Assembly: GCF_006345805.1 (NCBI RefSeq)
Contig: NC_043000.1
Location: 16,616,001 to 16,680,000, forward strand
Source: Octopus sinensis
Lineage: Eukaryota
Length of the DNA: 64,000 nucleotides
Reading direction: 5' to 3'
The translations under genes and the position numbers were made by a program. This document shows positions 1 through 64,000 of the stretch, in pieces. Positions within the stretch are counted from its first letter, which is position 1, and each line of letters begins with the position of its first letter. The notes under the pieces were generated by a model that ran no database searches, had not been told where the DNA came from, and saw only the letters and a program-made list of their open reading frames with translations.

Positions 1-340
1 GGCTGCAGTCAAATGACTGAAACAAGTAAAAGAGTATAGCATTTTTTGTATTGAATTAATTTATGTGTTCTCTATATTGTTTTACATCATCATTCTCTCT
101 CACACATATGCATATATCAATACATATATATGCATGTGTGTGTGTGTAATGTTGAATAAATGGTCATATACAAAAAGCATTGATCAACTGTAGCAAACAA
201 TGAGGCAAAAAAAGACAAAAATAATTATAATTATAATGGTAAAAATATGTGGGGATAAAACAAAAACTGTTTACGTGAAACATTTAGATGGCTAGATGCA
301 ACAAACAGCATAGCATAGCATCAAGAGGTTTCAACATTAC

Positions 341-403
341 CTGATTCTTCCCCATGGCCTTCAGAAGACACTGTGGTGGTGGTCGTGGTGGTTGGCTCTT
401 GAC
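341..403 (-). CDS. Internal exon, 63 nt: (G)QEPTTTTTTTVSSEGHGEES(G)
   Basis: Acceptor cttctctactagcag| and donor |gtaatg; phase 1-1; open in the frame of the upstream exon. Confidence 0.7.
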
Positions 404-1205
404 CTGCTAGTAGAGAAGGGTTTTGTCAATACACCGACTTAAACAGAAATACACAGACGAATGAAAACCCCGAAAAACAGACACCAAACAACAGTAGGGA
501 GGTAAAGAATAAAAAGTGATACAATACACACATACACATGTGAAAAGTGATACAGAAATGAAAAATAAATCAATGTGCAATATAAAACTGTTAAAAACAC
601 CCACTGGAAGATCAAAAACTGTTTAGATGACAAGAAGGAAAAAAAGAGGTCAGTTGCTAAAAAAACAAAAACAAATGTACAAAATAGAAACAATCAGTTA
701 TTTAGTTTTAGCAGGCTTTTATGGTGGTATTTAGGAATATATGAGATGAAAAACTTCAAAGACAAAAAACAATTTTCAAAAGAAACCCAGTTCGTTTTTA
801 TTTTAAAAATTGAATCTCAGTTTTAATTTTATGTCTCAAGGTTGAAACTCTGATCAGGAATATTGATCCAATGCTCTATAAATTTCAGTAAATTTAAAAA
901 AAATTATTGTTGGACACCAAATTATTCCTAGATTTTAAAAATCAGAATAATCACTACTAGATTTTAATATAGAACTGAGTTTGTTTTGTTGTTTGCTGTG
1001 ATTTTTTTTTTTTTTTTGAAGAAAAGGAAATGGAAAGAGACAGACAGAAAGAGCTTGAGAAGAGAGAACCACACACCACTATCTTTTAAATTAATGTAAT
1101 CCTTTTGACATTGTACCTCTGACAAATTGACCTGCATAGAAGGGCTGTTATTGTGGCAATACTGATCTCTATGGAGAACCTGGTACTGTTTATATATAAA
1201 GATGC

Positions 1206-1438
1206 GGTGGCGAGCTGGCAGAAACGTTAGCCCACCGGGTGAAATGCGTAGCCGTATTTCGTCTGTCGTTGCGTTCTGAGTTCAAATTCCGTCGAGGTCG
1301 ACTTTGCCTTTCATCCTTTCGGGGTTGATAAATTAGGTACCAGTTACACACTGGGGTCGATGTAATCGACTTAATCCCTTTGTCTGTCCTTGTTTGTCCC
1401 CTCTGTGTTTAGTCCCTTGTGGGTAGTAAAGAAATATA
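1206..1438 (+). mobile_element. tRNA-derived SINE, family B (about 235 bp)
   Basis: Close match to the copies at 59049 and 62740. Core GCCTTTCATCCTTTCGGGG. 15-bp TSD TATATATAAAGATGC at 1191-1205 and 1439-1453. Confidence 0.85.
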
Positions 1439-1829
1439 TATATATAAAGATGCTGTTATTGTGTAGATACAGACCTGTTACTGAGATACTAATCCCTACA
1501 CAAGGGGCTGCTATTGATACAATGTAACGAAGTATGATGATAGTAGGAATAAGACCGTTGCATAAATCAAGGGAAATGCAACATGAATAGTTCAAAATAT
1601 CCATAAACAGTTATAGGTCTACATCAAGTGGCAGCTGCCACTACTAGACAAAATGTGCCTTGTACTTTGTGAACAATACACAAATGCTCAACCCTAGCAA
1701 GACACAGGAGTATCCAAGTTGTCAGGTCACTGGATAGTCAGTTGGGTATATAAGTGAGATAAATAGATTTATGTCCAAAGAGCTGCATACCTCCCTGGAC
1801 AAAAATCTATATATGTAACTCACACATAT

Positions 1830-2290
1830 CATCATAATCATTTTAATGCCCACTTTTCCATACATGCATGGGTCAGGCAGAATTTGTAGATGCATATTTT
1901 TCTAAAGCTGCATGCTCTTTCCGTTGCCAACCCTCACCCATTTCTAAGCAAGGTAATATTTCCCACAGCTAGACAAATTTTCTACAGAAGACTGCAAACG
2001 ACCAATATCACTCGTATGAAGGCGATGCTTGCTTACACCCATAACATGATGTCATGACAAGGACAAACAGCAGCACCATTTAACATACGTTTTTCCATGC
2101 TGGCATGGGTTGGATGGTTTGACCGAAAACTGGTAAGCTGGGGGAGCTGCACCAGTTTCCAATCTGATTTGGCATGATTTCTACAGCTGGATGCCCTTCC
2201 TAACACCAGCATCAGCTACAACTATGATATCACTTGGCTTGACAGGTCTTCTCAAGCATGGCATATCACCAAAGGTCTCGGTCACTGACT
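1830..2290 (-). mobile_element. Two decayed copies of repeat family D (retroposon 3' end with GAT tail)
   Basis: Reverse complement resembles 63700-63900 (ttaggaagggcatccagc...ccatgctagcatggaaaa). Confidence 0.55.
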
Positions 2291-3429
2291 CCATGCAGCA
2301 TCACACATGTATATGATTGGCTTTTCCTGTTTACCAATTGCACTCACAAAGCTTCAGTTGGTCCAGAGCTGTAGTAGAAGACACATGCCAAAAGTGCTGC
2401 ACAGAAAGACTGAACCAGAGGCCATATGGTTGGGAAGCTAGCTTCTTAACTACTCAGCCATGTCCTTCTCTAATATGTCCTACAGAGAAAGGGTAAGAAT
2501 AATTCATTTGCCCATCACTCTACCAATTTTAGCTTAGCCACTGCCCTTAAATAATTGATAGTTACTATACAGTTGATATTTGCATTGATAGAAGAAGCCA
2601 TAACATCAAGCTTTTGACAGTGAAATGTGTGTGCATATTCAGGTGTTTCAACATAAAGCATCAGATCAAGACAAGAAGGAAACTGGATCCAAGAACACCA
2701 CAAAAAAAAAAAACAACATAGAAAGTAAACGAAAAAATTTTAAAATAAGATTTGAAAAAAACTGTAAAAAATGAAAACAGAAATTAAAAATAAATTATTC
2801 AGTGAAAAAGAAAAAAGGCAATGACAACACTCAATATTCCAGGCACAAAGCAAGCAATGGATAATAATAATAATAATAATTTTAATAATGATTTCTAAAA
2901 ATCAAGACCAATATTTCTCAGTTAAAGGCTCAATTTCAATTTTGTCTTTTCTTTTCAACCCAAGGATATTACTGGTACTTGCTAATTCTGAAGGGATTAA
3001 AGTAACAGATTGAATAAAAACTGATCTTGAAAATTGATATTTGAAATGAGAAGAAATGTGATCTAACGACATTTGTGCCTTTCTATGAAACCATTAGAAT
3101 GATTTTTTCACCTGTCCTTCGACTAATAAACAGAATAAAATATTATAGGTCCCCTAAATTTTACCTTTTCAACTGAATTGGGTTTGCACCCCTGTAGCAA
3201 ATTTTGTTCCTGCACTTATGATTACACAGAGGATTTTTCATTGATTCAAACTTCTTTTTATGCATGTGTGTATTTCTTTATCTTATGTAGTATATCTAGA
3301 ATTATAATTATTCAATGAATACTTTTATAATAGAAGAGTAAGATATAATTTGGGGAGGATTTTGTTACTATTTCTAATAGGGCAAATGATTACACAGAGG
3401 TTTATTTTGTATTGAGGTAAGTTAGTAGG

Positions 3430-3770
3430 AACAGTGAATGCACATGGTTCAGTGGTTACAGTGTCGGCTCACAATCAGGAGGTAGTGAGATTGATTCCTG
3501 GACAGGGCTGTGTGTAGTGTTCTTGAGTAAGACACTTTATTTCATGTTGCTCTACTTCACTCAGCTTTAGAAATGAGTTGCAATATCACTGGTGCCAAAT
3601 TCCATTGGCCTTTGCCTTTTCTTTGATAATATCGATGGCGTAGAGAGGGGAAGCTGGTATGTATGGGTGACTGCTGATCTTCCATAAAACAACCTTGCCT
3701 GGACTTGTGCCTCGGAGGGGAACTTTCTAGGTGCAATCCCATGGTCATTCATGACCAAAGGGGGTCTTTA
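3430..3770 (+). mobile_element. Decayed tRNA-headed SINE
   Basis: A-box-like (tggttcagtggtta) and B-box-like (gattgattcc) head followed by gtgttcttgagtaagacact. Confidence 0.55.
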
Positions 3771-4424
3771 TTCTTTACAGTAGGAACAGTAGAACAATGG
3801 ATTAAACTCTGCAGTACAGTATTCTTATTCCATCATCTTGCACTGCAAAGTACTATTAACACTAATGAGGCTGCTGTCAGAAATGAGTATCATTGATGAA
3901 GCATTGAATAAAATGAATCATGGAATTTGTTCTGGCCTTTTACATTAAGTTCAAATCCCACTGAAGATAACTTTGCCTTTTATCTTTTTGGGGGGAGGGA
4001 GTCAATAAAATAAAGTACCAATCAAGTATTACTGAAGTCCATAGTATTGAAAACTGCCATGCATGGTTGGAGGGTAAGGGGACAGGGCAAAAGGAGGCAT
4101 ACAGTTGTTCCATATGAGAGAAATGGTCTTTGGATTATTATCCAAACAAAGAAGTAGAGAAATGAAAGAAACATTCTCACTCACATTAAGCAACTGTATA
4201 CCTATTTTTGCTAACCCCTGTATATACACATACATTATATATATATATGTATATATATATATATAACCTCATGCCTAAACCAGAAACCATTATTATTATT
4301 ATTATTATTATTATAATTATTTACATGCATTTTTCCAGATACCTGGCATTTCAAAACCAGGTCAAGACCCAAGATCCCATTCCTTTGGCGTGTGTGTCTG
4401 TGTGCATGTGTAGGTGGGTGTGTA

Positions 4425-4549
4425 TATATATATAATATATTATATATATAATATATATAATATATTATAAATAATATATATATATAATATATATAAAATA
4501 ATATATATAAATAATATATATATATATATATAAATAATATATATATATA

Positions 4550-4587
<38 letters not shown>

Positions 4588-4780
4588 TATATATATATAA
4601 ATAATATATATATATATATAATATACATATAATATATATTATATATATATTATATATATATATATATATAATGTATATATAATATATATAATATATATTA
4701 TATATATAATATATATATTATATATATAATATATATATAATATATATATTATATATATATATATATATAATATATATACA
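4425..4780. repeat. Compound (TA)n/(TAA) microsatellite
   Basis: About 350 bp of almost pure A/T alternation. Confidence 0.95.
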
Positions 4781-4831
4781 CACATATGTTTGTAATTGTC
4801 ATTCAAATGTGGTTTTCTCTAATCATCTAAC

Positions 4832-5002
4832 CTTTGTCAACAGCAGCAGCAGCTTGTTGTTGTTGCTGTTGCATTTTTTGCTGATGCTTTTCGATAAAGC
4901 GGAGATAATCATCGCTTTCTTCATCATCATCGTCATGATGGGGGCTGCTGCTGTCCTCGGTGATAGTTATGGTGGGTGTTTTCCCCGCCACAGCGAGACG
5001 GG
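4832..5002 (-). CDS. Internal exon, 171 nt: (A)RLAVAGKTPTITITEDSSSPHHDDDDEESDDYLRFIEKHQQKMQQQQQQAAAAVDK(G)
   Basis: Strong acceptor ttttgttgttactttcag| and donor |gttaga; GC-richer island; phase 1-1; lies within ORF 4827..5207. Confidence 0.85.
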
Positions 5003-5350
5003 CTGAAAGTAACAACAAAAGTGACAAATGCGTACTGCCGCCTGCAACACAAATAATGGAAACAGAAAACGAAACAAAAAAAAAAAAAAAAAAGGAAGGA
5101 AGGAAGGAAGAAACCCCGGAATATATAGAATTCTGGATTATAAGCAGTTCTAATAATGTAAACATTATTGATGTCACATACTTATAGTATGTGTTTTGCT
5201 TATGCACTCATTAGCTGTGGGATAGCATCAAAGGGAAAAGACCCTTTAAAACTTGACATCTTAATGTGACTTATTCTTTTGACACTATTTAACAGCTAAT
5301 GAGCACACGCACAAAATACAAACACTGAGTTTGTGACATTGATAATGTTT

Positions 5351-5382
<32 letters not shown>

Positions 5383-6708
5383 CACACTGAATATATATAT
5401 AAATAAAACCCAGCCAACATCCTGCAAGATTGCAAGAGCCAAGAACCACTGCAACACTGTTAAGCGCAATTCAACTGAATACAAAAATAAAATACGATAA
5501 AAATAAATTGTTGAAAAAAAAAATTATGAAGCCAGAAGTACAGGCACATTAGTTTCAAATAAACATTAGCAACAAACATACAAATAAAAAGATAGTGCGC
5601 CTGAAAGACATGAGTCGTGATGGCTAAACAGAAGAAAGAATATGTTGTATGTATACACATACCAAATATATGAATTATATATATATGTATTATATATAAA
5701 TAAAACTATGTTTGCTTTCACATAAAGTTGTAATAAAAGCAATTTTACATTAAACTGAAGGATTACTCATTAATTTTTGGGGAGTATAAATTTATTTTTC
5801 TTTTATAAAAACAGTGCTGACATTAACCTCAAAATTTCAGCCTAATTGGACTAATGAAAGCTAATTGGACTAATGAAAGCTAAGGCCAAAACTTCAAAGT
5901 TACTGTCAACACTATTCTTGTAAAAGTGAATAACTATATAAATATATATGTACAAATATATAAATATGAATACATATATATGAATTTGCACATGTAATTA
6001 AATTGGTTAGTTACTCATCCATTACTGTTCAGTTTCACCAGTGTGTATTTTTGAAATAGTGTACATATATTTATATATGTTACTATGCATGCAAAGGCTA
6101 ACAAGGGAGATAAATTCAGGATTTTTCTAGTGATAGCTTCCCTTATACAGGGGAGATAAATTCTGTCAAATGAAGTAATTAAGGTGAAATTATAAAGTGA
6201 AAATTTTTCAAGTTTGTAAAATATAGAATATTAAGCTAGGAAAAATATAGTTCAAAGTATCTGGCAATATAAAATAGGAGGACTGAAATGATGTACAGCT
6301 CCTGTATATAATTCAAGAAATTTTAATCTAAATTACAAAATTGTGGTTTTGTAGTAGAGTATTAGGTAGATAGATACAGGGTGAGTGATTATGAAGAGGG
6401 CAGGTGAGAGATGACAAAGAAAAAATAAAAAGAAGAAATTAGAGAAATATTTTCAATATTTCAAGGTTAAGAATTTTGTGGGCATGACAAACGATTCCAC
6501 TATTTAAAATATGGTGACATAGACATGAGCAGTCAAACTACATACCTACACTTTATGTGGAAATTGGTAGCAAATCTAGGGTATTATTACCATACTATTC
6601 ATAATTTTTAAAAAAAATTACCAGTTTTGCCAAATTTCAAACCATTTCATTAATATGTTCCTAATCAACCAGATAAACAGAATTTTGTATGGTATTATCC
6701 ATATAAAT

Positions 6709-6767
<59 letters not shown>

Positions 6768-7430
6768 TATATGTGTGTGTGTGTGTGTTTCTCTGTCTAT
6801 CTGATAACACAAAGCTACATTTATCTATATCTATCTTTCTATCTATCTATTTCAGCCATGTTACACTTTATTATCTATTCTTTCCATCTCCCTATAATTC
6901 TCTTTTCTTCCTTCAGGTCACAACTGCATGGTTTCAGGTTCAGTCCCAATCTACGTCACCAAGGGCAAATGTGTTCTACAACAATAGATCCTGGTTGACC
7001 TTGAAATGATTTTGGTATATGGAAACTGTGTGGAAGCCTGGTTGTATACATATGCATGTGTGTGTGTATGAGAAAAAAATCAAAAGTAGGTATTAGCCCT
7101 TTTGATGAGAACCCACCTGAAATGACCCCTGGTTTTCTCATACAAATTTCCCTTTTTAAAGTAATTTAAATGAGAACCTTCCAGTAAAATTTCATGTTAT
7201 GCTTCAAACACCATGTTAATAAGAACAAAGTTAATTTAATATCTTTTGCATTCTTTTTGAAATTAATAAAAATAAAAAAAAAGCAATGTATTTCAACAGT
7301 AACAAAACGATCAATAAATAAGGCATAAATAAGACAAATTTGCAGCTGATTACACTAACAATACTAATTAGCAAGTTTAACAAATTCAGAAAAAAAACAC
7401 AAAATCCATTAATATTCATCAAAAAATAAC

Positions 7431-7469
<39 letters not shown>

Positions 7470-8159
7470 ACAACATCAACAACTATGGCAACAAGGTGAA
7501 CTATGAAACAACAAAGACCCCTACATATAGCTGGTACATCTATTATATATAATAAGGAAATCTCCCTTAAATCACATCCTACCATCTTAAAAAAAATGGA
7601 AGGACATATTGGATAATGTATTCCTTGATACACTATGCCTGAATAAGAGACGTGATGGTCATGGCTGGAAAGTCTTTGATCATAAGTTTGCTGGATAAGA
7701 TCTGACCTGGGGTTAAACAACATTAATAACAATGGCAAAAACAATCAAAATAATAATTATAGAAACATGCAAGTCAAGTTAAACAACAGAGATGGGGGTA
7801 AGATGGTAACCATGGCAACAAAATGAAAATAGGAGGTAATGGAAACAGAAACATGATGCTGAGATGAAGACATGCTGAAAAGTTAATGAATTAAAGAAGA
7901 AAACAGATAATTTTTGACTGAAAATTATAGCCAATTTCTTTGAGTAGTTGTTTTGTATATGAGTGTATATATCAGTTATTTAAATATGCATACATTTATG
8001 TACATCATAGTTTGCTAATGGACTTCTCTGTTTAAGCATGGCTACACATATAACGAATCCTTAATTAGTCTGTATCTGTTCGTTTTCTAACACCTTTTCT
8101 ATCAAAAACTGAAGAATCTCATTGGTTTATTCCTTATGAATAACTAATTATAAAACATA

Positions 8160-8415
8160 TGTGAAAGTTGAGAGTATTCTTTCAAGTCATGCTGAGGGCA
8201 AGGGAACCTCTACTGTGCTGGTGCCATGACAAAAATGCTCCTGATACACTCTCTAAAGCGTAGCCATCCATGAAGGGCATCAAGCCATAGAGCTCAAACC
8301 AAAGCAAGAAGCTGGAGCAAGGTGTGGGCCTCCAACCCATCAGATCCGGTTGAACGATCCGAGCCAAACCAGTGTGGAAAGCAGATGTAAAATGATGATG
8401 GTAATGATGATGATA
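8160..8415 (+). mobile_element. Decayed family D retroposon 3' end
   Basis: Degenerate match to 63640-63900, ending in atgatgatg. Confidence 0.5.
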
Positions 8416-9174
8416 TGACTTATATTGATCTTTCCAAGATTCTATTTTGGAGGAATCACTTGTGCCAATAATTAAACACATTTGTGGCTGTACTTATTAA
8501 CCTTTTCTTCTTCATCATCACCATACACCCCTACCTCCCGACCATTGTTTCACATCTAATTTCAATGTACCCAAAAGTCTTTTATTTATCTAGTTGAGTA
8601 TTTACTTGAGCGTCCTCTTGAGTGGCTAAAAAAAAACTGGTGAAGCTAATGTTTCAAAATTATGAAGTAAATTAAAATATATTTGCTTTTTGTTTTTAGT
8701 AGAGTAAAACACAATCAATGTGTGTGTGTGTGTGTGCAATAATGAACTACTGATGAAAGTGATGGGAAAAGAAAATCATTTGAGACCACTAGTTGCTACT
8801 TATGATACTACGGTGTTATGACAGCACCATCGGTTCAGACACCTGCTTCACTGAGAGTCCCTGGTTCTTGTTCTTTGTTTCGTTAATAGAGTGTATGTGC
8901 ACGAGTGTTTATACAGGCAAGATATTTATTGCTGTACTCCATGTAAATACAACTTTTCAAATGCTGACGACTGTCCACTCTATATCTATTAAGTAGTCCA
9001 TTTATTACATTTGGTTCCACTGATATAGCCATGCTGGCCACAAAGTTGTAGATGATAATGATGGTGATGACAATGATGATAATAATGATTTTGAGTAATT
9101 ACAAATTGATCGGTAAAGTTGTTCATATATGCTTGACATATATAATTACATATGTTATGAATATCCTGTTTTAT

Positions 9175-9336
9175 ACAAATATATATATATATATATCATA
9201 TATATACATATATATATATGTGTATATATATATATATATATTATATATATATATATATATCATATATATACATATATATATATGTGTATATATATATATA
9301 TATATATAATATATATATCATATATATACATATATA

Positions 9337-9377
<41 letters not shown>

Positions 9378-9540
9378 TATCATATATATACATATATATA
9401 TATGTGTATATATATATATATATATATAATATATATATCATATATATATATTATATATATATATATATTATATATATATATATATATAATATATATTATA
9501 TATATGTATCATATATATACATAATATTATATATATATGT
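9175..9540. repeat. (TA)n array with a ~60-bp higher-order unit
   Basis: The tcata landmark falls at about 9197, 9261, 9319, 9381 and 9439. The first four are followed by tatatacatatatatatatgtg. Confidence 0.85.
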
Positions 9541-11783
9541 TGTTTGCAAAATACATAAATCCAAAAGAAGCACACTCTAAGATGTATATACTAAAAATGG
9601 GGAAAGCTGGTTTATTGGATTATCTTAGGTTTCCTGTCCATAAAGGGTTTAGCTTTAAGATGTATCGTCAGAGTTTCAAAAACTTGTTGGCCCATGACCT
9701 GTTTAAAATATTTTCAAGAGGTCATGGGCCAGCAGGTTTTCGGGATCTGATGATATGCCATAAAACTGAACCATTTATGGATGGGAAACCTAAGGTAATC
9801 CCACAAACCATCCGTCCCCATTTTTAATGTATATATCAAACACACCCCTGTACACACAAATGCTCACACTTGCACGCATAACACACAGCTGCTCACACTT
9901 GCACGCATATACACAGCAGTACAAACGCAGATACACGCAAAATGTATGTCCATTCGAATCTGATTCAAGAATCCGTAGAAAAATTTTTACTTTACTGACC
10001 TGTCCAACCCTTAATTGCATACATAAAAACGAAGGTAGGAATGCTTAAAAAAACAAAACTAAAAAAGCAAACAAAACAAATAAAAATAAAAATCGGCAGG
10101 TAACGATTATTGATTTTGTTGTATGCATATAAAGTGTGTGTGCGTGCGTGCATTTGCAAGTGAGTGTTTTTTTATGTATTTGTATGCTACAAATGAAATG
10201 CTACAGATGAAAATAACGAAGCATAAGAGGTAATGATCTTATGGAAAATAATAATAGTAATAATGAGGAAGACACAAATGGCATGCGAAGGACAATGAAT
10301 AACAACACTAAGGCATTTTTTTTTAACAAATCAAAAAACACCACCACCAAAAGTTTGAAGAGCTTTTACTTCAATCAATGTATTAGTCAAGAAAGCTAAA
10401 AGTAATTGAATAATGCAAATGAAATATGAAGAAGCTGAGAGTAATAGTAAATAATAATAACGATGACAAATAATAGCAACATAAAGAAAAATTTTGTATA
10501 AAATACAGAAAAGGAGACATATCTAAGAATTTTATGAAAGCATGCATATCTCTGAAAATTATTAGGTTATGAATGATGTATTTAGCAGTTATTTTTATAA
10601 ATACCAGCACCGTAATGAGGCAAATACATCTTCAAAGTTGCTAGAAATATCTTCTAATGCACACTGTACTTGAGAGGGAATATGAAGAATGTCACAAAAG
10701 AATGCTTATGACCGAAAGATAGAAGCTGTGTGGTCAATGAAAAGATGGTGAAATGACCCACAAGAGGAGAAACTGTGTAACCACTGAAGAAGTAGTTGTA
10801 TAATAGTTATTGATAAGAGAGATAGAGGACTATGGAAGGGAGGACTTGATGGCTTCTGATGAGAGGGTTACATGGCCACAAGAAATAATTAGCAGGACCA
10901 CTGAAGAGGTGGTTATAGTGTTACCTATGAAATGTGTGACCACTGAATTGATGGTTATACAACTACTAGCAATCTGGCTATATAGCCACTGAAAAGAAAG
11001 GGTTATATGACTACCAAAACTATAGTCATATGTACAGATGGTCATTGAAAAGGTGATTTCATTGTCAATGAGTGTTTAGTTGTATGGCCATGAAAAGATG
11101 GTGAAGTCAACCAATATTGATCCCTCAATACAACATTCATGAACTTGTTGAAATATTTCTAAAGCATATGTTAATCAAAGACTTTTCTGGATCATCGTTG
11201 TTGTCATTAATATTGCTTACCTGATAAAGTGTCAAGCAAATGAAATCTTTGTATTGTCTTTGAGTGCCAATTCACACAAAACAAAAAAAAAAGGTGGAGG
11301 GGGAATGAATAAAAATATGTAATAAAAACAAGCCAAATAAGATGTAATAAACCAGTTTCTACACGGAAATGAAACCTGTCAGAAGTTAGAGGATGATGGT
11401 TAAAACTCTAGGAAGTGGCATCAAAGTGCAATCAGAGAAGTCATCACTCAAATGTTGACCAACAACAACAACAATCCTGGTTTTGGTGAAGATAAAGGCC
11501 TGTTTTTTCTTTTTTCCTCAGTAACAACAGTGAAGTTGTATTTCTGAGAGACACTTTGAAGAGAATGGTTAGTTAGAGCGCTTTTGCTTAAATCAGTTTT
11601 GTTTTTATACCAGAACCTTTATATTAAGCTGAGGCCAAGGTTGAAGATATCTTTCAGCAGATATTAAGAAGAGACGAAAGTGTAAGAACGTGAACAAGTG
11701 AGTGAATGAAAAAGAGAGTGACTGAGCAAAAAAAAGAGAGAGAGAGAGAGAGGTAGGCAAAAACCAGAGATCATCTAAATTAC

Positions 11784-14700
11784 CTTGTGAAGATGTTTTT
11801 TTCTTCTTACGATTTGATTTACGAGATTTCCGTGAAGACTTTTTTGTTGTGACCTCTTTAGTGGGGTCAGATAGAACGGTCGGTGTGCGAGAGTCTTGGA
11901 ATTGGAGAGTATCTTGGTCTGAAGTTGACTGAGATGATATGTGAGTGGAATATGAAATGTCCCCTTGCTGAGTAGTGCTACTTTGAGAGCGACTACTAGA
12001 AGGTGCATCGGGTTGTTGGGTGGAAAGATGGAGGATGGATACGTCACCCTGTTGATGACCAGAGAGCTCATCAGATTTTGGAAAACTGTGTGTGATGTGT
12101 GTTTGTTCAATGTTATAGCTACTACTTTCACCTGATTGACCAGTATGTTCAAAAGTATACTTGCATTCAGTGCTGCTGCTCTGTTGAAGACCTTGTCCAA
12201 AGCTATATTCAGTGCCCTGCTGTTCAGTACCTTGAACTAACTTGGACTGACCTTGTCCAGTGGAAAGGTCATCTTTTTGCGATTGAGCTCCCTCAGAGGT
12301 GGGGTTCTTTTGTACATGTGTCTGGACGACAGAGACTATTCCACCTTCCTCTTGAAGGTGACCAGCATCACTGTCAGACGTAAGGACAGTGGTTAGAATC
12401 TGACCACCAGTGGATACTTTATTACAATGAATGTCAACAGTTTTGTCACCAACTTGATTACCATTTTCACCAGTTTGAGAATCAGCATGACGTAAATCAA
12501 CTTGATGAGACTGAAGAGGAATATGTTGTTGAACATCTTGACCAGTGGACAGATGAAAACAATGTAGAGGAACATGTTTGGACACAGATGGGTCAGCAGT
12601 TTGAGGTGCAAGGAAAATTTGTTCGGTGACAGGGGGGTTAATATAAAAGCAGTATTGATCATCCCTATACTGGTCACTATGTTCGAGGTCATACTGACAT
12701 TCAAAGACATTACCTTGGTCAGTATGTCTGAGGCTATACTCGCATTCTTTGTTATCTCTATGTTGGTCAATATATTTGATGCTATATTGACATTGAAAGT
12801 CATCTTGTCGTTGTTCACTGTCTTTGAGGCCGTACCGACATTCACGGTCATCTCCATGTTGGTCAGTATGTTTGAGGCCATATTCATGGTCATCTCCATG
12901 CTGGTCACTATGTTTAAGGCCATACCGACATTCATGGTCATCTCCATGTTGGTCAGTATGTTTAAGGCCATATCGACATTCATGGTCATCTCCATGCTGG
13001 TCAGTATGTTTAAGGCCATATCGACATTCATGGTCATCTCCATGCTGGTCAGTATGTTTAAGGCCATATCGACATTCATGGTCATCTCCATGCTGGTCAG
13101 TATGTTTAAGGCCATATCGACATTCATGGTCATCTCCATGCTGGTCAGTATGTTTAAGGCCATATCGACATTCATGGTCATCTCCATGCTGGTCAGTATG
13201 TTTAAGGCCATATCGACATTCATGGTCATCTCCATGCTGGTCAGTATGTTTAAGGCCATATCGACATTCATGGTCATCTCCATGTTGGTCACTATGTTTA
13301 AGGCCATATCGACATTCATGGTCATCTCCATGTTGGTCACTATGTTTAAGGCCATATCGACATTCATGGTCATCTCCATGCTGGTCAGTATGTTTAAGGC
13401 CATATCGACATTCATGGTCATCTCCATGCTGGTCAGTATGTTTGAGGCCATATCGACATTCATGATCATCTCCATGTTGGTCAGTATGTTTGAGGCCATA
13501 CCGACATTCATGGTCATCTCTATGTTGACCAGTATTTTGAACTGACTTGAACTTATCTTGCCCACTGGATAGGTCATCTTTTTTGAGCTGTCCTTGGCAT
13601 GAGGTGACATTGAGATTTTGTACTTGTGCCTGAATGCTAGGGACAGCCCCATCTGAACTGACACTTCCATCAACATTATGATCTTCCTCTTGAAGGTGAC
13701 CAACATCACTGTCAGATGTCAGGACAGTGGTTAGAATCTGACCACCAGCAGATACTTTATCACAATGAACTCCAACAATTTTGTTAGTATCTTGATTACC
13801 ATCTTCAGTTCGAGAATCATCATGATGTAATTCAACTTGATGAGCCTGAAGAGGAAGATGTTGATGAACATCTTGACCAGTGGACAGATGAAAACTATGT
13901 AGAGGTATATGTTTGTTCGTGGATAGGTCAGTAGTTTCATGTGCAAGGGAAATTTTTTCGGTTATAGGGGGGTCAACATAATAGCAGTACTGATCGGCAG
14001 GAAAATTGTCAACTAAAGGATCTTGATCAACAGATAAGTCAATGGGCTTGCAACTATCTTGACCGGTGGAGAGGTCAACGTGATGCAGGCGTGAACCACC
14101 TGTTGGGGTGTCACTATGGAAGGAAGGCCGATTAGTTGAAAGACCATCACGATGATCCTCTTGGCTAGTAGGAAGATCAGCATGAACTGGTAACCCACCA
14201 ATGTATGTATTGCCTTTATTGGATGGTAAAGCAAAACCACGTGGATCAACACTGGAACTACCTTTATCTGTGAGCTGCTCAATACTTGACAGCTCTTGGC
14301 CTTCACCAATGTGAATATCTGCCTTTTTAAGTTGATCTCGACTTGTGGGAACTGGAATACCTTCACCAGTATACTGTTCCTGAGCAAGTGGAAATTTCAG
14401 GTCAGAGGATGTGACAGGAGACTGCATATCTACAATTTGAGAGGACATATGATGTATTCCTGGAGTAGAAACCACAGTCACACTACGAATGCCTTCAGGA
14501 GCAGGTATTACAACATTGTTTTCAACATCCTGACCAGCACGTAAACCAATGTTACCTTGTACATCCTGATGCGTAGGTTGATCAATATCGCTTGTAGGTC
14601 TCAGCTGACTATGTTGGTCAACTCTGTGTAGTTGTTCAAGATTACTTGGAACATCCACATGATAAACACCTGCACCAATGGACAGTCTATTACCATGATC

Positions 14701-17700
14701 ATCTTGAGCAGTGAATGGAGAAATAGGCTGGCCATATTGGTCAGTGGGAATATGAACAGCATCAGTATCTTGAGTGGATATTTTATTATATTGAACACCT
14801 GGAGCAATGGGCTGTTTGATTATATGATCATCTTGTTTAGTAGGCAATTGGCCTTGACTAGTAGGAAGATCAGGTGTTGTATGATATTCTCCAATAGACT
14901 GTCCAATAATTTCTGGGGTATCATGACGTGTAGTGACGTCAGCATTGCCTGCTGGTTTATCGACAGGCTGAGAGCCACCTTGAGAAGAAGGTTTGGCAGC
15001 ACGATGTAGCTGTTCTAGATCCACTGGAAGATCAACATGATAAACACCAAATGGACCACTAGGTTTGGCCACATCAATACTTTGCAGTTGTTTGCTGGCT
15101 GGCAGATCATGATACTGAAAATTATCTTTAGTTTTGGACATTTGTACCTGTGGAATATCTTGAGGAGAGAGTATTTCAATATTATAATCTTGATCAGGTA
15201 GAAGTTGTCGACCATGAAGAAGAGTGACATCACCTGTTTCAGTAGTATCAGCTGACTGACCAACAGGATACTCTCTGTCAACATAGTGCAAAGTTCCCGG
15301 AATAACAGGATGGTCAACAGGATAAACACTTCCACCAACAGAGCGTCTGATATTTTGATCAGTAGGAATAGGGACTTGCTGACCAATGTAACCAACAGAT
15401 GGCTCAACAACATGAATGTCTTTACGAGAGAGTGGCTCTACAGGTAGCTGGTGATCTTGACCTGGAAAAACATAAACAGGTGTGGTACGATACTCTCCAA
15501 TAGTGTGTTCAATACCTTCTGGGAAGTCTTGAGTACTTCGTATGTCAGCTTGAGTAAGTGATTTGTCAATATCTTGAGAGCTGACTGGACGGGAAGGTGG
15601 GTCAACACGATGTAATTGCTCAAGATCCACTGGAAGATCAACATGGTAGACACCAAATGAACCAGTAGGTTTGGTAACTTTAGTATCTGGCAGCACTTCA
15701 CCAGTTGGTACATCATAATATTCATCATGATCTTCAGGTTTCCTCATTTCTACGTGTGGAATATCTGGAGCAGACAGCTTTCCAATGTTATAATCTTGAT
15801 CAGATGGAATTTGTTGACTATATGAAATGTTGGTTTCAACTGGTTCAATGCTATCAACTGATTGATTGATAGGAAACTCTCCACTTTGAAAGGAAGGTTT
15901 CTCAACACGGTGCAAAGTTTCCAGAGCAACAGGTTGGTCTACATGATATACACCTCCACCAACAGAGCGTCTGACATTCCGATCAGTAGGAATAGGGACT
16001 TGCTGATGAATTTGATCAACAGATGACTCAACTACAGGAATGTCTTTACGAGAGAGTGGCTCTACAGGTAGCTGGTGATCTTGACCTGGAACAATATCAA
16101 CAGGTGTGGTACGATATTCTCCAATAGTGTGTACAATACCTTCTGGGAAGTCTTGAGTAGTTGGGATGTCAGCTTGAGTAAGTGATTTGTCAATATCTTG
16201 AGAGCTGACTGGACGAGAAGGTGGGTCAACACGACGTAATTGTTCAAGATCCATTGGAAGATCAACATGGTAGACACCAAATGGACCAGTAGGTTTGGTA
16301 ACTTTACTATCTGGCAGCACTTCACCAGTTGGTACATCATAATATTCATCATGATCTTCAGGTTTCCTCATTTCTACGTGTGGAATATCTGGAGCAGACA
16401 GCTTTCCAATGTTATAATCTTGATCAGATGGAATTTGTTGACTATACGAAATGTTGGTTTCAACTGGTTCAATGCTATCAACTGATTGATTGATAGGATA
16501 CTCTCCACTTTGAAAGGAAGGTTTCTCAACACGGTGCAAAGTTTCCAGAGCAACAGGCTGGTCTACATGATATACACCTCCACCAACCGAGCGTCTGACA
16601 TTTTGATCAGTAGGAATAGGGACTTGCTGATGAATTTGATCAACAGATGACTCAACTACAGGAATGTCTTTACGAGAGAGTGGCTCAACAGGTAGATCGT
16701 GATCTTGACCTGGGACAACATCAACAGGTGTGGTACGATATTCTCCAATAGTGTGTTCAATACCTTCTGGGAAGTCTTGAGTAGTTGGGATGTCAGCTTG
16801 AGTAAGTGATTTGTCAATATCTTGAGAGCTGACCGGACGAGAAGGTGGGTCAACACGATGTAATTGTTCAAGATCCACTGGAAGATCAACATGGTAGACA
16901 CCGAATGGACCAGTAGGTTTGGTAACTTTAGTATCTGGCAGCACTTCACCAGTTGGTACATCATAATATTCATCATGATCTTCAGGTTTCCTCATTTCTA
17001 CGTGTGGAATATCTGGAGCAGACAGCTTTCCAATGTTATAATCTTGATCAGATGGAATTTGTTGACTATACGCAATGTTGGCATCAACTGGTTCAATGCT
17101 ATCAACTGATTGATCAATAGGATACTCTCCACTTTGAAAGGAAGGTTTCTCAACACGGTGCAAAGTTTCCAGAGCAACAGGCTGGTCTACATGATATACA
17201 CCTCCACCAACCGAGCGTCTGACATTCCGATCAGTAGGAATAGGGACTTGCTGATGAATTTGATCAACAGATGACTCAACTACTGGAATGTCTTTACGAG
17301 AGAGTGGCTCAACAGGTAGATCGTGATCTTGACCTGGGACAACATCAACAGGTGTGGTACGATATTCTCCAATAGTGTGTTCAATACCTTCTGGGAAGTC
17401 TTGAGTAGTTGGGATGTCAGCTTGAGTAAGTGATTTGTCAATATCTTGAGAGCTGACTGGACGAGAAGGTGGGTCAACACGATGTAATTGCTCAAGATCC
17501 ACTGGAAGATCAACATGGTAGACACCAAATGGACCAGTAGGTTTGGTAACTTTAGTATCTGGCAGCACTTCACCAGCTGGTACATCATAATATTCATCAT
17601 GATCTTCAGGTTTCCTCATTTCTACATATGGAATATCTGGAGCAGACAGCTTTCCAATGTTATAGTCTTGATCAGATGGAATTTGTTGACTATACGAAAT

Positions 17701-20700
17701 GTTGGCATCATCTGGTTCAATGCTATCAACTGATTGATCAATAGGATACTCTCCACTTTGAAAGGAAGGTTTCTCAACACGGTGCAAAGTTTCCAGAGCA
17801 ACAGGCTGGTCTACATGATATACACCTCCACCAACAGAACGTCTGACATTCCGATCAGTAGGAATAGGGACTTGCTGATGAATTTGATCAAGAGATGACT
17901 CAACTACAGGAATGTCTTTACGAGAGAGTGGCTCTACAGGTAGCTGGTGATCTTGACCTGGAAAAACATCAACAGGTGTGGTACGATATTCTCCAATAGT
18001 GTGTTCAATACCTTCTGGGAAGTCTTGAGTAGTTGGGATGTCAGCTTGAGTAAGTGATTTGTCAATATCTTGAGAGCTGACTGGACGAGAAGGTGGGTCA
18101 ACACGATGTAATTGCTCAAGATCCACTGGAAGATCAACATGGTAGACACCAAATGGACCAGTAGGTTTGGTAACTTTAGTATCTGGCAGCACTTCACCAG
18201 CTGGTACATCATAATATTCATCATGATCTTCAGGTTTCCTCATTTCTACATATGGAATATCTGGAGCAGACAGCTTTCCAATGTTATAGTCTTGATCAGA
18301 TGGAATTTGTTGACTATACGAAATGTTGGCATCATCTGGTTCAATGCTATCAACTGATTGATCAATAGGATACTCTCCACTTTGAAAGGAAGGTTTCTCA
18401 ACACGGTGCAAAGTTTCCAGAGCAACAGGCTGGTCTACATGATATACACCTCCACCAACAGAACGTCTGACATTCCGATCAGTAGGAATAGGGACTTGCT
18501 GATGAATTTGATCAACAGATGACTCAACTACAGGAATGTCTTTACGAGAGAGTGGCTCAACAGGTAGCTGGTGATCTTGACCTGGAAAAACATCAACAGG
18601 TGTGGTACGATATTCTCCAATAGTGTGTTCAATACCTTCTGGGAAGTCTTGAGTAGTTGGGATGTCAGCTTGAGTAAGTGATTTGTCAATATCTTGAGAG
18701 CTGACTGGACGAGAAGGTGGGTCAACACGATGTAATTGTTCAAGATCCACTGGAAGATCAACATGGTAGACACCAATGGACCAGTAGGTTTGGTAACTTT
18801 ACTATCTGGCAGCACTTCACCAGTTGGTACATCATAATATTCATCATGATCTTCAGGTTTCCTCATTTCTACTGTGGAATATCTGGAGCAGACAGCTTTC
18901 CAATGTTATAATCTTGATCAGATGGAATTTGTTGACTATACGAAATGTTGGTTTCAACTGGTTCAATGCTATCAACTGATTGATTGATAGGATACTCTCC
19001 ACTTTGAAAGGAAGGTTTCTCAACACGGTGCAAAGTTTCCAGAGCAACAGGCTGGTCTACATGATATACACCTCCACCACCGAGCGTCTGACATTTTGAT
19101 CAGTAGGAATAGGGACTTGCTGATGAATTTGATCAACAGATGACTCAACTACAGGAATGTCTTTACGAGAGAGTGGCTCAACAGGTAGATCGTGATCTTG
19201 ACCTGGGACAACATCAACAGGTGTGGTACGATATTCTCCAATAGTGTGTTCAATACCTTCTGGGAAGTCTTGAGTAGTTGGGATGTCAGCTTGAGTAAGT
19301 GATTTGTCAATATCTTGAGAGCTGACCGGACGAGAAGGTGGGTCAACACGATGTAATTGTTCAAGATCCACTGGAAGATCAACATGGTAGACACCGAATG
19401 GACCAGTAGGTTTGGTAACTTTAGTATCTGGCAGCACTTCACCAGTTGGTACATCATAATATTCATCATGATCTTCAGGTTTCCTCATTTCTACGTGTGG
19501 AATATCTGGAGCAGACAGCTTTCCAATGTTATAATCTTGATCAGATGGAATTTGTTGACTATACGCAATGTTGGCATCAACTGGTTCAATGCTATCAACT
19601 GATTGATCAATAGGATACTCTCCACTTTGAAAGGAAGGTTTCTCAACACGGTGCAAAGTTTCCAGAGCAACAGGCTGGTCTACATGATATACACCTCCAC
19701 CAACCGAGCGTCTGACATTCCGATCAGTAGGAATAGGGACTTGCTGATGAATTTGATCAACAGATGACTCAACTACTGGAATGTCTTTACGAGAGAGTGG
19801 CTCAACAGGTAGATCGTGATCTTGACCTGGGACAACATCAACAGGTGTGGTACGATATTCTCCAATAGTGTGTTCAATACCTTCTGGGAAGTCTTGAGTA
19901 GTTGGGATGTCAGCTTGAGTAAGTGATTTGTCAATATCTTGAGAGCTGACTGGACGAGAAGGTGGGTCAACACGATGTAATTGCTCAAGATCCACTGGAA
20001 GATCAACATGGTAGACACCAAATGGACCAGTAGGTTTGGTAACTTTAGTATCTGGCAGCACTTCACCAGCTGGTACATCATAATATTCATCATGATCTTC
20101 AGGTTTCCTCATTTCTACATATGGAATATCTGGAGCAGACAGCTTTCCAATGTTATAGTCTTGATCAGATGGAATTTGTTGACTATACGAAATGTTGGCA
20201 TCATCTGGTTCAATGCTATCAACTGATTGATCAATAGGATACTCTCCACTTTGAAAGGAAGGTTTCTCAACACGGTGCAAAGTTTCCAGAGCAACAGGCT
20301 GGTCTACATGATATACACCTCCACCAACAGAACGTCTGACATTCCGATCAGTAGGAATAGGGACTTGCTGATGAATTTGATCAAGAGATGACTCAACTAC
20401 AGGAATGTCTTTACGAGAGAGTGGCTCTACAGGTAGCTGGTGATCTTGACCTGGAAAAACATCAACAGGTGTGGTACGATATTCTCCAATAGTGTGTTCA
20501 ATACCTTCTGGGAAGTCTTGAGTAGTTGGGATGTCAGCTTGAGTAAGTGATTTGTCAATATCTTGAGAGCTGACTGGACGAGAAGGTGGGTCAACACGAT
20601 GTAATTGCTCAAGATCCACTGGAAGATCAACATGGTAGACACCAAATGGACCAGTAGGTTTGGTAACTTTAGTATCTGGCAGCACTTCACCAGCTGGTAC

Positions 20701-23700
20701 ATCATAATATTCATCATGATCTTCAGGTTTCCTCATTTCTACATATGGAATATCTGGAGCAGACAGCTTTCCAATGTTATAGTCTTGATCAGATGGAATT
20801 TGTTGACTATACGAAATGTTGGCATCATCTGGTTCAATGCTATCAACTGATTGATCAATAGGATACTCTCCACTTTGAAAGGAAGGTTTCTCAACACGGT
20901 GCAAAGTTTCCAGAGCAACAGGCTGGTCTACATGATATACACCTCCACCAACAGAACGTCTGACATTCCGATCAGTAGGAATAGGGACTTGCTGATGAAT
21001 TTGATCAACAGATGACTCAACTACAGGAATGTCTTTACGAGAGAGTGGCTCAACAGGTAGCTGGTGATCTTGACCTGGAAAAACATCAACAGGTGTGGTA
21101 CGATATTCTCCAATAGTGTGTTCAATACCTTCTGGGAAGTCTTGAGTAGTTGGGATGTCAGCTTGAGTAAGTGATTTGTCAATATCTTGAGAGCTGACTG
21201 GACGAGAAGGTGGGTCAACACGATGTAATTGTTCAAGATCCACTGGAAGATCAACATGGTAGACACCAAATGGACCAGTAGGTTTGGTAACTTTAGTATC
21301 TGGCAGCACTTCACCAGCTGGTACATCATAATATTCATCATGATCTTCAGGTTTCCTCATTTCTACAAATGGAATATCTGGAGCAGACAGCTTTCCAATG
21401 TTATAATCTTGATCAGATGGAATTTGTTGACTATACGAAATGTTGGCATCAACTGGTTCAATGCTATCAACTGATTGATCAATAGGATACTCTCCACTTT
21501 GAAAGGAAGGTTTCTCAACACGGTGCAAAGTTTCCAGAGCAACAGGCTGGTCTACATGATATACACCTCCACCAACAGAGCGTCTGACATTCCGATCAGT
21601 AGGAATAGGGACTTGCTGATGAATTTGATCAAGAGATGACTCAACTACAGGAATGTCTTTACGAGAGAGTGGCTCTACAGGTAGCTGGTGATCTTGACCT
21701 GGGACAATATCAACAGGTGTGGTACGATATTCTCCAATAGCGTGTTCAATACCTTCTGGGAAGTCTTGAGTAGTTGGGATGTCAGCTTGAGTAAGTGATT
21801 TGTCAATATCTTGAGAGCTGACTGGACGAGAAGGTGGGTCAACACGATGTAATTGCTCAAGATCCACTGGAAGATCAACATGGTAGACACCAAATGGACC
21901 AGTAGGTTTGGTAACTTTAGTATCTGGCAGCACTTCACCAGCTGGTACATCATAATATTCATCATGATCTTCAGGTTTCCTCCTCATTTCTACATATGGA
22001 ATATCTGGAGCAGACAGCTTTCCAATGTTATAATCTTGATCAGATGGAATTTGTTGACTATACGAAATGTTGGCATCATCTGGTTCAATGCTATCAACTG
22101 ATTGATCAATAGGATACTCTCCACTTTGAAAGGAAGGTTTCTCAACACGGTGCAAAGTTTCCAGAGCAACAGGCTGGTCTACATGATATACACCTCCACC
22201 AACAGAACGTCTGACATTCCGATCAGTAGGAATAGGGACTTGCTGATGAATTTGATCAACAGATGACTCAACTACAGGAATGTCTTTATGAGAGAGTGGC
22301 TCTACAGGTAGCTGGTGATCTTGACCTGGAAGAACATCAACAGGTGTGGTACGATATTCTCCAATAGTGTGTTCAATACCTTCTGGGAAGTCTTGAGTAG
22401 TTGGGATGTCAGCTTGAGTAAGTGATTTGTCAATATCTTGAGAGCTGACTGGACGAGAAGGTGGGTCAACACGATGTAATTGTTCAAGATCCACTGGAAG
22501 ATCAACATGGTAGACACCAAATGGACCAGTAGGTTTGGTAACTTTACTATCTGGCAGCACTTCACCAGTTGGTACATCATAATATTCATCATGATCTTCG
22601 GGTTTCCTCATTTCTACGTGTGGAATATCTGGAGCAGACAGCTTTCCAATGTTATAATCTTGATCAGATGGGTTTTGTTGACTATACGAAATGTTGGCAT
22701 CAACTGATTGATCAATAGGATACTCTCCATTTTGAAAGCAAGGTTTCTCAACACGATGCAAAGTTTCCAGAGCAACAGGCTGGTCTACATGATATACACC
22801 TCCACCAACCGAGCGTCTGACATTTTGATCAGTAGGAATAGGGACTTGCTGATGAATTTGATCAACAGATGACTCAACTACAGGAATGTCTTTACGAGAG
22901 AGTGGCTCTACAGGTAGCTGGTGACCTTGACCTGGAAAAACATCAACAGGTGTGGTACGATACTCTCCAATAGTGTGTTCAATACCTTCTGGGAAGTCTT
23001 GAGTAGTTGGGATGTCAGCTTGAGTAAGTGATTTGTCAATATCTTGAGAGCTGACTGGACGAGAAGGTGGGTCAACACGATGTAATTGTTCAAGATCCAC
23101 TGGAAGATCAACATGGTAGACACCAAATGGACCAGTAGGTTTGGTAACTTTAGTATCTGGCAGCACTTCACCAGCTGGTACATCATAATATTCATCATGA
23201 TCTTCAGGTTTCCTCATTTCTACATATGGAATATCTGGAGCAGACAGCTTTCCAATGTTATAATCTTGATCAGATGGAATTTGTTGACTATACGAAATGT
23301 TGGCATCATTTGGTTCAATGCTATCAACTGATTGATCAATAGGATACTCTCCACTTTGACAGGAAGGTTTCTCAACACGGTGCAAAGTTTCCAGAGCAAC
23401 AGGCTGGTCTACATGATATACACCTCCACCAACAGAACGTCTGACATTCCGATCAGTAGGAATAGGGACTTGCTGATGAATTTGATCAACAGATGACTCA
23501 ACTACAGGAATGTCTTTACGAGAGAGTGGCTCTACAGGTAGCTGGTGATCTTGACCTGGAAAAACATCAACAGGTGTGGTACGATATTCTCCAATAGTGT
23601 GTTCAATACCTTCTGGGAAGTCTTGAGTAGTTGGGATGTCAGCTTGAGTAAGTGATTTGTCAATATCTTGAGAGCTGACTGGACGAGAAGGTGGGTCAAC

Positions 23701-26700
23701 ACGATGTAATTGTTCAAGATCCACTGGAAGATCAACATGGTAGACACCAAATGGACCAGTAGGTTTGGTAACTTTAGTATCTGGCAGCACTTCACCAGTT
23801 GGTACATCATAATATTCATCATGATCTTCAGGTTTCCTCATTTCTACGTGTGGAATATCTGGAGCAGACAGCTTTCCAATGTTATAATCTTGATCAGATA
23901 GGTTTTGTTGACTATACGAAATGTTGGCATCAACTAGTTCAATGCTATCAACTGATTGATCAATAGGATACTCTCCATTTTGAAAGGAAGGTTTCTCAAC
24001 ACGGTGCAAAGTTTCCAGAGCAACAGGCTGGTCTACATGATATACACCTCCACCAACCGAGCGTCTGACATTTTGATCAGTAGGAATAGGGACTTGCTGA
24101 TGAATTTGATCAACAGATGACTCAACTACAGGAATGTCTTTACGAGAGAGTGGCTCTACAGGTAGCTGGTGATCTTGACCTGGAAAAACATCAACAGGTG
24201 TGGTACGATACTCTCCAATAGTGTGTTCAATACCTTCTGGGAAGTCTTGAGTAGTTGGGATGTCAGCTTGAGTAAGTGATTTGTCAATATCTTGAGAGCT
24301 GACTGGACGAGAAGGTGGGTCAACACGATGTAATTGTTCAAGATCCACTGGAAGATCAACATGGTAGACACCAAATGGACCAGTAGGTTTGGTAACTTTA
24401 CTATCTGGCAGCACTTCACCAGTTGGTACATCATAATATTCATCATGATCTTCAGGTTTCCTCATTTCTACGTGTGGAATATCTGGAGCAGACAGCTTTC
24501 CAATGTTATAATCTTGATCAGATAGGTTTTGTTGACTATACGAAATGTTGGCATCAACTAGTTCAATGCTATCAACTGATTGATCAATAGGATACTCTCC
24601 ATTTTGAAAGGAAGGTTTCTCAACACGGTGCAAAGTTTCCAGAGCAACAGGCTGGTCTACATGATATACACCTCCACCAACCGAGCGTCTGACATTTTGA
24701 TCAGTAGGAATAGGGACTTGCTGATGAATTTGATCAACAGATGACTCAACTACAGGAATGTCTTTACGAGAGAGTGGCTCTACAGGTAGCTGGTGATCTT
24801 GACCTGGAAAAACATCAACAGTGTGGTACGATACTCTCCAATAGTGTGTTCAATACCTTCTGGGAAGTCTTGAGTAGTTGGGATGTCAGCTTGAGTAAGT
24901 GATTTGTCAATATCTTGAGAGCTGACTGGACGAGAAGGTGGGTCAACACGATGTAATTGTTCAAGATCCACTGGAAGATCAACATGGTAGACACCAAATG
25001 GACCAGTAGGTTTGGTAACTTTACTATCTGGCAGCACTTCACCAGTTGGTACATCATAATATTCATCATGATCTTCAGGTTTCCTCATTTCTACGTGTGG
25101 AATATCTGGAGCAGACAGCTTTCCAATGTTATAATCTTGATCAGATGGAATTTGTTGACTATACGAAATGTTGGCATCAACTGGTTCAATGCTATCAACT
25201 GATTGATCAATAGGATACTCTCCATTTTGAAAGCAAGGTTTCTCAACACGGTGCAAAGTTTCCAGAGCAACAGGCTGGTCTACATGATATACACCTCCAC
25301 CAACCGAGCGTCTGACATTTTGATCAGTAGGAATAGGGACTTGCTGATGAATTTGATCAACAGATGACTCAACTACAGGAATGTCTTTACGAGAGAGTGG
25401 CTCTACAGGTAGCTGGTGATCTTGACCTGGAAGAACATCAACAGGTGTGGTACGATACTCTCCAATAGTGTGTTCAATACCTTCTGGGAAGTCTTGAGTA
25501 GTTGGGATGTCAGCTTGAGTAAGTGATTTGTCAATATCTTGAGAGCTGACTGGACGAGAAGGTGGGTCAACATGATGTAATTGTTCAAGATCCACTGGAA
25601 GATCAACATGGTAGACACCAAATGGACCAGTAGGTTTGGTAACTTTACTATCTGGCAGCACTTCACCAGCTGGTACATCATAATATTCATCATGATCTTC
25701 AGGTTTCCTCATTTCTACGTGTGGAATATCTGGAGCAGACAGCTTTCCAATGTTATAATCTTGATCAGATGGAATTTGTTGACTATACGAAATGTTGGCA
25801 TCAACTGGTTCAATGCTATCAACTGATTGATCAATAGGATACTCTCCATTTTGAAAGCAAGGTTTCTCAACACGGTGCAAAGTTTCCAGAGCAACAGGCT
25901 GGTCTACATGATATACACCTCCACCAACCGAGCGTCTGACATTTTGATCAGTAGGAATAGGGACTTGCTGATGAATTTGATCAACAGATGACTCAACTAC
26001 AGAAATGTCTTTACGAGAGAGTGGCTCTACAGGTAGCTGGTGATCTTGACCTGGAAGAACATCAACAGGTGTGGTACGATACTCTCCAATAGTGTGTTCA
26101 ATACCTTCTGGGAAGTCTTGAGTAGTTGGGATGTCAGCTTGAGTAAGTGATTTGTCAATATCTTGAGAGCTGACTGGACGAGAAGGTGGGTCAACACGAT
26201 GTAATTGTTCAAGATCCACTGGAAGATCAACATGGTAGACACCAAATGGACCAGTAGGTTTGGTAACTTTAGTATCTGGCAGCACTTCACCAGCTGGTAC
26301 ATCATAATATTCATCATAATCTTCAATTTTTGTAATTTCTACATGTGGAATATCTGGAGTAGACAGCTTTCCAATGTTATAATCTTGATCAGATGGAATT
26401 TGTTGACTATACGCAATGTTGGCATCAACTGGTTCAATGCTATCAACTGATTGATCAATAGGATACTCTCCACTTTGAAAGGAAGGTTTCTCAACACGGT
26501 GCAAAGTTTCCAAAGCAACAGGCTGGTCTACATGATAGACACCTTCACCAAGAGATCGTCTGACATTTTGAGCAGCTGGTAGATCTTCATGTACATCATC
26601 TGTATCCACTGGCAAATCAACATGATCCTGACCAACTGACATTTCCGCACTCGGAACATTTTTACACATGAATGTTTCAAGAGTTTGGTTGTCAGCTTGA

Positions 26701-27556
26701 TCAGATGTGAAATTATTATCTTGGAATGAATCTTCTTGTGGTAACTCAATACGTCTGATATCTTTGGTGTTTGGCTTCTGAATCTTTTCCTGGATATGTT
26801 GATCAACATGCAGTTCAACAGTTCCTTTGACCATTTGGCCATCAGTTACTTCAACATGGTTAAGAGGACTCTGTTCTTTTTGCTGCCTGTCTTGATCAAC
26901 ATGGTAAAAGCGTTCCAGCTCAAATGGTAAATCTACACGATATAGATTTTTGTCAATAGGTATCTGAGGCTTCTGAGTAGTTCTATTGGCATCATCATTA
27001 GACTTATCATCAATGTAAAAGCAAGTTTCTGTACCAGGAACTACCTCATCCATTTCATATTCCTCAAATTTGATAGTCTGGTCTGGGTCAATGTGTTTGT
27101 GCGTTGTCTTGATCTTGTGCACCATTCGAACATTCTGCACCTTACGCTCAACCACCTTACCAGAAGGAAGTTCTTCTGTTACTTTTTCAATCACACTTAC
27201 AGAACGAGGTGGCTGTTCAAAAGTCTCAATACTGTCAATAGTCTCTGTTCCAGGTACATCAATGTTTTCCTCAACCAATCTTTCAGTACCATCTTCTGAA
27301 ACAATTTTTCTCTTAACACGAGACAGTGAATGCTTTCGGATTCGCTTAACATGGTACATAGTACCATCCTCCAAAACCTTTTCATATTCTTCCACATCAG
27401 TCTTTTCTGTAGGAGGGGTTCTGAAAACTTCACCTTCTACCTTATTCTCTATTCCAGGGGATTTTACTCTCGCAGCCTCACGTTCTATCTGTGCACCACT
27501 GGGTGATTTTTTTTTGTGTTTTTTTCTTTTCATAGCATTGGCACGTTTCCAACGGC
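11784..27556 (-). CDS. Giant internal exon: 15,773 nt as assembled, 15,777 nt (5,259 codons) after repairing four 1-bp deletions
   Basis: Acceptor ttttgctttacag|GCCGTTGG gives (G)RWKRANAMKRKK, in frame with ORF 24780..27533. Donor CAAG|gtaatt follows KKKKTSSQ. ORFs 24780..27533, 19057..24633 and 11605..18750 are one repeat-protein frame broken at about 24820, 19079, 18872 and 18776. Confidence 0.9.
12220..13995 (-). repeat. Diverged ~150-aa coding duplication (13525-13995 and 12220-12660) bracketing the 48-bp array
   Basis: DQYCYYVDPP...GGQILTTVLTSDSDVGHLQEE...KDDLSSGQ versus DQYCFYINPP...GGQILTTVLTSDSDAGHLQEE...KDDLSTGQ. Confidence 0.9.
12660..13530 (-). repeat. 48-bp coding tandem repeat, 16-aa unit QHGDDHECRYGLKH(T/S)D
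   Basis: 13 full units at exact 48-bp spacing (13512 down to 12936), one 42-bp unit, one variant unit, then 3-4 degenerate units. Confidence 0.97.
15345..26560 (-). repeat. 624-bp coding tandem repeat, 18 near-identical 208-aa units plus a degenerate 19th
   Basis: The cgtctga landmark occurs at 26557, 25933, 25309, 24686, 24062, 23438, 22814, 22208, 21581, 20957, 20333, 19709, 19085, 18464, 17840, 17216, 16592, 15968 and 15344. Confidence 0.98.
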
Positions 27557-28346
27557 CTGTAAAGCAAAAATTACTGAAAGGTTACTAATGGCTGAAAAAT
27601 GATAAGCCAATAATCCAGACCGGAAGAGACCAGAGAGATAAGCTAATCAGAATTGAATTGAGAAAGACACTGTTATGGATGGACAATAGAAGACACATGA
27701 ATACCACCAGATATCAAGGATGTATGTGATTTATGGATCATGGGTGAATGCTTTGTAAGTATGCGTGTGTATATATACGCACACATATATACTTACATAC
27801 ACACACAAAATAAAATTTGCCAACATACACTTATATCAGTGTGTATGCATAAAGGGGAAACTGTAAACAAAACAAAAATATAATTTAACTACATTTGCTG
27901 AGTAATAAGTTGGAAATACAGAAAACAACCAAAGTTGAGCAATAAGAGATAATTAGTCTGCATATAGAGATTGCATAATTGAGAAAGTGTTAGATCACAT
28001 TGAGAAGAATGATGAGAAGTTAGAATAGCAATGAACAAGTATAAAAAGAAGTGGTGCAACAGAGTTGGAAAGAAGCAACTTCGGTTTTCCTAAACAGAGT
28101 GAAGAATCCTCAACAAATTCCCTAATTCACCTCATCCCATTTTGCCACCCTGATTGCTAACAGGAAGTCATCTGTCTCAGTGGAGAGTGACTTCCATCAA
28201 TGTATCTGATGCCATTCATTGGTCTCTGTAAATGGTCAGTGATAATTTCTTTGCTATTTTTGAAGAACACTGCAACATTACTGGTGGTTGTTATATCATT
28301 TATACATAGAGATAGTAATTATCCAATGATATTAGCCTATAATATA

Positions 28347-28896
28347 CAGGGTGTCGCCCCCAAAATTGACATCATTTGAAATGTGAATATCTGAGTAATT
28401 ACATGTCCAAAGTATACGAAATTAAATAGGCTTCATGTTGAACAATAAAAGATTTATTTATCAAAATTTGAACAAGAGATTTAGAGGGGTGTAGATCTTA
28501 TAACTGATTTCACATAGTTTCACAAATGTTCAATATGTGCACCACCTGTGACAGGACACAAATCAATTCGATAGTCCAGCTCCTGTCAAACATGCTGTAG
28601 CATGTCTTGTGAAACATTCTCCAGCACCTCAGTGATTTTCTACTTGAGTTCTTCTAGGCATGTAGGAAGAGGCGAGATATAGACCAGCCTTTTTACATAG
28701 ACCCATAAAAAAAAAAATCACAAGGTATCCAGTCAGGTGAATGTGGTGGCCATTTCAACAGCACATTGTCCTTATCACTCGTATGCCTAATCCAAACTTA
28801 GATTTTACACATTTTGTTAAAATTTGAGATAATTTGAGCGAGAAGTGGCTATGTTATTAGACAACAAAATGATGTCAATTTTTGGGGGACACCCTG
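28347..28896 (-). mobile_element. Internally deleted Tc1/mariner-superfamily DNA transposon (550 bp)
   Basis: About 30-bp TIRs (cagggtgtc..caaaattgacatcattt), TA at both ends, and a decayed transposase C-terminus WPPHSPD.IPCDFF...DYRIDLCPVTGGAHIEHL with stops and a frameshift. Confidence 0.9.
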
Positions 28897-29257
28897 TATA
28901 TAAGCAATAGCTATTCATACACACACACACACACACATTCATACATTTTGTTGTACAAAGTCACGTGAGTGCTCAATATGTCCTTGTGCTATAAGTAGAG
29001 TCAGACATGTATTTATCAAATGTTAGGCACACAGGTTACATATACAAACACCAAAGTTTCTTCTGTTGTTCTTTTCAGTTCTCAGTCTACGGACATGTGC
29101 AGTCAACCAAAAGGTCAAATGAACTAAACCTTGGTCTGGATATGTAATCATGTTTACCTCACATATCACACACACACACACTCTCTCTCTCTCTCTCTCT
29201 CTACAATGTTATTTTAATGTACATTCATGATGTACAAATGGAAGAGAAAGTACTTAA

Positions 29258-29479
29258 CCCTTTAGCATTCAGATTAGTCTTTCAAATGTAGTGCTTATTT
29301 ATTCACATTGTTTTGAATTAATCATGCATTATCTCATAGTTTCAAGATTTCAATGACGTGATTGAAAATTTCTTTTTAATGATATTGTAGGGGAGGTATG
29401 AAAGGTCAAATCTGGTCAGTTTGAACATAAAACAGGCAGAATATTTTGGCCAGATATGGTCAGTTTAAATGCTAAAGAG
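29258..29479. mobile_element. MITE with TTAA target duplication (piggyBac-like ends)
   Basis: TTAA|ccctttagcatt ... aatgctaaagag|TTAA; 11/12 terminal inverted match. Confidence 0.7.
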
Positions 29480-30679
29480 TTAATACATGTCTTAGAGTTG
29501 TTTGTAAGTAAATATACATGACTACATCATCTATGTCTAATATTTATGCATGTGTGGATGTGTATGTTGTGTGTGTGTTCTGTAAATATTATGGCTCCAC
29601 ACTGCTTCTCTTACACACACACGAGTCTCATTTTCTAATACTTTCTTCTGGGTTTTTTTCATGTTTGATCTTTGTCTTGCGGTTCATGAGTTTGAATGAG
29701 AGATAAGCTTACAACTATTATATATCTTCACATCAGCCTGCCCATCCCAACTCTGTCATCGACACAGGCCAGAACTATGTCAAAATAGGAGTTAACCAAG
29801 AAGCTGTCCAGTAGTTACTTGAGCGGCTAGAAATAGCAGCCAACTTGCCCTCAAACCACATATTACTGTTTTAAAGAGAAGTTGAAGAACCAACTGAATA
29901 ATGTAGTCCTAGATGTATAAAAAGATAGGATGATTATGCCAAGGTATTGTGAAGTTTAATGCCATTAGATAGTCAGTGATAGATAAGATATATCTGTGAG
30001 ATATTAAGTGACTAGAAAGAAAATACAAAATTACAAATCAGCAAAGAGCCTACCTATATAAACTGCCTATTATTTATTATTGTTTCAAATGCTGGTCCCA
30101 CAATTTAGAAACAAAAGGAATGTAGCTTAAAGAGCGAAATTATTAAAAAAGACCCTGAAGAAATTTAATTGAATTCATTTGATCTCCAGTTTCCTTACTG
30201 TAAATCTAATGGAAAATTGTTGAATCAGGAACCTTATCAGCAATACATGAACCACAGACAAGAGTCTCTATGGCTGTCATTTCTACCTGACTTGCTAGAA
30301 ATGGTAACTATAGCTTTCTCAAATCATACTCTAGAACATCCTCAAAAAAAAAAAAAAAAAAAAAAGGAATGACACATTAGGTTACTTTGTCTTAGATACA
30401 TGATGTCTAAATGAAAGACAGGAAGGTAGGTTGATCGTCTAAATTTGGAAGAGCTAGATTGATTGGCATCAAAACATGACTAGTAACAGTCAACTGGATA
30501 TCAGAAATGCTTTGTTTCACGTTACAAAACTTATGCAGTGGCAGCTTAAAGATAAATTATATGTCTGAATCTGAGATGGTTCATCATCAGTAATGTTTTC
30601 TGATTGTTGACCTCATCATAAAAAATTTACCACACTAGAAAACAAAGTTTTCTGTCAGCTTCATATTAGTTCTGCAAAT

Positions 30680-31064
30680 GTGGAGGCGCAATGGCCCAGT
30701 GGTTAGGGTAGCGGACTCGAGGTCGTAGGATTGCGGTTTCGATTCCCAGACCGGGCGTTGTGAGTGTTTATTGAGCGAAAACACCTAAAGCTCCACGAGG
30801 CTCCGGCAGGGGATGGTGGTGATCCCTGCTGTACTCTTTCACCACAACATTCTCTCACTCTTACTTCCTGTTTCTGTTGTACCTGTATTTCAAAGGGCCG
30901 GCCTTGTCACTCTCTGTGTCACGCTGAATATCCCCGAGAATTACGTTAAGGGTACACGTGTCTGTGGAGTGCTCAGCCACTTGCACGTTAATTTCACGAG
31001 CAGGCTGTTCCGTTGACGGATCAACCGGAACCCTTGTCGTCGTAACCGACGGAGTGCTCCTACC
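30680..31064 (+). mobile_element. Young tRNA-derived SINE, family A (about 385 bp)
   Basis: tRNA-like head with A/B boxes, near identical to the copies at 51622 and 61035; 13-bp TSD TAGTTCTGCAAAT. Confidence 0.92.
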
Positions 31065-31930
31065 TAGTTCTGCAAATCTTTCTGAAGCAGTACAAAATAC
31101 GATGATGTCCTCCTTATTTTAGACTGAATGCCAATATGACATGGGAGTGAATTACATCTTGGCATTTTCACTTAAAGGGTACAATAACTATTAAAAAAAA
31201 TAATTTTTGTACTAACCCTCAATCTACTGAGAGTTCAGATTCTATAATTAATACTATGCTAGACCTACGACCATAACACTTAATTCTTGTTGAAAGTGAA
31301 ATACTGTACACTCTAGGATCAGTGAGTAATGGGCAAGCATTTAGTTAACACTGCCAATTTCAAATCCTATCAATAGTGTAACTTTGAGCATAATGTTATT
31401 CCCTAAACTGGTATTTATATTAGTTACAGTACAAGAAGACAAAAACTTCAGTGATACCCAACAAGCCAATAAATTGTATGACAGCTTTAGATATTTCATG
31501 TCCTCTTTCAAAGGGAGAGCAAAATATTTAATTCAACTTACTTTAGTGTGCCTAGTTTAAGAACAGCTAGCAAATCTTTCAAGAGAAATTATCAATACTA
31601 GACTAGCAATGTACTTCATGGAAAGATTTGCATTTCTTTCTGTTACCATATCAGAAACTTGACTCTAAGGACAAATTGGATTTAACATTAAATAAATATG
31701 AAAACAGGATATTGATACACAGAAACTACATTTGGTTATCACTAAATACATACACACATTTCTTTCTTTCTCTCTCATATGTATATATTTCCCTTTCTTA
31801 TATCTGTGCCTAGAGAATCACACATTGAGTAAACCTGTTAACATACAAACCAGAAGGACTTGATGTGGAATGTAGGACGTGAAATAAATCCATTATTATT
31901 TAGAACTAATGAGAGAAAAATCAACAAGGA

Positions 31931-32172
31931 TGTCGTATATATGTATATGTATGTGTGTGTATCTGTGTTTGTGTGTCTGTGTTTGTCCCTCTAGCATTGC
32001 TTGACAACCGATGCTGGTGTGTTTACGTCCCCGTCACTTAGCGGTTCGGCAAAAGAAAGACCGATAGAATAAGTACTGGGCTTACAAAGAATAAGTCCCG
32101 GGGTCGATATGCTCGACTAAAGGCGGTGCTCCAGCATGGTCGCAGTCAAATGACTGAAACAAGTAAAAGAGT
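31931..32172 (+). mobile_element. 5'-truncated SINE, family C
   Basis: Matches the 3' half of the 33184 and 36370 copies, ending gcagtcaaatgactgaaacaagtaaaagag. The same tail occurs at 1-34. Confidence 0.85.
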
Positions 32173-33183
32173 TAAGGAGGCTAAAGAGTCGACAGACTAA
32201 TGCCTACTGAGCTTTCTTTGAAGCCCAATAGGCATTCAGTTTTCTTTGAAGATGAACTACATGTGCTTGGCAGAAGCTACTTAACAAGGGAAAGTCTATC
32301 AATATTTTGGCTTTGACACACTAAAACAATGAACTGAAGCATCTATTTAAACGACATGGTAATGCCAACAACAGAAAAATCAAACACCATTTTATTTAAA
32401 TATATTTCAGTTCTTATGTAGTGACCAGTAAAACAGACTCATTCTTTTCCCCATGTACTCTGCATGAAGTGGCTTTCATCCCTTTCTTATATCTGAGCCT
32501 AGAGAATAATACACTGAGTAAACCTGTTACAGGTGTTTGAACAGTAAATCTTTGTAAAGCCTGTCCACTTCACCAAAGAGGACAGGATGACTGACAAGAG
32601 CCCTTTTCAAGTACAATGCATACTGGTGCTCATGCTGTCACTACTAGTATTGGTGCAGCCATTACTACTACTACTACTACTGCTGGTGCTGCTACGACCA
32701 TCACAACCACCACCATCACCACCATTAACAACACTATGACCACCACAATTCAAACACAGAGGTTACTTTCATACCTTCAGCTCAAAACAACTGCATTTGT
32801 GCCTTGCTTGTGTACTTACATATCCGTGTGTATCTCAGAAAATTAGAATATCAATGACTATTCAAAGAAAGTTTATAGTTCTTATGCATAAGAGATGTGG
32901 TACAAGTGTTTCATTTTGTCTGTAAGCAATCTCACTAGTTTCTAGAATGATTATTTTAGACTAATATGTATGAGAGTACAGACCAATACAAGTTAACTCT
33001 CTGCATCTTAAAATGCTGCACAGATATTGTGCGATATTTGAGTAATACTTTCTTTGCCAATACTTTTATATAATTGTTATATTTGTTTGGGGCGCCCTGA
33101 AGGATGACTTGGATAGATGGATATATGTATTAACTATAACAACGCATAAAAGTGTGCATGTTAGTGTGTGTGTTTGGGTAAGT

Positions 33184-33581
33184 CGCAGGAGTGGCTGTGA
33201 GGTAAGTAGCTTGTTTACCAACCACACGGTTCCGGGTTCAGTCCCACTGCGTGGCACCTTGGGCAAGTATCTTCTACTATAGCCTCGGGCCGACCAAAGC
33301 CTTGTGAGTGGATTTGGTAGACGGAAACTGAAAGAAGCCTGTCGTATATATGTATATTTATATATGCGTGTGTGTGTTTGTGTGTCTGTATTTGTCCCCC
33401 TAGCATTGCTTGACAACCGATGCTGGTGTGTTTATGTCCCCGTCACTTAGCGGTTCGGCAAAAGAGACCGATAGAATAAGTACTGGGCTTACAAAAGAAT
33501 AAGTGCCGGGGTCGAGTTGCTCGACTAAAGGCGGTGCTCCAGCATGGCCGCAGTCAAATGACTGAAACAAGGAAAAGAGTA
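33184..33581 (+). mobile_element. Full-length SINE, family C (tRNA head, internal TA/GT microsatellite)
   Basis: Head ggagtggctgtg.ggtaagtagc...ggttcagtccc; collinear with 36370-36820. Confidence 0.9.
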
Positions 33582-34039
33582 AGTGTGTTTATGCATGTGT
33601 GTGTTCACTCTTCTTGTTTGTCTTTATGTCTGTTCTGTTTTCCAATACAGGACATATTATTGAGGTATTCCTTTTATAGTTGGATGCGCTTTCTGCCACT
33701 AACCCATACCAGCTTCTTACGTAAGGGATCTTCTCTTAATGCACACATTTTTGAGGGTGAAAAGTCAATGGACGGTTTGTTGACAGTAAATGGCAACAAT
33801 GTTGGCTTAGTGAGTTTTGGAGAAGTGCAAGTGTAAGCAAGCACACATATACACATATCTCTGTGTGTGTGTGTGTGTGTATATATAATGGGCGTCTTTC
33901 TATTTATGACTACTCTCAAGATTTTCGTTAACTTTGCACTATGGTAGAAGATACTTGCTGAGGATGCCATGCAATGGGACTGAACCCAAAACCATGTAGT
34001 TCAGAAGCAAACTTCTTAACTAGCCTCGCCATATATTTT

Positions 34040-35215
34040 GCAGTAAATGCTGTTGGTGCAGTCATGTGCAAGTCTTCCGATTTAATAGTCGTCTAAAAGG
34101 TCACCATTGACACTTTCTACAAAAGGGAGAAGACGCCGATGGTTATCACTGAAAAAATTGGCCGTTCTCAGAGTTCTGTATCAAACATTTCCTTGAAATA
34201 TCATCTGAATGAACAGAGTGTGGTAGAAAGAGGAGCCCCATCAAGTGGATCAACTGCAGCCTTGAGAGAACCATGGAAAAGAACCTATTAGACAATGTGT
34301 AGGAGATCTATAAGGGTGGAGTATTAGAACATTAAGGGGACTCCTGACACAAGATGGCTTCAAGAGATGGAGAACGTTTGCATGGTAGCCAGTACTAAGC
34401 CTCAATTCAACAATAGATAGTATCAGAGGCAGTTAGTTGATTTGGGGCCAAAGAAAAGTAGGTGTGGAGTGTTTAGTAGAGGTACAAAGTGTTGTTTCCT
34501 TGATGAGAGTAACTGTTGTATCTTATTTGGAAACAAGGGCTACAGAGCTTAGAGGAGGGCTGGAGAAGCACAGAACCCAACTGTTTTGAAGTCCAGCTTC
34601 AAGTTATCACAGACATGACACGTGCAAAAATTAAATCACTGCATTTCCGCAGGGTTACAGTCAATGTAGCAATGAACTAAGATATCTTGGAACACTTCAA
34701 GTTTCCATCGACCAGCAGGCTATTTGGTGATAGATTTCTGTTCCATTAGGATATGGTACCTATATATAGTGCCCAAACAATTACTGTTTCTTTTGTTGAT
34801 CATCAATGTATTTACCCAGCCAAGTAAGTCACCTGGCCTAAATATCATAGAGAATCTATGGTGTATGGTTAAAAAGATTGCTAACTCACACTGCAGTAAT
34901 CAAATGGAATCAAAGGTTACTTTCCTCTATGCTATGAAGTATTTAGGCAGACATTATGGCCAAAGGAGCTCCAATGAGGTACTTAACTGACAGTTTATAC
35001 CTGCCTTGCAATTTTTGATCAACTTACTCTATTGTGATTCTATATGTTTTTAATAACATCTGCACAGAAACCATGAATGTTAGATTATAGCAACAAAATA
35101 CTCAGGGAATAGATTAGTTAAGATCTTGTGAACCTAATACAATCAAAACTTTGAACACCTGACTTAACTGACAACAGTATACAATTTTTGCATAATCTAA
35201 TTTTGTGAGACACCT
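34040..35215 (+). mobile_element. Decayed Tc1 transposon (transposase relic at about 34064-34986)
   Basis: Fragments read MCKSSDLIVV*KVTIDTFYK, DESNCCILFGNKG, GEAQNP, DILEHF, SPGLNIIENLW and AKGAP, in the order expected for a Tc1 DDE transposase. Confidence 0.85.
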
Positions 35216-35337
35216 CTCCCTCTCTCTCTCTCTATATATATATGCTGCTCACTGGACACATTCATACACATAGATAAACACAGCAGAGCTGTCTTTTGCT
35301 ACACTCAAACAAACGCACAAAACAACACTCTTCTCAT

Positions 35338-35369
<32 letters not shown>

Positions 35370-36369
35370 CCTCTCATGCAAATCCAGCCCATTATACGTC
35401 TGGTCCATTTATGTGGGCATGTATAATGTGATGGATTTGAATGCAGAGGTTAGGGTTGATATCAGTATAGTGGTGGAGTATATATATATGAAATAGAGAT
35501 ATAATAATGAAAGTGGAGTACCATTACAAATTTGATGACTGAGGCAAAAATATGACAAGGTAGGTCTACAGAGTTGAAGTAGGGTGAGTAGGTTATAATT
35601 TGGGTAAAATATATGAAGGTAGGGGTGCAATAAGAAAATGATAGTGGGGTGCATTTAAAGTATAATTAGAAGTTTATGATACTGAGGTATATTCAAAAAG
35701 GTGAGGCATACACACACACACATGTATAAATATACATGCATCTACACATACAATGGATACAGTTATCAAGCACCTACACCCATACATACATATATATATA
35801 TACACACACACACACACAGATGCTCATACAAATGCATACATACACACACATATGTTCATGCATACAATTATGAATGGTATGAAGAAGAGCCTTGACCAAG
35901 TTATGATATTCTTGACTGATATCTAAAAAAAAGACCAAGTTATGATATTCTTGACTGATATCTAAAAAAAAACTGGAGTAGAATAAATATTCTTATCTTA
36001 GTGTAAAAGAAGGGCAAACTACATTCCAATCTAGCAACATTTGTGAATGGCCTGACTATTCAAAGGTATGTGATAAGCTATGTTACAGGTACCTAGGGAT
36101 GGTTGAAAATACATACTTATGATAGCATGTATTACAAAGGATGTGTGTAACAAGTAAATAAAATACCCAGTTAAAACATATGATCTTTAGAGCTCTCTGA
36201 ATAGAATAAATGAGTGCTCCACAATGTGTGTTGTTTCAGTACCAATACCAGCATTTGAGACAATCATTTGGATGTTTGATGAGATCTGGGGCTTTGATGT
36301 TAACACCAGAAAACTAATAACATACACCAGGCATTTCGCATTAATACTAATACTGGCTGATAATACCTA

Positions 36370-36526
36370 AGGAGTGGCTGTGTGGTAAGTAGCTTGCTAA
36401 CCAACCACATGGTTCCGGGTTCAGTCCCACTGCGTGGCATCTTGGGCAAGTGTCTTCAGCTATAGCCCCGGGCCGACCAATGCCTTGTGAGTGGATTTGG
36501 TAGACGGAAACTGAAAGAAGCCTGTC

Positions 36527-36611
<85 letters not shown>

Positions 36612-36820
36612 TGTGTGTGTGTTTGTGTGTTTGTCTCCCTAGCATTGCTTGACAACCGATGCTGGTGTGTTTACGTCCCCGTCACTTAGCGGTTCGGCAA
36701 AAGAAAGACCGATAGAATAAGTACTGGGCTTACAAAGAATAAGTCCCGGGGTCGATTTGCTTGACTAAAGGCGGTGCTCCAGCATGGCCGCAGTCAAATG
36801 ACTGAAACAAGTAAAAGAGA
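36370..36820 (+). mobile_element. Full-length SINE, family C, with expanded internal (TA)n(GT)n
   Basis: Collinear with 33184-33581. Confidence 0.9.
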
Positions 36821-37165
36821 AAAGAGAGAGAGAGAGACTGAAATTAATACTGAAGATGTAACCCACATAATAAGCAGTTATCCAAAAAATGTTTTCATGA
36901 TACTATTGATGTCAGATGCATGATGTAGTGGCCAAATATTTTGTACAAAATATCAGAACATTGATGCTATGATTAAAATCCTACTTGAGCAAGATATTTA
37001 ATTACCTAAATTCTGTAGCAGTACTTCTAAAGCACTTGCAAAAATGAGTTATTTTTCTACATTTATGGATATGAATATTAGCAAGTGGCTTGGGTGTTCT
37101 TTGTAATGTTTTATGGTTTCTGTCAATGGTTTGGCGAGGTACTACAGCTTAAAATCCATAATTAC

Positions 37166-40100
37166 CTTTGCTGACACTTAGACCTTCATGTAGAAACACA
37201 TCTTGATTGGACTTGGCAGCACAGCCACGTAGGATGGACATATATTCTTCTTTGGGTGGAGCTATCTCAAATTCTTGTGTGAACAAATCTGATTCTTCTA
37301 AAGGTATTACTTTGACTTGAGAAGCTGTAGTAGCATCTTTAACATTAACCTTATCACAAAGACATGAGGAAGTTACATCTTCTATAGTGCATGGTGGTAC
37401 TGCAAGTGTCTGAACATCTACCATAGGAATATCACAGATGCTTCCACCAGCTTGACCATCAAGGGCATCAAAACTACAAGACACATCAGTGAAAGAACGG
37501 GCTTTCTGTCCTCTTATAATAGACAGGCTTTCCAATTTGGGTCTTTCAAAAGTTACTTTTTCTTCCACTCTGAATATTTCAAAATCCAACAGAGACAAAG
37601 AACCAACAGAATATGTCAATGGGAAAGTTTGTTTAGGATTTAGCTGCTGCATCACTGCATGACAGTTTTTACCATTCCCAGGTGTTACAGATGACTTGGA
37701 TACCTCTTGCCTAGATGGAATCTGAATAGGTTCATGTTCTAATGATATATCAGAAGATATTTTCTTTAAACAGCCTTTATACCTACTTGAAGAATTCCCA
37801 GATGAGACAGTATCATCAAATGGAAATTTATAACAAAAACGGTTATCCATTTGGGGAATTCTGTGTGAGCATACATTGTCTGAACCCTTTACTGGTCCAC
37901 TTAGTAATTCTTTGGTCTTCAAAGAATTTTCATCCATCATATTTGAGACCATTCCAAGAGAGAAAAACTGGTTAGAAAATGGTTTAGTGAAGTCATAAAG
38001 AATTTGTTTCTTACCGAAGTGATTACTAAGACCAGATCTGGAGGTGCGGGTACCAAAAGGAGGAAAACTTTGGAAAGAGAAAGGAATTTCTTGCAAGCCA
38101 AACCAATTCGGACCACATGGTGAGTTTAGATAAGGCATTTTGTTACTTCTGAAACCTGTATAGCAACTATTATCCAAGATGTTAGAATATGGGGTATCAG
38201 AATCAGACATTTGTGTAACATTACTGGGATATCTTGCCAGACTTGAAGAACGGCTGGAACAATTGTACACATAATTTTCCTTCTGAAGGGGCTTGAATAA
38301 TCTTTCGTTTGTAGAAGCTCCAAATGTTGGGGGATCGTTTTCATACCTAGGGTGCAAATCTAAAGACTGACTGGAGTCATAAGTTCCTGCATTGGTAGAA
38401 CGTCGAGGAAAACTTGTACTTCTGTTCTCAGATTCTAATGTAGACATGCTCTTTGAGAAATCATGGAAATTTTTACGAGTGAAGCTTGGATTATTTAACT
38501 GATGGAAAGTTTTGCTATTCAGACTTTTCTCGTCAGAACTATTAAAAGACATGTGATCACCATCCTCACTGTTATAACTTGGTATTGTTGGACAGTGTTG
38601 GTCAAACATGCATGGGTAATGGTTATGGTTGTTAGACCTGTTAGAATAAGGGTACTGCCTGTCATAACCTTTGAAAGATAAGTTTGATTTAGGGCCACTG
38701 TAGGGGGGAGGGGGTAACATAGGGCCATAATTGTCAATGTTTTGTAGACTTTGTATAGAGTCTTTAGACTGAGAAGGCAATAGGCAGCTATTTTTTGAAT
38801 CAGGCTTCTCTGAGTTGTAACACTTCAAGTGGTCATTCTGGAAATGAGAACCTTTTGACTGTTGATACACCTGGTCACTGTTATGGGCACCCATTTCTAC
38901 AGTCCTGCGGTCAGCATTGTAATCATTGTAACAAGAGCTGCTATATAGTGGAATATTACGTTTGTTCCATAGCATATTATTCTGATCATTAGCGAACTTG
39001 CTAGGAATTGTTTTATCAACATTGAAAGCATTTTGACTAGAAAACCGTTGATTCCTAGCACTTGTTGGGTATATGAAGTAATCACAGTTGGGTATGCCCT
39101 TGTCCTTTGTCTGGCTAAGTCTATGTTGCAGATCAGAAAATAACCCTAAATTATGGTTGCCTACAAACAGACCATCAGTGCCATTTGTGTCACTGTTCCT
39201 CTCATTGGGATCATCATTAATTAGACTTTCAAGTGACAAAACATCACTCTCATCACTATCATCACAACAGCTTCCAGTATTAAACCTTCTGTAGAACATT
39301 GAACCTCTGTTAGGAATAACAGGTGTATGATAGCCCTGAGAGGGCAACATGTTATACATATTTCTAACAGGTAGCTGCTGGTTGTTACACTTTTTAAAGG
39401 AACTCCTTGGTTTGTAAATATTACTATGAAGAAGTGCAGGGTTTTCTTTAAATGACCCAGGTAAGGTTCTGGAACAATAGAAGTCTGGAGCAGTGTCTGT
39501 ATCCAATGCATTATTTTGTGAGGAAAAGACTTCATCATATTCTTCCTCACAGCATGAATCTGCAGACATTTGATCTAAGCTGTATGTATCTGGTGAATGT
39601 CTTTCATAGTCATACATATATTGTGACAAACTATGACAGTCATACGAGTCTGGTGACAGTCTGCAAGAATCATAGGAATCCTGAGACACAGTATTATAGT
39701 CATCTGTATCAGTGATCATTCTACTAGAGTCATATATGTCAGCTGTTGTTCTATGGAGGTTATATCTATTGGCTGTTATTTGATGGGAGTCATATGTATC
39801 AGATATCACACTACACAAGTCATATGTACCAGCTGTCATTGTACCTGAGTTATACATGTCACCTGTCATTGTATGTGAGTCATACATATCACCTGTCATT
39901 GTATCTGAGTCATAAGTATCAGCTGCTATTCTATGAGAGTCATATGCATTAGCTGCCAATCTATGAGAGTTACATGCATCAGCTGTCATTCTACGCAAGT
40001 CACATGTATCAGCTGTCATTCTACGTGAGTCACATGTATCAGCTGTCATTCTGTGTGAGTCACATGTATCAGCTGTCATTCTACGTGAGTCACATGTATC

Positions 40101-42394
40101 AGCTGTCATTCTACGTGAGTCACATGTATCAGCTGTCATTCTACGTGAGTCACATGTATCAGCTGTCATTCTACGTGAGTCACATGTATCAGCTGTCATT
40201 CTACGCGAGTCACATGTATCAGCTGTCATTCTACGCGAGTCACATGTATCAGCTGTCATTCTACGTGAGTCACATGTATCAGCTGTCATTCTACGTGAGT
40301 CGCATGTATCAGCTGTTATTCTATGTGAGTCACACATATCAGCATTCATTCTATAAGAATCACATGTATCAGCTGTCATTCTATGTGAGTCATAGGAATC
40401 AGCTGCCATTCTATGAGAATCATATGAATCGGCTGTCATTCTCTGTGAGTCATATGGATCAGCTGTCGTTCTTCGAGAATCATATGAATCAGCTGTCATT
40501 CTACGAGAGTCATATGGATCAGCTGTCATTCTACGAGAGTCATATGAATCAGCTGTCATTCTACAAGAGTCATATGAATCAGCTGTCATTCTACTAGAGT
40601 CATATGAATCAGCTGTCATTCTACGAGAATCATATGGATCAGCTGTCATTCTACGAGAGTCATATGGATCAGCTGTCATTCTACGAGAGTCATATGGATC
40701 AGCTGTCATTCTACGATAGTCATATGGATCAGCTGTCGTTCTTCGAGAGTCATATGAATCAGCTGTCATTCTACGAGAATCATATGAATCAGCTGTCATT
40801 CTACGAGAGTCATATGGATCAGCTGTCATTCTACGAGAGTCATATGGATCAGCTGTCATTCTACGAGAGTCATATGGATCAGCTGTCATTCTATGAGAGT
40901 CATATGAATCAGCTGTTATTCTACATGAGTCATTTGCATTAGCTGTCATCTTATGTGAGTCATACACATCTGGAGTCATTCTACCAGAGTCATATGTGTC
41001 TGATAGCATTGTGATACTGTCCTGTGAACTAAGGCTCATTCTGATAGAATTCATTTCATTGGTATCATATCTATTGGATGGCATGCTGTCATGCTTGTAC
41101 AAATCAGAAGTCGAGCTATAGCAATCCGAGTCTGGTGACAAAGGCTCAATGTCGTAGGTATCAAGAAATCTCATGCTATCATCCTTATAAATATCCAGTG
41201 AGTTACTGTCATAACTGAATGTGCTTGGAGCATGTTGCACACAACCAGATACCTTTTTATGTGAAGGATCAGAGTTAAAGGTATCTTGAGATACATTGTC
41301 ACAGCTAGTGTCAAGAGATTTCCTCTTTGCATTGAAAGTATCTACAGACTGTCTGTCTATGCCAACTGTTTCCAGAGATCCTCTTTTTAGGTTATATCCA
41401 CCTGAACTCTGTGAGTTTATATTTTGCTCACTTGAGTAGCGTGACTTACTGCCTATGTCATGTGTGTCCATAGAATTTCTGTCCAGGACACACGAGTACT
41501 CAGACATGTTATCAAAGTCATAGGGGTCTTCAGCATTTCTGTTTGAGTAATGCTTGTGAGAAGGCATTCTATTGTAGTCATACATGCCTGGAAGACTCTT
41601 GTGATGGTTGTACATGTGTGGGAAGCTTTTGCCTGTACCTGACATATACCAAGGCATTCCACCATAGTTATATGCATTAGAATACATTGGATGGGGAGGA
41701 AAGGGAAAAATGGGTGGCCTGAAATTGTTCATTTGTTGCGGAGATGGTGCTTTGTAATGAATGCGTGTATCATTGGAACTAGTTTCAATCTCTGGACACT
41801 TCTCTGGAACTAAATTTGTTTCACAGGAGCCTAATACTGGGTCAAGTTGTTCAGCATTGGAACTTTGGATAGCTGGTGTATCAACAGCAACGACAGTAAT
41901 ACAGGAGGACGTGGAACTGTTATCGTAATCATCCGATATGTTTGATATGGAATGGCAGGTCTCCGCATGTGAAACGATTGATTCCTCTTCATGTAAGGAC
42001 TCATCATGAATGTGTGAATTTAGGTTGAAAGGCTTCTCTTTCAAGTTCGAAGACATTGAATATCTGGAATCAATTAGCATGGATTGAGTGGAAGAAAACT
42101 CATCTGTTTCTCTGTGAAAATGCCTCAGTTGTGGGAGATAATTTTGACGGCACACACTGTCAAGTTCCTGAAAATTCTCAGAGAGATAAGAATTTTTCCT
42201 ATCCCTCTGCTGGCATTCATTTCTCCATACCATATCAGATTCTCTTCCTAACAACGGAGTTAAGGAGCGCTCATAATAGATATCTTCTACTTCAACACTC
42301 TGCAATTCAGAGTCATCAGGAATCCGTTGGCTTTCAAAGGAACTGTCAAGTGTGTAGTCATGAGTTATCATTTGGCCATCTGCAATGTCTGCCT
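37166..42394 (-). CDS. Second giant internal exon, 5,229 nt (1,743 codons); Ser/Asp/Tyr-rich low-complexity protein segment
   Basis: Uninterrupted ORF 37149..42410. Acceptor gattttccag|AGGCAGAC and donor AGCAAAG|gtaatt; length divisible by 3; phase 1-1. Confidence 0.92.
39556..40995 (-). repeat. 30-bp coding tandem repeat, 10-aa unit (Y/C)DSRRMTAD(P/S/T), about 48 units including degenerate flanks
   Basis: agctgtcattctacg recurs at 30-bp spacing; visible in the ORF translation. Confidence 0.97.
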
Positions 42395-44389
42395 CTGGAA
42401 AATCACACATTCACAAATAACAGTTAATTTCTATAGGGAACAGTTTTGATTGAAGTCCATCCCACAGAGCTTGGCCATTGACCAAAATGGCAGCATGCAT
42501 TCTTGCAGCCTTGAAGAAATGGAACTCTTTTAAGTTAATGATAAATTAATCTTCAGTTAATTATCATTCATGAGGCCAGGCATCATTATCTTCCTTCTGA
42601 GATTTGTTATGTAACAAGTGGCCAATTGTGAATATCCATGCATTTTAAGTCGCTCATATTGCTTATATCCTTATTTGGTAATTTATCAGTTTTGCATTTT
42701 TCATGCAGTAATATTCACCATTTATTTAGTAGTATTAAAAAATTATTATAATACATATATGTATATATATGTACATATTATATATATACTTGCACATATA
42801 TATACATGTACACACACACACATATATATATATGCATGTGCATTAGACACAGCAGCTTTTGTATTAAATGAGTTTTACCCAAGGTTATGTTATTCAGTTG
42901 TATATGTTTAGTGTTTACCCAGTTATGAATCGGATGTGATTTATGCAAATAAATTGGTTCACACCAAAGCAACAATCAAGGAAGAAAACTTTTTAAGAAT
43001 TAATGGAGTTAAGAAAGATGCACTTTAAATGTTAATAGCTTGAGAGATGACTTTTGATTCGTTAGATTTAGAATGGAAAGAATTAAAAATATGGAAATAT
43101 AAATGCTGTGTGAAACTCAGAGAGTGAGAGATGAGAAGATGTTAGTACATATTGCAAATGGTTAGCGTTCTCTCAATTTTACTTTTTTTTTTTTTTTTTT
43201 GGATTTTGTTTTAAACAGAAGAGGAAAATTTTTAGTGATGAAATATATTAAAGGAAGCCATGTTACAAAGCAGTCCCTTCCCTATGAGATCAATAAATAC
43301 ACAAGAAAATTAGAAACATTAAATACTTTTAAAAATGTAGTTAAATTAAATATCTATCTTTTAACAGTATGTAACAATATGACTAAGTTATTAATCTATG
43401 ATGGATGCTCTTGGTGTAAACCAAAGTAAATATATATAGGTATATATAAATATTTATATATACTATATATATATTACAGAATATATATATATCAAGACAA
43501 TAACTAACAACATCATCAACTTAAACAGGAAGATTTTGCTTTTCGTTCAATTTTTTTTTGCTTTGTTTAATGTTAAGAATAAACAAACATAATATTAAGA
43601 GCAATACAAAAAGGCACATCAAATTTATTCATATTACACATGAAATGACAACATGTATATGGAAGAAGGAAAGACACAAGGAGAAGGAGGAGGAGGAAAA
43701 AATGTCAAAAAAAAAATTGAAACAATAGTAAAGCATGCAGCAATATGAGGCAACATTGCAGTGGAACTTGGCAAAGCTAAGCCAAGCTGCCTAGCAGGAC
43801 ATGAGAAAGTCTAAGAAATAGAAAGAAAGAGACACAGATAGAGAGCAAGTGTGTGTATGTGTATATACATACATACATACATACATAAATATATATATAT
43901 ACACACAAATGTGCAGAGTGTGTGTATTTATGTATACACATATACACCTATATAAATACACATACATGCATACATAAACACACAAACATGTATGTATATG
44001 TATATATATATGTGAGTGTGTGTATATATGTATATATATATATATAATAGATCAAGAGAGATAGAGAATGTGTTACACACGAGGAGAGAAAGGAAAGAGA
44101 GAAATAAAAAAAAAAGAAATAAAAGTGAGGAGTAGGCAGAGAAAAGTTTGTCCATACAATCTTTGAGATTAGTAAAAAGGCAATTTATGCTTGAAACGAT
44201 AAAATATAACAATGTTATATATAAGAACTCTTCAGTCAGGTGAGAATGTCAAACTGATCAAAAAAATTGCACAGGTATTTATCATTTAACTCTCTGGGCT
44301 CCAAATATGTAGCAGTTTATTAGATAATAGAAAGGTAAATAGTAGGAGAGGAAAAAAATGAAAAGATATATATATATATATATATATAC

Positions 44390-44434
<45 letters not shown>

Positions 44435-46201
44435 GATGTTTTTTAAATATCATTCAAAAATAGATCAATTAACACCTATTTGACTTATTGGATATAAAGA
44501 TTATATAATATATCAATAACACAGAATACTATATGTATTCTTGCCCTTTTCTCTGTAGATTAAACAATTCTCTTGTGTGAGGGGGATATATATATATATA
44601 TATAAACTATGGTTTGCTGTCTGAAGAATTTGGTGAAATGCAGCAAAATATGGTTCCATGACATTGGAATAATAAGTTAAATGGTGGTTTTTCTTACAAA
44701 AATACCTCAGAATGGATCTAAAATCTCTAGTGGATCTCTAGAGTAAACAACATGGAAGATTTGTATTTTAGATGGGTTACAGTTTTATACACCAGACCAT
44801 GAGGCAGTGGGAGGCTCCACAACTTTGTAACATCTTTTTTCTTTTTTTTTTTAGTTTTTAACAATAATTTCTTTACTCACACTCATACATATACATACAT
44901 GTAAATTATTACAACTACTACTAATAATAATATTAATAATAATAATAATATTTTAAGATACTTGGAGCCACTTAAGTACTAGAATATTAAAATTATGACA
45001 GCTCAATGTCTTCTTACTCTGAGTAACAGACGCTATTCTGGACTGCTGGAGCCATAGTTACTAGTTACCAAATCAAATGTTAACTCTATAACTAACAATG
45101 TCCTTGCCTTATGTTATTACGAGTCACAGCTAAAAGTATCCCCTAGCAATCATGTTAAACCTACAAATACTGTTCTACCATGGTATTATTTCAAAATAAT
45201 TTCAAAACTACTATAGTTTTCCATACAATATAAAAATCCCCGTAACTACACCCTTTATAAGGAAGTAAAAAAAAAAATCAACAACAAAAAAAATTAATGT
45301 TCCTTAAAGCCAAGAACCTAAATGTCCCTCAAGGAGGGAGATAACAGAAAAACATCACAAGCACCATGAGTAAGGAGTTCTTTTTGCTCTTTTTAAAAAT
45401 TTATATATATTTAATTACTGTCATTTTTTTTCTTCATATGGAATAGCTAGGTCAATTAGACATGCCAAAATGCCAAAAAAAAAAAATTAATGCGGAAAAA
45501 AAAAACCAAAAACGTTCACATCCACATCTCTCTAATTAAAGATGGTGAGTGTTAGCAGCTTGAAAATATAGTTGTTGATGACCACCCCAGATTTTGGGGG
45601 AAATGTTTGGTTAAATTTATTTTTATCGCAGTTAATAATGGCTTTCCATTGCAAAAACACAAACAAAAAAATTTTTTTTTTAAGTAGAAAATTAGCTAAG
45701 AGCACAAACCAAAAAAAAAAAAAATATTAGAAGCCGAAGAAAAATTTTGTTAACATTATCATTTTCAAAACTGTCATTATCACTTTTAATATTATATTGG
45801 TTGTTTTAAGAAAAAAAATTCTTCAAATAAAAATAGCAGGTGAGAGCAGAATATTATGGAAAAAAATTCAAATTTACAATGAAATTTGAAGTCTAAACTT
45901 ACTGATAATAATAATAATAATAATAATAGTAATAATAACAAAAATTACATAGGCACAAGGCCAGAAAATCTTTGGTGGAGAGGGAACAGTAGATCATATC
46001 AACCCCAGTACTTAACTGGCACTTGTTTCACCCCCGTCCCCACCAATAAGATGAAAGGCAAAGTTGACCTGCAGGATTTGATCTCAGAATACAATGAGCA
46101 ATAACTAAATACCACAAGGCATTTTGTCAAAGTTCTAATGATTCCGTCAGACCACTTCCCTAACAACAATAATAATAAGAGTTTGATGATAATAATAATA
46201 G

Positions 46202-46248
<47 letters not shown>

Positions 46249-47887
46249 ATAATTTGCAAATTTCTAGTGTAAATTTGTATAGTAGGTATATTTTGGTCTC
46301 TAGCTGACAACCCTAATTTTTGAAAGTATATCATATACAAACAGTATCATACAAACCAAAATATTAACAAAATTTGGAAAAAGAAAAAAAGAAATTTTGA
46401 ATCAAGTCTTGTGATACTGCAAGAATAAAAATGGAGTATAGAAGTGAAGTGAAGGAGGCAGAGATATAGAAGAAAAATTGCTAAAATTGAGTAAAAACTA
46501 AAGAGAAGAAAAGAAAAAAGAAAATCAGAAAAAAGATGAACCTCAAATATTTGAAATATATTGAAAAATTATAATACTATATTGTTATACTTTGAAAAAT
46601 TTACACATATATATACATATAGATATACAGACACACATATATATATGTACATATACATACATACACACACATGCTTTTGCTCAGTTGCTTAAGGAGGCCC
46701 AACTTGAAAAACTTGAGTTTTGGAAGATCAAGTGGTAATCAAGAAGCCCAAGTAAACTGGCATTGCTGACCATCTTGATACAGTGTCTATATGCTCCGAC
46801 GTAGAACTTTCTGCAACACTACATAAATTTTTTTGGCCACGCATACACACACATACAAAAATAAATATAAAGGGAAAAAACCCCTTGACTTGGATTAGTT
46901 AAAAATCTTACTTTGAGATGGCCCTTAACAAAATTATAAAGTGGAAATGAGTTTGGAAATTAAAACTCGAAAATATATTCATGACACGAACATATTGTGG
47001 AAAAAATCAGAGCAAAATCTGGATTAGTTTTAAAGATTAAGATGGAAAGCTTTATAAGTTTAGGAAGATTTTTGCCAATATACTCCAAAGTATGAAATCT
47101 GCATAATAAGAAACATGAATAGCAAGAGAGTTTGTTACTGATATAATCAGTCTGTCAGATTGAAGAAAACATTAAAATTTGTACAATAAAACACCCAGAT
47201 AATGCCTTTTTATTTTTTTGAAAAAAAAAACTCACAGATGAAACCCACTAAATTCCTCTCCAAATGTAACCCACCCAACTGCTGTAATCTCAATGTTTAC
47301 ATTTACAAACACCTTTCCAACCCAATTTAATCAATCTTATTTTTAATATATATAAAAAAGATAGACAAACAAATAATAAAGACAAGAAATCCATAAAGAT
47401 TTTAGTGCAGGAAGTAAAAAAAAAAAGATAAAAAATGTTGAAAAGTCACAGGCCAAGATGAAAAGAAAACACTGATGACCAAAGACCAGCATGTGAAGAA
47501 TACTTCACTGTTCTCTGCCGAAAAACATATAGCCATATTTAAATTTTTTTAGATGAGAAGAAGGGCTGGTTTTCTATTAACCTTCTGCATTGTTCTGTTT
47601 CCTCCCCACCCTTCCAGAGTGTTACAAATTTGCTGAATTATCGAAATGCGAAAATTGAAAGTTTGCAGTATGGTACAGTGATGTGAAATCTGTTTCCTTG
47701 AATGAGTTTGAACACTGGAGTTGGTGAACAGCCATCTTTACTATGAGGTAGAAGTAGACTAGCTTGAATGACAGGAAATAGTCTTCAGTCACATACATAC
47801 ACACACTCAAACTAATCCAAAAGATCTAGAATTTAAATTATACACTGTATCAAGAAACATATACGAATGTATATGTACGGTCCATAT

Positions 47888-47931
<44 letters not shown>

Positions 47932-48235
47932 TAGATAGAGTCATGCGCATACATACACTGACACATTATCAATAACGGTTGAAATATAGCTTGAATTATC
48001 ACATTAATGAAATCCAATTTCAAAAAAGTCAATCTGATGAAGAAACTCAATACAAACAGAAAATTCCAAAAATCACTAGGAAAATTTTCCTAAGTATTTA
48101 CTAAAGATTTCGAAGTGTGAAAAAAAAAATAAAAAAGAGAAGGTGGAAGGGAAAAATTTATTTTTTTCTTAAAAAATGAATGATATACAATATTTTAGAG
48201 GTCAGCTATGTCACCAAAATCAAGACCAGTGTTAC

Positions 48236-48313
48236 CCACTGGGGTGGTCATCTGGAGGCTTTTGGCAAGTTCCATATCAGCTGATCTAGTAGAACTGTCC
48301 TTTGCCTTGAAAA
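48236..48313 (-). CDS. Candidate 78-nt cassette exon (V)FKAKDSSTRSADMELAKSLQMTTPV(G); read-through of the donor ends GNTGLDFGDIADL* at 48195
   Basis: Acceptor gttgctag| and donor |gtaaca; phase 1-1; coding-like island 218 nt from the 48532 exon. Confidence 0.5.
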
Positions 48314-48531
48314 CTAGCAACTAGACTGATATTACATTCAACTTTACTACTTACAAAACAGTCAATTTCTCAGACCATTGAAACAAGCAGAGTCAAAAAA
48401 AAAAAAAAAATTAGTTGACCAATGGCATGCATAATATTATTATTATTATTATCATTATTATTATTAACTTTTTTGAAAGAGATTATACTTTGTTAAACAT
48501 GCTGTTGACAAGGTTCACAAAGTCTACACAC

Positions 48532-48624
48532 CCGTCGCTGATGGCGTGTGTTGGTTACTCTCCATTTCTTCAGAAAGTCGGTCTCTTGCTTGTGCAAGTT
48601 CAGTAGTTCTATGGCTAACAAGCT
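48532..48624 (-). CDS. Internal exon, 93 nt: (E)LVSHRTTELAQARDRLSEEMESNQHTPSAT(G)
   Basis: Strong acceptor ttttattattttcag|, weaker donor |gtgtgt; phase 1-1; open frame. Confidence 0.7.
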
Positions 48625-50275
48625 CTGAAAATAATAAAATGAATACAATAGAATGGTTCAGTAGAAGAGAGTTGTTTGACTGTCAATGATGAAAATAAAG
48701 GGGGACAAAGGGGAATTGGGTGATGATATAAAAAATAAACTACAAAAAAAAAAAAAACCATGGTAGCCTTTTTTTTGCTGACCTAGAATTTACAATAGTT
48801 CTTGGAGGTTTGTTACAATGATGAAAGAGAGGAAAAAAAAGGGTTGAAAAATGACAAAGTAAAATGAGGGGAAACAACACAGAACCCCTGAAAATGGTTT
48901 ATAATTCACCAGAGAATATTGTTAATACAAGTTTAAAAAATGGTTAAGATGTGGGTGAAAAATCCCCAAAATTATAACAATAATTAACACATTCACTGAT
49001 AGCAGGGTTAATTCCCTATAAGGAAAACAGTTAAACATGGGTTATAAAAACACTGGTTAGACTGTTAATTTGTGATCATTAAGGATACAATGTCTGCTGT
49101 TGGGCAATAACTGCCTATCAAGTTTTGTTGTTAGGATAAAAAAAATTACTCAGAAAGAAAATTACTGCAGCTGGAAGATATCTTCAAAGAAAATATCTTT
49201 TAACAGAGACCTTTAGGGAGCAATACACTTGGTAGATGGGGCTACTGACAGTGAAAGTGTTTAAGATATATATAAAATTATGTAAAAGAATAAGACACTC
49301 CAGCTTGCACAGATGATCTTCCTTTGTATAAGTAACTATGCTTTAATTATGAAAAATGAGTTGGTAAAAGAGAAAATAAGGACAGATTAACACTGAATAC
49401 ACTAAGAGTTTAATTCTGAGAGGTGTTAGAAAAAGCTAATTTTGGGTTATGATAGGATGTTTAAAAATGAGTTTATGTTCTGTGTTAGAATCTTACTCTA
49501 TTGTTTTTGGATTTAAAAGGAAAGCTACAAATTGCATGTAGTCGTGACAGGTATAAACTTGCACAAGCAACACAAGATAGAACAAGGCCTAAACATAAGG
49601 TTAGAAAGGGGTATAATAGTGTATGGGCTAAGGATAACTGCTGAGGCTAGAAAACAGGGCTTGAAAGAGCTAATCAGATGGATTATTTGATTGTTTCGAT
49701 AACAGTTGTGTAATGTGTGATAGGAAATTGCATGTAGTCGTGACAGGTATAAACCTTAAGAAACACGGGCAGAGTGTTCGTTACTTTGCTGTAGAAATTG
49801 AGTCAGTGTTGGTGTCTCAGATAAGAAGCAATTATGGAAGAATACATTAAAGGAAAGGAGACTTTATAAAAGTCCATTGTAGTAACAAGGGAGAAGAGAG
49901 TGGAGAACTTCATACAAATTTGGGCAAGAAGTATAGGGAATGGTAAGATTATTCAGGTATTAAACTAGCAACTCATAGCTCATGAAATGAATTTAAATCT
50001 GGCATGGCACCTTGGGTGACTTCTACATTGCCTCAGGTCATGTGATTGGATTTGAGAGAGAAACTGAAGGAAGCCTCTGTGTGTGCGAGTGTATTGTAAT
50101 CTCAAATCAGTTGTGAAACAAAATTATGATGAAAGATGTTTCAGTCGCGATAATCATACAGTATGTATATAACTGTTATTTCAGATAGCAGGACATGATT
50201 TGTGAGAATTCCGATCATTATTCTCAGGAAGTTGAGCAACTATTTTTTAGCTCCTCAATGAGCAATGTTTTCTAC

Positions 50276-50338
50276 CGCTCCCTTCCTCTTCCTTCTCATC
50301 GGTCTTACAATTTCGTATCTTCAGATTAAGCAGCTGAA
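50276..50338 (-). CDS. Weak candidate 63-nt exon (V)QLLNLKIRNCKTDEKEEEGS(G)
   Basis: Phase 1-1 and open, but both splice sites are poor (aaacaatag|, |gtagaa). Confidence 0.25.
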
Positions 50339-51215
50339 CTATTGTTTATTTCATTACTTTAATGAAGTTGACACCTTTAACTTATTTAGTGAGGGTGATA
50401 GAAGAGAAAATTTTAGGCCAATATATACATATTTGAAATATAATAGTCTTTATTATAAGACTAAGACAGTGTAATGGCAGAAAAAAGATAGGTTACTGGA
50501 TCAGAGGGTTTGTACTATTTACTTTCGTTTCTTTACAGTTTTAGTTGAAACCCAACTGAAGTAGACAGTCTTCTATCCCTATTAAAACACAAGTACTTTG
50601 CTTAATTCAACTGATTATATATGTCTGCTAATAATTTTGTGTATAGAGGGGTACTGTATATACAACCAAAAAGTATTTGTATTTACAACTACTTGCACAC
50701 ATATCTCTGAATAACCCAGCTCTCCAAGCTGTAGGCGACTGCCACATTATACTGCAGTTCACTATTTACTGTAAGATGCAAAAGCTCTGTTAATATGAAG
50801 ACTGTTTTTAATGTTTGTATCAATGATTTTAACACTTTTCAGGTATACTGTCCGGAAGAAGTGTTTTGGGGTTCTACCTCTCTCTGCTATATATCCCAAG
50901 TGTTCCAGATGGGAAAGAGGAATGGGCATAATTTTTCTTAAAAGTTTTATACTGAGTAGGTGTTAGCAGCAAACTGAGTCCATGATCTGGTTTGAACACT
51001 CACTTAAGGCCATTCCACTCTCTTCTCATATTCGGCCAATGTCCTTATGAGAGGTAAGAATGGAACAAGTCCAATTTCTTTCATTTTGAAAAATCAAGCT
51101 CAAAATAGTTGAATGAACAACATATCCAACCTTCAGCTCAAGGGTTGTGAGTTTGTGTCTGTATCAAGTATTCTATCTAGGGTTAGCTTACCTGGCTAAC
51201 CCTGTATCACTTTAC

Positions 51216-51239
51216 CTGGCTGGACAGAGGGGTCCAGAC
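51216..51239 (-). CDS. Candidate 24-nt microexon (G)LDPSVQP
   Basis: Acceptor caactttttcag| and donor CCAG|gtaaag; phase 1-1; a second donor lies 24 nt downstream. Confidence 0.55.
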
Positions 51240-51621
51240 CTGAAAAAGTTGCAGGCATTTTCTGGTGTGTTATCCAGAAGGAAAATTATGGTAAAATAAG
51301 CAAAATTCTGCACATGGCTATGAAGCTGCAATAATGGTTTGAAAATTATGTATACAATAATAATGAAATGCCAAATGGATGGGGACAGTCCTTACAATCT
51401 CAGTTTCCCTGGTATGACCTACATATGTCAACTGTAGCCGTATGAGCTATAAATGTTTTCTGGATATGCACAGCTTATAAGTATTAATGCTTATTAATAA
51501 TGTTGAGGAGACACAGTATCATGTTGCAGCGTCTTTAGAGAAAAATGTCAATTATTAACAATAAAGAGGGTACAAAATTTCCCAGTTTATATTTATTCCT
51601 CAATATTAACGAGATGGTTGT

Positions 51622-52006
51622 GGAAGCACTCCGTCGGTTACGACGACGAGGGTTCTGGTTGATCCAATCAACGGAACAGCCTGCTCGTGAAATTAACGTG
51701 CAAGTGGCTGAGCACTCCACAGACACGTGTACCCTTAACGTAGTTCTCGGGGATATTCAGCGTGACACAGAGAGTGACAAGGCCGGCCCTTTGAAATACA
51801 GGTACAACAGAAACAGGAAGTAAGAGTGAGAGAAAGTTGTGGTGAAAGAGTACAGCAGGGTTCACCACCATCCCCTGCCGGGAGCCTCGTGGAGCTTTAG
51901 GTGTTTTCACTCAATAAACACTCACAACACCCGGTCTGGGAATCGAAACCGCGATCCTACGACCGCGAGTCTGCTGCCCTAACCACTGGGCCATTGCGCC
52001 TCCACT
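51622..52006 (-). mobile_element. Young tRNA-derived SINE, family A, inverted relative to the other two copies
   Basis: Reverse complement of the 30680 and 61035 copies; 12-bp TSD CGAGATGGTTGT. Confidence 0.92.
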
Positions 52007-52244
52007 CGAGATGGTTGTAGTAAGGAATCGACTCAAGGTAACTAAGATACTTCTGACTGCAATATATATATTTTGTTTCTGGAAAGGAGTAAATCATCAA
52101 ATATATTAGATGACTTATTGCTGTGACAAAGACCAATGAGGGGACTTAATGCTGATGGAAGGACCAATGAGGACTTTAGGGACATTAACTGATCATGTCT
52201 CATTATAGTGACAATCTGACAGATGATAGTATATACTATAATAA

Positions 52245-52660
52245 TAATAATAATTGTGTACAGTGCTCAGGTGCACTACAACTCATCTAAAGTGTATATA
52301 TAATCAGGTGTAGTTTCAGCGGATTTCGGAAAGCATGAGGGCCTTAAAGGATGCAGTATCATGGCAGTCAACAACTGACGCAGGCAGTTTATTCCATGCT
52401 TCAGCAACTCTGAGCGTGAAAAAATGTTTCCGAAAGTCATGGGAGCTGTGTTGTTTTCTGACTTTGTAGGCATGTCCACGTGTGTTAGACACATGGAGAT
52501 CAAAAAGGTGTTCAGTGTTGTTGTTGGTGAGGTGGTTGATAACTTTGTGGGTGTTTACCAAGTCCGTTGCCAGACGCCGGAGCTTCAGTGAATCCATGCC
52601 CAGGGAAACAAGGCGCTCAGAATATGGTAGGTGTCTGATGGAGGGTATGCAAAACACTAA
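52245..52660 (-). mobile_element. 5'-truncated CR1-clade LINE 3' end
   Basis: ORF 52316..52657 reads LPYSERL..LGMDSLKLRRL...TRGHAYK...RKHFF..RV..AWNKLP..VV, the typical CR1 ORF2 C-terminus, followed by a short UTR and a TTA-type tail. Confidence 0.9.
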
Positions 52661-54239
52661 TTGATTAGAGTTACTATAGCGACAATTTTGCCAATAGGGA
52701 GAGAAAATAAAATCTGACTAATAGACGCTATTATAGTGAGAGTCTGGGTAATACTGAATTTCTATGGAGACTCAAGGCCGCCTTATCAACATACTAATAA
52801 CTAACACAAATTTTTCAATATTTTTCTGCCTCACTCTTGATTCTAAAATAAGAAAGTGAATAAATAAAATTTGAAACAAAGCATGAGATATTTTATTGGT
52901 GGGGATCCTGAAATGTTTAACTTTAAATTTAGAACTTTTAAAGGTTAGTTTCAATGTTATGTTAGAATATATTGTTTAGTTTACTTTTGTTTGTGGCTAC
53001 TACTGTTGTTATTATAGCAAACATCATCACCTAGTGATGACAGTTTCACCATGACCATCACCCACAACAAAGTGCAAGAATGAAAAAAGCCAAACTATGT
53101 TATTTCTAAAGCATGTGCAAGGCAAGACCAAAAATAAATTGGTGTTGAAAATAATAAATGTAAAGATAATTATAATAACGAGAAAGAAAAAAAGGTTAAC
53201 TGTAGAAGAATTATAGCAAAAGAGAAAATATTGTCAGTAGTTTTAGAATTGATTTTAAATTGGCCATCTTTATCTTGTATTTTACACTATATTGTTGATT
53301 GATGCATTAAAAATTGATAGGAAAATAAACTCACTAAAAAGTAGTGCAGAATAATAAAATAAGAATACTCAGAAGGATGAGGTTAACAAATTGATAGTCT
53401 GGAATTTTAAATTACTCTCAGATCAGATTATATTTTCAATTTTTGTTCCTTAAGACTTTCATTATTGTATAAAAGACATTTATTTAGTTTAGTAATGAAG
53501 TTTTAAAAAATAAATAAATGTATAAAGATTATGTGCAAGTTGGAATTTACAATTTATCTAGTCAAGGGGTCAAGTTTGAATTTACAATATTTCAAGGGGT
53601 GAGTGGATAAAGTCCACAATAAACAATATAAAGTTTTTCAGTTTTGAATTACAGAAAGATTGTAGCAATCCAATTTCCAGATTCAATAAACACACACATT
53701 ACATATTTTATAATATTATATAGCAGTTGGTTATAAAATATACTATATAGTCTTATATAGTGGAGTTTATAAATGGTTGGTTGAGTAGGAAGCTGAACAT
53801 GTGTTCATAAAAATGCTTGTTGATAAAACACGATACTTACTTTGGAATTTAAAAAATCATATCAAGTGAGACAATCAATAATTAGTTCTAACCGAAGAAT
53901 GGCTTCAAGGGAATGGCATATTAAATCAGTAGTAAATTTAAAGATTAAGCATTTTTTAGTGTATATATAAAAAAAAATTTTCTTAGAAAAGTGAATATAG
54001 GGTGTCTCAGAAAACCTTCACTACTACCATATATATTATAATAATTTTTGTGCCAGTTCTAGCCAAATAATTTTCAAGTACCTTTAGCCACTGTTTCTAG
54101 CCAATTGTCCTTAACTCTAAGTACCAACAAATTAAAAGGTTGCACTTCCCTCGTGAAACCCAATGTCCAAACATACCACATTTCCTCCTACCTTACATAA
54201 GCACCTGTAATTTTGCTAACCTCAGTCCACCATCATTAC

Positions 54240-54290
54240 CTTGAAGTCCTGTTGCTAAGGCACACACAAAACTGGCTTTTTCAGACACAA
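54240..54290 (-). CDS. Candidate internal exon, 51 nt: (V)VSEKASFVCALATGLQ(G)
   Basis: Acceptor cgcttacttgacag| and donor CAAG|gtaatg; phase 1-1; open. Confidence 0.5.
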
Positions 54291-54433
54291 CTGTCAAGTA
54301 AGCGAAGTAACCACTGATTTGGAAGATTGTCATATACAAAAGTAGTTGTTCAAACTCTTTGAGAATGAGACTTACAACCAGCACACTGTGCAGGTTTTTT
54401 TTTGTTTTGTGTGTGCGTGTATGTATGTGTGTG

Positions 54434-54469
<36 letters not shown>

Positions 54470-57400
54470 CATGCTCTAGTAAAGCCATTTTTAGTTAATG
54501 GCTATGTTATGCTAAGAAGAATTAAACTTCTTGCTCTGTTGTTTCAAAGCAGATGTCATATTGATTTGACATTTGCTAGTCAATGAAATGCGTGCTTCTG
54601 AGGCAAGACAAATCACACAAAGAATCATGGTAAATTATCCTAAAATATAACTAATACTGCAGATAACATCAAAAAGTTGTAAGAAAACTAATAACATAGA
54701 GCCATTTTTTTTTTCATTCATTTATCCTAAGAGCCTTAAAATTGATGCATATTATTTAGATTAGAAGTTGTAAGCACTGCCTTAGATTCTTTCCAAGTAT
54801 CCTCACCAGTTCTAGTTTAGATTCATCTCATCAGTTATTCCAGGTATACCCAGGAGTTGAATTTGGTAGATGAAAATTGTACAGAAGCTTGTTTACTCTC
54901 TCTCTCTCTCTCCATATGTGTGTGATTGTGTATTTAAATCAATTTAAAAACCACTGTTGCTTATATTGTGTTCCTTTACACCTCAACTTAGCAGTAAGAC
55001 GTATAGGGATTGATAAAACAAATACCAGATAGAAATAAGTATTGGGAGCAGATATATAATCAACTAAAATCCTTGAAGGCAGTGTCCCATCCTGATTGAA
55101 ATCAGTAAAACAAGAAACTGTGTGAAGTATTTTATTCCTTAATGTGATCTTGGTAAATATTTCAAAAGTATTTCTGCCAAGAATTATAACTTTGCCATAT
55201 AAGCAGCTCATCATTGGTGATAGCACAATCTTTAATTCTGACATACAAATAAAATAAGAATAATAAATCTCAAGCTGAATTTAGCATCATGGACAATGAT
55301 GGTTCATACTCTGCTAACAAGCACGGGAGTATCAGCAGAAAATCATTTATAGTGGGCTCCCAGCAGTATCATTATTTTAATGTCTGCTTTTGCATGTTTG
55401 TATTAGTCAGATGGAGTTTATTGAGGCAAATTTTCTACAATTGGATGCCTTTCCTGTCGCCAACCTTCACCTGTTTCCAAGCAAGGTAATATTTGCTTTA
55501 TAGTCGGACATATTTCCATGGAAGGTTGGAAATGAACACCACCACTTGTAAGATGGTGACACTCATTTACAATTATCACATAATGTCAAGATAAGACTCA
55601 CACCCAAATACACACATCTCTCTCTCTCATATATTTGTATCTATCTACCTATACTTATATGACAAATTTCTTTCAGTTTCCATCTACTAAATCCATGTAT
55701 AAGGTTTTAGTCAGCTTGAGGATATACAAGAGACACGCCCAAAGTGCTGGACAGTGGGACTGTGCTTAAAAACCACATAGTTGGGAGGCAAACCTCATCA
55801 TACAGCCATCTCATTAAGTGATAAATATTATTTTATATTAATTACTTTATATCCATTTTAAAAGACTAATTTGGACCAAGGATGCTTTTTTCCCTCTTGT
55901 ATGTTTATATTGACGAATTAGTGACAGTACAAAATTTTAGACTCGTTAAAACATGACTTCACAACCAGTTCTTTTTCAATAAAAAAACAAAGGGTAAATA
56001 TACCAAAAGATATATTTTAAAATATCATTTAAACTGAGTTAGATATCATAAGTTTGTGTATGTGTGTATAAAAGTTATGTACATGTATATACACAAAGAT
56101 AATATATACTTGTGTAGAGACAAAGAGATAGGTTAATATCAGAATATATGTATGTATACATATGCTTAATATATCTATACATATTTTTCTTTATGTGTAT
56201 GTACATAGACACTAACACATACACAAAGTTTCTGTCATCAAACAAAATTCTTTACATAGTTCATATCCATTTCTACCAAGCAGGCATGGTGGGAGATGCC
56301 TTGGGTCATGACACTATAGGCTCATTAGTGCTGGAGTTTCTCCTATTTTCATGGCACAATAGCCCTGTCATACACATATACAGAATGTGATGTCAGTCCT
56401 TCGCAGAGTCAACCTCCAAATGTGTGGGCTGGGCCAATGTAAAATGAAGTGTTTTGCTGAAGGACCCAATGTGCTGCCTGGTCTAGGAATTAAAAAACCA
56501 TGACATTACACTCATGAATCCAATCCACTAACAACAAGGTCATGCTTTTGGACATGGTTTACTTGTGAGAATTCCCCTTTTTTTTTTTTTTCTTTTTTTA
56601 CAGTTTCTTATCTCTAACCAGTGTGAAGTGGGATGTGGAACTTTGGGAAGCTAAGACTAAGCTAATCTTCCCCCAAAAGTACAGTTGGAAAAAAAAAACA
56701 AGTAATGGTCTGCAATAGCAGATTTACGTACTTTGCTCAAGGACACCAAAAGGGCTATAGTAGAAAGGTTTAAACTTTTATGATCATGCAGCATGGTTAG
56801 TAACATTGCACTTTAATCTTACAGCAATTGCACCTTTCAAATGTTAATTGGTGTATGTAGGTGTATCTAAGGATTAATATATACTGTATTTGATGGTATA
56901 AAAGATGTATAGGCAACTTAGATGCACCTCAATTTCAGCAGTGCATATTAAAAGAAAAAGCACTAGGGACAAAATTAACTTATGGGAGGCCCAACTCTGC
57001 ATATAGGAACCATGGTGATTTTTTTCAAACACTTTTTCTTTTTTGGGGAAAAAATGTGCATCTTATATGCCATCAAATGTGGTAAAACAAGAGATCTATT
57101 ATTCGAGAAAGGTTAAGAAAAAATGTGTGGAAAATGGGGTTAAAATTATTGAACATCTCACTTGAAAAAAAAGATAGAGGAAATAGTTAAAAATATCTAA
57201 AATACTGGTTACATGCAGAGGCAAGCTAAAGCCAAAAAATAGGTTGTTTTTTCTTTTGACAAAATATATACATTTCTAGTCATTTGGCAATTTTATCATT
57301 TTTTTTTTCCTTTTTGAAAAAATTCAAAAAACATATTGGATTGTATGCTTTGGTAGTTTGGTTTTTATGCAAGAAGTATACACATATTAAAAAAATGACA

Positions 57401-57959
57401 TCATATATATATATGTATATATATGTCTGTCTTTCCAAAGATGTGTAAAAGTTAAATGAAAATAACCACTATGAGTTGGTTGCAGAAAATGTGAACAGAA
57501 TTGGCAAACAGGTTGTAGTTAAAAAAATGGTTTACACTCTTAAAAAAAATCAAGGTCAACATGGCTACACGAGGATTAGTAAAGAGAAAATACATTGAAA
57601 AATGTTATTTCATAGTCAGAATAATTAAAATTATATATATATATATATATATAAATATATAGGGAGCCAAGGGGAATAGGGGAAACAAGAGATATTTGAA
57701 ACTGCTCACAAATAGTGATTAACAAGTAAGATTCAATCAGTTATATTTTACTAAATGAGGTTTAGTTTATTAGTATAATAATAATTATATTGATAATTAA
57801 AAAAATAAAATTCTATAAGTATTCATTCACAAAACCTTTATTAGGAGTCAGTGTGTAATCAGTGCTGAAAATGTTCAGCCTATATTTGTCCAAAAACATA
57901 AAATGGCCAAATCATAATCACAAAATCCTTAGGAATAAAATGGGGCACAATACTGTAAG

Positions 57960-58016
57960 CATATTGAACTGGACACTACACAAAAATAACTGACTAGACA
58001 ATATTTAACTGGACAC

Positions 58017-58050
<34 letters not shown>

Positions 58051-58287
58051 TGGATTGGGCACTATATACATAAAATAAACTGGATTGTGCATTATACATC
58101 TAAATAAAATGGGCTGGGATATAAATAAACAAGTAGCATGGGGTGGACATTATACTTGGCTTAAAAGTTAAAATAAAATAAAATAAAGTGGACACTATAC
58201 ATAAATTATTTGGACTGGGTGTATATTGTTTATAAGGGTTGATAAATTTCAATAAATTACACTGAATACTGTTAACTGAACTGGACA

Positions 58288-58290
<3 letters not shown>
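57960..58290 (+). repeat. Degenerate ~22-bp minisatellite (AAATTGGACTGGACACTATAT-like), patch 1
   Basis: Recurrent actggacac / aattgga motifs; same family as 59740-60440. Confidence 0.6.
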
Positions 58291-58344
<54 letters not shown>

Positions 58345-58821
58345 CATACACACACATACATGTATACATGGGTGTGTGGTCAAGAAATTCACTTTACAGT
58401 GATGTGGTTTGGGATTTAGTACCAGCGTCACACCTTAGAAAAGTATCTTCTGCTATAACCATGGACTGATAAAGGCTTGAGTGAATTTAGTAGGGAGAAG
58501 AGAAGGTAGTTGTATGTGTGCTTGTGCGTGAGAGAGAGAGAGAGAGAGAGGGTGTGTGTGTGTGTATTTGTCTTCTTGTTTTGACATTGAATACAAATTG
58601 TAAGCAATCACCACCAATATAGAAGAACTACTGTTTATTCATAGTATCCCATGAAAACATGTCTGGATGGCGGGTGGGGTGGGGGAATATTTGCTTGCTT
58701 GCAAACAGGTAAGCATTTGTAACAGAACAGCACCTGGACATAGAAAACCTGCTTCAGCAAATCCTACTTGACCATGCAAGCATAGAAACATGGATGTTAA
58801 AACAATGATGATGATGATGAT

Positions 58822-59004
58822 GTATCCCATAAGGTTTGCAAGTCCAATGGAGGCCTCAAAAGACATTTTAAGATCCACAAAGATCAGAACTTATCTGCAG
58901 CTCTTGGTGGTCCAAATCGGATGGGCAATCTATGCGGGTGTCTTTTCAAAACATCATCTGGTTTAAAAAGCCATATCAGATGCCACGATGTTTCTAAGGC
59001 GTAG
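58822..59004 (+). mobile_element. LINE ORF2 C-terminal remnant with two C2H2-like zinc fingers
   Basis: Reads VSHKVCKSNGGLKRHFKIH...GNLCGCLFKTSSGLKSHIRCHDVSKA*. It sits among retroposon fragments; an RTE-type origin is inferred. Confidence 0.6.
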
Positions 59005-59048
59005 GTACAGGAGTAGATAACCACTATATATATATATATATATTTATT

Positions 59049-59308
59049 AAGGTGGTGAGCTGGCAGAAACATCAGCGCGCCAGGCGAAATGCTTAGCGGT
59101 ATTTCGTCTGTCGTTACGTTCTGAGTTCAAATTCTGTCAAGGTCGACTTTGCCTTTCATCCTTTCAGGGTTGATAAATAAAGTACCAGTTTCACACTGGG
59201 GGCCGATGTAATCGACTTAATCCCTTTGTCTGTCTTTGTTTGTCCCCTCTATGTTTAGCCCCTTGTCCGTGCTAGCACGGAAAACGGACGTTAAAGGATG
59301 ATGATGAT
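59049..59308 (+). mobile_element. Family B SINE fused to a family D 3' tail
   Basis: The family B body ends at ttagccccttgt and is followed directly by ccgtgctagcacggaaaacggacgttaaaggatgatgatg. Confidence 0.75.
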
Positions 59309-59739
59309 AATATATATACACACATCATTTTAATGTATAATGTTCCATGCTTGTGTGGGACAGACTGAATTTGTTGAGGTAGATTTTCAGTGGTTGGTTG
59401 GATGCTCTTCTTGTTGCCAACCCTCACCTCAAGACAATATTTTCCCATGACTGAACATGCTTTTACAGATGATTGGAAAAAGGAACACCAATTGTATGAC
59501 AGTGATACTTATTTATAACCAATGAGTAATATCAAACACACACACACACACACATCCATGATTGACTTCTTTCCATTTCTATCTACCAAATCAAATCTCA
59601 GCTTTGGATGGCCTGAGGTTAGAATAGAAGACACATACCAGAGATGGCATGCAGCAGGACTGAACCCCAAATTAAGTGCTTAAGAAGTTAACTTCTTAAC
59701 CACATAGTCATATATACCTATAGGTAAAATGAGTTGGAC

Positions 59740-60440
59740 ATGACATAAGACTGATTACTATACATAAATAGACTGAACTTAGACTGGACGCAATACATAT
59801 TGATGATGTGAGCTGGTGAACTTAAAATATACTGAACACTATATATAAATTGGGTGAGATAATAAATATACAAATTAGTCTGGACTATAAATATATATAT
59901 ATTGGACACCAGAAAAATTGGACTGGACTCTATACTTAAATTGGGTTGGATAATATAGAAATTAGACTTAACACTATATATGAATTGGACAGTATATAAA
60001 TTGGGCTGGACTCTATACATAAATCGGATTTGGACACTATATATATATATATAGATATATAAATTGGGTTGGATAATATACAAATTAGACTCAACACTAT
60101 ATTTGAATTGGAGCAGATGGTATATAAATATAAACTGGACACTACTTAAATTGGACCAGGCTCAATATATAAATTGGATAGGGTATATATATATAAATTG
60201 GGTTAGATAATATATAAATTAGACTTGACACTATATATGAATTGGACTGCATGGTGTGTGTTTGTATATATGTATATATATATACACACGCACACACATA
60301 CTGAACACTACATAAATTGGACTGGGCTCAATACATAAATTGGATAGGGAACTATTTATATATAAACTGGGTTGGATAATATATAAAAATTAAAACTAGA
60401 CTCAGTATATGAATAAACTTGGACTGGACTACATAAATAA
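59740..60440 (+). repeat. Degenerate ~22-bp minisatellite with a recurring ~50-bp super-unit, patch 2
   Basis: A ~50-bp super-unit, consensus aaattgggttggataatata.aaattagact.aacactatat.tgaattgga, recurs with small variations near 59938, 60061 and 60196. Confidence 0.75.
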
Positions 60441-61034
60441 AGGTTTCTTGAATGATAATTTTAGTCAAATAGAAAAACAAACAAGCCAGGAAACAAAATG
60501 CAGTTGTTACATTTATTTTAAAAGATAATTTAATAATTAATTTATTAGTTTAACGAAGATTGTAATACTTTTTTTTTTCTCAACAGATTATCAGATTCAA
60601 TATGATGATGTAAAGAGAAGAAAAAAATGAAATTTAAAAAAATGAAATTTATTTGTTAACAAAATATAGCATTCCTTGGTGGTAGTGGTGCTAGTCCCAA
60701 TCCGCAGAAGATAATGAAATGAGAAGACTTTTTGAAAAAAGGAAATGAGAAAATGTTTGACAACAGAAAGACATGTGTGGCGAAGTAGTTTGATAGTGGT
60801 GACCAATCACTGATAGTGAGGAGGGGACAGCAATTCCATTTATATATATATATATTGCGATCTATGTTTATGCATGTATGTGTGTGTTGCCTATATAAAG
60901 TAAACTGGCTTATGTAGCTAGCATCTTCCAATCCTCCATGAGGTCAACTGTATCATCAACAAACTGAAAGAAAACCTTCTCAATAGAAACAGACACACGC
61001 ACACACACAAGCTCCAAAGGGTGTAGAACTACAT

Positions 61035-61423
61035 GTGGAGGCGCAATGGCCCAGTGGTTAGGGCAGCGGACTTGCGGTCGTAGGATCGCGGTTTCGATTC
61101 CCAGACCGGGCGTTGTGAGTGTTTATTGAGCGAAAACACCTAAAAGCTCCACGAGGCTCTGGCAGGGGGTGGTGGTGATCCCTGCTGTACTCTTTCACCA
61201 TAACTTTCTCTCACTCTTACTTCCTGTTTCTGTTGTACCTGTATTTCAAAGGGCCGGCCTTGTCACTCTCTGTGTCACGCTGAATATCCCCGAGAACTAT
61301 GTTAAGGGTACACGTGTCTGTGGAGTGCTCAGCCACTTACACGTTAATTTCACGAGCAGGCTGTTCCGTTGATTCGGATCAACCGGAACCCTCGTTGTCG
61401 TAACCGACGGAGTGCTTCCATCC
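61035..61423 (+). mobile_element. Young tRNA-derived SINE, family A
   Basis: Near identical to the 30680 copy; TSD AGAACTACAT(GTG). Confidence 0.92.
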
Positions 61424-61641
61424 AGAACTACATGTGTCTCTTCAATGGCTACAGTGACTCTACCATGATGTAATTGCTTTAGTTCCAAACACAAAATCTT
61501 AGATCAAATCACTAGTTGTAACTCACTGACTCCAATTTTATTCTGGGAACTGTTATAATATGGCATGATTTAATTCCATATCTCAATGCTTTGAAACATG
61601 TCAGCTTAGTTAAAAATAGCCTTAAAATATTTATATATATA

Positions 61642-62040
61642 CTAGCAGTATCGCCCGGCGTTGCTCGGGTTTGTAAGGGAAATAACTATATAAGCATTTT
61701 TAGAGATGTAAAGTATAATAGCCATCTCAATATGGCTAACCACAAAGGGGGGTGTGTGTTACTGTAGCTTTTTACGTTCTGAGATTTAATAATAAATTTT
61801 TAGAGAGTTACTTCCCTTATATATGCCAAAAATGCATTAAAAATGGGAAAAATTGATGGTAAATTTTTTTTTAAATCATAGACTCATCATAGACGTGCGC
61901 TAATACCCAGAAGGGCTCGATATGAATCACGACTATAAGATACCCGGTTTTGGTTAAACTGCACCGCAAAATGTGGGAGTAGTTAGGAATCTAAATCGTA
62001 GGAGACAGACAGCACACAACCTCTCTTTTATATATAAAGA
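61642..62040 (-). mobile_element. Non-autonomous Helitron (399 bp)
   Basis: Minus strand reads A|TC...CCCGAGCAACGCCGGG-CGATACTG-CTAG|T: 5' TC, subterminal GC hairpin, 3' CTAG, inserted in an AT site without a TSD. Confidence 0.85.
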
Positions 62041-62739
62041 TTATATTTAATTATCTCCATAATAAAGCCCGTGTACATACATATATACATTATAGAGGTA
62101 CACATACTATTATATTAATATTAACCTTTTTGTTATGTTTCTATTGAAATACACTACAATTGTTTTCATTGGTAATTGGAGCAAAAATAAGCATGAAATT
62201 TTTGACTGGTTTCAATTTAGAGTATTTTAAAATTAAGTTTGTATCAAAGACCCAAGTTGGTTTCAGGTGGATTGATATCAAATGAGTTAAAGCATACATA
62301 TGTACATGAATATATCAACACACATGTAGATATGCATTTAAAATGTAATGCATAGATACACATACCTACTTAGCATTGTCTCTGATTGAAGTCTATGTCC
62401 ATACACTACACTGTCTTAACGAACTTGTATATTTTTCTATACACTATTACTTAATTCCCAATAATATTTCATACTACATAACATATGGATTATTTCTAAT
62501 TTTGGAACAAGGCCGGCAAAATTGAGGGGGAGAGATAAGTCATTTACATTGACCCTGAAGTCCATTTTGAGAGGGGTTAACTGAAAGGCAAAATTGAACT
62601 TGGTGGCTTTTGAGGTCTGGAAGAAATGCCACAGGGCATTTTATCTGGAGCAGTAATGATTCTACCAGCTCACCACCTCATACTATATAAGATATAATAC
62701 ATAGTACTATACAAAGTATATATATATTCAGTGTATAAG

Positions 62740-62959
62740 AAGGCGGCGAGCTGGCAGAACGGTTAGCACGCTGGGCGAAATGCGTAGCCATATTTCGTCT
62801 ACCGTTACGTTCCGAGTTCAAATTCCGCCGAGGTCGACTTTGCCTTTCATCCTTTTGGGGTCGATAAATTAAGTACCAGTTACGCACTGGGGTTGATATA
62901 ATCGACTTAAATTCGTTTGTCCCCTCTATGTTTAGCCCCTTGTGGGTAGTAAAGAAACA
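62740..62959 (+). mobile_element. tRNA-derived SINE, family B
   Basis: Matches the 1206 copy; 16-bp TSD TATATATATTCAGTGT at 62719-62734 and 62960-62975. Confidence 0.88.
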
Positions 62960-63574
62960 TATATATATTCAGTGTGCAGTATTTGAATGGCACCAGACTA
63001 TCATCAAACCAGATGTTTAAACCTAAGAATTTAAATAGTTAATCATAATTGGCTTTACAGTAATGGTTTCTAGTATTGACTCAAGATTACATGTTTTTGA
63101 AACTGGTGCCAGTTATATATGGCTGATGATCATTTCTTGACCCTGCGTGTATGAAAGGTAAAGTGATGGGATCTGAACTTGTAATGTAAAAGGATGTAAT
63201 GAAGAGAGTAGGAAGGAAGGAAGGAAGGACATAAGCTGAAGAGAGAGAACAGGAAAGAGAAGGGTTTATATTATCTCACTGTCTACCATGTTTGTCCATC
63301 CAAGAAACTTTTGTCCATTCAAAGAAGATCAAAAAGAGATATTTGTGCGTCACTCCTTTAGGGCATTTTTGGGGTCACTGATGTACAGCACAGCAGTGGA
63401 AACATGAAAGTGATGATAATAATAATGATGATGATGATGATGATGATGATGATAATTTCTGAATTAAAGATGGATCTTTGGATCTTTGGATTTATAAGAA
63501 GGATTTATAAAATTGACAAAATGGACAAAATCAAAAGCAAACTCGATGAACATTAATGGAATTTGTAGCTTTGT

Positions 63575-63905
63575 GGTACCAGTGCCGGTGGCACATACGA
63601 AAACCATCCGAACGTGGCCGTAGCCAGTACCGCATTGACTGGCCTCCGTGCCGGTGGCACGTAAAAAAACACCATCCGAGCGTGGCCGTTTGCCAGCCTC
63701 GTCTGGCACCTGTGTCAGTGGCACATAAAATCACCCACTACACTCTTGGAGTGGTTGGCGTTAGGAAGGGCATCCAGCCGTAGAAACACTGCCAGATCAG
63801 ACTGGGCCTGATGCAGCCTTCTGGCTTCACAGACCCCAGTTGAACCGTCCAACCCATGCTAGCATGGAAAACGGATGCTAAATGATGATGATGATGATGA
63901 TGATG
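63575..63905 (+). mobile_element. Family D retroposon 3' region with three internal gtgccggtggcac-type repeats and a (GAT)n tail
   Basis: Best-preserved copy of a sequence seen decayed at about 2.1, 8.2, 55.4, 58.7 and 59.4 kb. Confidence 0.75.
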
Positions 63906-64000
63906 AAATGGGAAGGTATAACGCCCCAAATAACACTGGTAAAAAAAAGAAGGGAACTGAAACCAAGAACTATATCATGCACCGATTCCCCAAATAAATT

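What the first reader, a model, noticed from the sequence alone, without database searches (positions are those of the whole stretch)
341..54290. A modular giant-protein locus: every exon is a symmetric phase-1 cassette, including two giant repeat exons
Seen: exons of 51, 24, 93, 78, 5229, 15777 (repaired), 171 and 63 nt all start and end in phase 1. Any subset can therefore be skipped without a frameshift, so the tail encoded here could range from under 200 aa to over 7,100 aa. Established: Drosophila Ank2-L/XL, C. elegans UNC-44L and vertebrate giant AnkG/AnkB gain neuron-specific giant tails from optional giant exons. Inference: this is a cephalopod giant-ankyrin-type system with two independently switchable giant modules, each carrying its own repeat arrays.
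Basis: partly seen in the sequence, partly recalled or inferred. Interest (0 to 1): 0.85.

Follow-up and report, generated by a model that had tools for sequence, protein, structure and literature searches.

The report
Octopus giant ankyrin tail exons
This is the tail end of an octopus ankyrin gene, with two enormous repeat-filled exons that can each be left out without breaking the reading frame; this kind of gene is already known in other invertebrates, so it is a new example and not a new principle.

Summary
The gene lies on the minus strand. Exon B is 15,773 nt as assembled and 15,777 nt once four single-base gaps are bridged. Both have AG/GT boundaries in phase 1.

The 171-nt exon (5002..4832) and the 63-nt exon (403..341) are confirmed by Octopus bimaculoides RefSeq models (LOC106881226, named "titin-like"). 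Some of those models skip the 171-nt exon, and they use an alternative acceptor that makes the last exon 63 or 66 nt. The four small upstream exons (51, 24, 93, 78 nt) cannot be told from chance.

The ankyrin identity is well supported. A conserved 136-aa module at the start of exon B lies after the death domain in mollusc ankyrin-2-like proteins, and the octopus ortholog is collinear with their tails to the last residue. The ankyrin core itself is not in the window.

Nothing shows that exon A and exon B share a transcript or are switched independently. The tail runs about 5,600 aa beyond the window. The repeat count in exon B is doubtful. Giant ankyrins with two long exons after the death domain are already described in molluscs, so this is a new member of a known kind.

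The parts
37166..42394 (-). Giant exon A: 5,229 nt, phase 1-1, 1,742 codons. Lineage-specific polar sequence rich in Ser and Asp.
   Evidence: Splice sites and frame read directly. The ortholog is O. bimaculoides A0A0L8HCD8 (P0067), 83% identical over about 1,190 aa with the frame intact. No Pfam family. Its link to neighbouring exons is inferred only from strand, phase and splice consensus.
39698..40997 (-). 30-nt tandem repeat in exon A, about 43 copies, encoding the decapeptide MTADSYDSRR and variants.
   Evidence: TRF: period 30, 43.3 copies, 86% matches. Translation. Also present in the O. bimaculoides ortholog.
11784..27556 (-). Giant exon B: 15,773 nt as assembled, 15,777 nt with four single-base gaps bridged; phase 1-1.
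   Evidence: The 3' donor is confirmed by O. bimaculoides RefSeq models that run ...KKKKSSSQ|ARLAVAG.... tblastn of P0004 covers the exon from 27533 to 11752.
27018..27420 (-). Conserved module of about 136 aa, the ankyrin post-death-domain tail module, at the 5' end of exon B.
   Evidence: The profile search gave 66 hits. The long hits carry ANK/ZU5/UPA/Death upstream of the module, and the named ones are ankyrin-2-like. tblastn of all hits lands only here. AlphaFold2 gives pLDDT 95.2, all-beta. There is no PDB fold match and no Pfam family.
15328..26540 (-). Array of 18 copies of a 624-nt (208-aa) repeat. Each unit has two half-units (100 and 108 aa) that begin with a GVYHVD-P--LE-LHRV motif. 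Exon B holds 40 such motifs in all.
   Evidence: Spacing 624 nt, with 623/623/622 at the frameshifted copies and in-frame variants of 606 and 627. Motif count. The O. bimaculoides ortholog has only 7 motifs. A single-sequence AlphaFold2 run gave pLDDT 34.7, so the unit is probably disordered.
15952..20940 (-). Two tandem 2.5-kb blocks of four repeat units each (20940..18448 and 18447..15952). They are identical for the first 1,860 nt. Three of the four frameshifts (19079, 18872, 18776) and 7 substitutions lie in the last 630 nt of the first block.
   Evidence: Copy-by-copy difference matrix: c10=c14, c11=c15, c12~c16, c13~c17. Block alignment. The fourth frameshift, near 24821, is in copy 3.
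12716..13535 (-). 48-nt tandem repeat in exon B, about 17 copies, encoding a 16-aa unit rich in His, Asp and Cys (HGDDHECRYGLKHTDQ).
   Evidence: TRF: period 48, 17.2 copies, 91% matches. Translation. Conserved in O. bimaculoides, which has about 19 copies.
4832..5002 (-). 171-nt cassette exon, phase 1-1 (RLAVAGKTPTITITEDSSSPHHDDDDEESDDYLRFIEKHQQ...).
   Evidence: AG/GT-bounded and open. 95-96% identical to P0004 aa 1979-2035. Skipped in O. bimaculoides isoforms X7 and X8. Weak but collinear match to Crassostrea ankyrin-2-like X18 aa 1374-1390.
341..406 (-). 63-nt exon (403..341), or 66-nt exon (406..341) from a tandem acceptor; phase 1-1 (QEPTTTTTTTVSSEGHGEES).
   Evidence: 100% match in the O. 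bimaculoides isoforms. X2 and X8 use the 63-nt form and the rest the 66-nt form.
54240..54290 (-). Candidate 51-nt exon (VSEKASFVCALATGLQ). Unverified.
   Evidence: An AG...GT phase-1 open interval with good splice consensus. It is one of 12 such 51-nt candidates in the interval and has no homolog.
48532..48624 (-). Candidate 93-nt exon (LVSHRTTELAQARDRLSEEMESNQHTPSAT). Unverified.
   Evidence: One of 3 such 93-nt candidates. No homolog.
48236..48313 (-). Candidate 78-nt exon (FKAKDSSTRSADMELAKSLQMTTPV). Unverified.
   Evidence: One of 8 such 78-nt candidates. No homolog.
51216..51239 (-). Best-looking of 21 possible 24-nt phase-1 exons. Unverified.

Best explanation
The window holds part of the 3' tail-coding region of an Octopus ankyrin gene of the giant, protostome type, in which the long exons lie downstream of the death domain. 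The gene is on the minus strand.

Exon B began as an ordinary phase 1-1 exon that encodes a conserved, folded beta-rich module of the ankyrin tail. In the octopus lineage it was extended 3' of the module by tandem arrays: 18 copies of a 208-aa unit carrying 40 YHVD motifs, and 17 copies of a 16-aa unit rich in His, Asp and Cys. This produced a 15.8-kb exon.

Exon A (5.2 kb, with about 43 copies of a decapeptide) is a second, unrelated, lineage-specific long exon 9.6 kb upstream.

Every verified exon here starts and ends in phase 1. Splicing can therefore include or skip any of them and still read on into the conserved downstream tail, which continues for about 5,600 aa beyond the window. Most likely the giant exons add long, mostly disordered, motif-studded spacer segments to a subset of ankyrin isoforms, as in Drosophila Ank2-L/XL.

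Shown: the exon boundaries and phases, the ankyrin-tail homology, and skipping of the 171-nt exon in predicted isoforms of a sister species.

Inferred: that exon A belongs to the same transcript, that the giant exons are optional, and that they are used in neurons.

The four frameshifts in exon B are most likely assembly errors.
For: Boundaries and phases: exon boundaries, lengths and phases were read from the sequence.

Ankyrin identity:
- A profile of the module found 66 proteins.
- Mytilus trossulus LOC134725749 X43 has ANK, ZU5, UPA and Death (1669-1747), then the module (2030-2161).
- Crassostrea virginica ankyrin-2-like X18 has ZU5, UPA and Death (510-586), then the module (1142-1274).
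- An Arion vulgaris protein has Death (2-79), then the module (598-729).
- P0041 has UPA and Death (284-361), then the module (1106-1238).
- Saccostrea cucullata ankyrin-2-like X7 carries the module at 2575-2708.
- The octopus ortholog P0004 (XP_014787059.1) aligns collinearly with these tails in four further blocks, including the extreme C-terminus. It also aligns through the 171-nt exon and the next exon.

Splicing:
- O. bimaculoides isoforms join exon B to the 171-nt exon and then to the 63/66-nt exon. Isoforms X7 and X8 skip the 171-nt exon.
- The phase 1-1 pattern is conserved elsewhere. In Logan contig L001, all six boundaries of the module exon and its two flanking long exons are phase 1. 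In ENA locus L002 the module exon is phase 1-1, and that locus is ankyrin-tail collinear.

Exon A is coding: its frame is intact and it is 83% identical across species.

Frameshifts look like errors:
- All four are 1-base deletions, three of them in runs of 2-3 identical bases.
- Three cluster at the end of a perfectly duplicated 2.5-kb block.
- The frame stays open for thousands of codons after each one.

Literature: long exons downstream of the death domain, sometimes two non-homologous ones (Aplysia), with variable repeat arrays, are described for mollusc and other protostome ankyrins (PMC5135030).
Against: - No ANK, ZU5, UPA or Death exon is in the window. tblastn with mollusc ankyrins hits only the module. 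The physical link to an ankyrin core is therefore not shown.
- No database model joins exon A to anything. P0067 is a read-through single-ORF call that ends in the intron residues GNYGF.
- A search with the joined upstream exons and the exon A N-terminus found nothing.
- All 15 O. bimaculoides isoforms inspected begin inside exon B. Thirteen begin at its internal ATG (equivalent to window 27533) and two (X18, X19) at a Met further in. All are named titin-like or uncharacterized. A tail-only transcription unit is therefore not excluded.
- No isoform without exon B was seen.
- The amino-acid composition (S+E 14-18%; S, E, T, D, K and P together 45%) falls short of the bias reported for ankyrin long exons (about 25% and more than 55%).
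Confidence: 0.7

Rival explanations
1. The octopus tail is a transcription unit of its own, either a tail-only protein from an internal promoter or a gene split off from ankyrin. It would start at the ATG in exon B (window 27533). Exon A would then not be part of it.
For: All 15 inspected RefSeq isoforms of O. bimaculoides LOC106881226 begin inside exon B. Thirteen begin at this Met and two (X18, X19) at a Met further in. They carry no ankyrin name. No model links upstream exons. From established knowledge, not tested here: vertebrate ankyrin genes do make core-less small isoforms from internal promoters (small ANK1 isoforms).
Against: The Met lies 8 codons after a good phase-1 acceptor, and homology to bivalve ankyrin tails starts upstream of it (tblastn reaches 27506). 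In bivalves, a gastropod and P0041 the same module sits in one protein with the death domain. The O. bimaculoides models date from a fragmented assembly, in which 5'-truncated models are common; that last point is inference.
Confidence: 0.15
2. Exon A is not an ankyrin exon. It is a separate intronless or nested gene (ORF 42410..37149, 1,753 aa with its own ATG and stop) lying in an ankyrin intron.
For: The ORF starts with ATG directly after a stop codon and ends 5 codons after the putative donor. UniProt holds the ortholog as a stand-alone uncharacterized protein. It has no similarity to any ankyrin tail.
Against: It is on the same strand as the ankyrin tail exons. It has a strong acceptor (ttttccag|) and donor (AAAG|gtaatt) in exactly the phase (1-1) shared by all verified exons here and in L001 and L002. 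Lack of homology is normal for ankyrin long exons (PMC5135030). In L001 a long phase-1 exon likewise lies just upstream of the module exon.
Confidence: 0.2
3. The four frameshifts are real, and exon B is a decaying or truncated exon in this genome. Translation would stop at 24783.
For: The assembly as given has four 1-base deletions that break the frame.
Against: All four are deletions, three of them in short homopolymer runs. Three lie within 310 nt at the end of a 2.5-kb block that is otherwise identical to its neighbour. About 13 kb of downstream sequence stays open in the shifted frames. In-frame length variants (-18, +3) occur elsewhere in the array. The O. bimaculoides ortholog is intact.
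Confidence: 0.1

Closest known systems
Mollusc giant ankyrins: Aplysia californica ankyrin with two non-homologous long exons (Jegla et al. 2016, PMC5135030), and RefSeq ankyrin-2-like long isoforms of Saccostrea, Crassostrea and Mytilus
   Same: The long exon or exons lie downstream of the death domain. Two unrelated long exons sit in tandem. The shared tail includes the 136-aa module, a TITITED block and the extreme C-terminus.
   Different: In the octopus gene about 4,200 aa (O. bimaculoides) to about 7,500 aa (this window) separate the module from the next conserved block. In Mytilus about 150 aa do. The 624-nt repeat unit is larger than the 36-228 bp range reported for ankyrin long exons.
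Drosophila Ank2-L / Ank2-XL
   Same: Two non-homologous giant exons after the death domain, one of them built from a large, highly homogeneous tandem array. Proposed role as a spacer or organiser in axons (PMC5135030).
   Different: No sequence homology. Drosophila XL has 93 repeats of 76 aa, while this exon has 18 repeats of 208 aa plus two short-period arrays. Optional and neuronal use is shown in the fly and untested here.
C. elegans UNC-44 giant isoform
   Same: A single very long, repeat-rich exon downstream of the death domain, encoding a Ser/Thr/Glu/Pro-rich tail (PMC5135030 and established knowledge).
   Different: One long exon, not two. Different repeats. No detectable homology.
Vertebrate giant ankyrin-G (480 kDa) and ankyrin-B (440 kDa)
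   Same: One symmetric giant exon switched in by alternative splicing to make neuron-specific giant isoforms.
   Different: The vertebrate giant exon lies between UPA and the death domain, not after it, and lacks repeat arrays (PMC5135030; PMC12798937).
Octopus bimaculoides LOC106881226 ('titin-like' / uncharacterized protein, XP_014787059.1 and at least 14 further isoforms) and A0A0L8HCD8
   Same: Direct orthologs of exon B with the downstream exons, and of exon A. Identity is 83-100%.
   Different: Annotated as separate, non-ankyrin genes. The exon B equivalent is 1,978 aa with 7 YHVD motifs, against 5,258 aa with 40 here.

Membership tests
Ankyrin (ANK1-3 / Ank2 / UNC-44 family) | The same gene encodes the ANK-repeat, ZU5-ZU5-UPA and death-domain core | not testable with these tools
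   No core exon lies in the 64-kb window. tblastn with five mollusc ankyrins hits only the tail module. Sequence upstream of coordinate 64000 is not available.
Ankyrin (ANK1-3 / Ank2 / UNC-44 family) | The tail is homologous and collinear with the post-death-domain tail of bona fide ankyrins | tested here: met
   The module lies after the death domain in the Mytilus, Crassostrea, Arion and P0041 proteins. A Saccostrea protein named ankyrin-2-like also carries it. The O. bimaculoides ortholog aligns in five collinear blocks, up to the last residues of the Saccostrea, Arion and P0041 proteins. The 171-nt exon block is collinear in Crassostrea.
Giant ankyrin (long-exon isoform class, Jegla et al. 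2016) | An exceptionally long in-frame exon (thousands of nt) inside the ankyrin gene | tested here: met
   Exon B is 15.8 kb and carries the ankyrin tail module; its 3' donor is confirmed. Exon A is 5,229 nt and open, but its membership in the gene is inferred.
Giant ankyrin (long-exon isoform class, Jegla et al. 2016) | In protostomes, the long exon lies downstream of the death domain | tested here: met
   Exon B starts with the module, which lies 280-560 aa after the death domain in relatives. This rests on homology and not on the octopus death domain itself.
Giant ankyrin (long-exon isoform class, Jegla et al. 2016) | The long-exon polypeptide is strongly biased: S+E about 25%, and S, E, T, D, K and P together more than 55% | tested here: not met
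   Exon A: S+E 18.1%, six-residue sum 45.0%. Exon B: 14.4% and 45.2%. Both are polar and rich in Asp, Ser and Pro, but below the published figures.
Giant ankyrin (long-exon isoform class, Jegla et al. 2016) | The long exon is optional, so that short and giant isoforms both exist, and is enriched in neurons | not testable with these tools
   No transcript data are available. Symmetric phase 1-1 boundaries make skipping possible. Only skipping of the 171-nt exon is seen, in predicted isoforms.
   Met for exon A, exon B, the 171-nt exon and the 63/66-nt exon, and for homologous exons in L001 and L002. The four small upstream exons fit the pattern only because they were chosen to fit it: 343 such intervals exist by chance.

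The most novel reading that the evidence does not exclude
Octopus ankyrin has two lineage-specific giant exons that are switched independently, giving four tail classes. Alternatively or in addition, the tail is expressed on its own from a start site in exon B. Under this reading the length of the 208-aa YHVD-motif array (7 motifs in O. bimaculoides, 40 here) is a fast-evolving ruler that sets the spacing of the membrane skeleton in octopus axons. The array hangs on a previously undescribed, confidently predicted all-beta tail domain conserved in molluscs and related taxa.
Probability: 0.2. Interest if true: 0.6.

Novelty: new member of a known kind. Interest (0 to 1): 0.4.

Why it matters
- It links an octopus locus that RefSeq calls "titin-like/uncharacterized" to the ankyrin gene. 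This extends to cephalopods the rule that bilaterian ankyrins carry giant exons after the death domain. Cephalopods have the largest invertebrate nervous systems and giant axons.
- It shows how such an exon can arise: tandem-array growth inside an ordinary phase 1-1 exon that encodes a conserved module.
- It gives concrete splice junctions to test for isoform switching.
- It flags a conserved beta-rich tail module, with no Pfam family and no solved counterpart, that may be a binding platform in lophotrochozoan ankyrins.
- It warns that the repeat count and the four frameshifts in this assembly are unreliable.

Tried and rejected
- Pfam on both giant ORFs and on upstream ORFs found nothing meaningful.
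- The first word-indexed protein search with the start of exon B found only one Logan protein. The exhaustive profile search was needed to reach the ankyrins.
- The search with all of exon A found only a fragmentary O. bimaculoides ORF and one weak, unrelated low-complexity hit.
- The search with the joined 51/24/93/78-nt exons and the exon A N-terminus found nothing, even at E <= 10.
- Exact-product look-ups for P0067 and P0013 were not on record, so I could not inspect the genomic neighbourhood in O. bimaculoides or Mytilus.
- tblastn of mollusc ankyrins (death domain, UPA, and the linker between death domain and module) against 42.5-64 kb of the window gave no hit.
- I first read an ORF at 61122..60913 ('DDTVDLMEDWKMLAT') as a possible start of a death domain. 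I dropped this: there is no Pfam hit, and it looks like repeat-derived sequence.
- My recollection that the module resembles a vertebrate ANK2/ANK3 C-terminal motif served only as a lead. It was not tested against vertebrate sequences.
- No tRNA or Rfam features were found.
- Foldseek of the module model against the PDB gave no significant match: best E 0.055, TM 0.27.
- Literature searches for a cephalopod giant ankyrin found no specific paper.

Full report
ORIENTATION. The long open frames are all on the minus strand: 42410..37152, and four abutting frames between 27581 and 11608. These stretches have 38-42% G+C, against 27-36% in most of the AT-rich, microsatellite-laden flanks.

THE TWO GIANT EXONS.
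- Exon A runs from ttttccag|AGGCAGAC at 42394 to CAGCAAAG|gtaattat at 37166. At each end the intron splits a codon after its first base, which is phase 1.
- The 1,742 codons of exon A have no stop.
- Exon B runs from gctttacag|GCCGTTGG at 27556 to TCACAAG|gtaattta at 11784, also phase 1 at both ends. My first count was off by one; the true genomic length is 15,773 nt.

THE 'REPAIR' OF EXON B.
- The frame drops by one base four times along exon B, going 2, 1, 0, 2, 1.
- The core of the exon is 18 tandem copies of a 624-nt unit. The spacings are 624 nt except for 623, 623 and 622, plus two in-frame variants of 606 and 627.
- Aligning the copies shows four single-base deletions against the consensus: CC to C, TT to T, a lone C, and TTT to TT. 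They lie near 24821, 19079, 18872 and 18776.
- With a placeholder base at each site the exon is 15,777 nt, or 5,258 codons, with no stop.

DOUBTS ABOUT THE ARRAY.
- The array is not trustworthy in detail. Copies 10-13 (20940..18448) repeat copies 14-17 (18447..15952).
- These two blocks are identical for the first 1,860 nt. Three of the four frameshifts and 7 substitutions are packed into the last 630 nt of the first block.
- This is what a misjoined or poorly polished long-read assembly of a tandem array looks like. A very recent in-array duplication is the alternative.
- I therefore treat the frameshifts as probable errors and the copy number as uncertain.

SMALL DOWNSTREAM EXONS: CONFIRMED.
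- The exhaustive profile search returned a 7,658-aa protein, P0004. It is XP_014787059.1, 'titin-like isoform X6', from Octopus bimaculoides LOC106881226. Its 19-member cluster includes at least 14 further isoforms of that locus.
- P0004 starts at the Met eight codons into exon B (window 27533) and covers exon B.
- It then continues ...KKKKSSSQ|ARLAVAGKTPTITITED...AAAAVAK|AGQEPTTTTTTTVSSEGHGEES|DDESEGK....
- The first added segment is the 171-nt exon (5002..4832, 95-96% identical). The second is the 63-nt exon (403..341, identical).
- Isoforms X7 and X8 go straight from exon B to the last exon, so in those models the 171-nt exon is a skipped cassette.
- X2 and X8 use the acceptor at 403 (63 nt). 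The others use the tag| acceptor three bases upstream (66 nt, 406..341).
- These are predicted RefSeq models and not cDNAs. They still confirm the boundaries and the frame independently.
- About 5,600 more residues follow in P0004, so the tail runs on past coordinate 1 of the window.

SMALL UPSTREAM EXONS: NOT CONFIRMED.
- Intervals of 51 nt (54290..54240), 93 nt (48624..48532) and 78 nt (48313..48236), and several of 24 nt, are open, AG/GT-bounded and phase 1-1.
- The 11.9 kb between 54290 and exon A holds 343 such intervals of 21-180 nt on the gene strand and 413 on the opposite strand. Twenty-one of those on the gene strand are 24 nt long.
- Their peptides match nothing among the fetched proteins.
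- A database search with the four exons joined to the exon A N-terminus returned nothing, even at E <= 10.
- These four exons may be real, but the sequence alone does not show it.

IDENTITY.
- Pfam finds nothing in either giant exon.
- The first ~180 aa of exon B are conserved. One Logan protein, P0001, carries two copies of the same ~136-aa module.
- A profile of the three copies, searched against 1.84 billion representative proteins, gave 66 hits, 24 of them below 1e-30.
- Long hits carry the ankyrin core upstream of the module:
  - Mytilus trossulus X43 has ANK repeats, ZU5, UPA and Death at 1669-1747, then the module at 2030-2161.
  - Crassostrea virginica ankyrin-2-like X18 has ZU5, UPA and Death at 510-586, then the module at 1142-1274.
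  - An Arion vulgaris protein has Death at 2-79, then the module at 598-729.
  - P0041 has UPA and Death at 284-361, then the module at 1106-1238.
  - P0053 starts with a partial UPA.
- Saccostrea cucullata ankyrin-2-like X7 carries the module at 2575-2708. I did not scan it for domains.
- Beyond the module, P0004 aligns collinearly with Mytilus X43 in three further blocks: 4409-4573 with 2306-2467, 5506-6566 with 2779-3770, and 6766-7423 with 4178-4751.
- The last ~80 residues of P0004 match the C-terminal ends of the Saccostrea (51%), Arion and P0041 proteins.
- The 171-nt exon (TPTITITED) and the exon after the 63-nt exon (SVA-I--MFE) align, collinearly, about 100 aa after the module in Crassostrea X18.
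- The 'titin-like' octopus locus is therefore the post-death-domain tail of ankyrin.
- Not shown: the core itself. No ANK, ZU5, UPA or Death exon, and no exon for the linker between death domain and module, is detectable in the window.

HOW THE GIANT EXON AROSE.
- In Mytilus about 150 aa separate the module from the next conserved block. In O. bimaculoides about 4,200 aa do.
- In the window species the exon B product alone is 5,258 aa, against 1,978 aa in O. bimaculoides. It has 40 YHVD-type motifs against 7.
- In two other loci the module sits in an ordinary exon of about 1.5 kb that is phase 1-1 (L001; L002). L002 is ankyrin-tail collinear with gastropod proteins.
- In L001 the module exon is flanked by two long acidic exons. 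All six boundaries there are phase 1.
- The phase 1-1 pattern is thus an inherited property of this part of the gene. Octopus exon B is that ancestral module exon, enlarged by tandem arrays 3' of the module.

WHAT THE GIANT EXONS ENCODE.
- The module is predicted with very high confidence as long beta-hairpins forming an all-beta structure: pLDDT 95.2 with a 30-sequence alignment. It has no significant PDB match: best E 0.055, TM 0.27.
- The 208-aa repeat is predicted as disordered: single sequence, pLDDT 34.7. This is a weak test. The exception is a small hairpin around VEMRKPEDHDEYYDV.
- Each 208-aa unit has two half-units that start with GVYHVD-P--LE-LHRV.
- Exon B also has 17 copies of a 16-aa unit rich in His, Asp and Cys. 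Exon A has about 43 copies of the decapeptide MTADSYDSRR.
- The composition is polar and rich in Asp, Ser and Pro. It is less extreme than the bias reported for ankyrin long exons: S+E 14-18% against about 25%, and the six-residue sum 45% against more than 55%.

EXON A.
- Exon A is coding. The O. bimaculoides ortholog, A0A0L8HCD8, keeps the frame over about 1,190 aa at 83% identity.
- That entry is only a read-through ORF call. It begins at an internal Met and ends in the intron-encoded GNYGF, so it says nothing about splicing.
- Four observations place exon A in the ankyrin transcript: its strand, its position 9.6 kb upstream of exon B, strong splice consensus in the shared phase, and the parallel of a long phase-1 exon just upstream of the module exon in L001.
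- This is inference. I give it about 0.6-0.7.

COMPARISON WITH WHAT IS KNOWN.
- Jegla et al. (PMC5135030) showed that giant ankyrins with long exons occur in all bilaterian groups examined, molluscs included.
- In protostomes the long exon lies after the death domain.
- Eight of 23 loci have two long exons. In Drosophila, Tribolium and Aplysia the two are not homologous to each other.
- Repeat arrays vary (36-228 bp, 5 to more than 160 copies), and homology between phyla is lost.
- The octopus locus fits this picture. Its own features are the size of exon B, the 624-nt repeat unit (larger than that range), the growth of a giant exon out of a conserved module exon, and the large difference in array length between two Octopus species. 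The short-read O. bimaculoides assembly may have collapsed its array.

VERDICT.
- The ankyrin identity is well supported by homology.
- The regulatory claim of two independently switchable modules is untested.
- The four small upstream exons are unsupported.
- This is a new member of a known kind and is of moderate interest.

Noticed in passing
window 27018-27420 (-): The conserved ~136-aa tail module has no Pfam family. AlphaFold2 predicts it as an all-beta structure of long hairpins with pLDDT 95.2, and it has no significant match among solved structures. It occurs once in octopus and twice in tandem in P0001 and P0002. In one of 15 Saccostrea isoforms the block that contains it is absent.
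   Followed up: partly
window 15952-20940 (-): A four-unit (2.5-kb) block of the 624-nt array is duplicated in tandem. The two copies are 100% identical over 1,860 nt. Three of the four frameshifts and 7 substitutions cluster at the end of the first copy. This is either an assembly artefact or a very recent duplication.
   Followed up: yes
window 341-406 (-): Tandem acceptor (tag|cag|GTC). The O. bimaculoides isoforms use both sites, which adds or drops one alanine (66-nt or 63-nt exon).
   Followed up: yes
window 12716-13535 (-): A 16-aa repeat, HGDDHECRYGLKHTDQ, in about 17 copies. It is conserved in O. bimaculoides with about 19 copies. The His/Cys/Asp content suggests metal binding; this was not tested.
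   Followed up: no
O. bimaculoides proteins P0004, P0069-P0082 and P0067: RefSeq names the ortholog of the tail 'titin-like' or 'uncharacterized LOC106881226'. UniProt holds exon A as a separate uncharacterized protein. Neither is labelled ankyrin. Isoforms X18 and X19 start at a Met inside the repeat region.
   Followed up: partly
L001 1-13684 (Logan SRR26493809) and L002 1-21482 (ENA ERZ26859052): These are two further ankyrin-tail loci from unidentified invertebrates. Each has a two-module exon in phase 1-1 and long acidic exons nearby. The downstream long exon of L001 matches O. bimaculoides tail residues 4061-4271.
   Followed up: partly
window 34724-34990 (+) and 52319-52717 (-): These ORF fragments look like a Tc1/mariner transposase C-terminus (...NIIENLW...) and the tail of a LINE reverse-transcriptase ORF, both lying in introns. 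I recognised them by eye only, and Pfam was negative for the second. Several chance 'exon' candidates fall in the second one.
   Followed up: no
window 17488-18447 (-): In the 208-aa repeat, the only segment with above-baseline AlphaFold2 confidence is a small hairpin around VEMRKPEDHDEYYDVP-GE-LPD. It loosely recalls the EEYE-VL-DGT hairpin start of the module, so the repeat may derive from module sequence. This is speculative.
   Followed up: no
window 1-11000, 43000-48000 and 56000-61000: The introns are dense in TA/TATG-type microsatellites, which read as YIYIYI in translation, and in short interspersed repeats. No tRNA or Rfam family was detected anywhere in the window.
   Followed up: partly

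Follow-up and report, generated by a model that had tools for sequence, protein, structure and literature searches.

What does an 11-kb array of near-identical coding repeats encode in an octopus genome, and to which gene does it belong? The array lies in a window of 64,000 nucleotides from Octopus sinensis (assembly GCF_006345805.1, contig NC_043000.1, positions 16,616,001 to 16,680,000; window coordinates are used below). An initial annotation, made from the letters alone, had described eighteen near-identical 624-bp units at 15345-26560, placed them in one coding exon of about 3,740 amino acids (aa) and proposed an independently evolved analogue of the repeat region of Drosophila Ank2-XL. 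The explanation that we favour, and consider rather probable as a whole, is that the array forms the core of a long exon that creates a giant octopus ankyrin isoform, in which it would serve as a long, disordered tether.

A repeat array within a giant exon

The count of 18 units and their 624-bp spacing stand in the assembly, but the array spans slightly different coordinates from those first given and is encoded on the minus strand, together with the following features:

15338-26550, minus strand: array of 18 tandem units of 208 aa, each half-unit opening with GVYHVDxPxxLExLHRV
14732-15337, minus strand: degenerate 19th unit of 606 bp (72% nucleotide identity), orthologous to a degenerate O. 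bimaculoides unit
11784-27556, minus strand: giant (long) exon, very probably of an ankyrin gene; 15,773 nt assembled, about 5,258 codons conceptually, phase 1 in and out
27003-27440, minus strand: conserved block of about 135 aa at the exon head, common to 37 mollusc proteins and the marker linking the exon to ankyrin
12716-13535, minus strand: second repeat array, 17 x 48 bp, with the 16-aa His/Asp/Cys-rich unit HTDQHGDDHECRYGLK
4832-5002, minus strand: 171-nt exon that follows downstream, phase 1 to 1, coding for ARLAVAGKTPTITITED...QQQQQQAAAAVDKG

Against the consensus, individual units show differences at 6-28 of the 624 positions, and they encode 16 distinct unit proteins, so that 'near-identical' is apt for sequence but not quite for length: one unit measures 606 bp (an 18-bp deletion) and another 627 bp (a 3-bp insertion). 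Each 208-aa unit is in turn made up of two halves of about 104 aa that are homologous to each other (E=1e-12). Further half-units border the array, besides the degenerate 19th unit, and the most divergent units are those at both array edges. The suggestion of unequal crossing-over in the initial annotation is borne out by these divergent edges, by a duplication of four units whose junction unit is a hybrid, and by the two in-frame length variants (+3 and -18 bp); from this pattern we infer that unequal exchange between units expands, contracts and homogenises the array.

The conceptual translation of the array runs to 3,735 aa, close to the length first proposed, but the frame as assembled is broken by four 1-bp deletions. 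Aside from the stops that these produce, none occurs within the 11 kb. A frame open by chance can be excluded, because about 1,727 non-redundant codons are open whereas the other frames of the unit contain 7.5% stops (chance about 1e-58). The product has the reported richness in D, P, V, Q and H (P 11.8%, V 11.4%, D 11.1%, S 7.6%, Q 7.3%, E 6.8% and H 4.1%).

As initially annotated, the whole array falls inside one exon, a single stretch of 15,773 nt with canonical AG/GT borders. Its acceptor reads tttttgctttacag/G (AG at 27558-27557) and its donor CAAG/GTAATT (GT at 11783-11782), the slash marking the border. With the four missing bases restored, its length becomes 15,773 + 4 = 15,777 = 3 x 5,259, a symmetric phase-1 exon, and its splice join to the next exon gives the O. 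bimaculoides protein sequence. In order, the exon encodes a folded beta-block, 18 (possibly 14) units with degenerate copies, a unique region, the 16-aa array and a basic end. The exon-head block is modelled by AlphaFold2 as an all-beta meander (pLDDT 92), for which a structure comparison against the PDB returned no resembling structure.

Frame breaks and copy number

The assembled frame is interrupted near 24821, 19078, 18872 and 18776, each time by the loss of a single base, which leaves open stretches of 24783-27581, 19060-24849 and 11608-18798. Their setting within the array is as follows:

24821-24822, minus strand: single-base deletion, CACACCTG to CACA-CTG relative to all other units; frameshift in unit 3
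18776-19079, minus strand: 303-bp stretch of unit 13, whose three deletions (near 19078, 18872 and 18776) coincide with the junction of a four-unit duplication
16586-18776, minus strand: 2,191-bp sequence repeated exactly at 19079-21269, within the almost perfect four-unit (about 2,494-bp) tandem duplication

The pieces between the three unit-13 deletions each still encode canonical unit sequence and, past every frameshift, the downstream sequence is open again and regains the conserved donor phase. The four deletions most likely arose as errors in the assembly consensus, where short-read polishing cannot reach. Deletions at short same-base runs are the typical error profile of long-read consensus; all four lesions are deletions, and three of them are within or next to such runs.

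The two copies of the four-unit block (16379-18872 and 18873-21366) meet at a hybrid junction unit, and units 10-12 equal units 14-16 base for base. With three of the four deletions falling in this junction unit, 18 may be too high a count, and to judge from the sequence the true copy number could be 14. On this account, the assembler or the merging of haplotypes made the duplication and the frameshifts are consensus errors at the join, which we regard as a serious possibility that falls short of being probable. The 2,191-bp exact duplicate stands well apart from the second-longest exact match inside the array (551 bp), and the only two substitutions between the block copies fall, with the three deletions, inside the 303-bp junction stretch. 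A real and very recent unequal crossover would, however, yield the same hybrid-unit structure, and the fourth deletion, at 24821, is away from any duplication junction. That the frameshifts are instead real and the exon decaying, such that the four frame-breaking deletions end the protein after about 2.7 units (stop at 24780), is hardly credible, because the 10.9 kb past the first frameshift are open in one frame and meet a conserved donor in the phase that the next exon requires, which would not survive neutral decay. Taken together, these observations caution against taking copy number and frame breaks in near-identical coding arrays at face value.

Relationship of the exon to ankyrin genes

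The conserved block at the exon head recurs in gastropod ankyrins after the death domain. In the protein P0030 it follows UPA_2 and Death domains, and the N-terminal part of P0030 matches the ZU5-UPA-DD structure of Ankyrin-2 (4d8o, E=3.9e-104); in P0011, from Arion vulgaris, it follows a Death domain. At the other end, an ankyrin C-terminal tail is common to P0030 and the O. bimaculoides orthologue P0001 (53% identity, E=6e-21), and the 171-nt downstream exon, for which splice sites were read, has 95% identity to residues 1979-2035 of P0001 (tblastn). Through its block and through the tail of its orthologue, the exon shows homology to the ankyrin region C-terminal of the death domain; it takes the place downstream of that domain by homology of order with gastropod ankyrins; and it spans many kilobases as one exon that is open save for the four single-base deletions. 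On this sequence evidence, the 15.8-kb minus-strand exon is very probably an ankyrin long exon, placed past the part of the octopus gene that encodes the death domain, and would correspond in cephalopods to the long exon of protostome giant ankyrins. The initial proposal of an independently evolved analogue gives way here: block and tail homology place the exon in the ankyrin gene itself, and only the repeat unit appears lineage-specific, as is usual for exons of this type (PMC5135030).

A giant ankyrin gene would be expected to encode 24 ankyrin repeats, ZU5-ZU5-UPA and a death domain ahead of its long exon, but no exon for ankyrin repeats or for ZU5, UPA or death domains was detected in the 36 kb upstream within the window (tblastn with P0030 and P0011, E<=5). 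The link to ankyrin therefore runs through the homology of block and tail rather than through a contiguous gene model. Cephalopod introns are long, and the upstream ankyrin exons may lie beyond position 64000. The same strand does hold a further long open stretch:

37149-42394, minus strand: candidate for a second long open exon (about 1,750 aa), which contains the 10-aa repeat MTADxYDSRR 43 times and ends in a stop codon

Its acceptor has the same phase as that of the giant exon, and it is so far only a candidate part of the ankyrin gene. Pfam searches of this reading frame and of the exon head, unit and tail found no domain.

The orthologue in Octopus bimaculoides is LOC106881226, named 'titin-like' or uncharacterized (XP_014787059.1 and 18 other isoforms) and so far carrying no ankyrin annotation. 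It shares the head, block, unit, degenerate units, 16-aa array (with more copies), exon tail and next exon, with protein identities of 76-87% across head, unit and tail, and about 83% amino-acid identity for the unit. The unit is retained in both species and is therefore older than their split. The equivalent of the octopus exon is, by contrast, modelled at 1,978 aa, with 6 motifs and about 2-3 canonical units. This low number probably reflects an array that was collapsed or gapped in the short-read assembly, as suspected because two isoforms begin inside an extra unit.

The O. bimaculoides annotation could also be read as an independent 'titin-like' gene outside ankyrin, with its own promoter and an ATG at 27533. 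The NCBI models place the start methionine within the exon, all 19 isoforms beginning inside the exon or the unit, and the search of the window, which detected no upstream ankyrin exon, would fit such a gene. However, this ATG is preceded at a distance of 23 nt by a strong acceptor with the frame open through it, the block and C-terminal tail are of mollusc ankyrin type and follow the death domain in matching order, and the O. bimaculoides models derive from a fragmented short-read assembly; we consider an independent gene very unlikely. Titin identity was rejected: Pfam found no Ig or FN3 domains, and the unit is predicted to be unstructured. A gene named automatically as 'titin-like' or uncharacterized in octopus would thus be the giant C-terminal part of an ankyrin.

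A predicted tether and its place among giant ankyrins

The 208-aa unit belongs to no recognised family, as initially stated: it had no Pfam match, and searches of 5.8 billion and 1.84 billion proteins returned no homologue outside the Octopus orthologue. Disorder prediction, which the initial annotation had proposed as a check, classed the unit as disordered by two approaches. With a net charge of -21, a pI of 4.5 and 12% proline, it falls on the disordered side of the charge-hydropathy boundary, and AlphaFold2 assigned it no secondary structure (pLDDT 50, pTM 0.10; shallow alignment of 7 sequences). Within this background, the 17-aa motif GVYHVDxPxxLExLHRV recurs in 39 copies at a spacing of about 100/108 aa, and it is the sole element conserved to at least 80% across 13 diverged half-repeats from two species. 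Such conservation suggests, at the level of sequence, a function more specific than that of a passive spacer.

We propose that the repeat region would form an intrinsically disordered, strongly acidic chain (array net charge about -387, contour length about 1.3 micrometres) that projects from the membrane-bound ankyrin-spectrin skeleton and displays about 39 copies of the motif. The chain would act as a long multivalent tether, its motifs docking a putative partner and its linkers supplying reach and spacing, in functional parallel to the Ank2-XL repeat region. Our confidence in the disordered tether is moderate and model-based, whereas docking through the motifs is put forward tentatively; direct binding of the acidic chain to the acidic microtubule surface is unlikely. 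A bolder version, in which the motif is a new short linear motif that recruits many copies of one axonal partner while a copy number made polymorphic by unequal exchange tunes cytoskeletal spacing or axon calibre, strikes us as decidedly improbable.

In line with the ruler or spacer raised in the initial annotation, the array could be a passive entropic one, for which only length and charge would count and copy number would set cytoskeletal spacing or axon calibre. The predicted disorder and high acidity of the chain agree with this, as does the precedent of the Ank2-XL repeat region, described in the 2016 survey as a postulated molecular spacer (PMC5135030). A purely passive role is nevertheless doubtful, in that it leaves unexplained an invariant 17-aa motif beside linkers that diverge freely across copies and species.

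A tolerated coding minisatellite, changing size neutrally in a disordered giant-ankyrin region with no repeat-dependent function, would account for the weak constraint among units (pN/pS 0.64, p=0.05), for the very recent origin or homogenisation of the units (about 98% identical) and for the report that just some ankyrin long exons contain repeat arrays, which lack conservation between distant species (PMC5135030). It fits less well with a unit kept so similar in O. bimaculoides, with a motif preserved in old, degenerate copies and with 11 kb whose only stops stem from 1-bp deletions, and we judge it unlikely. For the tether, the motif offers a direct starting point toward finding a binding partner. 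Look-ups of the exact product returned no entry.

Cephalopods have very large axons that lack myelin, and the lineage is noted for extremes of axon diameter. A giant ankyrin with a micrometre-scale, motif-studded acidic tether would be a candidate organiser of the cephalopod axonal membrane skeleton and microtubules. Judged by its sequence, the octopus exon is an unusually large new example of the known neuronal 'giant ankyrin' exons, with copy number and intact frame to be confirmed, and it extends to cephalopods a bilaterian survey that took in none (Jegla 2016, PMC5135030). According to that survey, protostome ankyrin long exons sit downstream of the death domain, a subset of them contain repeat arrays, and homology between such repeats extends no further than close relatives (PMC5135030).

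Vertebrate giant ankyrin-G (480 kDa) and ankyrin-B (440 kDa) likewise use a single giant exon, which gives neurons an isoform of their own whose long, extended insert organises the axonal cytoskeleton. The vertebrate exon, however, lies upstream of the death domain and has no sequence similarity to the octopus exon, and ankyrin-G is described in the survey as having no homologous repeat arrays, unlike the octopus exon (PMC5135030). Closer in position is UNC-44 of Caenorhabditis elegans, whose 14,974-bp exon is similar in size, is downstream of the death domain and contains more than one repeat family, although its repeats (44 x 27 aa and 7 x 60 aa) are unrelated in sequence and much shorter. 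Within the same phylum, the long exons of Aplysia californica (7,569 and 6,560 bp) and Lottia gigantea (6,818 bp) are also downstream of the death domain (Jegla et al. 2016), and the octopus exon is about twice their size. The two long exons of Aplysia are arranged in tandem without being homologous to each other, and the repeat arrays in them are short (5 x 32 aa and 5 x 24 aa, against the 624-bp octopus unit); the window likewise holds two long open exons on one strand.

The comparison with Drosophila melanogaster Ank2-XL drawn in the initial annotation remains apt. Like the octopus exon, that of Ank2-XL is very long, downstream of the death domain and built around tandem, highly similar repeats; its repeat region is needed for microtubule interaction and was proposed as a spacer (PMC5135030 and PMC6703079). 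A repeat region of the Ank2-XL kind would be expected to associate with microtubules or Futsch and to control axon calibre. Ank2-XL has 93 repeats of 76 aa, however, against 18 of 208 aa in octopus, and the searches of 5.8 billion and 1.84 billion proteins revealed no sequence homology between the two units. The octopus unit, known here from its sequence, further differs in being strongly acidic and in carrying the conserved 17-aa motif. At 15.8 kb, the octopus exon exceeds every one of the listed long exons consulted in the 2016 survey (mean 8.1 kb; unc-44, 14,974 bp), and its 624-bp unit is nearly three times the longest in the 36-228 bp range given there (PMC5135030).

The repeat array and its predicted product

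Our data demonstrate that the array of 208-aa repeat units forms the core of a long exon that has canonical borders and is conserved in a second octopus; by homology, the exon belongs to an octopus ankyrin gene and lies past its death domain. Direct-repeat analysis located 18 unit copies at 624-bp spacing (15338-26550) and a 19th, only about 72% identical, at 14732-15337. TRF missed the array because the 624-bp period exceeds its longest period of 500. The coding strand is the minus strand, and no plus-strand ORF of at least 100 aa lies within the 18 units. The array described in the initial annotation is thus real, with corrections: its position, unit length, number of units and rough composition hold (P, V and D at 11-12% each, Q at 7% and H at 4%), but no strand had been given, and the frame is interrupted, as assembled, by four single-base deletions. 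With X set at these four breaks, the conceptual product of the giant exon that surrounds the array has 5,258 aa.

Parts of the conceptual giant-exon product, in order
Part 1: basic start, KRKKHKKK
Part 2: conserved block
Part 3: degenerate half-repeat
Part 4: 18 units of 208 aa, comprising 16 distinct proteins
Part 5: degenerate 19th unit and another half-repeat
Part 6: about 600 aa of unique sequence
Part 7: two homologous modules of about 105 aa on either side of a 17 x 16-aa His/Asp/Cys-rich repeat (12716-13535)
Part 8: Ser/Thr/Gln-rich stretch, then basic end

Each unit consists of two homologous halves of about 104 aa (E=1e-12). In a comparison of 13 diverged half-repeats, taken from the window and from Octopus bimaculoides, the 17-aa motif GVYHVDxPxxLExLHRV is the only element that is at least 80% conserved, and the stretches of about 85 aa separating the motifs are freely variable. 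The motif occurs 39 times in the giant exon. Disorder prediction, proposed as a check in the initial annotation, placed the unit (net charge -21, pI 4.5, 12% proline, GRAVY -0.70) on the disordered side of the charge-hydropathy boundary, and its AlphaFold2 model has a mean pLDDT of 50, a pTM of 0.10 and no secondary structure. By calculation, the whole array would carry a net charge of about -387 and measure about 1.3 micrometres if fully extended. We propose that a giant and probably neuronal isoform of ankyrin carries the array as a long projection that is acidic and disordered, in which the copies of the conserved motif would serve for docking, with reach supplied by the linkers. A rival reading, a pure passive spacer such as the possible ruler of the initial annotation, would leave the conserved motifs between variable linkers unexplained.

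Inspection of the unit by eye for known short motifs (SxIP, RVxF, LC8, LIR and YxxP) gave nothing convincing, apart from a recurrent Y-x-D-[VL]-P element. This element (EYYDVP, QYHDLP, EYRDLP) appears once per unit and is kept in the degenerate copies and in O. bimaculoides, as judged from alignments by eye, without statistics. Elsewhere in the giant exon, the 16-aa unit HTDQHGDDHECRYGLK is present in 17 copies of 48 bp (12716-13535, minus strand). Its His/Asp/Cys-rich composition suggests possible metal binding, and O. bimaculoides has more copies of it.

A further alternative is that the array is a coding minisatellite that is merely tolerated. Purifying selection among the units is weak (pN/pS 0.64, p=0.05; 0.89 and 0.95 in the other two frames), which is as expected of young or homogenised copies. 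Between this octopus and O. bimaculoides, however, the unit retains about 83% protein identity, similar to the unique parts of the exon (76-87%), and the unit is therefore older than the species split. A satellite or transposon origin of the unit was rejected, given that only one of the three minus-strand frames is open, that the 18 units lack plus-strand ORFs of at least 100 aa, and that the unit is kept as protein in another species.

Copy number and history of the array

Unit alignment revealed 6-28 substitutions per 624 bp relative to the consensus, together with one 18-bp deletion (unit 22202-22807) and one 3-bp insertion (unit 21575-22201). The most divergent units are the two at the edges of the array: in a unit-by-unit mismatch matrix, comparisons with the other units give 17-39 mismatches for unit 1 and 25-39 for unit 18, as against 0-21 among interior units. 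The in-frame length variants and the divergent edges are independent signs of unequal exchange and homogenisation, and such exchange would alter the length of the array.

The matrix also showed that units 10-12 are identical to units 14-16. An exact duplicate of 2,191 bp (16586-18776 = 19079-21269) is present, the next longest exact match within the array being 551 bp, and an entire four-unit segment of about 2,494 bp is tandemly duplicated once single-base offsets are permitted. Whether this duplication is real bears directly on the unit count, which is 18 as assembled and would be 14 if an assembly artefact had added one of the two copies. A stretch of 303 bp at the duplication junction (18776-19078) contains three of the four deletions, along with both of the substitutions by which the copies differ, a clustering that also matches the appearance of a poorly supported assembly join. 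However, junction unit 13 resembles unit 9 in one part and unit 17 in another, and such a hybrid is the product that would be expected of a real unequal crossover.

In O. bimaculoides, the equivalent of the exon spans only 1,978 aa and contains 6 motifs. Because isoforms X18 and X19 of that species start inside an additional canonical unit, the short exon points to an array that was probably collapsed or gapped when short reads were assembled, and the two species need not truly differ in copy number. Another small array differs between both octopus species: at residues ~176-215 of the O. bimaculoides orthologue (P0001), right after the block, the 8-aa repeat DDESTRVT occurs 4-5 times, whereas it is absent from the window.

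Borders and reading frame of the giant exon

On the minus strand, the only open frames, stop to stop, are 24783-27581, 19060-24849 and 11608-18798. Upstream lies a strong acceptor, tttttgctttacag/G (AG at 27558-27557), and the open frame is closed by a strong donor, CAAG/GTAATT (GT at 11783-11782).

Features of the locus
27556..11784, minus strand: giant exon, 15,773 nt, with canonical acceptor and donor
5002..4832, minus strand: next exon, 171 nt, phase 1 to 1
37149-42410, minus strand: second long ORF, 1,753 aa, with a stop codon at its end

The first base of the giant exon is codon position 2 and the last is codon position 1. In the assembly, the two ends sit in different frames; once the four missing bases are included, the length becomes 15,777 = 3 x 5,259, a symmetric phase-1 exon, so that both ends fit a single reading frame. 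The join to the next exon, "...SSQ-A-RLAVAGKTPTITITED", matches the O. bimaculoides protein. No convincing phase-compatible internal donor for a short, block-keeping isoform was found just past the block, the best candidate (27161) lying inside it.

The four frame lesions, near 24821, 19078, 18872 and 18776, are all single-base deletions, three in or beside short same-base runs (CC, TT, TTT) and one in CACAC. No such breaks occur in the unique coding sequence of the window, that is, in 4.6 kb of the giant exon and the 5.3-kb ORF at 37149-42410. The pieces between the deletions each still code for canonical unit sequence, and the 10.9 kb downstream of the first break is open and returns to the conserved donor phase. 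A decaying exon would not be expected to keep such a stretch open and in phase under neutral decay, and we therefore read the breaks as consensus errors, presumably of the assembly, or, at most, as very young alleles.

In the intron that separates the giant exon from its downstream neighbour, there are two long microsatellites of the (TA)n type, each about 360 bp in length (4423-4778 and 9179-9538). Two small intronic ORFs resemble transposon relics: one (34724-34990, plus strand) has a weak, below-threshold match to DDE_3 transposase (E=0.0013), and the other (52316-52657, minus strand) has no Pfam match. Rfam gave no match over the entire window.

Ankyrin identity and relation to known giant ankyrins

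Pfam returned no matches for the exon head, unit, exon tail or second long ORF, and neither the head nor the unit had any hit in indexed homology searches, in agreement with the initial annotation, which had recognised the unit from no family. Relatives were revealed solely by an exhaustive HMMER search whose query joined the exon head to a single unit, and which recovered 38 proteins. One, P0001 (XP_014787059.1, 7,658 aa), matches head, units and tail; it is named "titin-like isoform X6" and belongs to O. bimaculoides LOC106881226, which has 19 isoforms. Titin identity was rejected given the lack of Ig or FN3 domains; an independent titin-like gene is an unlikely alternative. In the remaining 37 proteins, similarity is confined to the block of about 135 aa (27440-27003).

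Several lines of evidence place this block in ankyrins. In the mollusc protein P0030, UPA_2 and Death domains precede the block, and its N-terminal 364 aa match Ankyrin-2 in the solved ZU5-UPA-DD structure 4d8o (E=3.9e-104), as well as Ankyrin-1 and Ankyrin-3; in P0011 (Arion vulgaris), a Death domain again precedes the block. Moreover, the last ~64 aa of the octopus protein are 53% identical to the C-terminal tail of P0030 (E=6e-21). The octopus protein is thus bracketed by two markers of the mollusc ankyrin region past the death domain. No death-domain, UPA or other upstream ankyrin exons were found at relaxed E-values in the window, including 36 kb upstream, so we infer the contiguity of the giant exon with the ankyrin core.

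The block's AlphaFold2 model (pLDDT 92) is an all-beta meander of long hairpins, for which a PDB fold search returned only generic long beta-hairpins (E>=0.07, TM<=0.27). In a profile search with the block, the matches were all short, unnamed fragments from gastropods, which did not extend the domain context. From the model, the block appears to be a folded domain, hitherto undescribed, in the C-terminal region of ankyrins. Mollusc ankyrins retain it past the death domain, and in some proteins (P0002, P0003) it occurs as a tandem duplicate.

The ORF at 37149-42410 encodes 43 copies of a 10-aa repeat, MTADxYDSRR, and includes a 30-bp tandem repeat at 39698-40997. Its acceptor, ttttccag/AG (exon start 42394), is good and shares the phase of the giant exon's acceptor. 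From these features the ORF may be part of the same ankyrin gene, either as a second long exon or as an alternative terminal exon, for which Aplysia and Drosophila offer precedents, or it may be a separate gene. An exact-product look-up found no independent assemblies or transcripts on record encoding the 917-aa or the 1,753-aa ORF.

According to a survey of giant ankyrins, these proteins arise from very long exons throughout Bilateria; the protostome long exon lies downstream of the death domain and 8 of 23 loci, including Aplysia, have two in tandem (Jegla et al. 2016, PMC5135030). Mean long-exon length there is 8,103 +/- 4,850 bp. Repeat arrays are reported in a subset only (5 to >160 copies of 36-228 bp units), with homology between very close relatives only, and the molluscs sampled are Aplysia and Lottia, with cephalopods absent. 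The Drosophila XL exon encodes 93 x 76-aa repeats and is a proposed spacer, although axon diameter needs only part of the array (PMC5135030); microtubule interaction requires the repeat region (PMC6703079). The analogy with Drosophila Ank2-XL made in the initial annotation is closer than was then apparent, since block and tail homology make this gene an ankyrin itself. Our literature search found nothing on a cephalopod giant ankyrin, this locus, or the O. bimaculoides locus and accessions. The octopus feature thus adds a member to an already known class, and compared with the long exons listed in that survey, it is unusual in its size (15.8 kb) and in a repeat unit nearly three times the length of the largest reported there.
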